This document shows, one piece after another, positions 1 through 64,000 of a stretch of 64,000 nt of DNA. The DNA is from Oopsacas minuta (lineage: Eukaryota; Animalia; Porifera), in the NCBI GenBank assembly GCA_024704765.1, contig JAKMXF010000343.1:620001-684000 (forward strand), written 5' to 3'. The first letter of the stretch is position 1, and every line of letters begins with the position of its first letter. A program made the position numbers and the translations under genes. The notes beneath the pieces are model-generated. The model was not told the DNA's origin. It searched no databases and saw nothing but the letters and a program-made list of their open reading frames with translations.

Positions 1-54
1 TTCTGATTAATGAGGGTCTACTGTATTCTATTTTACAATTATTTATTTATTTAG

Positions 55-686
55 AATCTACACAAAGTATCATTAATTTAAGAGCAGAATCTTCCGGGGA
101 AAGTTCAGTACTCGTATTTTGGGAGTTATCAGAATCTAATGCTAGTTATACTGATGTAATATTCTCAATATATTTGGGATTAGAAGATTATGAATTTCTC
201 GTTGGTACAACACTATTTCACCATTACGAAATAACTAATCTACAAGGAAATGTAAATTACACAATTCGAGTAGAATTTCAGATCCCATTCTCAACAGAAA
301 ATGTTTCAGCAACTACTTATCACTTCCGCGAACCAATCGCAACTCCAACTAATAACATCACTCAATCTACAGACAGCAATGTAATAATTCCTACGACTAA
401 TCCAGTCTTTTACGTCATAGTGGTGGGGGTAGTCATTATTATAATTCTACTGCTGCTGATTTTAGTGATTGCAGTAGTTGTTTGCTTTTTTATGAAGAGG
501 AACTCTTTGAAAAAATCAGTGAAGTCTCAGACTAATCCTCAGCTTTTTGATCTTCCAGCACGCGGGAATGAAACTTATAACCAAGATGTGAACATAAATC
601 TTGCATATTCGCCTGAGAAAAAAGTTGACCTTTCAATAGAAAAACCTCCTTTGGAAGCTTCTTCTCCTAACGACTACTCTACCTGA
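55..686 (+). CDS. Terminal coding exon of a single-pass membrane protein (fibronectin type-III domain, S/T-rich stalk, TM helix, short Tyr-containing tail); the gene starts left of the window
   Basis: T-rich tract and TAG acceptor at 52-54, phase 1. The frame is open upstream of the listed TTG at 174: ESTQSIINLRAESSGESSVLVFWELS...YEITNLQGNVNYTIRV (FN3 W...L..Y.I.V pattern). A hydrophobic run FYVIVVGVVIIIILLLLILVIAVVVCFFM is followed by KR; stop TGA at 684-686. Confidence 0.8.
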
Positions 687-2418
687 GAATATTTATCGTA
701 ATTATTGTGTGAAAATACTTTACGAACTAAACATAAGTATACTATTCTTAGATTATAGTGTGTGCATTAGATTTCACTGAGATAGATAGATGCAGATATT
801 AGATTTTCTTAGTGTATTAGATTTGTGAAGATTATCTTGATTTTTCTTGTTTGAGTTATGTATCTTGTTATTTGATTAAATTCGTTCCCCCTTCGTAGTC
901 ATTTTAATTAATTCAATAACTTCCCTGGTCCAGGCACCATTTCCACATAATTTGAAATTGATTGGACAATTGTCATCTAATATATATCCCTTAATAATAG
1001 AGTTGTCTTGAGTTGTAATTTATGTCAAAACACGTAAAACATAGATTTGATAATTCAAATGCTCGATATTTTAGGCAAAATACACATTGTGGATTTCCCA
1101 TGTAGTTATTGATATTTCTGAATCGGAGTACACTCTTTGATATATTTGATATTCATAATCCTGAATACAATAAACATATTTTGAAAAGTGAAATACATCG
1201 AATATTTAATCAATAAAGATTTCGGTATAGCTATATCTAGGTGTCTAGAGTAACTGAGGGACTTGTTTTCGCGAATTTGGGGTTAAATTCCGCAAATTTT
1301 TGATGGCTTAGCTGGTAAGCCCCTCTTAGCCAGGGACTTCGCCGTTGGGGGCACAGGGAGCAATGTCCCCCACCTCCATGGTAAAATCCTTGGTCCTGGA
1401 ACAATGCCCCCTGGCAACTCGTATCCGGTTCAGGCCCAATCCTCCAAGCAGGATAATCACACCTGACATAGAATGATCGTAAAATTGTACTATTTGAGTA
1501 TTATAATATAGATATATTTAGACATAAGTATATGGCATATTTGTTATTGAATTATTTTGTAAGATCAACTCCCTGTGTTGCCGTTTAGAGCAAGTCTGTA
1601 TGTATATTTTGGCATTGGTAAATTTGTTTATTTGTGTTTTGTATTACTGAGTATCCTTAGAGGAGTCACTCTCTAAGCCGGGATGCCAACCTCTCTAAAC
1701 CATAAAGCGGGAGGCCTTTACCATTTTTGCGGGAGGTTGACCAAAAACGCGGGAGTCTCAAAATATGTGCTATTATATTATTCTATTCATTTATAATAGA
1801 ACTATAAAATACTGTTATTTTTTTCTGTTTGGATATCTACGATTATGATACTCCTCTTCATATAGTTTACCTATTAAATTTCTCCCTCATACTCTCATGG
1901 TATACGAGTGTAAGTTAGCAGCGAGCTAACAGCCAGAATCGAGCACAATTTGAATCGTTATAATTCTGTTACCATAGGGTGTAGAGAGGTCCCATATGAT
2001 GAACTAAAGGTGGATTGTTGTATTTTGCATTTTCTACAAATTTGTTTTTATTAATATTTATTCTGATTCAAGATATTGTTCGTAGTGTAAAACCATACTT
2101 TTTGCTGTATTATTTTACTTGATTGCAATATCAGTTTTCTGAAAATTGCGCCATCTGTGTTAAAGTTTCTGATGAATTGATAATGATGATAATCATTTCT
2201 ACCATACTATATATCTAGTATTTGGGCGATTTTCTATATTATTATCTTTTTTTTGGACTTGATTCAGCGGATTTTAAATTACTTCGCTCGTTTAAAGGTT
2301 ATATTCCTGCCATCATACACTTATCTATTCGTTGCATATATTTCAGTATAATATCTAACTTTTTCGCCTCAGAGTGCAATCACTAATGATTTACATATTT
2401 ATGCATGTCATACAGCAA

Positions 2419-2490
2419 CAAGGCCGTAGACAGCTTTCAAACCTGAGGGAGGCTTTAGCCCCCAAGTCCACAACTTTGTCTACGGCCTTG
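2419..2490. repeat. 72-bp hairpin with a 14-bp perfect inverted repeat (probable mini-MITE relic)
   Basis: CAAGGCCGTAGACA ... TGTCTACGGCCTTG; no TSD recognised. Confidence 0.55.
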
Positions 2491-2867
2491 AACTATATAA
2501 TACTAAATACTATGAATTAATGTTTATCCTAGCATTTGGGATCTCTGGACGTATAGAAATTATGCTAATTCACGAACTAGGACGTAGAGCTGATTAATTA
2601 GTGGAGGCCGCACTCTATTCAAGTTAAAACTTTTGATAGAAAACCTTGGCGATAACAGCCCAAGGAACAGAAATAGATATTCGCCTCCCCCTTCCCCTTG
2701 AAATTCCTATTCGGGGCTACCCTCATCTTACTACCTGGGTCGAAGTTGATGAATGAGAGCAAAAAATAGTTTGTTTCGGGCTGTTGTAGAATTTTATCTA
2801 AATTGAGGATAAATGCAATTATATAATTAAAGTTTAGTAATTAAACTTTGCAGATGAATGTACGTAT

Positions 2868-3512
2868 CAGAGATGGAACCGGCCGGTCATAATCTCTGAA
2901 TATGGTAAATCTGAATTTGATACTGTAATCATATTGACCAAAATAAGCGAACGCTATTTGAGTATTGGTGGTGCTACCCTGGACTCTAGGTGGAGTAATT
3001 TGGCCGGATCTACCGTTGAAAGTCTAGTTGTGCTAAAGGAAGCAGCGTTAAACGGACTCTGGCTGTAAAATTCTGTACATATTCTATATATTCAAAATTT
3101 CTTTATTAGTCTACATTTCAATATTTCTATCTTTTCTACATTTCTGTATTAAATAGGATTTATATGTATAATCATTCATTATATACTGCCTGGCCAAAAG
3201 TATTCGAACGCCAGGGCCACAATTAGCACATGGCACCAATATAAATGCCACATTAGTTATAGACAAATTATTGAAAATTATTTCATACATTTTTGAATAA
3301 ATATTAATTCATCAACCTTGAGCAAAAGAGATTTTCTACTTTCTGCTATATCCACAGAATATTCAACATATTCTCGGCGTGTGCCACTTGTGTCACAAGT
3401 GGCAGGGTATTCCATAACTTTTGGCCAGGCAGTGTATAGTCAAAGTTACCAGTCGACCGGTCGACCGGCCGGTCAGGTCGGGTCATGAAAAAGCTGACCG
3501 GTTCTATCTCTG
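2868..3512. mobile_element. Non-autonomous hAT-type element (MITE)
   Basis: TIRs CAGAGATGGAACCGG / CCGGTTCTATCTCTG; perfect 8-bp TSD GTACGTAT at 2860-2867 and 3513-3520; ACCGG-rich subterminal repeats. Confidence 0.85.
3184..3434. mobile_element. Tc1/mariner-type MITE nested in the hAT MITE
   Basis: TIR (T/C)ACTGCCTGGCCAAAAGT at both ends; TA TSD at 3182-3183 and 3435-3436. Confidence 0.85.
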
Positions 3513-3561
3513 GTACGTATCTCATTTGTAAAACAGACGATTGGCCAGGCGTTTCATAGGT

Positions 3562-4557
3562 TTACCAGGAGCATGCCCCAGTGGCGGATCTATACATTTT
3601 TTTAGGGTGTTGGACTGTGGCCCAATAAGTCATGGGATCTTCATCATAATCTGATGCAACTCCACCATTGATATACATATCGTACTCTTGCTGCAAGTCG
3701 AGCGTTACACCCCAATGTGCATTACAGGTTGGAAGTTGTTCCGCATAGAACCAAAGAACGATTTTTTTGGGTGGTTCTTCTGTTTCTGGCTCGGCAATGA
3801 ATTCTGAGATTGGAGACGTTGTTCCACCAACAGTGGAACAACGTCTCCGCACATATTGGATTTGCTCGTTCAGCTCTTTGTCGACTACAGCAGCCAGTAG
3901 AGGTAATTTAAGCCTCTCAGTTAACTTCTCCAAGAGTGTGGTATAGCTCTCATTAGGGCGCTCTAGCGCCTCAATATATTCAACAAAATAGTATATTCAT
4001 TAGAGAAGGTGATATATTCGGCAAATTAAATATTGGTATTTTGGTATTTGGTATAAACGATAAATACATGTATGTATTGGGATCAACCGATGAAGTTATA
4101 AATTCCTATACGAAGTGTGAGATAGTTATCTAATAAATAAAGGTAATTACCTGTTGAAATCCAAATAACACAATTTAGAAGCATCTAACGCATTAATTGA
4201 CATTATTATTTCAAGATTTACATTAGAAAAACGTTTGTCAAGTTCTCTAATGATCATTGGAATAGCATCTGCTGTAAAAGACTAGCAGAACTCATGCCCT
4301 CGAACTTGGCTGTGACACCTTCGATCGAATAGAGAATCTTCATAGTCAATTTATCTTCCGATCATAGCACACACTAATTTGGAATCTGTTGGAGGTGAAT
4401 TTGGATTTTGCAGTTGCCGGAATTTTAAGAGGAAAATCTTGGGTTCCGTCAACGGCAACCAAACATTTTTGTGTGTTGCTGGCACTGTAGCCACAGCCAA
4501 CATTTTAACTGAGGCATTCCATGTCAAATCATAATAATTCGAATTAAATAAATACAT
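3562..4557 (-). pseudogene. Fragmented hAT transposase relic
   Basis: ORF 4351-4557 contains DLTWNASVKML (resembles hAT TRWNS..ML). ORF 3562-3933 contains LQQEYDMYING...DEDPMTYW (resembles the E..Y...DP..WW of the hAT C-terminal dimerisation domain). Stops and frameshifts lie between them. Confidence 0.55.
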
Positions 4558-4590
4558 CTAAAAGTCGATTTCTTTACCTTAGCTGCTAGA

Positions 4591-5022
4591 TAAGGCATGG
4601 GCCGATCGTGAAAAACATGATCGAGATCCCAATCAAGATCCTAATTTCAAAAACGATCGCGATCTTTTGTTCATTTTTCCGATCGTTTGTGTAATATTCA
4701 GGACACATATTTTGATAAATTGTTACATCATTTCTTATGCTAAAAGAATCATAGGTATACTATAGTCATGCCGGGTTGCCTATTAAGAACTCCAAGGGGG
4801 CTAATTAATAAAGCTAAACCTTACACAATAAAACAAGACTCATAATGTTTTCGCAAAGAATCTATCCTCAAATCGAACTGTAATTTATTTATATCTATGG
4901 TTGCATATTAAACGGAACTGGAGAATCAAAGCAATTTTGTGCAAAAAGGATCGTGATCTTACATCCAATCCTTAAAAATATTGATCGCCGATCGTCGCCT
5001 GATCTTAAGATCCAATGCCCTA
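4591..5022. mobile_element. hAT-type MITE with GATC/CGATC subterminal repeats
   Basis: Imperfect TIRs TAAGGCATGG / CCAATGCCCTA; 8-bp TSD CTGCTAGA (4583-4590) vs TTGCTAGA (5023-5030), 7/8 identical. Confidence 0.75.
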
Positions 5023-5158
5023 TTGCTAGACTAGCAGTTTCGACACCCTCGGCTATTCGAACATCAGGGGAACTCTTTGAAATTCCGCCCAAGATAATTC
5101 AATATTGAAACAAATAGATACAATTTATACTAATAGAATAAGATATACAATAACCTGT

Positions 5159-7255
5159 TCATTTCTTCTTCAATACAATACATACCCTAGATGGAACATA
5201 CAATTTAATAATATAATCACCATAATGCCAATCCTCCCTATTCTCTGTACCCACATACTCTATATCACAGTCTACACGGCCTTTACCATCATAACGAGCA
5301 TCATCTGAGCACAGAATTATATTATAACCTCCAGCTACTGTTACACCAACAGGATAATCAGTATAAGACTTTTCTATGTGAAAATTAAACACGAAGATTA
5401 GTCCAGCTCTCTCAAACACGATAAGTTTATCAGACTCATGTTTAAGAGATACAAAAGCTGCTCCAGAAGATAGGAAACTAGTTTCTTCTTCAAGTTTATG
5501 CATATCCTGTTCGAATCTGTATAGATATTTATATCTCAACATTTTATCTGATATCAAATGTATCTGTCTACGAGCATAATGATAGCTTTCACCATTTCCT
5601 TCTCTAGGGAAGTCTAGCCATTCAGGATGTCCGAATTCATTTCCCATAAAGGTAAGATAGCCTTCTCCTCCTAGTCCCATCGTCAGTAGTCTTAGCATCA
5701 TGTGTAAACACATACCACGTGATATTACTAGAGTCTTAGGAGACAGCACTGACATATGTTGATACATTTCAGCATCCATCAACCAGAAGGCTAGTGTTTT
5801 ATCACCGACTAAAGCCTGGTCGTGACTCTCTGTGTAAGCAATAGTCTGCTCCTTGAAACGTCTATTCTCATGTGTGTGCACAATCAGACCGATATTCCAT
5901 TCTTGGTCAGGAATTTCTTTCAGCAGTTTAATCCATAAATCAGGTATAGCCATAGCCAGTCTATAATCGAACCCATAACCTCCCTCGCTGACAGGGCGAC
6001 ACAGTGTAGGCATACCTGACACATCCTCAGCTACAGTGATAGCATTAGGATATAGAGAGTGTATCAGATGGTTAGCTAGCATGATATATACACCAGCTTC
6101 TAAGTCAGTATGGTGTCCAAAATATTCATCATAACTACCTGAGAATGTCCAGCAGTTACCATGGTGATGATACAGCATAGAAGTTATGCCGTCGAATCGA
6201 AACCCATCGAAATGATATTCATCTAAGAACCAACGTAAGTTAGACAACAACAGTCTCAATACTTCTATCTCATTGTAATTGAATAGTTTAGTGTCCCAGT
6301 GTTCATGCTCACCACGTCCGTTTTCATGGAAATAACATCCTGTAGTTCCGTTAAACATATTCAAACCATCTTCAATATTCTTACTGGAATGAGAATGTAT
6401 TATGTCAAGCAGCACTGTAATCTTCATGCCATGAGCTGTATCTATTAACAGCTTCAATTCCTCAGGCGTGCCATACCTACTGCTGGTAGCAAACAGGTTC
6501 GTAACTTGATAGCCAAAACTAGCATAGTAAGCATGTTCCTGTATAGCCATTAGTTGTATACAGTTATAGCCTGTATCTCTTATGTAGGGGAGGATATTCT
6601 GTGTGAAGTGAGTATAGGAACTGATCTTGCCTTCCCATGAGGAGATACCTACGTGTGACTCATAAACCCGAAGTGATTTGGGGATAGGAGGACTTGGATG
6701 CTGCCATTTGTGAGAGAGATCAGGTGCCCAGTGTAGGCTTTCAAATATAGTGACGTCATTCTGTACTAGATACTTAGCCCATGGAGATACACGATATATC
6801 CAACTGCCATCTGATAGCTGTATAGCTAGCTTGTATCTATCTTTGTGTTTTATAGGCATATCTCCATCCTTATTGAGTTGTATTGATAAGCTCCAGGTAC
6901 CGTAAGCATCACAAGACAGAGGATGTGAGCATTTGTCCCATTTGTTAAAATCTCCCACCAAACTAACTCCACATACAAACGGTACCCATTCTCTACAGGT
7001 TATTGTGTTTGTTTTGTTGTCTGATATTAACCCAAACTGCTTGTAGCTAGATGAGAATTTGTTCAGACCTCCGTCAAAGTCTTGTTCTATCCTGTTGAGC
7101 TGAGATTTGTAGAGAGAATATCTGTAACAGATTTGATGCTTGTAGGGCTTGAGGAGGTTATCAATTGAGATGGAGTTGTGGAGATCAGGAGGTGGATCGA
7201 AAGGAATCTCATCATTACCATCTAGAGTCTTGTAGTTAGGAGATAATTCTACCAT
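5159..7255 (-). CDS. GBE1: 1,4-alpha-glucan (glycogen) branching enzyme, GH13; intronless, 698 aa
   Basis: Uninterrupted ORF with CBM48-like N-terminus (CREWVP...LVGDFNKW) and GH13 motifs YESHVG, YASFGYQVT, LLDIIHSH, FDGFRFDGITSM (nucleophile D), TVAEDVSG (acid/base E), YTESHDQALVGD, FMGNEFGHPEWLDFPR. The first ATG is at 7255; the listed TTG extension to 7315 lies inside a MITE. Confidence 0.97.
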   Translation of the reverse strand: MVELSPNYKTLDGNDEIPFDPPPDLHNSISIDNLLKPYKHQICYRYSLYKSQLNRIEQDFDGGLNKFSSSYKQFGLISDNKTNTITCREWVPFVCGVSLVGDFNKWDKCSHPLSCDAYGTWSLSIQLNKDGDMPIKHKDRYKLAIQLSDGSWIYRVSPWAKYLVQNDVTIFESLHWAPDLSHKWQHPSPPIPKSLRVYESHVGISSWEGKISSYTHFTQNILPYIRDTGYNCIQLMAIQEHAYYASFGYQVTNLFATSSRYGTPEELKLLIDTAHGMKITVLLDIIHSHSSKNIEDGLNMFNGTTGCYFHENGRGEHEHWDTKLFNYNEIEVLRLLLSNLRWFLDEYHFDGFRFDGITSMLYHHHGNCWTFSGSYDEYFGHHTDLEAGVYIMLANHLIHSLYPNAITVAEDVSGMPTLCRPVSEGGYGFDYRLAMAIPDLWIKLLKEIPDQEWNIGLIVHTHENRRFKEQTIAYTESHDQALVGDKTLAFWLMDAEMYQHMSVLSPKTLVISRGMCLHMMLRLLTMGLGGEGYLTFMGNEFGHPEWLDFPREGNGESYHYARRQIHLISDKMLRYKYLYRFEQDMHKLEEETSFLSSGAAFVSLKHESDKLIVFERAGLIFVFNFHIEKSYTDYPVGVTVAGGYNIILCSDDARYDGKGRVDCDIEYVGTENREDWHYGDYIIKLYVPSRVCIVLKKK

Positions 7256-7268
7256 TCTATAGGAAATA

Positions 7269-7400
7269 CAGTAGAACCTGCTTAACGGCCACCTAATTAG
7301 AGACCCATGGAACAATTTTCAATAGAAATCGACCTTTATATAGCGGCCACCTGAACATAACGGCCACTTTTGGCCAGTCCTTCGGTGGCCGTTATAGACA
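7269..7400. mobile_element. Truncated pogo/Tc1-type MITE immediately upstream of the GBE1 start
   Basis: TA|CAGTAGAACCTGCTTAACGGCCACC terminus with internal direct and inverted GGCCAC repeats; same terminal type as the intact MITE at 54417-54569. Confidence 0.55.
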
Positions 7401-8121
7401 ATGTATAAATATCCAGAAGGGGTATACACCCCTATCCCCCTACGGGATCCGCCACTGGTGGGGCACCTAAGCCATGGCTGAGTTGGCTTATAGGATAATG
7501 CGGGCTTGTGTATTATGAGATCAATTTCATAAGGCTGTAGAGAAGGTGGGAGGGGGTTAAACCACATTCCCAGTTTTTACACTATCTTTTGGGTAATTTA
7601 CATTTTAATAACATGAAAGGAGGGTATACAATAGGTGTTAAAAATGTAAATAATTCAAAGACATGGAATGTACGCTATTGAAATATATAATTCGTTAATA
7701 GGAGGTAACATATTGCGGAAACACTAGTATCAACTACAGATCGATAGGATTTATAGTTTTTGAATTATGGCTTCAATATGGCAAAATGCATTCCCGAATG
7801 TGATCACCTATATGTATACCTTGATACTACATTTATATTTGTTGATAACACATTCCTAAGGCTTATCACACGTATTTTTCAGTTTATCAGCCCGACTCTT
7901 CAAAAACTGGACTCTTATTTTCTACCATGATTCGGCAGCATATATAGCCGTATTATAGTGGGCAATGTTTCAATTTATTCAAATTTGAACAAACTTTGAA
8001 TATCCTACAATTCTAGAACGTTATATCAATGAATATATCAGTATACATCGTAATCACTATCAAAGATTCATAAAATAGTTACCAAAAATATAAAGAATAT
8101 TAATACTTGCCTTGATAGAAA

Positions 8122-9384
8122 CTAGTATGCTTGCAGCAAATACTTCTTTTTACAACTACACACAATATAGTTACCGTCTCTATCCAGCACAATCCCTCTA
8201 GGATAGGACATCCTATCTCTTTCCTGACCTTCTTGTCCTAGACTTCCGATCTTTTTACCTTTCTTATTGAACACAAGTACTATTTTATCTACATTTGTAC
8301 TCACCATAATATTCCAGGATTTATCAATGCAGAAATATGCATCAGATATGAGTGAACAGTTTTCTAAAGCAATACACCGTAACATTTCTGCTGACAGATC
8401 GAATACTTGTATAGCATAATCACAATTAGAAATTAGTAATACGATCTCTCCATCAACAGCTTTCATATCCTGAATAGCAGAACAAAAAAATCCTTTCTTG
8501 ATGTAGGAAGCATTAATCTCAACTTTTCTGGTCACATCTAGATTTATTGTTAGTATGTTAATTTGCGTGGCATATCCACCAGTGTAAACTTTATCATCCC
8601 AAATAGCTATACCATGAATCAGGAATGACATTTCACGTGAATTGATTAGTACTCCTGTTCTTTTGTTTAGCTTGTATATGATAGTTGGGGAAAATGAGTT
8701 TTTGTAACAGAATATATATTCTTCGTGTACTAGCATTCTCCCGAAAGAAGATGGATTTCTCCCAATAGATACAGTCCTGACTGGTTCTCCTACTCGGTTG
8801 AAAATCTGAATTTTCCTGCTAGAACCATCTCCCACATAAATATCACCAGATTCAGGATCAACTGCAATGGATTTAGCTTCTACAACTTCATCTTCTCCTT
8901 TCCCGCAATTTAGTGACGCTGTCCATAACGGTACATTGTTAGACTCTAGTTCAAACGGAGATTCTTCATAAACAATTAAGTCATATACAGGCTCTATCTT
9001 TTCATTGAGCGCTGTGAAACTTTTACTCCATTTCACTCTGAATTTAGGTAGATTGAAATTCAGCTTATTGATTTCATCAGTAAGTGAATTCAACATAGAA
9101 TCTCTCACCTGATTCCCAGATAGATTACAGTCGATTTCTTTCTCAACCTTCTCAAGTTGAGACAGGAGCTTTCGATTCTTCTCCACTCTTTCCTTAACTT
9201 TAACAACCTCATCGTCAATCTGCGATAACAAAATTTGTCTTCGTGCATTCGCCACTTCTATTAGTCTGTCTGTTTTTAGATTTATTTCAGTCTTCGTATT
9301 TTCAGCACTTTTCAAGAACTTCTCTAATGATTCAGTTACTAAAGACTTTGCTTCTAACACCTTGTTCGTCTCTAATTGTGCCAT
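8122..9384 (-). CDS. Coiled-coil + NHL-repeat (beta-propeller) protein, TRIM-like but without RING/B-box; intronless, 420 aa
   Basis: N-terminal ~115 aa heptad-rich (E/K/L). C-terminal NHL-like blades: SIAVDPESGDIYVGDGSSRKIQIFN, IAIWDDKVY, FCIDKSWNIMVS...VFNKKG, GQEGQ...YPRGIVLDRDGNYIV. ATG at 9384. Confidence 0.88.
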   Translation of the reverse strand: MAQLETNKVLEAKSLVTESLEKFLKSAENTKTEINLKTDRLIEVANARRQILLSQIDDEVVKVKERVEKNRKLLSQLEKVEKEIDCNLSGNQVRDSMLNSLTDEINKLNFNLPKFRVKWSKSFTALNEKIEPVYDLIVYEESPFELESNNVPLWTASLNCGKGEDEVVEAKSIAVDPESGDIYVGDGSSRKIQIFNRVGEPVRTVSIGRNPSSFGRMLVHEEYIFCYKNSFSPTIIYKLNKRTGVLINSREMSFLIHGIAIWDDKVYTGGYATQINILTINLDVTRKVEINASYIKKGFFCSAIQDMKAVDGEIVLLISNCDYAIQVFDLSAEMLRCIALENCSLISDAYFCIDKSWNIMVSTNVDKIVLVFNKKGKKIGSLGQEGQERDRMSYPRGIVLDRDGNYIVCSCKKKYLLQAY

Positions 9385-10180
9385 TTCCTATTAAACATTC
9401 ACAAATTATATTCCAATTATACTACTTTGTTACCGTCATCGGGCGCTACAGATGATTTTGGGGGAAAAAGTGAAATCACCGTCTGTGCCGACATAATTTC
9501 CCTTAGGTCACCTTTGTCAGGGTACTTTATTACCCTTATATGTCTTTTGAGATTTTGGTCTCACCAATATTTTGAGATATCAAGTATCTTTACTTTTAAT
9601 AGATAAAATTAACAAAAATTACATCTGAGAAAATTGAAAAGCGAATTCGGATTCAGCTTAATCTTACAAAATAATTCAATAATATAAATGCCATATACGT
9701 TTAATTGTGAATTACATTGTTCTAAATATATCTATATTATAATACTCAAAGGGGCTATCAGAATAATGGATACCTCGAGGCGCAATACGACGAGCCAAAG
9801 CCTCGTTATAGAGGAAAAAGTAATTTTTGAGATATTGTGATGAGACCTGTTCAAGTGACCAGCAGCCACATATCGATTACAGTAAGTCGAATCTAAACTT
9901 TGACAGAGTAGAATAAATTTTATCTTAGCTAGAAACAACAAATATACAATTTTGTAAAAGTACATTTGGCTTTAATAAATTTTAATTCCAATTTTGTCCC
10001 TAAATGTCCATCATGTTTGGAAAAATATGGCCCCATAGAAATCGGATATCAGAACATGTATATTCGTTAGTGGAATTCAATGCGAAGATTCTCAAAAAGT
10101 CGAAAGAATTTCGTTTACATAATAGTAATACAAATAATGTTTCCATACACCATGGATAATAATCGGAATGATTACCTATA

Positions 10181-10945
10181 CAGTCGAGTCTCCCAAAACG
10201 GACACTCCGAGAAGCGGACAACCCCCTATAACGGACAAACCTCGTGGCACGGATTGAATTTACCAAGCGTGTAATACTTAAGCATTCTCCGAGGAGCGGA
10301 CAACTCCGAATTTCGGACAACGGACAGGGAACTGGCCCCGAACGGCGTGTCTTACTGCAAAATTATCTCCCAAGAACGGACAACCAGAAACTGCAACCGA
10401 TAATTTTCATAGATATCACAAAAATTTACATTATAATATGAGTGCTATACAAGTCTCATGTCTTTCAAGTCTTTCAACAATTCTTTCATCTTGTCAATGC
10501 AAACTTTGGGTCCATAAAGGCGGTACGCACATGGGATTTCTAGTCTGTAACCTGCTCCTGTTTTCTTTCTCTCCCGTAACCTTAGCAAATCCTTCATTTA
10601 CTTCTCTTCTCAAAAAATTGTGAAAGTCGAGGATGTTTTGAAGTAGGTATGGGCATTGGCACCGCAATAGGTACTGTAGCTAGTCTGCAAGTGTCAACCA
10701 GTAGACAAATTTATCTTCCTGACTCTTCAGTCATCACTCAATATTATATTCATTCTTATCACAGTATAATAAAACTTGTGACTTCTCCCGTAACTATTCA
10801 GGTTTAATATATGTAAAACTGCATTCAAAATGATACATATTAGGTGTTTTGATAAAAAGATGGACCAGTCTCCGAGAAGCGAACAATTCTCTACAACGGA
10901 CAGAAGCCATGTCACCAACGTGCTCGTTATTCGGAGACTCCACTT
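10181..10945. mobile_element. TA-flanked pogo/Tigger-like TIR element carrying a coding relic
   Basis: TIRs CAGTCGAGTCTCCCAAAACGGACAC / rc AAGTGGAGTCTCCGAATAACGAGCAC; TA at 10179-10180 and 10946-10947; subterminal TCCGAGAAGCGGACAA repeats. Confidence 0.75.
10445..10670 (-). pseudogene. Frameshifted HIRAN-like domain relic inside the TIR element
   Basis: Joining across two frameshifts gives PRLSQF/LRREVNEGFAKVTGEKENR/GAGYRLEIPCAYRLYGPKVCIDKMKELLKDLKDMRLV*. This resembles the V.G...NRGAGYGLEIPC.Y motif of invertebrate HIRAN-like ORFs (recalled, not searched). Confidence 0.5.
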
Positions 10946-11388
10946 TATAGTTTTTCCCATTATTCTATCATTCTTTAGTTTAGGAAATTCACAACTTAAC
11001 AACCCTATTATAGTTCTAAATAAAATTTAATCACCAAAAGAACCATAATTACTGTCTTTCCATCAGTCAATAATACTTTCTAAATATCAAAACTTGATAG
11101 ATCCAGAGATTAAATGTATTTTAGATGGGATAAAGGTGTGAAATTTGTATACAATTTTGTTTCTATATTCGCTTGGAATCAATTTCAAAAATATTTTCCT
11201 ATTGAATTCTACTTTTAAAAATACGTAGTTTAGTACCTCATTTGAACGGGCGACATTTTTCCAAAGATAATCGAGGTTTAGGTACCTCGTAGCTGATGTG
11301 TAGTACATGAAAAGCTACTCGGATACTGTAAGACTAGATGGCTGTCCCTTCTACCTGCCATTGATAGAGTCTTAAAATGGTATTAACA

Positions 11389-12684
11389 CAGGGTGGGGCA
11401 TAATTTCAGTCCCATAGTTCGATATACTTTTTAACTGAATAATAATTGATTAACTAGAATGTAATCAGCCCATAAAGTAAACTGATATATCTCTATTTGA
11501 TTGCAATACTGATTTTGCGATCATCTTAAATACTTTTCATGTTATAGTTATGGAAGCCAAAAGAGCCAAAATTATAGGCTTATTTCAAGGGCGAAATCTG
11601 TAACCGAAATTTGTAAATCGTTCAAAGAAGATGAAATTTGAAGGAAATTAGTCTATCGCACTGTCAAACGATATAGGGAGACTGGAAGCATGCAAGACAG
11701 AGCTAGAAGTGGACATCGACGTACTACTAGGACTAAGTGCCTGCAACAAAAGGTCAAGAAGAGAATTGCGCGAAATCCCCGACGTTCGAAGCGAAAAATG
11801 GCCAGAGACTTTGGAGTAAGCTCGAGATCGCTTTGACGCCTTGTGTATGATGTCCTAGAATTAAATTCTCTCAAAAGAAGGAAGGTTCATATGCTTATAA
11901 GGACTATTAGAGAAAAGAGGCAGCAAAGATGCAGAGTATTGTTGTCGCGTGCCGCACTTTCAGTTGTGGACCGCATACTATTTACTGATGAGAAGCTATT
12001 TACTGTAGAAGAGGTAAGTAATAGTCAAAACGATAGTATTTTTGTCTACCAGTGTTCGAAAGATACCACAAAGCCTTCGATGTATTCCCAGGTCTCAGTC
12101 ATGCTTTGGGCTGGTATCTTCGCAAATTTCTGGGACGAATCTCATATTTGTCCCTTCAGGAGTAAAAATTAATGCTAAACTGACCGCGAACTGATATTGG
12201 ATGCTGAAGTGAAAGCTACAAGTCGTAAATAATTTAGAAATACAAATTATACCTTCCAGCAAGATGGTCACCAGCTCACACAGCTAATGCTACTCAGCAG
12301 TGGTTCGGGACCAAAAAATCGACTTTATTTCCAAAGAAGAATGGTCACTTTCCGGCCCCGATATGAATCTCATGGATTATTGTGTCTGGTCCATTCTTGA
12401 GCAAAAGGCTTGCGCCAAATCTCATACGAGTATTGACTCATTGAAAGCTTGTTTGCAACGAGAATTGTTGAAAATCCCTTAGGATCACTTCCGGCGCGCC
12501 GTATCTCAATTCCAATCCAGACTTCAGGCTGTTATTTCTAAGAAAGGTGGCTATATCGAACATGATAATATTATGTAAATTTAACCGATGTAGTAAACAC
12601 GATTATAAAGTTTTATCGTAATCAGAATATTTTGGGATAAAATATATCCAAGTTAGTATGGGACAGAACTTATGCCCCACCCTA
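11389..12684 (+). mobile_element. Full-length decayed IS630-Tc1-mariner element, DD37D (maT) family
   Basis: TIRs CAGGGTGGGGCATAATTTCAGTCCCATA / rc TAGGGTGGGGCATAAGTTCTGTCCCATA; TA at the right end (12685-12686), CA at the left. Confidence 0.92.
11550..12578 (+). pseudogene. DD37D transposase pseudogene
   Basis: MEAKRAKIIGLF...VYRTVKRYRETGSMQDRARSGHRRT (HTH), ILFTDEKLF (D1), VMLWAGI, FQQDG(A)PAH (D2), PDMNLMDYCVWSIL (D3). After repairing two 1-bp deletions, 37 residues separate D2 and D3. Several stops and frameshifts. Confidence 0.9.
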
Positions 12685-13047
12685 TATGTTATCTTTTTAG
12701 TAAACCATGATTCAGAATGTTGACTTTTATTTGTCCATTTTCAAGCATTAGTTTTTCATTTCAACTGTATTGCTCGCGGAAAAATCATGAGGTTACCGAT
12801 TTCGAGGTATATTATAAACTTGTTGATATCAAAAACAAGGCTCAATAGATATAATCTATATTTATCCCTATTGTCGTTAAATCCTTATTGAGTGAAATCA
12901 TTATTTATGAAGACATTTCTAGTGAATATTTTGAAAAGCATATCCTCAAAGTTTATTTCTAAAGAAAAACCAAGTAATTGGAAACTTCGGAGTTGATGTC
13001 TGACCTTCGTTGGCTGGAAATATTCGACTTTTTTACCAATAAAGGAC

Positions 13048-13182
13048 TTAAGCTATCTTGAAAATATTGTAGAGTTCTCTATGTCCTTACCAGCAACAGC
13101 AGCTGCTGTGGGGAGAGTAGTCTCCATAATGAATACTATTTGGACAAATGCAAGGACCCAACTCAGCATTGATGTATTCTAG
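13048..13182 (+). pseudogene. hAT C-terminal dimerisation domain relic
   Basis: LSYLENIVEFSMSLPATAAAVGRVVSIMNTIWTNARTQLSIDVF*, a degenerate match to L.LP.T.A.VER.FS..N......R..L. Confidence 0.6.
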
Positions 13183-13824
13183 AGTTTAATATGTAGAATT
13201 TTATGAACATATTTTGCAGGACGAAGACAAAAAGGCTATTAGAATATTTGCTGCTACGATTATACATTTTTATTCATTGAATCTTAGTTATTGCCTATAC
13301 AATAATCATATTTTTCTTGTATTAATCATACATCACCTTTTCTTAATCTGATTTATTGAACTGTTAATAATAATATAACACAAACTCCTTTATGTGTTTA
13401 GTGTAACCTAAGAGATTATACAGGGTTTTCCGAGCGCGCCTCTGGCACTCCTCCCGAATTTTTATACGCCTAAATCAATGAATTCGTATTATGGCATAGG
13501 GAAACTTCAATTTTCACGTTTATAAATATAATTTCATGAAAACTCATGTGCCTATAGCAGCGTCTAACGCTCCTAGATAATACCTTGCAGTACCCATAGA
13601 CAATGAATGTACATTCCGTTTTCATAATATTATCGACTGTCCAGGATATTATCCAGGAAGCTCCAAGGAATTTTTATGTGGAAATGCTCTAATGTTTAGG
13701 ATTTAGACCTAAACATCTGGTCACCCTATTTTATTATGAACAAATAATTTGGTACCGCGTGGGATACACTAAGTGACTTGATTGTAGTTCTTATTACTAA
13801 ATTTTTTCTCTTTTTGACTTAGAA

Positions 13825-14424
13825 ATGCATTTCTTCCCTTCGCTAATTCTTTTAATAACAATATTATTTATTCACTTCTCATATGTATTAACTTGTACAA
13901 CAGTAGATGACTGTGTTTCCTTCTCTATACGAAATTATACCAAATATATCTCCTGTAATGATTCTGAATGTACTTGTGATGTCACTCCTGACTGTTTCGA
14001 AAGTGATACCTCCAGTGATTTTCCCTGTTCTTTAATACAATGTAAAGAATATGAATATATAAATGATTCTTGTACAGACAAAACACACAACTTTATTACC
14101 CTGCTGGTTGTAACCGTGTCTGCTGGGTATGTAGGAGCAGCGAATTTCTATGAGGGTAACTACTTGACTGGTTCTTTTCAACTTGCTCTTTTTACATTAT
14201 GTCTTATACTATCTTGTACTATTTGCTGGCTACAGTGTGCTACATGTTGCGGAGGAGACAATGACGTACCAAAGTGTATACTCTATGTGCTATATCTTAT
14301 ATTTATTTTGATAATTCTAGTGCTATCTCTTGCAATGAGCGCCTGGTGGGTAGCAGACATTATTATTTTAGTATTAGGTGACAAACAAGACGGAGATGGA
14401 TGTGACATTATACCACAATTCTAG
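13825..14424 (+). CDS. TM2-domain-containing protein (TM2D/almondex-like) with signal peptide and Cys-rich ectodomain; intronless, 199 aa
   Basis: Signal peptide MHFFPSLILLITILFIHFSYVLT; 8-Cys ectodomain; TM2-like halves TLLVVTVSAGYVGAANFYEGNYLTGSFQL and AWWVADIIILVLGDKQDGDGC. Confidence 0.82.
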   Translation: MHFFPSLILLITILFIHFSYVLTCTTVDDCVSFSIRNYTKYISCNDSECTCDVTPDCFESDTSSDFPCSLIQCKEYEYINDSCTDKTHNFITLLVVTVSAGYVGAANFYEGNYLTGSFQLALFTLCLILSCTICWLQCATCCGGDNDVPKCILYVLYLIFILIILVLSLAMSAWWVADIIILVLGDKQDGDGCDIIPQF

Positions 14425-15620
14425 TGAATTGTATTGTATTTTGTATATTTGTATATTTACTGTAATATATTGATTTTAATAATGCTTTCTTCATTCTTGG
14501 TTGGATTCAATGATTTTAATTCATTTGTGAGTCTTTGTTTACATTTTTATGTTCAGTTTATGCAGGTGTGCTGCTTTGAATGACTGGTATAATTTTTAAT
14601 TAGGTTCTCCAATTGTATTTGTAAATAACTTATAAAGACGGTACATCTTCTAAGACAGTGGTTCCTACTTGGGGCCACAGGACTATTTACATGGGCCATC
14701 TGATCTCTTTATAAATGAATAGTTTCCTCTTTTTACAAACTACAATTTGTATCCAAAAATTAATATTTTTTGATTAAATGTAATTGTTTATTAGAATTTG
14801 ATTAAAAGTACATTATCTTCCTCTCCGGAATTCTGTCAATTTGTAGACAATTGATTCTTGTCACTTATTTGAGTGTCTTTCATTATTCGAAGCTTTACCT
14901 ATTCGTGTTGATAAATATTTTGTTATGTGTTGTATCCAATCGTAGCAAAGCAAAGCGCGCTCGTACCGATATTATGCATTAACATTGATCGCATATAAAA
15001 AGTGTTCTTTTAGTTTGTCCTGAAAAACACAAGCAAACCTGATATTTCAAATTTCCATAATGGTAGAGTATTTTAATATTTTATATTATTTGCCAAAATA
15101 ATGAGTTTGAAAATTTAGAATTGTATATTTTATATTTAATGTTTGGTGCCAGATTTCGATAATTCGTATATTAGAATAAATCGGAACATTTTGGGATTTT
15201 CGAAAATTCACAAAATCACGATAATTCTACCCTCCCTCCAGTTTTCTAATTTCTAACCTCATTGCAATGCATTATGCTTCCAAAAGCCGCGGGATTATCC
15301 CAATTGCATGAGAGCGAACTGAAATTCCGTTTTCAACGACATCCTAATATTCTAGGAAATGTGACAGGTGTACTCTGATACGTACTTGCACTATGTGAAG
15401 TTATCCTAAGTAACAGTAGATAAATAATTATTGAGTGTAATCTGTCTAAATCCCTCAGGGCGGGCAGAGGCCTATCATTTCCCAAAATAACGTATTAAAC
15501 ACTAACAGGAATTTGAGATACCCTGTAGTCCAATCACCTTAGATTTTATTTGGGGGGCTAAATGATACCCTGCTCCAAAAATTTCTTGGGGACAGACAGT
15601 ACTACTGTAGCTGTAATATA

Positions 15621-16075
15621 ATATAACGAGCCTTGGCTCGTCGCATTTGAGTATTATATTATCAAATAACTTCTATATAGCTCAGCAATACGATAGTTCA
15701 GTTTTATCTATATTACCTCTTATAATATAGACATATTTAGAATAATGTAATTCACAAAAATATACGTATATGGCATATATACCGTTTAGAACAAACCTGT
15801 ATATATATTTTGACATTTAGCTAATTTGTTTACTTTATATTCATGAAAACAACAATAAATTTACATTTGATTAATCCAAAAGTGTGAAAATCGGATTCAG
15901 CATGTTGGATATGTTAGTGAAGTTTTATTGAATTCTATTTACTTCTTTGATGAACAGGATAAATACATAGTTATGCGACAATTTCAAAATTGTATTCCGT
16001 AAATCCTTTCCTTGACAACGGACAAACAAACAAACAAACAAACAGACAATAATTGAGATTTAGTAATATAGATTT
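15621..16075 (+). mobile_element. Repeat family A, Helitron/Helentron(HINE)-like non-autonomous element
   Basis: Starts ATAACGAGCCTTGGCTCGTCGC, has a core AAAATCGGATTCAGC and ends ACGGAC(AAAC)n...AATTGAGATTTAGTAATATAG. No TIR or TSD. Related pieces at ~1495-1640, 9600-9990 (-), 16620-16990, 27060-27810, 28900-29400 and 38517-38945. Confidence 0.55.
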
Positions 16076-16992
16076 TGTATCTAATTTAGTTATCCTATCC
16101 TTGCTCAGATTGTTTGTCTACATCCTACATATCCTTATATCAATCCGTCAGTTGTAATTACTACACTATAACTACTATCTACACGGTATCTGGGGATCAG
16201 CTGACTGGTACAGCTCAGGAACTCTCTTCCTATGCTCTACATACTAATTCCCCCGATTACATCAGATAGAAATTCAGCACAGCTGTTATACCTTATACTA
16301 CAGATTCTGTAAGGTAACTTACGCTAGAGTACATAATATGTTTGTCTTGGTAATAGGATTTAAATGGGTTATGGAAGTTCTACATTACGGCATCCATAGA
16401 GAACATGAGCGTATCCAAGGAGATAGGTTATGTCCTTACCACATACAAGTATCTTTGTCGGGAGTTTGTCCGGATTTGTAATTAATATCCTAAAAATGTC
16501 TTAATTGAATTTATAAAATATTTGAGTAATAATCTAATGCCAGTGACAATGATACGACTTTTACTGTTCCGACTAATCTGTATAGCATAGTGGCTCAGTA
16601 TTAAATTGTTGACTTATTATATTAGCATATACGAGGCACTTCGTGCCCTCGGATTTGTCATAAGAGCTACTATTATTTACACATTAGTGCATTGCGAAAT
16701 TCGGAATCAGCGTCCCCGATTACCCAGGCATAACCGTTGAAACAAAGTTTCTAAGACTATTAAGAATTTTGTTTACTTTATAGTCATAAAAACAACAAAA
16801 TTTAAATGTGATTAATAAAAAGTGAAATTCGGATTCAGCATATTCGAGATATTTGGTCAAGTTTTATTCAATTTTGTTTACTTTCTTGGTAAACACAATA
16901 AATACCTGTCTCATCATCTAAAATTGAGAAATTTGAATTCCATAAATCCTTTGCTTGACAACGGACAAACAGACACAAAAAATGTCCAGCTG

Positions 16993-17760
16993 ACAGACTG
17001 GTAGTGCAGCTCATGGTTATGTATTTTTGTTCTTTTCAGGTGAGCATGTTCATCCTGACTCCCCTATGTTGATGCAGCAAATGCACCAGACCCCGACTGA
17101 TTTTGGGCTCCTGGATCTGATAAATATTTCAGGATATTCAATATTATTCGTCTCCTACTGAACTTCATGTTCTATCCTCAAATCATATGGATAAAATTCT
17201 AAATAATTATAATCATCCTGTAAATACTCCTGTCTAACTTTAGAAACGAAGACTCTAGCATCAATTTGAAATATGTGCAAAAAGGTGTGAAAATATGATA
17301 AATCATGTAAATATAGATTTGAAAATGTAAAATTAGAATCTATATACTCGATTACCCCATACTAGCAGTAAAAATAAAATCTTTAGCATGGTTTTGAATG
17401 ATATGCAAAAAGGGAAATATGATTATTCATATGATATATCTGTGAATTTGTAACTTTTAGACTAGAAATTCTCAAAATCGGACTCTAAGCACCCAATCAC
17501 CCCTGACAACATATTGAAACTTAATTTCTAGCTTGCTTTTGTATTTATATGAAGGTGTTAAAATATGATTAATCACCAAAAAGTTGTGAATATTCAATTT
17601 AGAGAAAATTCATACCCGAGGCGCAAATCTCCGACCCAAAATATTTGTATACCAATTTTCATGTAAATGTGTTAGATTTCGCACGTCAGCGCAGGCAGAC
17701 GGAGGTATGGAAGTCCCACATCGTCCATGCCAATAGGGCATCTCTCTATATGAGCTTAGT
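16993..17760 (+). mobile_element. Repeat family B (~0.75 kb), copy 1
   Basis: Collinear with 62767-63480: ACTGGTAGTGCAGCTCA, AAAGGTGTGAAAATATGA, TTCTCAAAATCGGACTCTA.GCACCCAAT, GCGCAAATCTCCGACCCAAAA, CCATGCCA.T.GGGCATCTC.CTAT. Confidence 0.8.
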
Positions 17761-18271
17761 AGTTTCAATGAATTCCTTATATACGGAAACTCTTTAAGAG
17801 TTTAAGTTACAAATTGTATTTACGAAGGTTTTTTGGTCATAAAATTAACCTTATTTTTCTCCCCAAAATATAGGGCCGTATCTTAAGTAGACCATGGATG
17901 AGGTTAAGAAAATCTTATTTTCTAGATTCGGCAGCATGTATAGCCATGTTTTAGTAGCCTGTTACGTGAGCATATAACCTCCTTTATAAGGATACTATGT
18001 GGAACATCATTTATCGGCCATGGATCATTAACGGGAGTCTATTTACGCCACAAGAAAGGCTAATTTTGTCAGGATATTATAATCTGAAGATATGACTTCT
18101 TAGAATTCTGTGCTAAGACCTCTAGAGGGTATTTTCTCAGATTAAAATATTTGATACTGGACCCAATTGAAGGCATTTACTGGTTTTTACTAAAATGACT
18201 CTCTTTAACTAGATCTCATAATTCAGTAAATATTTAGAATACTGGGTAATATTTAAATACAAAAATATATA

Positions 18272-18818
18272 CAGGTAAACCTCCCAAAGCGGCACCTCCG
18301 AGATACTGCTTAATCCCATTCCACCGATTGATTTTCTTATACAAATAGTACTTCTTGAATCTCTGAGATAGGACACCTCCAAAGATGCGACAACCTACGA
18401 GATATGGCAGAGAAATGAACTCCGGATTGAATATTTTAATGCAAAATTACCTCCGAGATGCGGCAATCATCTGATATTATGTATAAATCCTACATAGCCA
18501 TACCATTAATAAATAATTGTAGAAATTTATGAAACTAGAGTCTGTCTGAAGACTGTGGGACCACAATATCATTCATTTTATCTATTTAAATCTTAGGTCC
18601 TTATAGATTATATACGGTAGATACACATGGAATCTGCGAATCTCTAGGCCAAAACTTGCTCTCGGTTAATCTGTTTTCAATAACCATTAGTATTACTTAT
18701 TATGTTAATATCTGATATTTCTGCCTTAAAATAGAATATTAAGCGTGTATAAGGGTAACCTCTGAGATGCGGCACCAAATTATTCTGCCGATGATACCGT
18801 ATCTCGGCGGTTTACCTG
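18272..18818. mobile_element. pogo/Tigger-like MITE
   Basis: TA|CAGGTAAACC ... GGTTTACCTG|TA; internal CTCCGAGAT.CGGCA repeats; a second copy of the right end at ~60105-60172. Confidence 0.85.
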
Positions 18819-19605
18819 TAGAAGCATACCTCTTCTAAATGTAAAAATGGATAAAAACCAAAATTTTACACCTAAAGTCCCAAACTCGTTGAAATGCAGT
18901 GTGTTGAGAGGCAAGACAACCTTTACCGTGAGGGGACTATAGCAGATGTAACCCTAAGCAAGAGCAATTCTATTCATGGAACCCAATAGCAGTGGATCCA
19001 GAAACATATTTAAGAAGGTGGCAAAACTGCATAAGGTCATGGTCTACTTAATACACGGCTATGGATATAACCGAATTCGCATACAAAATAGAAGGCCGTG
19101 GGAATGGGAAATGAAATTCGCTCCCACGGCAACCCTGGTATTTGGACAATGTATCCTTAAGGTGACAATAATTCAGATTCTATCTATTTCAGAACTAAAC
19201 TCAAATAGCCCAAATATTCTATTGACGTGATAATGAATTTACTATTCTCCAGGAGAAGATTTTAAGGAACACGCTCAATACAAATGATACATCTATCTAA
19301 AACGATAGACTTTTCATCTAGCACGTTACTCCAACTCATCCCAACTTAGCAAACGAGCATTCTTTAAGAACTCCAAACGTATGGAACTGACTGTACGGAT
19401 TCAACCTGCCCAAATTATTAGACAACCCTAATATTTGGCTGATCTACCATTAGCATACCTCTAGAGTCTAGACTTTTATCAACTTTCTATTATTACTAGC
19501 TGGATGATTCAAATTATTTCGATATTATCTGAATTATACTTTCCACAGAATAGATCTAGATTTAGAGACTCAGGATTATACTATTAACAATATTATCAAA
19601 TAACT

Positions 19606-19768
19606 TATATATAGCTCAACTATACTATAGTACAGTTTTTGTGTATTAGGTTTTCTATGTTCGAGGAAAGGTCATTTGTTAGGCCTAATGAAAGTCACCT
19701 TTTTGGAATGAGGATATGGGGTTTTTGTATTACAAAAAACTGTACTATACTATAGTTGAGCTATATAT
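19606..19768. repeat. Palindromic element with ~33-bp near-perfect inverted arms
   Basis: TATATAGCTCAACTATACTATAGTACAGTTTTT ... AAAAACTGTACTATACTATAGTTGAGCTATATA; left context matches family A sequence at ~15660. Confidence 0.7.
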
Positions 19769-21296
19769 AAAGAATCTGTAACATTATATTATTATTAATT
19801 TTTTTGATGTAGTGCTTATAATAATTAGTTAACTGCGGTGACTACTATGACAAATGCTCTAGTACCTCTCCTGGTGCCCTGGTAAATTTGGCATGATTGG
19901 GCAAACAAAATTAAGTATAAATCTCAAAATATTACTTCCTCTCTGAAAATGAATTTGACTGGAGTTATATTATCAAGGAATATTATTAAATTGTTTGAAC
20001 CCTTTCGGTTGTTAACAAAGTCTCAAACGCTAAGCTAAGCCTTTTCCAAAGATCTCTTATCCTCAAGTGCTTAAGATTTCATCCTATTCTGATAATTCAA
20101 AATTTCGAACTTAATGACCTTACCTTGCCAGGAGTCTGTACAGAATTCGATGTGGAATTATAATCAGATATATTGGCAACAGCTTTAGGCAGGCCTTCAG
20201 CTAACCCATGAAAATTTAACCTCAACAGGTCCAAAAGTTAGCTCGGAGACGATATATATGATTCTAGCATGTACTATAATTTTTATGCCTACTGTATCGG
20301 GTTTTCTACGACATCTACGCCTAATGGCATGGACGTTGTATGAAGTTCCATCATCCCATACGACCGCTCGAAATTGCTAAATCTTGAAGTGAAATTTTGA
20401 TGTAAAACGTTGATTTAGAATGATATTTTTCCGAATTTGAATTTCACGCAGTTCGGGCCTAAGTTCACTAATTTATCAATTCTCGTAGAAGTAGCATTTT
20501 GCGTGGAATATATTTTCGTTGTCAAGGGTCTGTGGCTTCCATATTTACTTACCTCAGGCACCCATGGATAGTATTTTTCGTTGTTTAAACGCGTATGTTT
20601 ACAACTTTACATAAAAACATGAAGCGTTTGTCTAGAGCAATCTGGGTTGTTGGTTAGAATAATCAAATTCCAGGCTGGTTGGACAGAGTACGAATTCCCT
20701 GGACTCGTCAAAACATTTTAAACTTACTTAGGGCTTACGTAATATGATTCTTTATTCAATAATATGATAGTCATTAATGCATTTTACATTTCCTCTTGAA
20801 CAAATCATATTAGCTGATAATACGTAAGTAAATAAATACGAGCCTTCATTTATAATACAGAAAATGGATATATATCCTTAATTGTGCATGCAGTATATAC
20901 TACAGGAGTTATAGAATTATTATATAAATCAGTTTAATACACGATCTATTTAATTAGCTGTAAACAACATTGGGATACATAATATAAGTTGGAATTATTG
21001 GCTAACTAATCTCTCAATAAAATCTATGATCACATTACTTGTTTATATGGACAGTAAAAGTGATACAGAATCTAATCGAGTCCGTTAAGTTGAATAAAGT
21101 GAATAAGATGCAGGATTTCCGTGACATTCGTGAATAAGATAGAATTCTATATAACTTCGAAACACATTGTGAAAGACATTATTTTAATATATTAATTTTG
21201 TGCAGAGGTTTGGTGAAGTTGTGATCGTTCTTATAGATGGGATTTTCACAAAAATATTACAGCAATATATGAGTGCTAGCACAAATCAAACTCTAA

Positions 21297-22060
21297 CTGA
21301 TTGTAAATCCAGCCAAGTTTTCAAGAATCTATTATCATACATATAATCGCAGATCTTTTGATCGAACTTGGGGCATAATTGATGATTCCGTTATTTCTAC
21401 CGGAGCTATTCTATTTCTCTTATTACTATCATTCTTTACTGAGTATTTATCGAAAAGGTACTATTTGCACGCTTACTCTAGAAAATGCATCAAATATATA
21501 CTTTTATTTTCATCTCGATTCACAGTATTATTGATACTGACTAATATACGAATATATTTGGTACAATGTATTTTAGTTAGAAACTGTAGAATTATACTTC
21601 AAGTGCTTAAGTCTAACGTCAGAGATCTGGGTCTCTATTTAACAGATCGCACTCTCTATATAAAACAATCCAAACTTTTACAAACTTACAATTTTTTCAT
21701 GTCTATCTTATTGACTGCGTTGATTTTCAGTGTTTTAGCCCTCATGTTACATCATTATATCTTCAATTTAGCTACTGTTATAGCGTATTCTTGTATAACG
21801 ATCAACACTTTTGATAATGGTAACGTATTTTTGAGACAAGATACTCGTTTATACGAGACTATGAATACGATTTCGGAATTTGGAACTCTTGGCTTGGCAT
21901 GATGTCTCTTCATTCTCTTCTCCTGGGATTTCTATTGTATGCTTTCTAATACAAATGTTTGCATCAGATTGTATTAGGAGATTTCGTAGCAGAAAACAGC
22001 AACAAGATTCAATATTTCAGATTTCCCACATTTACTAGAGAGACATAGATTAAGACAGGA
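21297..22060 (+). pseudogene. Disrupted multi-pass (7TM-like) membrane protein gene
   Basis: About 200 open codons with alternating hydrophobic and basic segments (GAILFLLLLSFFTEYLSKRY; YILLFSSRFTVLLIL; FFMSILLTALIFSVLALML; EFGTLGLA*CLFILFSW). In-frame TGA at 21900-21902, no credible start, stops upstream. Confidence 0.5.
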
Positions 22061-24218
22061 CTAATTAATGCAATATATTGAATTGAAATAATTGTCCAAT
22101 CTTTTGTAATTCTATATTATTTTGTATTGTATGAGTCTCTTGATGGAATTATTAATAGTAAATTTGAATATGTAGACACTAGAAAGGGTAACTTATGATT
22201 TATTACACATTTTATTGTAAATTATAAGTTATTGTTAGGGTTGGTGAAAATGCCGTTAACAACCCATTATTTGCTATCTCTCGATTTAGGTATTATGGTA
22301 TATAGGTACAGGCAGGACCAAGCGGTTTAAAATTTGTCAAGTCCAATCGCCAAACCCTGGCGCTAATGTCGATTTTGTAAAATCAGCAAACAAAGTTAAA
22401 TATACTTTGTAAAACATCGATTTTGTAAATAGACAATTCAAAATATTCGATTTGCAGAATGATATGTTCATTCATGTCCATCCATGGTTTATTTTACAAT
22501 ATCAACATCTTTCATTAGTTGATTTTGTAAAATGGTCAAAATCCAAACCTGTCTACAAGGTCCGATACCGGACCGGTGGCGCCGGCTTTGCATAGAGAGA
22601 CTCTGGTTATTCATTGATATCTATCATATAAGGATCTCCCCGATATTTTGTCAAGATTTTCTTCCAATCAGCTATGAATCTTTGACGAAAAATATTTAGC
22701 TAATCCCCAAGTGACAGTGTTTCCTCCAATTTACGGGTTCTTTAGAGGGAACACTGACAGGTGAAGTGATTCACAACCGATTTTCACCTGTATGTTGCTT
22801 TGAGGGAAATCTGTAATATGTAGAATATCTGAATAATAGGCCTCCCAGATAAATGGACATCAAGTTATGGGGCCGTTAGATGGCGAGGTCCTGACAAGTG
22901 TAGTCTGTTGTCCTAATTTTCCAGTGACTAGTGACTATAAGGATAAATAATTAATTTAGTATTCTATTATATATTTATGTCCATTCTGTCAACTAGTCGA
23001 CTTTACAAATCAAAATATAGTAAACTCTTGTCATAACCAAGTCGAATATAACGAAACTGTCATAATAATTATGTAATTCATTTTCTCTATAACTTGAAAG
23101 TAATTGATTTTACTCCTCTTATAACGAAATAAAAAGGTTTTTAGCTCTTCGTTATAATTAGAGTTTATTTTATTTTACCTACCGTTGAAGGCTTTATTCA
23201 GCAGTAAATTGTTTCTCTATTAACTATTCTAAGTAAAGATCAGACTCTCTTTCCTTCGAATTATGAACAAAATGTTCTTTCTTAATGTGTAATAAACGTA
23301 TTTGTATAAAAGACTTGAATAAATTATTGAAAATGATTGGCAATTTTTGTGGTTTTACAATTGATTTGTATAATTAATTTGAAAATTCTGTGAAATAACT
23401 CAATGAATTCTTCTATAAATTCTAAATTTAATTTATGTTACCAAAGTAAATTGTCTGTGTAATATATGCTAATTTGATGGTTTGAAACCATATTTGTTTA
23501 ATTTCAAACTTCTATATAAAAGATAATTGCGATCATTGAATTATTCAACTGAGCAAAAATCTATTTTCTCTAGAAAGGTTACGAGGAAAATTTCTCATGT
23601 CCAAGATTTACGATCGTTTATCCAAGTATTTTAGTTGACAGGTATGCTCATAAGTACAGACAATAAGTCTATGATATGCCCGAATATTGTAAAGATCCTC
23701 TGAATATTCAAACAAGAATATCTGTCCTTTTCTTTTAAAAGATAATTTGATCTCAAAACCTTTTAGTCATGTTTCTGTAATTTGAAAAATGTAATTTCTA
23801 AATAGTTTTTGTGATTAGAATTTATTCCTTCAAACATTAGCTACTCAATTTCTTTACATAGAATTAAGTACATGAAATATTATACAAACTATTTGATAAG
23901 ATTCTGAGAAGATACAACCTAGCTTACATTACCATAACATTGGTAAATTATACTCTTTAATATGATACTGTTAAAGAATTATTACAATATTTCTTATTCA
24001 TTTTCTGAAGGCCATGAGCATACTGTGGATTAATCTAGTATAATTCCTACAAATATGCACAATCAAAATGTTCAGTGATAGAAATTTGTTTAGACTTTAC
24101 ATTGAATCTACTAGGCTAAATTATTGTGTTTGATATACCACTCTTTGAGGTTAGCTCTCCCTCTCTGTTTTTATGTTATTTGATTAGCCAGTTCTTTGCA
24201 CTTCCTCTTTATGCTATA

Positions 24219-24288
24219 CAGTCGAAATTACATTATTTGCCCTGAACTTCATGCAAAGATTTGGGGCAAAATAATCCGATTTCGACTG
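24219..24288. mobile_element. 70-bp TA-flanked mini-MITE
   Basis: TA|CAGTCGAAAT..ATTATTTGCCC ... GGGCAAAATAATCCGATTTCGACTG|TA; related end at ~50265-50295. Confidence 0.7.
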
Positions 24289-24324
24289 TATTACTATTAA
24301 TTCTATTATCTGCGTTTATACATA

Positions 24325-24499
24325 CAGTAAACATCGGATATATCGAACTTCGAAATACAAACTTACATCAAAGTGTGAAATTGTAAAAATATGATCCTAA
24401 ATGGTAAAAGTAACATATTCCATCGGTTATATCGAAGTCCGCATATATTTGAAGAAATTATCCCTCTCCTTTGATCTTCGATATAACGGGAGTTGACTG
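24325..24499. mobile_element. pogo/Tigger-like MITE
   Basis: TA|CAGTAAACATCGGATATATCGAA ... TTCGATATAACGGGAGTTGACTG|TA. Confidence 0.75.
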
Positions 24500-25264
24500 T
24501 ATATCATTATATATCAGGATGGGCTGGTACGGCATTTCCTGATATGGCCTGACCTATTTGGGCCATGGCCGAAACAAAAATGCATCCGCGGGCGTGTATA
24601 TTCTCTAATCGCCTCAATTTACAGAAGTGGATATTCATTATAATATTTAAAAATTCAGCCGTAATTGGTTATAGTAGAGTAATGTTGAATATTACTGTAT
24701 CGTAAAGCAGTCATTTTTGGGCCTTTTTAGGCCGTAAAGATATAGACTCCTGCCATGTCGGGCTCTTTTTAAGAGTGAGAGAGCTTCGCACTCTCACTTT
24801 TGTGGAAAATTACTTCCCGAATGAAATTATAATGTAACTCCTACTTATGGCTAATTTATTCGAAAATATCCTGAAGAGTTGAGTTATCCGATTTTATGTC
24901 ATGATCAAAGGATAATAACTCTATCATGTAAGGTAATATATCTGTTATACAACAGGTCCCAAAATTTAATTAAAATACCAGCGGACCCCGGTATTTTCCC
25001 CATTTATTGAAAATTGAATCTATGAATTAGCCCAGTTTCATTGACGAATATCAACGAATAATTCAAGTAAATTCTAACACAATGAAAATAATATTTTGGC
25101 AAATTCCTAAGGATATTTAAGAAAAAATGTCCCAATTAGTGGGTTTTTAGGTAAATTCGGGCAGTGGCGATTTCATTTTACATCTCTTTGATAAACCATA
25201 GCAGAGACTTCGTATTTGCATTTTCTGTTAACCGAATACTACCGGGAATATGTGTGATTTTATG

Positions 25265-25330
25265 GGGTGAAAAAGGTGCTAAAATCTCGTTTTTGGTGCT
25301 GGAATTGGTTAAAACAAAGTTGTAAAATGT
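25265..25330 (+). repeat. Repeat family C; inverted partner at ~46660-46722
   Basis: AAAAAGGTGCTAAAATCTCGT..TTGGTGC.GGAATTGGTTAAAAC.AAGT is present in the opposite orientation 21 kb away. Confidence 0.7.
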
Positions 25331-26398
25331 GAAGTATTGAGCAGCAACAACCAACTAAACTGCAGTATTCTTCCGTTTCTTCAAAAATGCTAATCACTGC
25401 ACTTATTTCCACGTTCGTTCGTTTAATCCAGAACGCTTAAAATGCGTGAAATATACGACATAACTTTCGTAATATATATAATTTACTTTACCCATTAGCT
25501 TGAAGTCAGATTCCATTGAAAATTAGACTAGTCCAAGTTCACTTAGAGTCTTAGACTAACACCTCCAGTCCAAGTACACTTGAACTAAAATCGTACTTGA
25601 ACTGCAACATCTACTAACGATGTTGAAATCCTAAATATTATATTAATGAGCTGGCGTTTTCAGGCGCAGTAATTTTATATTCGTCTCTTCCCAGTTCTTA
25701 ATATAGGAATATATTAATATGATGAATACTTGATTTCACACTTGATTAATTCGATCCTGTACAGTTTATAGAATACAGGTGAACTGGTGAAGGGCTATTT
25801 ATGATACAATTTGTAAAATCAGGAATTTTGAAGCTTAAACTTCAACCCAACAATTGCTCCCAATTTCTTCCAATCCCAAGTTGAGATTCCTGGTTGTTAT
25901 AATTGCTTTAGTCATAGTCTATGCTTAGTATTTAAATGCTACGAGTCAGTGTCTCCATACAAGATTATTGTCTTACATGTTCTGACCATGTTTACACTAC
26001 AAAATTCTGAAAGTTAATTGCTCAGTGTATGCCAAACCTTAAATATTCACAGGCCTAGCGCCACGAATTTTGAAGTGGTCCGCTTAAACCATAGCAGCCC
26101 TACAAAAGTGGTTCGCTTGAAATCTCACTTACCATAGAAACAGTACTAATAGCACAATAAAACGGTGGCGCTGCCCATAATTCATTATATAATCTTTTAA
26201 AGGTTCATATTTACAAACCTTTTCATGCCACAACTTACAAGTTCATGAAAATCAATGAACTTGTTCATGCTATGCATCATTGCAAAATTTGAATAATCCA
26301 TATTTCTTTGTATTTTCTTTTAAGTAGTCACATAGCTTAGATGTTTTATATTTGTATGTATCTTAATCAGTCGTGGTTTAGGTTCATTATTTTTGGAA

Positions 26399-29300
26399 AT
26401 GGCTGAAAGCATACCTGAGCTAAATTCCAAACGAGTCTCTTTCTCACAACCTAAAACTCCTGCTGTGGGTGTTGGTCATGGTGAGTGCTATAAATTAGAT
26501 ATTTATTTGATTGTTGTTAACTTGTTGTATGTATATCTATCCATCCAATTTTGAGAATTAATTTAAGTCAGGAAACTCGAGTATCTTATTAATATTATTG
26601 AAATTAACGCTCAATGAAGTTACGCGGTTTAGAACACCATATATAGATACATGAAATACACGCGAATACATAGGTAATAAAAATATTATTCTTCAAAGCT
26701 TAGTAAATATTAATTATAGTTCGCCTAAGCCTAAATAAAATACTATATGGTTCTTCTAGCCCAGGGGTTCCTAACCCTGGGTACGCCTGCATGTCTTAGG
26801 ACCAATTTATCAATTAGATATGTGAGTAATGTATTAAATTCGTGAATGTGTCAATCAATCTAAAATGGAATATCAAATATTAAAGTTTAAGATTCGGTAA
26901 ATTAGTTCTACGTATCTAATTCTCTTATTTTCTAACTTGTATAATACTCGTATAATACGTTATACGTGATCTATTTTAACTTATTATACGTCTAGGTTAA
27001 CCTCCAAATATGAGATTTTGACACTGTTAGACTTGTATAAGTCACATTATTATCATTTATTATATAACGAGGCTTTGGCTCGTCGCTTCGCGATGAACTC
27101 GGTGGATTACACCTCGAGGTATCCATTATTCTCCAAATTGACGTCCCCTTTGAGTATTATAATATAGATATATTTAGAACAATGTAATTCACAAATATAC
27201 GTATATGGCATATATATTATTGAATTATTTTGTAAGATCAACCCCCTTTGTAGCCGATGAGAGCAAGTATCTACGTACATTTTGAGATTTTGCTAATTTG
27301 TTTGATTTATATTCATGAAAACAACGATAAATTGACATATGAAAAACTTGAAAATGCAGAATTCGGATTCAGGGTACTTATTTACCCCTAGGTAGTCGTT
27401 TAGAGCCTGCCTATTCATAAAAACAACAATAAATATATTTACGCAACAACAAAACAAACAACAATTGAGATTTAGTAGTATAGAAGTTGTTTACAATACC
27501 ATATTCGGACTCAACATACTCGATTACCTCAGTATAACCACTGGAAGAATGTTTTCACCAAAATTTTGAAATTTGTTTACTTTGTATTCATAAAACAACA
27601 ATGTACTTACATATGATTAATCCAAAAGTGTGAAAATCGGACTCAGCACGTTCGATTTATTTAGTGAAGTTTCATTGAATTCTATTTACTTCCTTGATAA
27701 ACACGATAAAAACATAGTTATGCGACAATTTCAAAATTGCATACCGTAAATCCCTTCCTTGACAACGGACAAACAAGCAAACAACAATTGAGATTTAATA
27801 ATATAGAATAGTCAAACGATAATATTATTTCAGAAATAGAATTAAATCATTGAATTTAAAAATTACGCACAAAGTTCGAACTGATCAACTTCGAACCCGA
27901 CCCGACCCGACCCGAGAAATCCGACCCGATTCCAACTCTGATTCAGCAGATTTGCTTTAAAATCAATTTCTTAGCAAACTATGAAAATTATTTTTCCTTT
28001 AATGAGATTTATAAGACTGGACTCTTATTTTACTATAATTCGACAGCATGTATAGCCATATTTTAGTAGGCCATGGTGTGGGATTTGTTGAAAACTCTTT
28101 ATCAGTATAAATTTGGTACTAGCTTCATTGCCACACATAAGATAGCTCTTATATAAATCGGATTTGTGTGTTCCTTTAGAATATTCAACCCAGAATCAAT
28201 TCATAGAATAAATAATTGACAATAATCATGTGCTTACAATCCTATTGTTTTCTGACATAGGGGAAGATATATTTGTTATCCACGTGTGTGGCCTATCTAG
28301 CATTTAATATATAAATATTGATGAAATGAGATTGAGATTATCTGGCTATAATATAAACTAACTATTTTCCAAGTGATATATTGTTCTCGCATTTCTCATG
28401 GCATGGGCTATCAGGAAAAGGAGTACGAAGGACATAACTTATTGTACGTTTAATTATTGTATTTTCATCCTAAGTTGTTTTATTAGTGCATGTGAGGTAA
28501 ATTTCTTTTTTTGTTTTTCATCCATGAACGGCCCAGAACTGGATAGATACCTTTCTGAGCCTTGGATCTTGAATATTTTATAAAATCAATTTGACAAGTT
28601 GTAACCAATTGTGCAATTTAAATCGTGGAAAGTTACATTACTGGGATCGGGTAATTTTTGAATTAGTCCTTATCCCTGTACCGGTACTGCAAGCTAAATT
28701 CACCCGATACTCTACCTAACAAGGCCCCTGGTATGTGAATAATGGAATCTTATTTCAAATCTTATTTCTTCATCATACTAAATCAATCTTAAAATATGGT
28801 TATTAATTAATATTTTCGCGCCTTTTGGATATATTCCAGGGGTGGCGCTCGGGGGCTATACCCCTTTCGGAGAAATCATTGCAAAAATAATAAGATTGAC
28901 GAGCCGCTTAGCTTGTTCGCGCTGTGCGGCTTGCGAACACTATATTCGCATAGGACTCGGCACTTAGTGCCTCGAATTTAGCAAAGTATAAATTTGCGAA
29001 ATCAACAATTTGTTTACTATATATACAGAACAAAACAAAGATTTTACATAAGAGAGACTTGAATATTCTAAATTCGGATTCAGCATCCTTTGACACCCAT
29101 CCATAACTGTTAAAAGCAAGTCTCTACGTATATTTTAAGATTTCAAATATTTATTTACTTTATATTCATATGAACAACAATAAATTTGCATATGAATTTT
29201 TGAAAATGCGAAATTCGGAATCAGCGTACTGAATTACCCCTTTATGTATGATGAGAGCCAGTCTCTAAGTATATTACGGCATTTCAACTATTTATTTACT

Positions 29301-32300
29301 CTATATTCATAAAAACAACAATACATTTACATATGATTAATTCGAAAGTGTTAAAATCGGAATCAGCATATTCGATTACCCCAATGTAATTGTTTCCTTT
29401 TCCAATATAGTCAACAGAAGGATATATTATTCCCTATATCATATATGCAGATCATCTTCCCTTATCATTATAATACAAAGTAGACAATCAATCAAACAAA
29501 CAAACACCTCCATAATAATTGAGTTCTCATGATATAGATATGTGATTTATTTGTCATGCCAATGGTTAGAAATGCTACCTACGAATGTGCTCAAATACTG
29601 GAATTATCAATTCGTTATATTATTATGTCACATTGCCACAGAGTTACACGCGCGGGTATCTAACCGCAGCCCGGCCCGAAAATATCTAATATTGAGTAAC
29701 ATTTTAAGAACTCTAATTTAGATATATCAAAATAAATCCTTCGTTGTTCAAGAATTTTGTTGCGTGATAAATTGTTTTAGCTGCTTCAGAGTTGCACTCG
29801 TGCAGCAAACCGGCCTACAACAAGCCACCAGCAGGCCCACACAATAGGTACTACTAACGATTAGCATGTAAGTCAATGGCTTATCTGAACCCGCTAATCC
29901 GCACAGGGGCCTAGAACTTATTCAATTTTTGAACAATTGTTTCAAACGTAAAACATAGTAGATTTATACCATTCTATTACAGATCAATATCTAATGCTAT
30001 ATTACGCATTTTGGCCCCCATTCCATCGTTGTACAACTTTCTAAAAAAGTCCTCCCAGATTCTATAGTACTGTTTCAATGCATTTCGCTAATCCTAGCGT
30101 ATTATTTTGCAATCGAAATAGTGGCGTTTGGATTAGCGAGGGTATACTGTACTGGGTTTTTGCAGGCCGGTTACGAATTGCTGAGTAGGGCGTGGATAGG
30201 GCTTATTAAAATTTCAGGCGGCTGTTACAAAAGTTTGGCCCAACTCTGAACTGCTTTGCACGGGAAGCTAAATGGTGTACAGAATATACAAAGATAAATG
30301 TTAAATAACGATTCACCTCACAATATCGAATTTACAAATTCTTTATTTGTAGCTGATCAAGATATGGCAATAATTCAGGCCGGATGTAAGCTCTTCAAAG
30401 TCAGGGGTCGTAGAAAGTATTTGAGATTATTTTCCTATGATAGAGATCTGAATTGCATTGCATGGGAGTCTGCTCACAAGAAGACAACCAAATCTCGAAG
30501 TAAGTCAGCTGTTTGTTTGTATTTTTGTTTATGGTTATTATCTAGTTTAATAAACTGTACATTATTGTGATGGTTTTCTATTTTATAACCTTCTACTGTT
30601 CAACCAGGACTGGATCCAGGTGGCTTTTGTTTCTTAAAACTTGGTGCTAATATAATTCTATATAAATATATACATATGCTAATTACACTATAGACACCCC
30701 GAATGTGCTCGCAACGCTAAACTCCCCCTTTTGAACACTCATGGATCCGTCATTGTGTTCAATCAGAATAATACTCAATGAAAGTTATGAGCGCAACATA
30801 TTTATTAATAATCATTGTTCAATAATTACACACATATGTGTACAGTAGAGCCTATGAATACGTAAATATAGAACAAATTTCAAACTCCTGAACGCATGCT
30901 CATTATCGACTATCGAGTAGGTACAACCGAAATACAATTCAAAGAATGTTAACTTGTTATCCGTGTTCCTAATTCCTATTAACGTGTTCTACTGCTACTT
31001 TAATTGTATTATTACTTCAATAGTATATCTGAGTAACATCCACGAAATTCGTACTGGGAAAAGTACAGAAAGTTTTAGAAATTCTAAAGTCGGTCTTGAG
31101 TTCTCAGATGGTCAAAGTTTCTCCATTATTTACGGACCAAACTATGAGATTCTTGATTTGGCTTCCACTGAGGTCAGAATAATCAATGCATGGACTACTC
31201 TTCTACAGTCTCTTATCGGAGGTGAGATCTTCATTCACAATTTGTGTATTTGTTCACGTAATCTAAGCTAAGGGCACTCTTCTGATAAGCTTAATAACAT
31301 ACATACGCCCACTTTATATTAAACATGGACACAATCTTATATTTTCTATGGTATTCTAATACAGCATGGCGCTTATAGTTAACCACTTTCAGGCTTGTCG
31401 AAAGGTTCTACATAATAAGCATCAGGTTACGTCTCAAGTTAATCAGGTTATTTTCATTCTCAACCGTTATACTTGATATGATGTCAAAATGACCTGACCT
31501 TTTGAAAGCCTGACAACTTTATATTAAATTCTATTCTTAAACTAAGCTAGTGATCCTAGTTTACATAGGTAATAATGTTATGGATATTATTTTCGCCCAG
31601 TTGGGATAACAATAAGTGTTGTTTATTGACATAAATTCAACTTTGCATTACTCTCTTTTCAAATTTATAGGTCGCTCTGTGGAGTATCAGCCAATCAGAG
31701 ATAGGTAAGTATATTTAGATCTCGAAAATGTGAAAATTACAGTAGAATTAGGATAAGTCCTGTCTCTTAGAGAAACATAATAAATACGTACTATCCGAGT
31801 GTCCCTCTTACCCGAATTGATATTGTATTAAAATGAATAGGTATTAACTTTTTGGTTGAAGGAAGTAGTACGTATTAACCGACTGTGCTTCTTATCCGTA
31901 TTCTACCCTATATCAACTATTATTACCAGAATTGATTAAACAAAATCGATTTGGATTCTCTGTTTATTCTTTCTGAGGAATTACGACGCAAACACAAAAT
32001 TGTTATGTTAAGCTAGAAGAATTCTAAATATATATTATCTGTTGTTGAAGTGTTCATGTTGGTCTTATCTCTTCCTATTTCATATATCCCGATATTTCAA
32101 ACTGATACAGGAACTATCATGTTATGTGTTCGTGTTTCGCGCGCTTTTCGTGTCGTATAGCTGTAGAGAATAATTTTCTTGTTTTTCGTGATATTATGCA
32201 ATAAGGAAATTGACACGACATTCGGGCTCTAATTTAAACCCCTGTAGATGGCTGAAGGAACAGTTTGAATTGGCTGATAAAGACATGAGCGGAACTCTTG

Positions 32301-35300
32301 AAGAGAAAGAATGCTCAGAACTTCTACATGCATTGAACCTCAATATTAGCAAGAAACAGATAGGAATTCAATTTAAGGTAATTTACTATACTATTCATTA
32401 ATTCATATGTTATACCAGTTTTTTTCCGTTATGAATTTGTATTTGATGTACGTATTCTGGTCTAATTAGCATTCGGTTATCCGAACTCTTTCGTTTTTTA
32501 TTCAAGATTGGTGTCCAATTGAACAGGGAAGTCGTCTGGCAAAATCTCGTGCGCCGGGGCGCCCCATTGGCACTAATTGAAAACTGTAAATTTTGGCTCG
32601 CTTCCCTCGTGTCTAGCCTCATATATTATTCAATTTCACTCAAATATCAGCGGCTATATGTCTTGTATTGATCTATGTGCCTAAGTATTATTTTTCGAGT
32701 GTTAACCTGAGCACATATATCCATTTTTCATATACACAAACGTTGGCAAACCTGGCCTAGCCACCCCTCAGAGCTAGAGGGGGTATAAGCAGTAAGCTTG
32801 ATGTTAAACCTCCTGACGTTTGAAGTTAGATTCAACCCTGACTCGTGGAGGTAAATAGTATTTAATTAATATACATGAAATCATGGCGTTAAAAGGTGGC
32901 GCCACCTCACTTCTAGTGCCGCCTACGGCCCTGCCTCATGTTTTACGCGTGAACACCTTGCCCCTCGTCCTACCCCCTAGGTAAAAATCCTGGCGACGTC
33001 CCTGCAGTTGAAGTGAAATAATGTTCTGATATGTGAAATTCACTGCCTCGCGATAGACTACAATGTGGATTTGGAAAATTTGACTATCTATTTGTACCTA
33101 TATTTGCCAAACAGCTTAACATCTTTCAAAAATTAGTACTATGGTAATCTGAAGCTCTGTTCCGAGATGAAATTTTAATTGTCATAAACTGATGCCCTTT
33201 TGCATTTCTGATAACAAAGTATCGGATAATCAAGGCTATACTAGCCACTGTACTTCGTTAGTTTACCTATTAAGTTGAATTGCAGTTGCTTCTCCCACTC
33301 TACTATTACTTATAATACCGCGCTTTGCAGCTTTGGTTGTTAGGTAGCTTGAATGGGCTGACGCACATTTATAACCGCTTCATGGTTATTGCTCTCTCGA
33401 TCCTCTGTACCTAGAATAAGAAACTGAAAAATCTTTATTTAATTGCTTGAATTTACTTGTGACATACGTATTTTCACCTTTATAATTGACTCAATAGAAT
33501 TGCACGGCTGTTGGAGTCTGTGGAAGATTAATAACTTGTTTAATAACATAACGCACAATACTTTATTTCTTTAGCAATTTGATGCCAACGCTAATGGAAA
33601 ATTGGACTTTGATGAATTCAAGCAATTTTTTGAATCTCTTTCAACTCGAGACGAGATAGTTAAGATATTCAATGAGTGAGTATATTTATTTCTGTTTCTC
33701 ATGCATATGGAGTACATATATGCTTTTTAGATCCATATACTACAAACTACTTACATACTTCACCAAATATCTTAAACAGTATCGTTACTGACGGTATTTA
33801 TCACTCCATATCGAACATTAATCATATTCATTAAATAGAAGTACAGTCTAAGTCGCTATTTTGAACCCAGGCTCCTGTAATATATTTCTCATAGGATTTG
33901 TATATAAATTTACTAGTTAAATACCAAGGATTATACAATAGAAAGTCTATAATTAATTGAGGGAGGTCGGACGGTGTATATTTGATATCCTCCATTCCAC
34001 ACTTATAATTTCAACTGTAGATGTCCTTAAACCAGAGTTTTTAGAGCAATCTTTAATCCTAGGATATCCTCCGATCTCCATTCCCCTCTTGGAGAGGTTC
34101 CCGTTTATAGAGACCCCAATTATGTAGGTTGAGTTGTATTGTAAACAATACTTTCGGTCTCGTGCAGGGGTTTATCTAAGTGCTTGTCGAGAACTTAAAA
34201 GAGCCAGTTCAGCAGCCAGGAAGGACACAAAGTGCCGAGCGTGAGACTCAAATTCGTACAGGACCAATATTTACCAAATGTACCATACAAGGAGGGTCCT
34301 TGCAATAAATGTGCCGGCCCAGAACCTCCTGGATAAACCCCTTTCCCTTGGGGGTAATTACAATATGACTGTTCAATTTTTAATATATCTAAAAAGAGGG
34401 AAATATGGAAATACCAAAATACCGAAAAATTGTTCTAATTATTGGAAATTTCGGAAATTCTTATCGAAAATTTCAATATTTTCGATATTCTTAGGAAATC
34501 CCGATATCCAAGTTTTCGATATCATATCGGAATATACGATACAAGTATTTTCGATATTTTTCATCTCTGATATATCGGTACCAAATCTTGACTTTAGTAT
34601 TACTTGGCAGCTACAATACCAGAAGGGACCTCCCACAATTTCACAACAAAATGAACGCATCTTTAGCACAGCTCGTCATAAATTGTTCTCTTAGTGTTAT
34701 GGCAAGAGTTAATTAATTATTTATTATGTCAATATATAAATACACGAATCAGCTTAAGTTAATCTTAATCTCTGCTCTTTACCACATATTACGTTTTATT
34801 TTTTGGCTAATAATCTATAAATGACTAATTTGAATTGCAAAATTCAGTTACAAGCATACTATAATAGTTATTATTAGAATAATTAACTATTCTTATCCTG
34901 CAATATTGCTATCACCGATTTGCATTCAATAGGTGTTGTGGGGTCTTCGTATGGTTACACTGTTATAGATCTCATCAGTTAAATCTAGTCAGCCCCTGTT
35001 GATCGGTTTATAAGGAAACCTATGTGTATACTTAGGTACTTATTACTATTATACTTCAATTAAGGAAACTTGACCATAAGGGACTACCGTTTAGAGCGCT
35101 AGGTTAAACATTTAAATCCAATTTATTATCCCCAAACTTACTCTGAGATATACTTCATGAATCACCATTTTTTGGTCAATTCTAATTGCAAATGAATTCT
35201 TCTATGACCATTTAAGGAAAGGGGGGAAAGACTATTTTAAATTTCATCTACGAGTACAGTTTAACTCGGTTAGTACGTAGTTTTCTGCGAAACGGTTTAT

Positions 35301-38300
35301 CTATTCTTGTACTAATTGCATGGGAGAATGTTCGGATAAGACGTACTTCGGCCTTAACGAATATTTTATTTCAAAGAACGAATACGAGCGAATATCTCCA
35401 AAATAGCGGAGACCCTGAATACTGTGATAACGTATTCGTTTTCATTGTGCCCTCAATTCTTTCAACCACAATCTTTGTTCAGATTTCTACTTGTTAATCT
35501 TCCAATGAATATCATTCGTTGCTATTCTACATATATAACTAATAAATTAAACTATGTTAACATTCGTATCATACACAATTACACAATGGATAAAATTCTT
35601 TGTTCTAAAAGCAAACAGCAACAAATCGATGCTATACTATGTAACTACGAGGGAGAGCGTAAGCAGCAACATCAGGAGGAGACTAAGGACGAGCTGGTTA
35701 AGATTAGACAAAGGGTGGATTTGATGATGGAGGTATATGATAATGAACTGGAAAATAGAACTGAATCTTCTCAGATAGAATTCTTTAATTCATTAGAAGA
35801 AGTACAACGTATATTTGAAAACAAGCAAGTTAAGAGTAATTATCTTAATCAATTTAGAGTTTTTGTAGTTGGTCTACAATCAGGGTTTGAGAAGAAACAT
35901 GCTATTTTGCATTCTCTATGTGACAGTCTATCACAATTACAGGACCGATTTGCTCTTGACACGATAGATTCTTCCCATTCAGAAGCTTCTCTTAATCAAT
36001 ACTCAATAGACGGAGCTCTATCTACTCTGCATAGATCTATTCAACGACTTGATGGCATAAAATCTGCAATGCGGAAGGTATTTAAGATTCAAAATACTAA
36101 TGTGGAGACTGAGATTTCTAGCGAAAACGTTCAAGAATCTTTAGACATGGCTGAGGAAGAAATGAAGTCAATTTCAAGTTCTTTGAATAAAATGCGAAAG
36201 CTTGTAGCTGTTTCTAACAACAAAATTCAGTCACTTCACTCACGTGTAGAAAAGACAGATCAAGAAAATCGTATATTGAAGAGTCTCCTCCGACAACTTC
36301 AAGATATTCCATCTGTTTCGAATCATTTAGATGAAAATACTTCACAATCTATAAAAGAAATGATTATGTCCAGTGAACAAGATAGCCAATATCTCACAAC
36401 ATCTAAGTCCAGAATAATATATTCACCTACAAATTCTATCCCACATGATACTCAGCACACTACTGCTCCTACTAGTAACAAGCAAACTTCTGCCCACAAA
36501 CAAATTTCTGATTTAAATATCAATTCTGTCAAGTCTTCAAACGAATCTAAAGTCCAACAGGAATCTGAAATTCCAGAATTGAGAAAGCAGATATTCCGGA
36601 GACAATATGCACAGAAAATAGACACTAGAATTGTATCTGATCAACGATCACTCTCTCCTTCCTCTAACAATCATATTGAACCTTTGTTATCTGATATTTG
36701 TATTCCATTACCCGAAGCTCCAGGAAGTGACAGTGAAATAGAAGGAAATATTCAAAAAGTTCTTGTTAACCCAACTCAACAGAATACCACTACCGCTACG
36801 ATTATGGAAACTCTACATTCTCTGGTACAGACCTATAATTCAAGAAACTTAGTTTCCTCAACCAATAGAAGCCGCTCTAACCATAATATTAATCAATTTG
36901 ATAATGTTACTCTACAACAACAAACACACACTACTTCATTACGTAATTCTCCAATTTCTATCAAACACCCAGATGTACTCCATTCCCCTCCCAGTATGTC
37001 ATGCGATAAAATCAACTCTTTTCTGGACAGCAACACTTCAGATTTACCTGCAATTATAAGTTCTAACTGTATGGATTCTGTATGTCTAGCGTTGAGAGAG
37101 CAGTTACAAGCATTACAACAATTACGGATACAAGAGGCTAGGGACTTCAAGCGAAGAATATATTCAATGCAAATGGAGTTGAATAATTTTAGAATTCACA
37201 AACCACAAACTATCCTTAACCAATTTGCATCATCACATCAGAGTGGAAGTGAATATAATACAGAATCTTCCTATGTAGATAATAAATTTATTCAACCAAA
37301 TCTAGCAACTAATCGTGGAGGTAATCCATCTATTGAAATATCTGAAATACTAAGTCTTATTAGTGAGATCCACAACGTATTTATTGACGTTGTTACTCAA
37401 TCTAGTAAGGATGATACTGATTCCTTACAGACACTTAAATTCTCTTCTGTTAATATGAATATTAGTAATGTATGGCTCAACCTTAAAAGATCTCTAGCAC
37501 ATCTGACAGGTTTGGTTGATACTGAAGTAACAATTAATGGTGCTGTAGATTCTGTTCATAATGTGATACATGATACATATCTGAAGTTATTTGATGCTTC
37601 ATTTAGCGAGCAGAGCAATATAAGATTACGTGAAGTATTTCTACAAATTGAAGATTCATTTCAGAAATTTGCTCACAGAGAATCCCTCGAACAGCCAAGT
37701 GAAGTGTCATTGTTTACCCAATTAGATATTGCTAATAATTGCAAAACACTTGACAATTGCGATATAGCTAGATCCATCACCTCATCCAAGAAACTGTTTA
37801 TCGTTGCTCTTTCAAACTTTTATACCAATTTAACGTTTCTACGATGGAGTATTTTTAAGAGATTCCTAACTAAATATAGCAACCTATCACTTGCTATTCG
37901 TTGTGATGATCAAGAATTGAAAGAAATTATTAAACAAGAGATGTCTAGATTTAAAATTAGTGAACAAAGGATTTTGCATCAAATATTGATGAGACGAGTT
38001 TTTATAGCAAAAAGATTGACAGAAGAACTCATCCTTCTTGAAAAATCTACTGGAAAATATTTTATTAAACCTATTTACACGCTTCCAAATCACAAACCTA
38101 CACCACCTCTTGTTCTAGCGATATCTTCTCTATCCTCTAATACTTCTAAAGGTGTTCCAAAAATTTTTAACAAATATGAATACCATAGCACTGATTTATG
38201 TACACAGCCTAAAAGTATGATGCGTCAGGAATTATCATTACATAGTGCTCATATTTCATGTCCAATTACTGCTGCTACATGGAAGCCTAAACTAGCTTAC

Positions 38301-41300
38301 CTTCCTGATAATTGATTCGTATCTACATAATATATTCATACATCTATATTCTATTCACTTGGATTTTATTGTTAATACTCACTACCTACATTACTGTTAA
38401 AGTCCTACCACTAGGTTTGCGATTATACTCTCTATACTAAAATCTTAGATTTCATCCAGCTTGAAGGAAAATTCTCTACCATAGACTACTATATGTTTTT
38501 TTTTTAATATTTACAGACTAGCCGTTTTGCTTGCTCGCGCTGCACGGCTTGCGAACACTTTGTGTTTTCATGAGACTCGTGCCTCGAATTTAGCGGAGTA
38601 TAAAATTGAAAAATAAATAATAATTTTATCTTCATAAAAATAAACTTTATTTGTACTCTGTTACTCCAATGTAGCTGTTAAGAGCAAGTCTCTATGTATA
38701 TTTGTTTTTTATGAATATAAAGTAAACAAATAAATTTCAAATGGTATGTAGAGACTGCTCTTAACTGCTACATTGGAGTAACTAAGTACGCTGAATCTGA
38801 ATTTCGCATTTTCAAGTTTCACATATGTATATTTTATTGTTTTTATGAGTATATAGTAAACAAATAATTGAAATATTTATTTATTAATTCATTTTGCCAT
38901 TTTATACTCGAGTCCCATGAGCAAGCGAAACGGCTCGTGGCACTCGTGGTAAGAAATAGATATGAAGCCATACTTGTAGTTGTCAAGTCTCACGGTTTCG
39001 AACACCGTCTCATTTTCTTTTGTCTTCTCACTAAAATTTTGGGAAAATGAAGTTATTACACTGGTTCATAACGAAATACGCCCAATTCGCCATTATGGCG
39101 GGTAGAATTGATGCTAGACTTCCATTTCTTTTCAAAAACTTGCGAAATTCAATTGATCCTACGCAAATCTCACAGATAGATTTTCCAAAGGTTTACACCC
39201 ATGCATACTCAAAGAATTCTTCTCTGAAGTAGAAGGCTCCTAGAATTTATCATTCAGTAAAATCATATTATCATTGAAAATTAAGAAAGATGTACACAAG
39301 CATTTTGAAAGATTTATTTGCTTGAAACTATTGGCACAATTAGCTCCAATAAAAAATAATGCATTATAATCAACCACTAGATATCGCCCCAATCACATAT
39401 TGTGTAAACAGAGGAGTAGCTAGTACCACACGATGGTTGTCAGTGGCGGAACTAGGAATTATATTTAGCCGGACACAACAAAGCATCTAATAATTAACCC
39501 ACAATTTGACCCTAAATCAATACAAATATTATGAGATGGGATCATGGAAGTAATTGTGTTTCTCTAGAGAGCTCGAAGTGAGTTGTGATTTGTCATTGTA
39601 AGAGTGTGTAGCAGTCATAGGCGTAGAATAATTGAATTTGCGCAGAAAAGTAGGAGGTCAATATATATTCTGCCATCTACAAGATGCATTCAAAACAGCC
39701 ATCAAAATTGATGTACCCAGAGAGCAGAACTTTCTATCGATTTGAATGATCAAATAGGACTTCATGCATTACCGAGGGTGGGCTCACACATATGTTTTGT
39801 ATTAGCTCTGCTGTAAGTCGCTCACGGAATATTCGTCTCACAGAAACATCCTAACATGTATAACCATTAATCTAGAGTAAACCCTCTCCAACCAAGCCAG
39901 GAGTACATTACCTAGAACATCATCCAAGCCGGTAGTATATACCACAAATCCATGGTAAATCACTATCACCAAGGCTCCAATTATTCAGTAGTGCCATAAA
40001 ATGACATAGAACATAGACGAATTTTCTGAGGCGCGAATATTCGGAAAAGGAAGCTATATCCAGTGGTACCTAGATTTTACGACTTAGAAGGTATTTTAAA
40101 GAGAAACAAGTTTTCGCTACTACCAAACTCCTGATTTTCAACTCAATTAGTGAAACAACTTTGTTATTAAACTCATATCATAACTATTGCTTATTTATTG
40201 ATTCTGATTGTATTTATTAGCATTGTTTGAGTGCTGTCTCAAATCTTGGAACGCATCCCACTATTCACATTAAAATAGTCGTTCGTGAATTTGTTGTTCG
40301 TGACAATTTTCACGTAACCCCCGCGAACGGCGAGGGATACCTGTTTAGTAAACCTGCGATCAGCGACAACTTTCTTCGGAACGCCGGGTAGTAGTACAAG
40401 ACAGGTTTACTGTATTAGAATGAATTATTCAAATGTCTATATTGAATAAAATACGAGTCTTCTATTGAATAATTGACTCCTCTGGAGTCTGGACCCATCA
40501 GTCCTATCCGCCTTAGTAACTTATTTATTTCTGTCTGTATTCATATTAATCGGCTTTTGAACTGTGAACAATGGACAAACATATTAGGTAGTAATTTCAT
40601 TATTGTTTATATTTGATTTTTGTATCATTTATCTACTTCAGGATTATGATGAATCATAGCTTAATCATAGCCTCCTAAAGATAAGGCCTGATCACTACTT
40701 TTGACTAGGGGTAAATTGAAGTGGATATATTTTGATGGGAAATTCTTTAATTGCCAATGATATTAAATTGGTACATTTTCAACCGACTAAATGTATTATT
40801 AATATGTCAGAGTTCACAAAAGCCACATTTGCGAAATTTCAGAGCGAAATGGTGTGATAAAGTTGGTACTTTTCTGAGTTATTGCACAGACCATGGATAC
40901 CACATGTTTTGTTAATATCCTTTATAACTCGATAATCGTTACAGTTATGGTAAAATCAGCACGGCCAATATATTATATACACCTGATTTCCCATATCCTT
41001 GTAATACATTTTGATATGATATCTCTTACCAATATGACGTAATCATGAATATGCCCAGATATGGTCATTTTTGAGATTAATCTTTAGGGATATCATTTCA
41101 AAATATATTACAAGGGTATGGGAAGTTGGGTGTATACTATAAAATGGCTATCCTGATTTGACCATAATTTCCGCTATTATCGAGTTATAAGATGATATTA
41201 ACAAAAATACTTGCAATCCATGGTCTGTCCGATAACTCAGAAAGATTGGGACTTTATCATAACAAATTTTTAATATTTGGTACAGATACGGTTTTAGCTC

Positions 41301-44300
41301 ATTTGGTATTTCAACATTTTGAACATTGATTAATAATTACCATTACACATGGTTTCAAAGATGGAACATTTTTAATACATATTTGCCAATTACGTTGACA
41401 GATCACTCACTTCTATCTGTAAATCTTCACAAATGTGGCTTTTGTGAATGCTTGCATATCAATAATACATTTACTCGGGTGAAAATGTACCAGTTTCTTA
41501 TTATCAACGATTATAGAATTCCCCATCATAATATATACACTTCCTTTTATCCCTGGTCCAGTGAAAATTGACTCAGTGATCAGGCCTTATCTTTATGCAG
41601 GCTATGGATGAATTTATTCAGGATTGTTGTACGTATATACTAAATTGTGTTAATTTACTCCCTTTTCTTATTATATCAGCTATGCTCACCCTGGAAACGT
41701 TTGGGAAAGATCTGATTTTCTTATTTTCCTGAAGAGTTCACAAAAGGTAACTATCTATGAACCAAATCTCTTTTATTTACGATTAATCTATTCCCTACTA
41801 TTTCTAGTGTGAACTGTTTCTTTGTATTTCACAGTATAGTAGTGTACTACTTTACCCACGTTCTAAGATTTCTTTTAACAAATATTGCCATTTGATAACC
41901 TTACACTTATGTGTAGCTTGGATACTAAGAGTCTAAAACTGTTAATTTTTTACTTTTTAGCGTTGAAACCTGCTATGATTATCTCATAAGTAATATCACT
42001 ATCGTAGTTGTTCTAATTCAGGTAAATTTTTTAATAATTTCGTGTTCCAGTTGCGCCATTATTTTGAACCAAATAAATATGATTGGTTCCAGACTCGCTA
42101 ACATAGGACGACTCCTAACTGATTAGAGCCCTGCCAGATACTTCTTTGCAGAGCTACACAAGTAGATAAATAGAAACATGGCCACATACTAAATACTACT
42201 ACTGACAACTACCAGTTCCTCTTCTCAGCCTCAAATTCTTGACAAAATGTAATTATAAGCTCTAATTTTGACAATGTGCAACTGTATCTATAATTATGTA
42301 AGCGCTCCAAAAAATAATTATTCCGTCGGGGGCGCCTTTAATAGGACGAGGGCGCTTACCCTAGAACGGAGCCTGAATTAGAACGAATACGGTATATCTA
42401 AGCTTTAGCATGTAGATCAAGGTTGTACAAATATCGACAGCGGGAAAACCTCCAATATCGATACGATATATCAGGAAAATGTTCGATATCGATAAATATC
42501 GAGAATATTTTGAAATATCGAAAATGTCGAAATATCGAAAATGTCGAAATATCGGAAATTCCTCCAATATTTTCCAATATATTTTTTCTTAATTCTTGAA
42601 AGACTAAGTGAATTATTTAGTCCTTCAATAATTACTTATGTACTTTCTCTTCAGTGTGCAGATATAGATGAAAGTATGGTTGATGAGCTTATTGACAAGT
42701 ACGAACCTACTGGTGTCAAATCTGAACACCGACTGTCTCTAGATGGTAATTATTATAGACTTTGACTTTTTATGTCTTTTTAAACAAGCTTAGTTAATTT
42801 TACTCTCATTATTTTTTCTTCATCTTTATTTTCAGTGTATTTTTATTCATATTTTTCATAGGTTTGACTAATTTCCTCTTGGATCCTAAACAATTTGTGT
42901 ATGATCATCGTCATAGAGAGGTTCATCAAGACATGTCTCTTCCCCTTTCTCACTACTTCATTGCATCTTCTCATAACACGTTAGTTGCTAGAGGTCGCAA
43001 GCTAGGGCTGGGTTCGGGATTCTGGTTGTTGGGCCCTGCCGGGCTTCGGGCCTATAATTTAGGGCTCCGCACATACGGCCCATTAGATTTCGAAATATAT
43101 TCCTTCATTTCTTGTATTATCATCTAATCACAGTTTCTGATCGTATCATCTAATCTCGTTCATAATTTTTCATTCAATTTTAGACTATGTTTTCTAAATT
43201 ATGTTGTAGCGTGCGTTGAGCCGGGCTGGGTTTCGGGTCTCTATGCATGCCTCGGGTCAGGCGTGAAAGTCGCCCCATTCCGGCGTTATTAGTTGTTAAT
43301 ATTCTTATTAGCAATAATTCTATCTTACTTGGGTAGTGTTGTCCAGAATAACATGTAACTTGTTTATTGCCCAGATTTCAGGAATAGCTATAACTTCATA
43401 ATTTATTACGCATATGACAGTTATAGTTATGTTGCAATTACACTGCGACAGTTACACCATGTTTCCCTTCTATATGTCGAGATCAATTTCATTAATAGTT
43501 GTGATAGTATTCTCAGTTTATTGTTGCTAAGAATCTTTTGTCATGAAGTTTAGCTAGGCTCTTCTATTTTTTCACAATGATACAACCTATAAGGACAAAA
43601 TGTACAAATAGAATGTTACTCAACAGAATGGGACTGATAGCGTGCAGGTTCCACTATAGACCCCTGCCCTTATATGATTTAATCCTTTATATTTATTTCA
43701 TTTTATTCATCCTCTCTAGCTATTTGTTGGAAGATCAGATCCGAGGACCTTCTAGTGTGGAGGGCTATATCAGATCCTTGCGGTCTGGATGTAGATGCGT
43801 TGAGAGTTAGTTTTAATTTTCTTTAGTACTTTGTTAATCTTTATTATATCAAACAAGTGAATAATTTGCATCTTGATCCCATAGCTACGTAACTGATATA
43901 TTAAATTGATTAGTTCTATTATAACTAACTTGTCTACTGATCTCTCCCATCTGTACATTCAGGGTATTTTTATTTCTGTATTGAATACATTGGACTATGT
44001 TTAAGCTGGACACATTCTAGGAGGGATTCATACCAGGATGAGATATATAATTAATCGGGAATTCCTGCTTGACCAATTAATTGGACGAGCATGAATCATA
44101 CATACTGTTTAACCCGATTTTCACTCGGCCGAAATTTCTAATAGCGGCCCACAACCGAACTCTACTGACTTAAGTTCCATTTACATAACTATTCCCTCAT
44201 TGACAACGCAAATAAAATTGTACAGGGGCGGGCCCTGCCAGTGCTGTATCACCTCATTTTGAGTTGGCAAAAAACTCATTTTTTCTACCATCTCATTTTA

Positions 44301-47300
44301 TAACCAAGAGTTAAACTCGGAAATAATGAGTTTAAAAATTATAACTGATGCATTGCTGTTACGGCGGATGCAAAATACACATTGTTACATCATTTCCTTA
44401 GATGATTCCCAATTCTTAGAACAGATAATGTACCTACTTTTCATATCTCCAGGACCGATTTGCGTTGTCAACCTATTCAACTCATTCATTCAATTCATTC
44501 AAGAAAATGAAGTCGTAATTTGCTGGCCCGGCCCGCGTGCAACTCTGTATCCAACCCTCCCACCTTTTTGAGATTCTAATATCAATTATTGGGGAATCTG
44601 TATAGATAATAGACAATAATGTATTACATTAACTAAATAACATATTGATTGTTATAGTTAATACTGATATTATTGACTTCGTAGATGACAAATTCAGAAG
44701 CTATCCTGGCCGAAATAAAGTTTTGCAATTTCCTGGATTAGAGGTGAAATCCCGCGGTAATCCAGTAAATCCCTGGTTACATAATCCGCCTGGTTAGAAA
44801 TCTCGATTTGAGTTGTCCTCTAGGTTAGACAGTATGATTTCATCAATACTGATCATTTAAAGAATATGTATGCTACTAAAATATGAGATTAATTGTTTCT
44901 TTCAATGAATTGATGCTAACTAATAGCTTTTAATCATATTTTGTTTAGGATGAATTATATTCTGTATTTTCTCTTGAAGAACTATTTGTATTTATTTCAT
45001 CTTTCTTCAGTGGATGTTTGGGATGGCCCGACAGGATCACCTATCCTCTATCATGGACATACTTTCACCAGCAAAATATCACTAGAAGATGTTCTCAAAG
45101 CTGTTGATGAACATGCATTCGTCTGCTCTCCGTATGTTATTCTTCTTTTCTTATCCTTAATTTTATTCAATAATGAGAAAGTTTCTATTATTTAGCATAA
45201 TTTCTCTCCTGCTGACAATAATTATTCTTACGATTTATACTAGTATTTATGTAGTAAGGATATCCGAATCTACTCTACTTTCCATCGCTTTGTTCTAACC
45301 ATTCTTACCCATGGCCTACTTAATATATGGCTATGTATCCCCGCCGGGAAGGCCAGTTTTATTATTCTCATTTAAAAACTAAGCTAAACCTCTTATTAAT
45401 TAAAATTGAACTTTCTTAGGGTTTCTTGATATGAAGAATCCATTGCGACCTCTAAAATTCAAACGTCCACTTCATTTCGTTTAGCCGCAATTAGAATCAT
45501 GACATAAAAATTGATAATTTTACGCAATCACTGATCTAAAATATCATTTTTTGTTTTTTGTATTTCCCATACTTTGTTGTAATAATATCTTTATTAATCT
45601 ATTCTTAATTCTTATAAGCTTATTTGCGTTAAAAGAATTCATCACTAAAATTTCATAAATTTATTTCAATTAATTCATAAATTAAGATTTGATTGGTTTT
45701 ATTTTGTCCAATAAATAAATCTCAAATTTTAATTACCAAAAGCTTTGTTGGACTTTTATTAATTTATTGTGGAGAATATGAAATGAACAAACAAACACTG
45801 ATTCTGTAAAATAATACATTAAAATATGTATTTCTCATTTCTAGTTACCCTGTATTGATCTCTATTGAAAATCACTGTTCTATCGACCAGCAGACTACGA
45901 TGGCTCATATGTTCCAATCTATTTTTGGAGAAAAGCTGTATATAGGGGCAGTAGATGAAACTTTAGACGATCTACCTTCACCTGAGTCTTTCTTAAACAA
46001 AATCCTAATTAAGGTGAATGTCATGCCTCCTGATTATATTATACAATAGAACTCGGTTGGTACCTACTCGGTTTAAGGCGTAGCAGTTACGTATTTTCTC
46101 CCAAACTGTTTTCTATTTACCAGGGATGCTAATCCAATCCAATCGAGACAATTATCGATTGTCGATTGGCGTCTGTATATTTCTAATCGATTGGATATTT
46201 ATCGACGAATATACATCGATATTTTTCGCTACTTTCCAATGGAAATCTCTTTAATTAACATTAAAACTTATTAGTATGGTTATCGCTTAAGCTTTTGCAT
46301 TTTGTAATTATTAACTATATTCGTATAAATATTCGATGAACTTTCATGAATTTCTCGATTTTCGATATCGATTAGATAGTCAAGGAAAATATCGATTGCT
46401 CAAAATTTGATTGATTGGATTGGATTGTTATCCCTGCTATATACTAATTTGGAGTTGTTACATGCAGTTTGCCCCTCTTCCCAAATACTTGATTATTATC
46501 GTCCATACAATCGCTACATTTGAATTTCGATCAAGGCCAGATATTCAATTAGAATTTAAGTAACGATTTCCAGGCAACTATAGATCATTTTGTATTGGAT
46601 ATGCAATAGTACTCGAATAAGACGCACTCCTTCAGGAAATTAAAATGAAAAGGAGTACTAAAAATTTACCACTTCGTTTTAACCAATTCCCGCACCAATA
46701 CGAGATTTTAGCACCTTTTTGACGTCATAGAATCATACATTTTCACAGCAGTATTAGGTTAAGCGAAACCTTCTGTTTTGTGGATTTACAATAATTTATT
46801 TGGATTTCTCGCAATGAAAATTGAGTGATAAACATGTTACTGTTCCTTATTCTTTATACGTTTAGGGTAAGAAATTGAAAGACGAAACAGATATTGGAGA
46901 TGTGTCAGATGAAGACGAAGCATCAGAATTAGTCACACCTGAAGAAATAAAAAGACAGGTTAAGAAGCAAGAAAATGATCAAGCTAGCAAAAGTCCACCT
47001 TCAGCAGATCAAGGATCACAAGGGGCAACGGCTCCTCAGAGGTCTAGCGGCTCTTCTGTTCCTACGAAAATTGATTCTGGGAGTCATAATGTAAGCATTA
47101 ATCTCATTATGTTTTGTCAGCTCAGTATATTACAGTGATCCTTAACCTCTTCGAACTGCGGCACAATTACCTGATCTATAATTTCCAGACGAACACTTCC
47201 ACTGCTGATTTAAATTTTTATGCATCTTCCAAATCTCCCGAATTTTATTTACGGTTTCGAGTATGGTGGGGCTACATAGCTTGAAATTTGCTACAATTGT

Positions 47301-50300
47301 TCATTTTATGATAAAAACACCAAATTTTGTACATTTGTACATGAGCGTATCATAAACATTATTGGATATTTAGGCATTTGAAATGGTACATATGTTGGCC
47401 ATGGTTGCTGTCCGAAAATTTTGATCTCCAATAGAATTCACCATAATTAACCTTATCAATAATTTCTTCATACTAGGTTAGATCTTTTTTATTACTGAAT
47501 TCGGATTCAGCGTAAAATTCTACGTCGTTTGAGTGGTCACTCGAATATTGGAAATATTTTTCCCAACCTACGCAGGGATGTGGTAACATTCCATTCTCAA
47601 AATTTTATAATCCCACCGAGTGATCCCTCTTACTATAATTACAATATATAAGATGTAAATCATGCTATTTGACCAAGTTTTAAATGTTACTGTCATGAAC
47701 GATTTGTTATTTTAAATTGTCTAGAACTACTTAACATGGTCAATTACAGAAATATACCTTGTTTGGATGATGTATTATCAAATGTCTATTCATTGGGGAC
47801 TCTATGCATTATATTAAACTGTTACATGTGTGTCTCTGCAATTATAATAAAAAATTCTGTAATAAAACAGAGAATGACATCATATCTATAATAAATACGT
47901 GAAAACTGGCAAGAAAATATAAGGTCGGGGGGCGATCCCTTAAAATAGTATATGAATATATTTGGAGGGTGGATATGTTTAAAACTAGACTCAGCTAGCC
48001 TAGCGCCGTCGAAAGAGGGTCGAGGGATCACCCGGTGGGGTTAGAAAATTTTTGAGAATGTTATGTCGCAACATTCTTGCGTTGCTATGGAAAAACTATC
48101 CCCAAATATATTTGAGTGACAACTCAAACGACGCGAAATTTACGCTGAACCCAAATTCAGATAATTGACCCCTTTAAAACCTTCGTACTATGTGATCTAA
48201 CATAGTATGGAGAAGTTATTGTTAGGGAGCAATTATCTGAATTCTATTGGAGGTTAAATTTTGTGGACGAGTAATGATTGAAGTTGTCCTATTGCACTCG
48301 CATACTATCCTCAGCACTTATAATCTTGAGCAAAGTAGTACTACAATAAGAAAGATTCAAATGTAACCCTGATTGAAACTGTCTCTCAGATAATTCTATT
48401 ATTTTGGGTAATTATTAGTTTATAACTATGCTTTGTATTCGGTCAGATATTCATAGCCGATTTTTTCATACATTTATCTTTTTAGTACATTTTTTAGAAA
48501 AAAATCAAACTCTCTGTTAAGCTCTCAAAAGTGGTTAACTATATCCAGGCTTCACATTTCAAAGGATTGGACAAATCGCTTAATCATGAGAGTACGTTCT
48601 ATATTTTCGAGTACTCACATCCATGCTTGTATTTTTACTTTATTTTATACTATTTTATTCTTCTAGCTAAGTATTATACCATGTCTTCTTTCAGTGAGCC
48701 TAAAGTAGAATCTCTAATGAGTAAGGAGGGATGGAAATTTGTAGAATACAACAAACGTCAGATAAGTAGGATATACCCGAAAGGATCTAGAATTGATTCT
48801 TCTAACTATAACCCTGTCCCTATGTGGTATCATGGAAGTCAAATTGGTAAGTTTTATTTTTGTTGAAACAAATTTATTCGGGGGCTATTCATTTGTTCAA
48901 AAATCTGAAATTGTCATTTGTTCGACAAGTATTTTCTATGGTGTCATTTGTACTTCTGGGCCTTGAGAGTTGGCAGGAAGTTACCTCCACCTCCTACTTG
49001 TTGCTAAGCTTTTATAACTCACTAAGAAAGTGATAGAATTGGAATTTTCTTGGATTATCTAACTAGATTGCATTTAGCAGAGATTATGAGCATTTCTACT
49101 CACTATTTGGGTAGCAGTTGTTGTTTTTTATAGCATTATTGTTGTATCTTGGCCTTGAGAGTTCGCCAGAAATATCTCACATATTCCGCATTTCTTATAT
49201 CCTCCCAGAACCAATTCAAATTGATTGGATTGCACTAATTCTCCCATAAAACCGCTACACGAAACACAACATGCAATCTAGTTCGATAATCCAAGAAAAT
49301 GATGATACAATCACCTTTTAGTGAGTTATAAACACATCTAGCAACAAGTAGGGGGTGAAAGAAACTTCCGGCCAACTCTCAAGGCCAAGATCCAACGATA
49401 ATGCCATGAAAATCCACAACTGCTATACAAATAGCCTTAAAATACAAACTTCAGATTTTCGAACAAATAACAGCAAACAAATTCGAACGAGTGAAAGCGC
49501 TCCCTTAATGGGTAATTAATGAAGCTTGACCATCAGGTAATCATTTCACTTATGTAACCAGAGACAGAACCATGCAATTTATTTTCAATACCTCGGGTTA
49601 ATCGGGTGATTCGGATCAACACCTTCATCGTCATATCTATTTATCTGCTTTATTCATTAACAAGACTTGGATTAATGGAGTTTACCTTATTTTGATCTCT
49701 TGCATAGCTTTGTGTTCCTAAACATCATTCAAGAGTGTATTGTTCATAAACGAGAGAATTCATTTTTCTTTCCCAATTTTCTATTTACATTGCTATATCC
49801 TTATTTTATTTGTAGATATTATTAGTATTTGATATTTTCATCATTGCGATTGTGGCACTTTTGTTTCATATTTTGTTTTTATTTCTAGTTGCTCTAAATT
49901 ATCAAACGAATGGAGAAATAATGGATATCAATAATGGATTTTTCAATCAAAATGGTAGATCTGGCTATATTAAAAAGCCTGCTTGTTTGAGAGAGAGATT
50001 TCTTGCGTATGATCCGTCTAGCACAAATACAAGAGGTGTTCCGGGTGTTATAGGAAGAAAGTACACCATCGTAGCAATTTCTGGACAACAACTACCAAAG
50101 CCATCTAGCTCAACTCGAAGATCGGAGGTAAATTTAGTTTCAGTAATAATTCCTATTTTCTCTTTTGATTTTAAACAGAATTTTATTTCAATTATTCAAA
50201 TAGGGGAACCTTACATCCGAAATTTTTTGTTAGTATCTCAGAATTTCTAATAGCAATCTCGATCGGCAAAATTAAGTAAATCCGATTTCGACTGTATTCT

Positions 50301-53300
50301 TTTGAACAAGTTGTATAGATTTTGTAGTAATCGGTGCATAGAGTACAAGTTTCTAATAGATCTCTGTTTCTCCAATTGTATGTTATATGATTTATTCGTG
50401 TACATTCTTATTCCTAGGTTATAGACCCTTATGTCCAATTTACAGTTTATGGACCTGGAATGAACAATCTCACTTTTAAGACTAAGATGATTTACGATAA
50501 TGGGTTCAACCCTAACTGGAATGAGACATTTACTTTTGAAGCAAAATTTCCTGAAGTCAGTCTCGTCCGAATTGTTGTCTTTGATTATGATCGACTAAGT
50601 AAGTATCCGAACTTCTAATCTCCGGGCATGCCTTCCCCTTCATAATTACATTATACTTTGTATAAACAACCTCAAATTTCAAGAATGTTTTTACATAATC
50701 CCTTGGTGTTCGGATAATCGAGTTTGCATCTTATTTCGAATATTTGTTCAGCTTTTTAAGCTTTTTGGTTCAGCTTCTAGCTTGAAGATTCCTGAATAGC
50801 ATAAACTTCATTATGTGACTGGTACCTATACTTTTTGGGTAGAGATTTGCTCCCTAGGGTATTAATTATAATCTATCCTCTATTCAATGTTAAATTCTAA
50901 AATATGCTCACAATTATATTCACAAACTGCACCACAATCCCTTACTTGGCCACAATTCTATACATAATTCATTTTTCCTTTACAGGCGAAGATGATTTTA
51001 TCGGTCAGTTTACAGTTCCCATCAACTGTTTAATGCCTGGGTACAGACATGTTCCTCTTTTAACCAAAGAAGGAAACATTATAGAATTTGCTTCTGTATT
51101 TTTACACATTACAGTGGAAGATGAACGTATAAACTTCAAGAGGTTTGTTTCATTTCTAATTGAGGATAAATATATTTATTTACCTCACAACTAATACTTC
51201 ATTATATTCGACCATATTGAAGGTCGCCCTACTCTTTGCATATATTTTTGGGTATTTTATTTTCTAGCCATAGGCGTAAAAGTACCCATTCTGGGGGTTT
51301 CAGTTCAGGCTCCTCTGGTCTGGGATCTGGTTCCGGACCCCCTCAGGTTTTGTTGAAAATTTGGAAAGTTTTGCGCCCATGTTTCTAGCACGACCTTCAT
51401 ACTCAGAAATACGACATTTATGTTAGGAGTTTGTGTTCGGACCCATTACTGTACAGGGGGAGACAACACCGATTATCCATTTTGTAGTATAAATATAAAT
51501 ACTCTTACTTACAGTAATTAAAAACATTGGCTAGCTCGCGGCTCACATATTAGCCAACAGATAGGTATTTAGTAAGATCTAATTGCCCACCCCCATATTA
51601 GTGAAATCCCCCGCCCTAATGTTCATTTTATTATGCCGCTGAGCATTGTTCCATTTGTTTATAATACTAATAGCGCGCATCGCTTGCTAGGTAGCTGCGT
51701 GACAGCTTAGCGTCTCAGGTTAGCTTAAGTATTAAATAGCAAAATTTCTTAGTGCAATTGGTCGCGATCAGATATCCTGACACTACTTGCCTAGAATATA
51801 TAAATAGGAAAGTTTTAAGATTTTATTATCCATGGTCCTTCCGAATTACATTTAATGGTCTTCTGTGGTGACATTAGAGCTACTACGTCGCTCTTACCTT
51901 TTGGATAGTAATCTCGGACCTTCATGCCTCGGGTATTAAGACAGACTAAAAATTTTCGAAATTTGGCGTGACATTGATTATTTATACAGTCATGATGACG
52001 TAATAATTCTATGATGAGTTTGCATTTGGGCACAATCATGGAGTCAGGACATTTGACTTATTGAGGGGTACCTGTGGTTCAATTTTCAAACTTCTATCAT
52101 GTATATTGGTTGAGCAGTGGTTTTTAATTTTAATTTTCGAAAATCCAAAGAAGTGACAATTTCGTCATAATTGCGTCATAGGTGTAAATCAAACTTGTGC
52201 GAGCCAGACCAAAATACTCCTGTGAAATCAGCCCTCCGATTAATCGCTTTTTAATAGTATAGATACAGTATACGGCTAAGTCTGCCTACTAAGAAGAGTG
52301 GTTAATGCTAATTTGTATAATACGCGTATACCATATAATCTAGGGCTTAACTAGCATTGAAGCAGAAGGCAATTGCCTCCTCGCTTTTTCTGGTGTTGCC
52401 TCATCTCCCTATTATATCAGCCTTATATTGAGGAAAATATCCTTCCTTGCCTACTCGCTCTGGAATCTCTAGTTAAGCCCCAGACAATACGTATTTTTAA
52501 ACGTATAATACGTTATACGTGATCTTTGTAACGTATTACATCTAGATTAACCTCGAAGAGATTTGTACCGTAGGGTATTATGAGATTTTGACATTGTTAG
52601 ACTTGTATGAATCACATTATTATCAAATATTGTATAATTTTGTCAACTATGCTGAGATTTCTCATTAACAATTCGAAAACTACTGTTTTGATGCAAATAT
52701 TTATTGCAGAAATCAGCGTAATAGAAATTACGTCACCAAAAACTATAGATTGAATGTAAAATACGTATTATATGTAATACGTCTTCATTGAAAGACGTAC
52801 TAAACAATTTGGGTTAAATGTATCCGTATCCGTTGTTCAAAGGTGGCTACTCTACAAGTACATAGGTTACAAAATGTTGATTCTAACTGTAGGAGGTTTC
52901 ACTTTCCGCTATTGTTACATGAAGAGATATGGAGCTTCACTACTTAATAACTTTTTACTCTGCCGACTATACTTTTACTGATTCAACTAACTTGGTACAC
53001 AATCGCTAGATTATGGGAAAGTAATTATCGACACAATAGACACAATTCGCATGACGTCATAAACCGCGGAACATTTGACACGCGAATAACTCAATAGCGA
53101 TAATAGCTAAAGTAATACTTCCAATTGATGAAGTGTAGAATAGGTTAGGATGGACAGAATTATGACGTCACCATGGTGGTGCTGCTGACCAAGCAAAATT
53201 TTTAAAAAGTTAGATTTCGAAAAATTACAGAAAAGTTTGGACACATTCACAAAAGTTTTGTTATTTTTTGCAAAGTCAACATGACGTCACGGAATATTAG

Positions 53301-56300
53301 AATGCTATAACTCCGTTTTTATAAGAGATAGAGAGTACTTCCAACTGATGAAGTGTACTACATGTTACGACGGACACATTGCGCATCATAATGATGACGT
53401 AACAATCGTGGGGTAATGATGAAAATTTGAGAATATTGGAATGTTTTTATCCAATTTTACAATAAACTGCGAGCGTAGCGAGCAAAATATATAAATTTCC
53501 AACTTGTGCCAACTGCTTAGTCTATTGATTAAATTTGTTTAAAGTTGCACTAGTAATTGGAGGCACTGTAAAATGAAAAATTTAACCAATACTAGTGCCT
53601 CCAATTAATAGTGCCACTTTGAACAAATTTAATCAATAGACTAAGCTGTCTGCACAGGTTGTAATTTTTTATTTTTATTTTTGTAATTTAATAGAACTGA
53701 GGATTATCGAGCTCAAAACAGAAAGATTTCAAGGAATATTCCTCGTGAACTCGCCACATTGCTTGTCGATATAGAAGGACTCATGGTTAATAGCTTCACC
53801 TTATTTGATAACTTTTATCACTCATTTTCTGAACTGAGGGTAAGGTTACTTGATTCTATTATCTCACTAATATTTTATCCAATTCATAATCGAGTTATCA
53901 AAATCTGCTATTGATTTCTCGAATTAGCCCCAAGCTGCGCTGTTGCATGAGTAATTTACCCCTTCAACAATATACATATTTCCCTTATTGAGAGGATCCA
54001 ATTCACATGCATCAGCTAACCTAGCGGTTCCCAACCCTTTTCACCCGTTGACCACTTACAGCAATTTAACACATTCTGTTGACCCCGCCCATAGACTGTT
54101 TTCGACTTTTGAGATCCTGTTATCCTCTGCTCACATCCGCGGATCACCAAGGGGTCCATGGACCCCAGGTTGGGAACCTCTGAACCGCCTATTTGCAGAT
54201 TTTTTACTGTTTATACATATGTACTATATTTGTAGAAATCTTTGGGGTTGAATCAAGAAGCTTCAATTATTCAATGTTTGAAGAGTATCTACAGTCGTGA
54301 TCCCAATATGAAAATCCGGCTTACTAAAACAGAAACAAATGAAGTTAGTCAACTCCTAATATACTATTCATTCTATAATTTCTCGTTTATTTACATATTA
54401 TCTATTTTCTCATATACAGTGGAACCTGCATAAAGCGACACCTGTATAATCCGAGAGATCTTTATGAAATAGCTTCAGACAATACAAATTCACCTGCATA
54501 ATCCAACAATTTGGTACACCAACTAAATTATCACGCCCCAACGGGTGTCGGTTTATGCAGGTTCCGCTGTACTCTTACTCACGGCGTCGCGTAAATCTAT
54601 CATAGTAGCTATACGCTATTCCCTCGCAATTTCCCCCGCCTTCCTAGTGCACTTGCCCTGGTGCCTGTTGGAAAATTTGCCCCGGGCCAAAAGTGTTCTG
54701 TCTTATTTTTTAGAAATAGAGCTAATCCATCAAATACTTTCTAACACCTCCAAAGCGTGTGAGGGGATACATAGCATATAGGGAACTTTCACACTAATCT
54801 ATTAGACAGTTGTGCAGACAACTCTAATGCAACTTAACGGACGCTGGAGCATGAACTTTTGTTTCTAGATAGGTACAAAGTTTTTACCCGGACCAACTTA
54901 GACTGCCAAAACTGGCCCATTGGGACCACATTTGGACTGTTGGACAAGTTCAGGCGACCTAATGTGGGCCGGCTGGAACAATTTTGGCGTGAAAGGCCCC
55001 TAGCAATTGTTGCTCAAATCTTATACTGCGATTATTTCGTTTGAGCTCTACCAACCGTTAAGGGAACAGGGAACTTAATGTATTACAATCCTATTGGAGT
55101 GTTTCCCCAGGGTTCATATATGATTTTGATTTGGGGGGGGGGGAAGAAAAAAATGGTGACTGGAAAACAGTAGTTTGCGAAAGAATAGGTCTCGCGTGTA
55201 CTCCTAGTGGTACAGCGTACACTAGATGTTTTTCAAGGGGTACACCGATAGATTTCAAAATTAAATACAAAGAATACGAATAATTACCAAATCAATAGTG
55301 CCCACCGATCAAATTATTACACTGTCCGACAAAATTTGAAAGTTTTTTGCTTCTTGGACATTATATATTGCCTTATAACTTTCGATTATGGTGAGTCCGA
55401 ATCTGAATTCTGTTATACTCCAACACGTAACAATTTTATTCGCAAGCTGCATTTGTCAGAATTATGAAGTTGTCAGTTGTAAGAAAAATTGATATTTTAA
55501 TATTGTCTCTTGTTAGAATTCTTTGGTGTCTGATAATAATTGTCAGAGTAACCACAGTACAGATTACTTTTGTTATTTGTTAACGAATTTGTCATTTGTG
55601 TTGTTTGTTATATTTCTGGTGTTAAGTCAATCTAAAATCTAAACAATGAAATACACATTCACAAATTGATTATACTAACTTTGTATTCTAATTGATAATT
55701 GAGTTCAAACAGTTAATAAATAAACTCTGACAATTACAATTAATAAGAGTAACAAGTTGAATACCGACATGTGACAATATTACAAAAGTCCATTCTGACA
55801 TATGACAACTATTATCAGAGACCAGTTGAATTTTAAAGAATTCAACTCGCAAACTTGGAAAATGGCATAAATTACCAAAATATTTCTACCTAAATATCAA
55901 GTAGTCATGTAAAACCTGGAGGATTATTAAACTAGCGGTTGTTTTGAATTCATTGATTATAAGAAATAGCTCTGTATTGGCTAAACCAGGTATTTATATG
56001 GCATTTTACGATCTTTTGTGATCTTTCTCATTTTTGGATGTATAATTCGAATTTCGTTAGTAGAATGACCAATTTAGCCTATACGTAGCTCGTTCTGGTT
56101 TATATTTGCTCTAGTACTCTATAGTTTAAAAATCCTCACAAGTTTACATGACTAGTTGATATTTCGGTAAATATTTTTGCCAATTTTTGTAATTTTCCCA
56201 TTTTGTATGTAAAATTCTATGAATTGTTATGTGATGGAGTATAATGGAATTCAGCATAGTCGATAGTACATAAGGCAATTTATAGTGTCCAAGAAGCAAA

Positions 56301-57388
56301 AACTTTCAAAATTTGTCGGACAGTGTTATCAAACCTTTACAGTTATAGTTTAGCACATAATTATTAATTTATTAGTGAAAGCTATATTGTAACTCCCTAT
56401 TTTGATCATAATATATTGAAGTTCACATAGCTGCATAGGATCTTTGTTTAATGTTATATGTTCAACATCATTGTTTTATACACAAAACAATAATAAACAT
56501 ACGAAAATTCAAAGTTTCTCATGGGAATAATTGTGCCTGGGGGGAGTTCCAGCCCCATTTTGTCTGAAACCCTGCCCCCTACAAAAATGGTTCCCCCATA
56601 TGATTATGAAATATTTAACCATGAATGGTGGGTTTCGTATATCTGCTTGGATGTTGTTCTAAGATATTTTGAGGCACTCCTCTCTTTGTCGAGATGCTTT
56701 ATGCTCTAATGAGACTGTATTGGAATGAAAAGCTTTCTTTCCAATTGGCCATCATAATGATGACGTAACCATAGCGCACGTGATGATAACATATCAAATG
56801 TTCAAATATTGATATTGGACCAAAAAATGTTGTATACAATTTCAAAAATTGGCATTACGTCAGAGACTTTGTCAATAATTACAGTCTGTGCCGATGGCAT
56901 GGTACATTAGTTGAATTTGTTTATAGTGACACTATTTGTGTAGGCACTCTATCTATCATCTATCTTAGTTAGATTTACCTTACTTTTGAGTCTCCAATTA
57001 ATAGTGTCACTTAAATTAATTCAACTAATATACTATATTGTCAGCACATACTGTATTTTTATATTTTTTTATTATATATTATCTAAATTAGTATCTGATT
57101 GAGACGGAGATTGGAGATAAACTTGAATCTAACAGGAGTATTAACTTATTGAGAGAACTGGTTAATCAGTGTGATAGGGTATCATCGTTATCTCCGCAAA
57201 TGCTTACTGCCCTTGAAAAGGCAACACATAATTGTAGGAATGTGCTGAGATTGAATGCAAAAGTTCTCAATTCAACCATTGGTAGCTCTTATAAACTTTT
57301 TGATATGGCAATGGTAGTGGGGAGTGTTTGGACTCAAGAGACAAGATTAAAAGAAACATGTGTGGAAGTTCAACTCACTCTAGACCTA
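26399..57388 (+). CDS. PLCL: Phosphoinositide phospholipase C of the PLC-delta/PRIP (PLCL) group: RVxF-PH-EF-X-Y-C2-PRIP-type C-terminal extension; 21 exons, >=990 aa; final exon/stop unresolved
   Basis: Hand-assembled GT-AG exons, all phases compatible, 2970 nt: 26399-26480, 30353-30499, 31024-31221, 31671-31704, 32248-32377, 33575-33675, 41680-41746, 42655-42745, 42862-42979, 43720-43805, 45011-45131, 45845-46013, 46866-47090, 48498-48591, 48667-48846, 49889-50127, 50418-50598, 50986-51142, 53695-53839, 54236-54343, 57092-57388. Motifs: [99 protein letters not shown]. The PLC call is near certain; the PLCL subfamily call is about 0.75. Confidence 0.95.
30605..30755. mobile_element. hAT-type MITE in PLCL intron 2
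   Basis: TIRs CAGGACTGGATCCAGG / rc CAATGACGGATCCATG; TSD TGTTCAAC (30597-30604) vs TGTTCAAT (30756-30763). Confidence 0.75.
35586..38315 (+). CDS. Uncharacterised intronless coiled-coil protein (~909 aa from ATG 35586; frame open from 35424), nested in PLCL intron 6 on the same strand
   Basis: A 963-codon stop-free frame in very AT-rich DNA. N-terminal heptad-rich region, S/T/N/Q-rich middle, short coil [35 protein letters not shown], helical C-terminal domain. It lies inside intron 33676-41679. Confidence 0.88.
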   Translation: MDKILCSKSKQQQIDAILCNYEGERKQQHQEETKDELVKIRQRVDLMMEVYDNELENRTESSQIEFFNSLEEVQRIFENKQVKSNYLNQFRVFVVGLQSGFEKKHAILHSLCDSLSQLQDRFALDTIDSSHSEASLNQYSIDGALSTLHRSIQRLDGIKSAMRKVFKIQNTNVETEISSENVQESLDMAEEEMKSISSSLNKMRKLVAVSNNKIQSLHSRVEKTDQENRILKSLLRQLQDIPSVSNHLDENTSQSIKEMIMSSEQDSQYLTTSKSRIIYSPTNSIPHDTQHTTAPTSNKQTSAHKQISDLNINSVKSSNESKVQQESEIPELRKQIFRRQYAQKIDTRIVSDQRSLSPSSNNHIEPLLSDICIPLPEAPGSDSEIEGNIQKVLVNPTQQNTTTATIMETLHSLVQTYNSRNLVSSTNRSRSNHNINQFDNVTLQQQTHTTSLRNSPISIKHPDVLHSPPSMSCDKINSFLDSNTSDLPAIISSNCMDSVCLALREQLQALQQLRIQEARDFKRRIYSMQMELNNFRIHKPQTILNQFASSHQSGSEYNTESSYVDNKFIQPNLATNRGGNPSIEISEILSLISEIHNVFIDVVTQSSKDDTDSLQTLKFSSVNMNISNVWLNLKRSLAHLTGLVDTEVTINGAVDSVHNVIHDTYLKLFDASFSEQSNIRLREVFLQIEDSFQKFAHRESLEQPSEVSLFTQLDIANNCKTLDNCDIARSITSSKKLFIVALSNFYTNLTFLRWSIFKRFLTKYSNLSLAIRCDDQELKEIIKQEMSRFKISEQRILHQILMRRVFIAKRLTEELILLEKSTGKYFIKPIYTLPNHKPTPPLVLAISSLSSNTSKGVPKIFNKYEYHSTDLCTQPKSMMRQELSLHSAHISCPITAATWKPKLAYLPDN
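38517..38945. repeat. Head-to-head pair of family A fragments just 3' of the nested gene
   Basis: AGCCGTTTTGCTTGCTC ... GAGCAAGCGAAACGGCT (16/17 inverted match); the interior switches from forward to reverse family A sequence. Confidence 0.55.
40666..41606. mobile_element. Foldback-type (near-palindromic) non-autonomous element, ~0.94 kb
   Basis: Perfect 20-bp inverted repeat AAAGATAAGGCCTGATCACT at 40677-40696 and 41575-41594; an inner arm at ~40855-40935 pairs with ~41175-41260; no clear TSD. Confidence 0.75.
42989..43288. mobile_element. hAT-like insertion at the 5' end of PLCL intron 9
   Basis: TAGAGGTCGCAAGC left end (also at ~57574), CGGGC-rich subterminal repeats, 8-bp TSD TTAGTTGC (42981-42988) vs TTAGTTGT (43289-43296). 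The right TIR is degenerate. Confidence 0.6.
46121..46436. mobile_element. hAT-type MITE with ATCGAT/ATCCA subterminal repeats
   Basis: TIRs CAGGGATGCTAATCCAATCCAATC / rc CAGGGATAACAATCCAATCCAATC; TSD CTATTTAC (46113-46120) vs CTATATAC (46437-46444). Confidence 0.85.
52720..53500. repeat. Interspersed repeat with internally duplicated units rich in TGACGTCA
   Basis: Duplicated unit TTCCAA.TGATGAAGTGTA...GGACA...TGACGT.A at ~53119 and ~53339; GCGAGCGTAGCGAGC at ~53470 (Helentron-like end motif); related piece at ~56740-56800. Confidence 0.55.
54417..54569. mobile_element. 153-bp pogo/Tc1-type MITE in PLCL intron 20
   Basis: TA|CAGTGGAACCTGCATAAAGCGACACC ... GGTGTCGGTTTATGCAGGTTCCGCTG|TA. Confidence 0.88.
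55320..56325. mobile_element. Non-autonomous CACTA/CMC-type element
   Basis: CACTG...CAGTG termini, ~55-bp TIR (CACTGTCCGACAAAATTTGAAAG...TTGCTTCTTGGACA), 3-bp TSD TTA at 55317-55319 and 56326-56328, many internal TGACA/TGTCA repeats. Confidence 0.8.
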
Positions 57389-60300
57389 GTTAGCAATTTT
57401 ATATATATATATATATATTTAACTTTTATTTATTTATCGTATTCTACCTCCTATGATACACCTATCAATGGTTGTCAGTCGGATCCTGTTTGGGCATAGG
57501 TGAGTATTTGATGCGAGAATTGTTCAAATCTCACACCCTCCGGGCAGTCTGATATTCTGGTTACTGACTCTAGTAGAGGTCGCACCGAGGCGAGTTTTTT
57601 GGCCAGAAGCATATCTACAACATGGTTTAGAATGTTTTCTAAAATTTATAATTGAATGAAAATTGATGAACCAGAAATTGTCATTGAATACTAATCTCAA
57701 TAATGATTTTAATTAATCATTATTGAGATTAGCATTCAATGACAATCTTTTGAGGGCCCTATTTGGACACGGCGATAAGCCCGAACAGGCCTTGAGCTTC
57801 GGCCGGGCTTGTGACTCTACTGACTACGTATATTTGAGTATTTATAAAGGCTCTTATTGCACAATTATGTAAGTATAGTTAAAGAAGTCAATGTCTCGGC
57901 ACGGAGAGTGCAGCTCAGGCCTCCGGTCATTTTCTACCTAAATACATATGATTAGTCGTTGTGCCAAATTATAGAAATCTAGCGATGGATAAACTAACCT
58001 GTAAATAACGCTGTCAAACGCCAACTGAAAATTGTGCCTGTTGACATCTATCCCTAATTTCATTTCCATCCCCCTCCATATATTCAATTTGTTTCTGAAA
58101 TTCATCTTGGTGTAATTGGACAGTGAATCTCTAGAATAGCGAGCGCATAGAGCGAGGAAAAGAATTTAGTATAGGGGGTGTGTAGGGATTTTGGCAAATG
58201 TATAGGGTAAAATGGAAGCTCCGTACAGGTATATGGGCCTGATAGGTTGGCAGGTATGTGTTACAACAAATTCATATCTGAATTTTGCGACCTTTAGCTC
58301 CTGCAAACTCATCCATCAAATCATCAAAATCGATGCTATCTAGTATTGTATTTCTTATTTAATATTTCCATGAGGCTTAGAGTGGAGATGAGCAAAAATT
58401 CTTCTCACCAGAAAAATTAGTCCCCCTAGTGTAGGCCCTGGGCAAGTGTCCAGTTAGCTCATTCATAAAGACGGCACTTTTGAATGGCCATTTAGTTAAG
58501 GGTCAATTGGAATGGATTCTCTTTTCCATATAATAGATTCTGCCACAAAAACATTAAGAATGTTACCGAATACACAGACTTGGAAACATGTTGTTACGTT
58601 TGCGTAATTCTCTAGAGTCTAGATGTTTGAATTGTGACCTTATGGGCCCCAAAAGACCCAAAACCATTGATCTTTAAGCCCTAGAGGTCAATATTTTTTC
58701 GAGAATCTATGAAGGGACTCTAATATATCCCCATTCACCTAACAATATGTATTTTAGATCATCCATAAAGTTTTTGGAGCGATAAGTACTTAAATGTCAG
58801 AGAGAAAGTATTCCAACCAACGCTGACTTAGTACAATGAAAAGTGCCCCTACAAAATTAACTCTCAACCTCTACTGTGTAAACGATTATTATTTTTTTAC
58901 AAAAATTTTAAATGGCGATCTGAGTAACTTTTTACGCTGAATCCGACTTAGAAGAATAGAATATTTATCATTTAGAGGTATACTAGCATTCCATATTTGC
59001 ATTCATTTCCCAAAGGATAACCTAAAATCTTGTGGTATAACAGGGAGTCGCGCAAAAGACTTTTTGTACATGGGATACATCTTGACATCTCTAAAAACAT
59101 ATCTAAAACAGAAAATGTTCTGGAACATTGGATGTTTTATGCCACCCTAGTCATTGGGGCCCGTAATGGAGGCTCAGCCTCCTCAATCTTTATCATATTT
59201 TCCGATAACTTAGGGGCTTTGAAGAATAGTAATCGATGTATGGTGATACAGCCGACAAGTAAATATACTAGACTGGTTATCCCTATTGAAATTTAGTTAT
59301 TTTCTTTAATTTTCATTAAATTTTTACTATTATCACTTATTGAAGGATCTCTCCCATATTATGGATGTATTTAGTTTTGGAAACTACACTTAAACCATAA
59401 ATCATCTAATATACTTAAATAAAATATGTGATATATTTACAACCTAAATTCTGATGGGAGGATATATAATTATATAGCCCCTAACCCTTCTGGGAGCGCT
59501 ACTGGGCTTTGGTGTTTCAGTTTATATATCTATTTTGGGGAGGAGCGCGTAACCAAAAATTCATTTGAGGGAGGGTGAAAATTTTCTAATATCTAAATAT
59601 ATAAGAAAGTCTGGGATTCTATCGTTATGATTTGTAATTTGAAAATAAATATTTTAAAATGGCTGACTTACCCAATTTAATTTAAATGAAATATAAACAG
59701 ATTCGTCTATCCATTTCAATCAAATTTCGTTAGAAAATTTTCAAGTTGTAATATAAAACACCAAAGAAATTTTCAATGCTCGCTGTAAATTCATGTCAAT
59801 TCCACACCTCCACAAAATATTTCTTAGATTATCAATAAAAGAAATCAAAAATTCAATATGGTATAATATCGATATAACTTACAAAAAATGATTAGGGTGC
59901 TCAAGATATTCCAGGAAGCGCTCAGTACCCCTTGGCAACGTGATTTTGGTATATCCACTGATTATTACATAGCCTCTCCATATGGGAATCGCTCGCGCCG
60001 CCTATGACCCTAGTATGTATGTATATTTTGATGCATCAGTTGTTCCTTGAGGTTGAAAACACAAATCGCTTAGGACTAATTATGTTATCTGTACGGTATC
60101 GTGTATAAGGGCAACCTCTGAGATACGGCACAAAATTATTCTCCCGATGATGCCGTATCTCGGAGGTTTACCATCCATATCAGTTGGCTTTAGGCACATG
60201 AAGTGCGTATATTTTTAGCGTATGGGAAGTCATATTGAAGGACTCCGTAGATAACACGGATTCACCTAAATTCTTTGTGGAATGTAAGTTATCCGATTTC

Positions 60301-60525
60301 ACACATTTCCGTATATAGTAATATCCTTATTATATCGACATCAGTTAGCTTTAGACAGATATAATGCACTAATTTCACTTCGAGCCGGATGAATATCCTA
60401 CATAATTGTAGAAATACATGTCATCAGTCCAGACTCCAGAAAAGCATATATTTTGGAAATGTGCCAATTTTTGCTTAGTAAGCACTAATCTAAGAAATTA
60501 TTTACTCTAAATTGATCTGTCTTAG

Positions 60526-60836
60526 ATGTATGTATGTATGTATGTATGTATGTATGTATGTATGTATGTATGTATGTATGTATGTATGTATGTATGTATG
60601 TATGTATGTATGTATGTATGTATCGGTATGTATGTATGTATGTATGTATGTATGTATGTATGTATGTATGTATGTATGTATGTATGTATGTATGTATGTA
60701 TGTATGTATGTATGTATGTATGTATGTATGTATGTGAATGTATGTATGTATGTATGTATGTATGTATGTATGTATGTATGTATGTATGTATGTATGTATG
60801 TATGTATGTATGTATGTATGTATGTATGTATGTATG
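60526..60836. repeat. (ATGT)n microsatellite, ~310 bp with two interruptions
   Basis: Directly visible; abuts a reverse-oriented family B fragment (~60840-61050). Confidence 0.98.
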
Positions 60837-61560
60837 ACTCAATGGTCTACTGTATATTATATTATCACCATTCTGATATATCTTAGCATTTTGAGTGCCG
60901 CTCCTATAGGAATGGCCAATTGGCATGGATGTGCAATGTGCGTAGATCCGTTCGTCCACCAATCCTGCAAAATATAGTAGGCCGATAGAATTAAAATTGG
61001 TAAAGGTATATAGGTACATTTTGGGCCGGAGATTTGCACCTACGTTATATAAAATCTTAAAATATGGGCTTATCGCACAGAAGATAAGTCTCTCATGTTA
61101 AGCAAAGTTAGAGGTAATTCTTAATAAGTTATGGCTATCACTAATATAAATTAATATAAAGATGGTTCCACCACTTACCACCATTCAGTCTATTTTCCAC
61201 CAGTTTCCACCATTCAGTCAAACCTGTTAAATATTGCATCTTTCATCAAAGAGTAGAGATGAAATGATCTATAGATGCATTTATGCAAAAGTTAGCTTGT
61301 TCTTGAGTTACATTATAGACAATGGGGCATTTTTATGAATATTCAATAATAACTCTATAATCGTGGATTTTTTTTCAACCAGACAATGGTAGAAAACTAT
61401 GGCACCATGGATCATTAGGATTGTCAATCGACCCTATTTTCCTGGCGTTCTAAATCATTGAATGTAGTGGATTTCATTAAGGATTTTTGTATATTTAATC
61501 TCTAAGCCAATACTATTTTTACTTTTTAACAATTACGCTAATGAGGAAAGGTTAAGCAAT

Positions 61561-62090
61561 TAGAGCCCTGAATGAGACCGTAACAAGCTGGGAAATCCCA
61601 GGAATTTTTGGACTAAGAGAAACCTGAGTTTGTCCTAACTTGTGTTGAAATTTTGGAAAATGTCCTAACTTAAAATTGGATTTAGTCCTAACTTCTAAAT
61701 TGGAATTTGATCTAACTTTTGATATTGGATTTTGTACTAACTTTCAAAATGTTTAGGGGGACGCGGATTAGTAGATAAACCAGCTAAAAAATTGTTGGCT
61801 ACCTCATGGTTGTTGGCTTGTGTATTTTCAAGGAAATATAGTAAATTATGGGACAAATTGAGCATCTGAGTTTTCTGTAAAATTCAGTACTTGAGTTTAG
61901 GACAAATTCCAGCGAATCAATCCAATATCGCAATTTAGGATACAACCCAATTTCGAAAGTTAGGACCAAATCCAATTTATGTTAGGACATTTTCCAAAAT
62001 TTCAATTACAAGTTAGTACAAATTCCAATCCTGATGCTTAGGACAAAATCCCAAATTTTTAGGACAAATTCCAGCTATCTTGCTCTAAGC
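61561..62090. mobile_element. MITE-like element with mirrored arrays of a TCCTAAC motif
   Basis: GTCCTAACT repeats at ~61630-61745 are mirrored by AGTTAGGAC/TTAGGAC repeats at ~61895-62070; TAGAGC...GCTCTA ends; no clean TSD. Confidence 0.6.
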
Positions 62091-62766
62091 CTAACGGATC
62101 AATACCTTGGGCAAGACTATGAATCGAGGTCAGCTTTTAACGTTCGAGATGGCTGTAGCCCCCTAGGCATGGAGCAAGGCTTGCTCTCCGGACAGAAATG
62201 TGTCATAGATGATAAATTATATTTTTCATTAGTTATGAAGGAAGGTCCAACGGATTGAATAATTATTAGGTTAGCTCTCGATCATTTAGGGATGCAAGGT
62301 TGGATTCTGTTAGCCTGTTAATCGGTTAACCGAAAAGTGTCATTTCCACCAATATATTCAATGTTCCTTGGGGTTTGGAAGTACGAAATTATATTTAAAC
62401 GAATTTTGCTAGTTCGGTATTTATTAGATGCTACATTTTAGTTCCATATTCTAAAATTTCAATCATTCGAAAAGATATAATCGCATCACGATTGCATATA
62501 TAATAGTAGTGTATTAATATTTTCTATTTTAGTCACAAAACGCCATTGATTGTATTAAAGAATAATTGCAGCAATTAACTGGTTAACCTCTATTATCGAA
62601 AGGTTTTAACTGCCTCCTTCATTGGGTTAACCAACCCCAGCCCTGAGGGGTGGTAAATTTTCAATTTTGGCAGTTTCGTTCCCCATGGCCGCCTAACCTT
62701 GCTCCTGAACGGATTGCTGACTTATGTATTCTATAGGATGGTAAAATATTGCAGAAAATATCCAGC

Positions 62767-63480
62767 CGACAAACTGGTAGTAGTGCAGCTCAGGTTTATG
62801 TATTTCAAATTCTATTGATAAAATTCCGAATAATTATCATACAATGACCCCCTGTCTAACTTTTAACGAAATCTCTAGCATCAATTAGAAATATGTTCAA
62901 AAAATGTGAAAATATGATAAATCTAATAGATTTATATTTGAAAATGAAAATTTTGTAACCTATATACTCTACTACCCCTTACTAGCAGTTAAAATGAAAT
63001 CTCTAGTATGATTTGAAAAATAGACCAGAAGGTGTGAAATATGACTAATCATATGATAAATCATTTAGATGTAGATTTAGAAATGTCAAAATTTAAATCT
63101 ACATACTCAATGACCCTTACTAACAGTTAGAACGAATCTCTACCATGATTTTGAATAATATACGAAAAGGTGTGAAAATATGATTATTCATATGATAAAA
63201 CTGTGAATTTGTAACTTTCAGACTCTGAAATTCTCAAAATCGGACTCTACGCACCCAATTTCTCCTTGACAACATGTTGAAACCTAATCTCTAGCTTGCT
63301 TTTGTATTTTACATAGAAAGGTGTGAAATATTCCCTTTAAAAATAATCATACCCGTCGCGCAAATCTCCGACCCAAAATGTATATGTAAGCTAATTTTAA
63401 TGTTGATTCAACTGCTAGATTTCGCTTGGCCGCGCGGACGGACGGCCATGCCATTGGGGCATCTCCCTATAGGAGCAGCA
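62767..63480 (+). mobile_element. Repeat family B, copy 2
   Basis: Collinear with 16993-17760, with an internal duplicated AAGGTGTGAAA(A)TATGA unit. Confidence 0.8.
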
Positions 63481-64000
63481 CTAAAACTGCAAACGTAACA
63501 ATTCCAAAATTATCCACGGTGTGATGACATAAAATCTTTGTATTGAATTTGAAGAGATGTACAAGTACATGTTTTGATAGATATTAAGTTGGACTATATT
63601 TTTCAAACATTATACAGTAGATTTGAGTAAGACGAGACCTGAATTTTGTTCTTTTCCTTATATAAAACCTTACTAAATACACTTCCCCCGACAATAATAT
63701 ACGGTTCGACAGTGGAAACTTCGTTACAAAATTCATCTTAAGAAAAAGAATGTTAAAGAATCATGGCGATGGAAAGCCCAACCGTTTGAGGTTCAACTGT
63801 GGCGCTCCCAGGGTGGCGCAAACGAGGCATGTGCCCGGTCAGGCCTCGGTTTTTCCCGATCCTCAGACCTCCACTGCCCATTATATGATAACATTTTGCA
63901 CCGCGTTTGAAATCTTGGGACCGCTCCTGGAGTTCAATTAAGTGTAACTTAGATATTTATTGAACAAAGACTCAAATCATAAATTTAGCTTCGGTCTCCT

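What the first reader, a model, noticed from the sequence alone, without database searches (positions are those of the whole stretch)
26399..57388. A PRIP/PLCL-like gene that keeps an intact phospholipase C active site
Seen in sequence: the assembled protein has every PLC-delta1 catalytic or substrate residue equivalent: H311/N312 (SHNTY), E341/D343 (CVEMD), H356 (YHGHT), E390 (IENH), K438/K440 (IKGK), S522 (SFSE), R549/Y551 (SRIY). It also has PRIP-type traits: an RVxF motif before the PH domain (SKRVSFSQP, cf. PRIP KKTVSFSSMP), [34 protein letters not shown], and a long post-C2 helical extension containing [13 protein letters not shown] (cf. PRIP CGLPPIASLKQCL). Established knowledge: vertebrate PRIP-1/2 (PLCL1/2) are pseudoenzymes that scaffold PP1 and bind IP3; as I recall they have lost the H356 and E390 equivalents. 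Inference: this may be an ancestral-state PRIP that is both an active PLC and a PP1 scaffold, i.e. the condition before pseudoenzyme formation.
Basis: partly seen in the sequence, partly recalled or inferred. Interest (0 to 1): 0.82.

Follow-up and report, generated by a model that had tools for sequence, protein, structure and literature searches.

The report
Glass-sponge PLCL-type phospholipase C, active site intact
This glass sponge has a transcribed gene for a phospholipase C of the kind called "inactive" (PRIP/PLCL) in vertebrates; its catalytic site is complete, but so is that of every other non-vertebrate relative sampled, so the gene is an ordinary early-branching family member.

Summary
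A 20+-exon gene on the + strand (26399 to at least 57388, 3' end not found) encodes PH–EF–X–Y–C2 with all eleven PLC-delta1 catalytic or substrate residues intact.

Two features outside the core tie it to the PLCL/PRIP lineage:
- A KRVSF (RVxF-type) motif lies 20 residues before the PH domain. PLCL-type proteins carry it at 19 in 126 of 131 cases. The only other carriers were four cephalopod PLCL2 proteins.
- A post-C2 extension scores 18.1 bits against a profile of the PLCL extension, and 0 of 1000 shuffles reach that score.

One public run behaves like RNA. It covers the C-terminal exons and confirms a splice junction I had predicted.

Limits:
- The core-domain tree is unresolved. The AU test rejects neither a PLCL-type nor a delta placement.
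- A vertebrate-only extension profile finds nothing.

The intact active site is not special to this sponge. All 48 fully scorable non-vertebrate extension-bearing proteins keep it. Only vertebrate PLCL2 (H356T) and PLCL1 (H356N plus E390Q or G) have lost it, apart from a few lophotrochozoan exceptions.

Verdict: a new member of a known family, of moderate interest. The scan had already noted the nested intron gene (s1-305074).

The parts
26399..26480 (+). Exon 1: start codon and the KRVSF (RVxF-type) motif, residues 11-15
   Evidence: ATG, an ATG|GTGAGT donor, and a phase that fits the exon 2 acceptor. The motif lies 20 residues before the PH profile start, against 19 in the PLCL family. No RNA evidence was obtained for this exon.
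30353..30499 (+). Exon 2: first half of the PH domain
   Evidence: Splice chain; PLCL profile hit E 4.8e-9.
31024..31243 (+). Exon 3: second half of the PH domain; donor uncertain
   Evidence: Pfam PH_12. The strong GGAG|GTGAGA donor at 31221 is out of phase, so only the weak donor at 31243 fits.
32206..32377 (+). Exon 4: EF-hand 1 with a canonical Ca2+ loop ([12 protein letters not shown])
   Evidence: Pfam EF-hand_1/6/7; acceptor choice.
33575..33675 (+). Exon 5: EF-hand 2 with a canonical loop ([12 protein letters not shown])
   Evidence: Pfam EF-hand_1 26.2 bits; AAG|GTAATT to TTTAG| junction.
41680..41746 (+). Exon 6: small EF-hand-region exon after an 8-kb intron
   Evidence: CAG acceptor in phase 2 and AAG|GTAACT donor in phase 0. 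Collinear weak profile match to positions 287-312. The same boundaries are implied by scan note s1-305074.
42655..42745 (+). Exon 7: EF-hands 3/4 region
   Evidence: Splice chain.
42862..42979 (+). Exon 8: start of the X domain, with H311 and N312 (SSHNT)
   Evidence: Pfam PI-PLC-X; residues.
43720..43805 (+). Exon 9: X domain, with E341
   Evidence: Pfam PI-PLC-X 33 bits; phase-1 junction giving CVE-M-D.
45011..45131 (+). Exon 10: X domain, with D343 and H356
   Evidence: Pfam PI-PLC-X; gap-free alignment to the PLC-delta1 chain 1djg_A.
45845..46013 (+). Exon 11: X domain, with E390 and K438
   Evidence: Pfam PI-PLC-X 60 bits; alignments to solved PLCs.
46866..47090 (+). Exon 12: K440 and the acidic, Ser-rich X-Y linker
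   Evidence: Splice chain. The acidic GDVSDEDE block is shared with delta, eta and PLCL.
48498..48591 (+). Exon 13: start of the Y domain
   Evidence: Splice chain; profile match.
48667..48846 (+). Exon 14: Y domain, with S522, R549 and Y551
   Evidence: Pfam PI-PLC-Y 70.7 bits; gap-free alignment to 1djg_A 385-442; 75% identical orthologous exon in a related sponge contig.
49889..50127 (+). Exon 15: end of the Y domain and start of C2
   Evidence: Pfam PI-PLC-Y; splice chain.
50418..50598 (+). Exon 16: C2 domain
   Evidence: Pfam C2 49 bits.
50986..51142 (+). Exon 17: end of C2 (GYRHVPLL...), with a phase-2 donor
   Evidence: Profile hit E 3e-16; AAGAG|GTTTGT donor.
53695..53839 (+).
   Evidence: Phase-2 acceptor that fits exon 17, and an AGG|GTAAGG donor. 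In run X4 a GT..AG joint 53838->54235 and depth of about 22,000.
54236..54343 (+). Exon 19: extension block [18 protein letters not shown], matching the family block CGLxPxANLKQCIRxL
   Evidence: Best non-C2 hit of the extension profile among 1446 ORF segments (E 0.31). MAFFT places it on the family block. X4 depth about 19,000.
57092..57388 (+). Exon 20: long helices of the extension; ends at a GTTAGC donor with no stop
   Evidence: X4 depth 26,000-55,000, dropping to about 22 after 57400. Collinear part of the 18.1-bit profile alignment. The acceptor (57092, 57104 or 57110) was not settled.

Best explanation
The locus is the glass-sponge member of the PLCL/PRIP-type branch of the delta-like phospholipase C superfamily. 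The architecture is a short N-terminus with an RVxF-type docking motif (KRVSF), then a PH domain, two canonical Ca2+-binding EF-hands, an X-Y catalytic barrel, a C2 domain and a roughly 190+ residue helical C-terminal extension.

Shown: the exon chain is open, the C-terminal exons are transcribed, all catalytic and substrate residues are those of PLC-delta1, and both flanking features match the PLCL family.

Inferred: the protein is a Ca2+-dependent PI(4,5)P2 phospholipase that the PH domain brings to the membrane. It can also dock protein phosphatase 1 through KRVSF. The Ser inside RVSF would be a likely phospho-switch, as in other RVSF proteins.

This combined state is the common non-vertebrate condition of the family. 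The pseudoenzyme state arose later: H356T in vertebrate PLCL2, H356N with E390Q or G in PLCL1, and separately in a few invertebrates.
For: - Domains on the exons.
- Open 1000-codon chain.
- Residues against solved PLC-delta1 and family alignments.
- [RK]x0-1V[ST]F within 45 residues before the PH domain: 126 of 131 extension-bearing proteins, always at distance 19. The sponge has it at 20 and Oscarella at 22. The 4 of 69 carriers counted as lacking the extension are cephalopod PLCL2 proteins fetched after that scan.
- Post-C2 189 residues score 18.1 bits against a profile of 26 PLCL-type extensions. 0 of 1000 shuffles reach it (maximum 9.1-9.4) and the reversed sequence scores 2.1. The alignment crosses three exons in order. 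The score is still 12.7 bits (0 of 1000) with the homoscleromorph sponge rows removed from the profile.
- The same profile hits demosponge proteins that were not used to build it (60 and 77 bits). It misses the delta, eta, Sycon and filasterean PLCs checked, and no protein outside the family exceeded about 12 bits.
- The ML tree puts the sponge with the homoscleromorph PLCL-type pair, sister to the PLCL clade (62/90).
- RNA-like run X4: exon-only depth and the predicted 53839|54236 junction.
Against: - The core-domain tree is a polytomy. The sponge plus homoscleromorph node has support 31/0.
- Holding the sponge with all delta sequences costs only 1.8 lnL (AU p 0.44).
- The highest pairwise identity (43-45%) is to a delta-4-like or a demosponge protein.
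- The extension match is weak in absolute terms. It is 13.7 bits when the whole protein is scored, next to an unclassified 547-aa protein at 12.4. It is not significant with a vertebrate-only profile. tblastn with PLCL extensions found nothing in the window.
- Exon 1 has no RNA support. A bare RVxF-like pentapeptide would turn up by chance roughly 0.4 times in the upstream 4 kb (my estimate).
- The 3' end, the exon 3 donor and the exon 19-20 joint were not observed.
- No enzyme or binding data exist for any non-vertebrate PLCL.
- C. elegans PLL-1 is reported to carry the His mutation (PMC2266627).
Confidence: 0.7

Rival explanations
1. It is an ordinary PLC-delta-type enzyme, close to the delta/delta-4-like stem. 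Its N-terminal KRVSF and its helical tail resemble PRIP by chance or by convergence, so it has no special relation to PLCL.
For: - The AU test does not reject sponge plus all delta (p 0.44).
- The best identity is 43% to a delta-4-like protein.
- The EF-hand loops are canonical as in delta and eta, whereas they are degenerate in cnidarian and bilaterian PLCL.
- A vertebrate-only extension profile gives 1.4 bits.
Against: - The delta, eta and filasterean PLCs checked have neither an extension match nor the pre-PH V[ST]F motif.
- The sponge has both, at the family's positions. The extension score is beyond all 1000 shuffles.
- Homoscleromorph PLCL-type proteins also keep canonical EF-hands.
Confidence: 0.2
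2. It belongs to the PLCL lineage but, like vertebrate PRIP, works only as a phosphoinositide/IP3-binding scaffold. Hydrolysis would be blocked by something other than the eleven tabulated residues, for example the X-Y linker, the extension or the lid.
For: - Vertebrate PRIP X-Y still binds PI(4,5)P2 without hydrolysing it (PMC6726632).
- The X-Y linker is long and acidic, which is the auto-inhibitory type in PLCs (established knowledge).
- No non-vertebrate PLCL has been assayed in the papers I could search.
Against: - All eleven catalytic or substrate residues are kept here and across more than 600 Myr of non-vertebrate PLCL lineages. This argues for selection on catalysis.
- Lineages that did lose activity show it at exactly these residues.
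Confidence: 0.1

Closest known systems
Vertebrate PRIP-1/PLCL1 and PRIP-2/PLCL2 (phospholipase C-related catalytically inactive proteins)
   Same: - PH-EF-X-Y-C2 core.
- An RVxF-type V-S-F motif about 19-20 residues before the PH domain. In PRIP-1 this is the PP1 site; that is from my own knowledge of Yoshimura 2001 and Terunuma 2004, which are cited in PMC5390332.
- A helical post-C2 extension containing the GL...QC block.
   Different: - The sponge keeps H356 and E390. PLCL2 has H356T, and PLCL1 has H356N with E390Q or G.
- The N-terminus before the motif is 10 residues rather than about 90, and it lacks the PRRSSIIKD block.
- The EF-hand loops are canonical.
- Homology of the extension is seen only through invertebrate and sponge intermediates.
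Invertebrate and sponge 'inactive phospholipase C-like protein' orthologues (e.g. Nematostella P0185, Sanderia P0401, Saccoglossus P0209, Oscarella P0286, Corticium P0398)
   Same: - Full catalytic residue set.
- The pre-PH motif: Sanderia has the identical KRVSF and Oscarella has KQVTF.
- A C-terminal extension of about 190-250 residues.
- Oscarella and Corticium also keep EF-hand Pfam hits.
   Different: - The sponge sequence is on a long branch (1.2-1.3 changes per site) and is only about 40-45% identical in the core.
- It does not fall inside the strongly supported cnidarian plus bilaterian PLCL clade (100/100).
PLC-delta1/3/4
   Same: Domain order, all catalytic residues, the acidic DVSDE-type X-Y linker, and functional-looking EF-hands. 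The mechanism is probably the same: Ca2+-dependent PIP2 hydrolysis with PH-domain membrane targeting.
   Different: Delta enzymes end shortly after C2 and have no V[ST]F motif before the PH domain.

Membership tests
PLCL/PRIP lineage (orthogroup) | PH-EF-X-Y-C2 core of the delta-like type | tested here: met
   Pfam PH_12, EF-hand, PI-PLC-X, PI-PLC-Y and C2 on successive exons.
PLCL/PRIP lineage (orthogroup) | RVxF-type [RK]x0-1V[ST]F motif about 19 residues N-terminal of the PH domain | tested here: met
   KRVSF at distance 20. The family has it in 126 of 131 proteins at distance 19. Outside the family, the only carriers were four cephalopod PLCL2 proteins that had been counted as lacking the extension. 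Exon 1 itself lacks RNA support.
PLCL/PRIP lineage (orthogroup) | Conserved helical extension after C2 (no Pfam model, no solved structure) | tested here: met
   18.1 bits against a 26-sequence profile with 0 of 1000 shuffles reaching it, and 12.7 bits without the sponge rows. The match is weak: a vertebrate-only profile is not significant. No Pfam or PDB entry covers this region.
PLCL/PRIP lineage (orthogroup) | Branches with PLCL rather than delta or eta in a core-domain phylogeny | tested here: inconclusive
   The ML topology is (sponge, homoscleromorph pair) + PLCL with support 31/0 and 62/90. The backbone is a polytomy. AU p is 0.26 for one clade of all extension-bearing animal proteins and 0.44 for sponge plus delta.
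PRIP in the functional sense (catalytically inactive protein) | Loss of the catalytic His356 equivalent (and E390 in PLCL1) | tested here: not met
   The pattern H311 N312 E341 D343 H356 E390 K438 K440 is HNEDHEKK, like 48 non-vertebrate relatives. Vertebrates show HNEDTEKK or HNEDNQKK.
PRIP in the functional sense (catalytically inactive protein) | Binds PP1 (and PP2A), Ins(1,4,5)P3, GABARAP | not testable with these tools
   Only the docking motif and the basic PH residues (K-V-R...R-L-F) can be read. The partners are listed in PMC5390332.
PLC-delta | Intact catalytic residues and Ca2+-type EF/C2 core | tested here: met
PLC-delta | Protein ends soon after C2, with no pre-PH PP1 motif | tested here: not met
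   At least 184 residues of transcribed coding exons follow C2, and KRVSF is present.

The most novel reading that the evidence does not exclude
The PLCL/PRIP family did not begin as a pseudoenzyme. From the sponge-eumetazoan ancestor onward it was a catalytically active phospholipase C that also carried a PP1-docking motif and a dedicated helical tail. The tail is perhaps older still, because a choanoflagellate PLC has it. Catalysis was then lost independently in vertebrates, nematodes and a few lophotrochozoans. If so, the database name 'inactive phospholipase C-like protein' is wrong for nearly all invertebrates, and a PLC-PP1 coupling module exists that nobody has assayed.
Probability: 0.5. 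Interest if true: 0.6.

Novelty: new member of a known kind. Interest (0 to 1): 0.45.

Why it matters
PRIP/PLCL is a textbook pseudoenzyme, and when and how it lost catalysis has not been mapped in the papers I could search. This gene, together with the residue table across 150+ relatives, places the loss on the vertebrate stem and shows that sponges already had the family's two accessory features. That makes a simple experiment worthwhile. Assay any non-vertebrate PLCL for PIP2 hydrolysis and for PP1 binding, to see whether lipid signalling and phosphatase scaffolding were once joined in one protein. It also flags a systematic misnaming: NCBI calls these proteins 'inactive', while UniProt calls the same proteins phosphoinositide phospholipase C.

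Tried and rejected
- The exhaustive representative search with the Y-domain ORF returned no full-length protein of this species. The best full-length hit was a Rigifila tandem PLC.
- The atlas search with exon 20 gave only generic helical fungal hypotheticals.
- tblastn of PLCL-type proteins, and per-exon profile searches, gave no significant hit in the C-terminal region. Only the spliced chain is significant.
- The G/S-rich ORF at 51268-51346 was first taken as an exon. Its donors are out of phase with 53695, so it was dropped.
- The ORF at 62860-62955 resembles profile positions 143-165 (E about 1). Its acceptor is in phase 1 and cannot follow exon 20, so it was left unassigned.
- A related sponge contig (L001, ±10 kb) holds only the exon 14 orthologue, so no exon footprinting was possible.
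- No run is on record as RNA. Run X4 was recognised as RNA-like only from its depth pattern. The exon 19-20 joint was not listed.
- A Foldseek PDB search of the modelled PLCL extension found only generic helical bundles (E at least 0.03).
- Literature searches found no paper on catalytically intact invertebrate PLCL.
- PMC6729171, needed for details of the PP1 site, is not held.
- A first 56-row careful tree did not finish and was replaced by a 38-row tree.

Full report
**What is there**

The window comes from a glass sponge, according to the scan's own notes. On the + strand, ORF pieces between 26.4 and 57.4 kb carry Pfam PH_12, EF-hand, PI-PLC-X, PI-PLC-Y and C2 in the order of a delta-like phospholipase C.

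Canonical GT..AG sites with matching phases chain them into one open frame. I read the small EF-hand exon at 41680-41746 independently; scan note s1-305074 implies the same intron boundaries. I also added a C-terminal exon at 53695-53839. The current model has 20 exons and 1000 codons without a stop.

Exon 20 ends at a GTTAGC donor, the same donor type as three other introns of this gene, and no stop codon precedes it. The exon 3 donor is also unsettled: the strong GTGAGA site at 31221 is out of phase, and only a weak site at 31243 fits.

**Transcription**

No public run is labelled as RNA. One of four runs from the same sample (X4) nevertheless behaves like RNA when laid on 53600-59599:
- Depth is about 20,000-55,000 over 53695-53839, 54236-54343 and 57092-57388.
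- Depth is 0-22 in the introns and beyond 57400.
- A GT..AG joint 53838->54235 appears in this run only.

That joint is exactly the junction I had predicted for the new exon. The three DNA runs are flat. The C-terminal exons are therefore real and spliced. The exon 19-20 joint and exon 1 were not observed.

Gap-free alignments to the solved rat PLC-delta1 chain 1djg_A (chain index + 132 = residue number) place D343 and H356 in exon 10. They place S522, R549 and Y551 in exon 14. Family alignments place H311, N312, E341, E390, K438 and K440. All eleven are the delta1 residues.

**Which family**

Named relatives were gathered in three word-index searches.

The core-domain phylogeny used 38 rows and 879 columns, under LG+C20+F+G4 with ultrafast bootstrap and SH-aLRT support. 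It recovers a 100/100 cnidarian plus bilaterian PLCL clade. Nine lineages remain in a polytomy: the sponge, Salpingoeca, Sycon, the homoscleromorph pair, the demosponge pair, cnidarian delta-4-like, eta, delta and PLCL.

The ML topology is (glass sponge, (Oscarella, Corticium)) sister to PLCL, but with support of only 31/0 and 62/90. AU tests reject neither hypothesis:
- One clade of all extension-bearing animal proteins plus the sponge: delta lnL 6.0, p 0.26.
- The sponge with all delta sequences: delta lnL 1.8, p 0.44.

**Two flanking characters decide more**

*The pre-PH motif.* I searched the 45 residues before the PH domain for [RK]x0-1V[ST]F.
- 126 of 131 extension-bearing proteins have it, always 19 residues before the PH profile start.
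- Four of 69 other proteins have it, and those four are cephalopod PLCL2 sequences that were fetched after the classification scan.
- The sponge has KRVSF at distance 20, the jellyfish Sanderia has the identical KRVSF, and Oscarella has KQVTF at 22.

*The post-C2 extension.* The 189 post-C2 residues were tested against profiles of the post-C2 region.
- They score 18.1 bits against a profile of 26 PLCL-type proteins. No shuffle out of 1000 reaches this (maximum about 9), and the reversed sequence scores 2.1.
- The alignment runs in order through exons 18b, 19 and 20.
- The score is 12.7 bits (0 of 1000) when the two homoscleromorph sponge rows are removed from the profile.
- It is 1.4 bits (57 of 1000 shuffles reach it) with a vertebrate-only profile.
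- MAFFT independently puts exon 19 on the family block CGLxPxANLKQCIRxL.
- The profile also finds demosponge proteins that were not used to build it (60 and 77 bits) and a choanoflagellate PLC (24 bits). It finds none of the delta, eta, Sycon or filasterean PLCs checked.

I conclude with about 0.7-0.75 confidence that this is the hexactinellid PLCL-type gene.

**What is not PRIP-specific**

EDQIRGP, the acidic GDVSDEDE linker, VIDPYV and PGYRHVPL have the same consensus in delta, eta, sponge and protist PLCs. Unlike cnidarian, bilaterian and especially vertebrate PLCL, the sponge keeps two canonical EF-hand loops. So do the homoscleromorph proteins (Pfam columns).

**How unusual the intact site is**

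It is not unusual. I scored H311, N312, E341, D343, H356, E390, K438 and K440 in 157 extension-bearing proteins:

| Pattern | Count | Which proteins |
|---|---|---|
| HNEDHEKK (all intact) | 48 | Non-vertebrate, by the names the sources give to those I could match |
| HNEDTEKK (H356T) | 95, plus a few variants | Vertebrate PLCL2 |
| HNEDNQKK or HNEDNGKK | 2 | PLCL1 |
| H311Y with E341A | 2 | The nemertean Lineus and the annelid Paralvinella |
| E341D | a few | Molluscs |

C. elegans PLL-1 is reported to carry the His mutation (PMC2266627). The sponge gene therefore shows the general non-vertebrate state, not a unique relic.

**Mechanism**

Shown: the architecture, the intact residues, transcription of the C-terminal exons, and the family-specific flanks.

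Inferred from established PLC-delta enzymology:
- Ca2+-dependent hydrolysis of PI(4,5)P2.
- PH-mediated membrane or IP3 binding, because the basic K-V-R...R-L-F residues are present.

Inferred from PRIP biology (partners listed in PMC5390332; the site detail is from my own knowledge):
- PP1 docking on KRVSF.
- The motif's Ser as a possible basophilic-kinase switch.

The extension of the Actinia orthologue models confidently (pLDDT 86, pTM 0.75). It forms helices, a beta-hairpin and two roughly 40-residue antiparallel helices. It has no Pfam family, no solved relative and no specific fold match. Its role is unknown.

**Verdict**

This is a new, early-branching member of a known family. The general point may deserve a bench test: most "inactive PLC-like" proteins outside vertebrates look catalytically competent.

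Noticed in passing
window 35424-38315 (+), inside the intron between 33675 and 41680: An intronless 963-codon ORF (910 codons from the ATG at 35583) sits on the same strand as the PLC gene. It has no Pfam hit. The ESM Atlas holds the identical sequence with a poor model (pLDDT 0.40). Its look-alikes are coiled-coil or centrosomal proteins at lead level only. The scan already noted it (s1-305074).
   Followed up: partly
P0265 (Salpingoeca macrocollata, 1104 aa), residues about 898-1053: A choanoflagellate PLC that also carries a PDZ hit matches the PLCL-type C-terminal extension profile (24-25 bits, E about 1e-7). It lacks the pre-PH V[ST]F motif. The tail may therefore predate animals.
   Followed up: partly
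P0180:809-1058 and relatives (alignment A1, model mf7343b10c1f2): The PLCL post-C2 extension is a conserved, confidently folding domain of about 220 residues (pLDDT 86). It has no Pfam model, no PDB relative and no specific Foldseek match, so it is an undescribed domain of a well-known protein family.
   Followed up: partly
P0299 (Lineus), P0386 (Paralvinella); P0304, P0394, P0395 (molluscs): Some invertebrate PLCL proteins show independent changes in the catalytic set: H311Y with E341A in a nemertean and an annelid, and E341D in some molluscs. These may be separate routes to a pseudoenzyme.
   Followed up: no
window 60494-60883: A long ATGT-type microsatellite reads as MYVC repeats in all three + frames. 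It lies downstream of exon 20 in what is probably still an intron.
   Followed up: no
window about 54020-54600 and 56640-56690: The DNA runs show many loose ends and joints here (for example 54048->56666 and 54055->54149). There are also several heterozygous SNPs and 1-2 bp indels between runs and the assembly. This suggests repeat copies or haplotype differences inside the introns.
   Followed up: no
L001 (ENA ERZ20067936 ptg000016l, 123433-143654): A related sponge contig has a 75% identical orthologue of exon 14, but no other PLC exon within ±10 kb. It also has ORFs with HTH_32 and DDE_3 transposase hits. Introns there are much longer, or transposons have been inserted.
   Followed up: partly
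window donors at 42979, 43805, 54343, 57388: Four of the gene's 20 donor sites are GTTAG(T/C) rather than GTAAG or GTGAG. This may be a species-typical donor variant.
   Followed up: no
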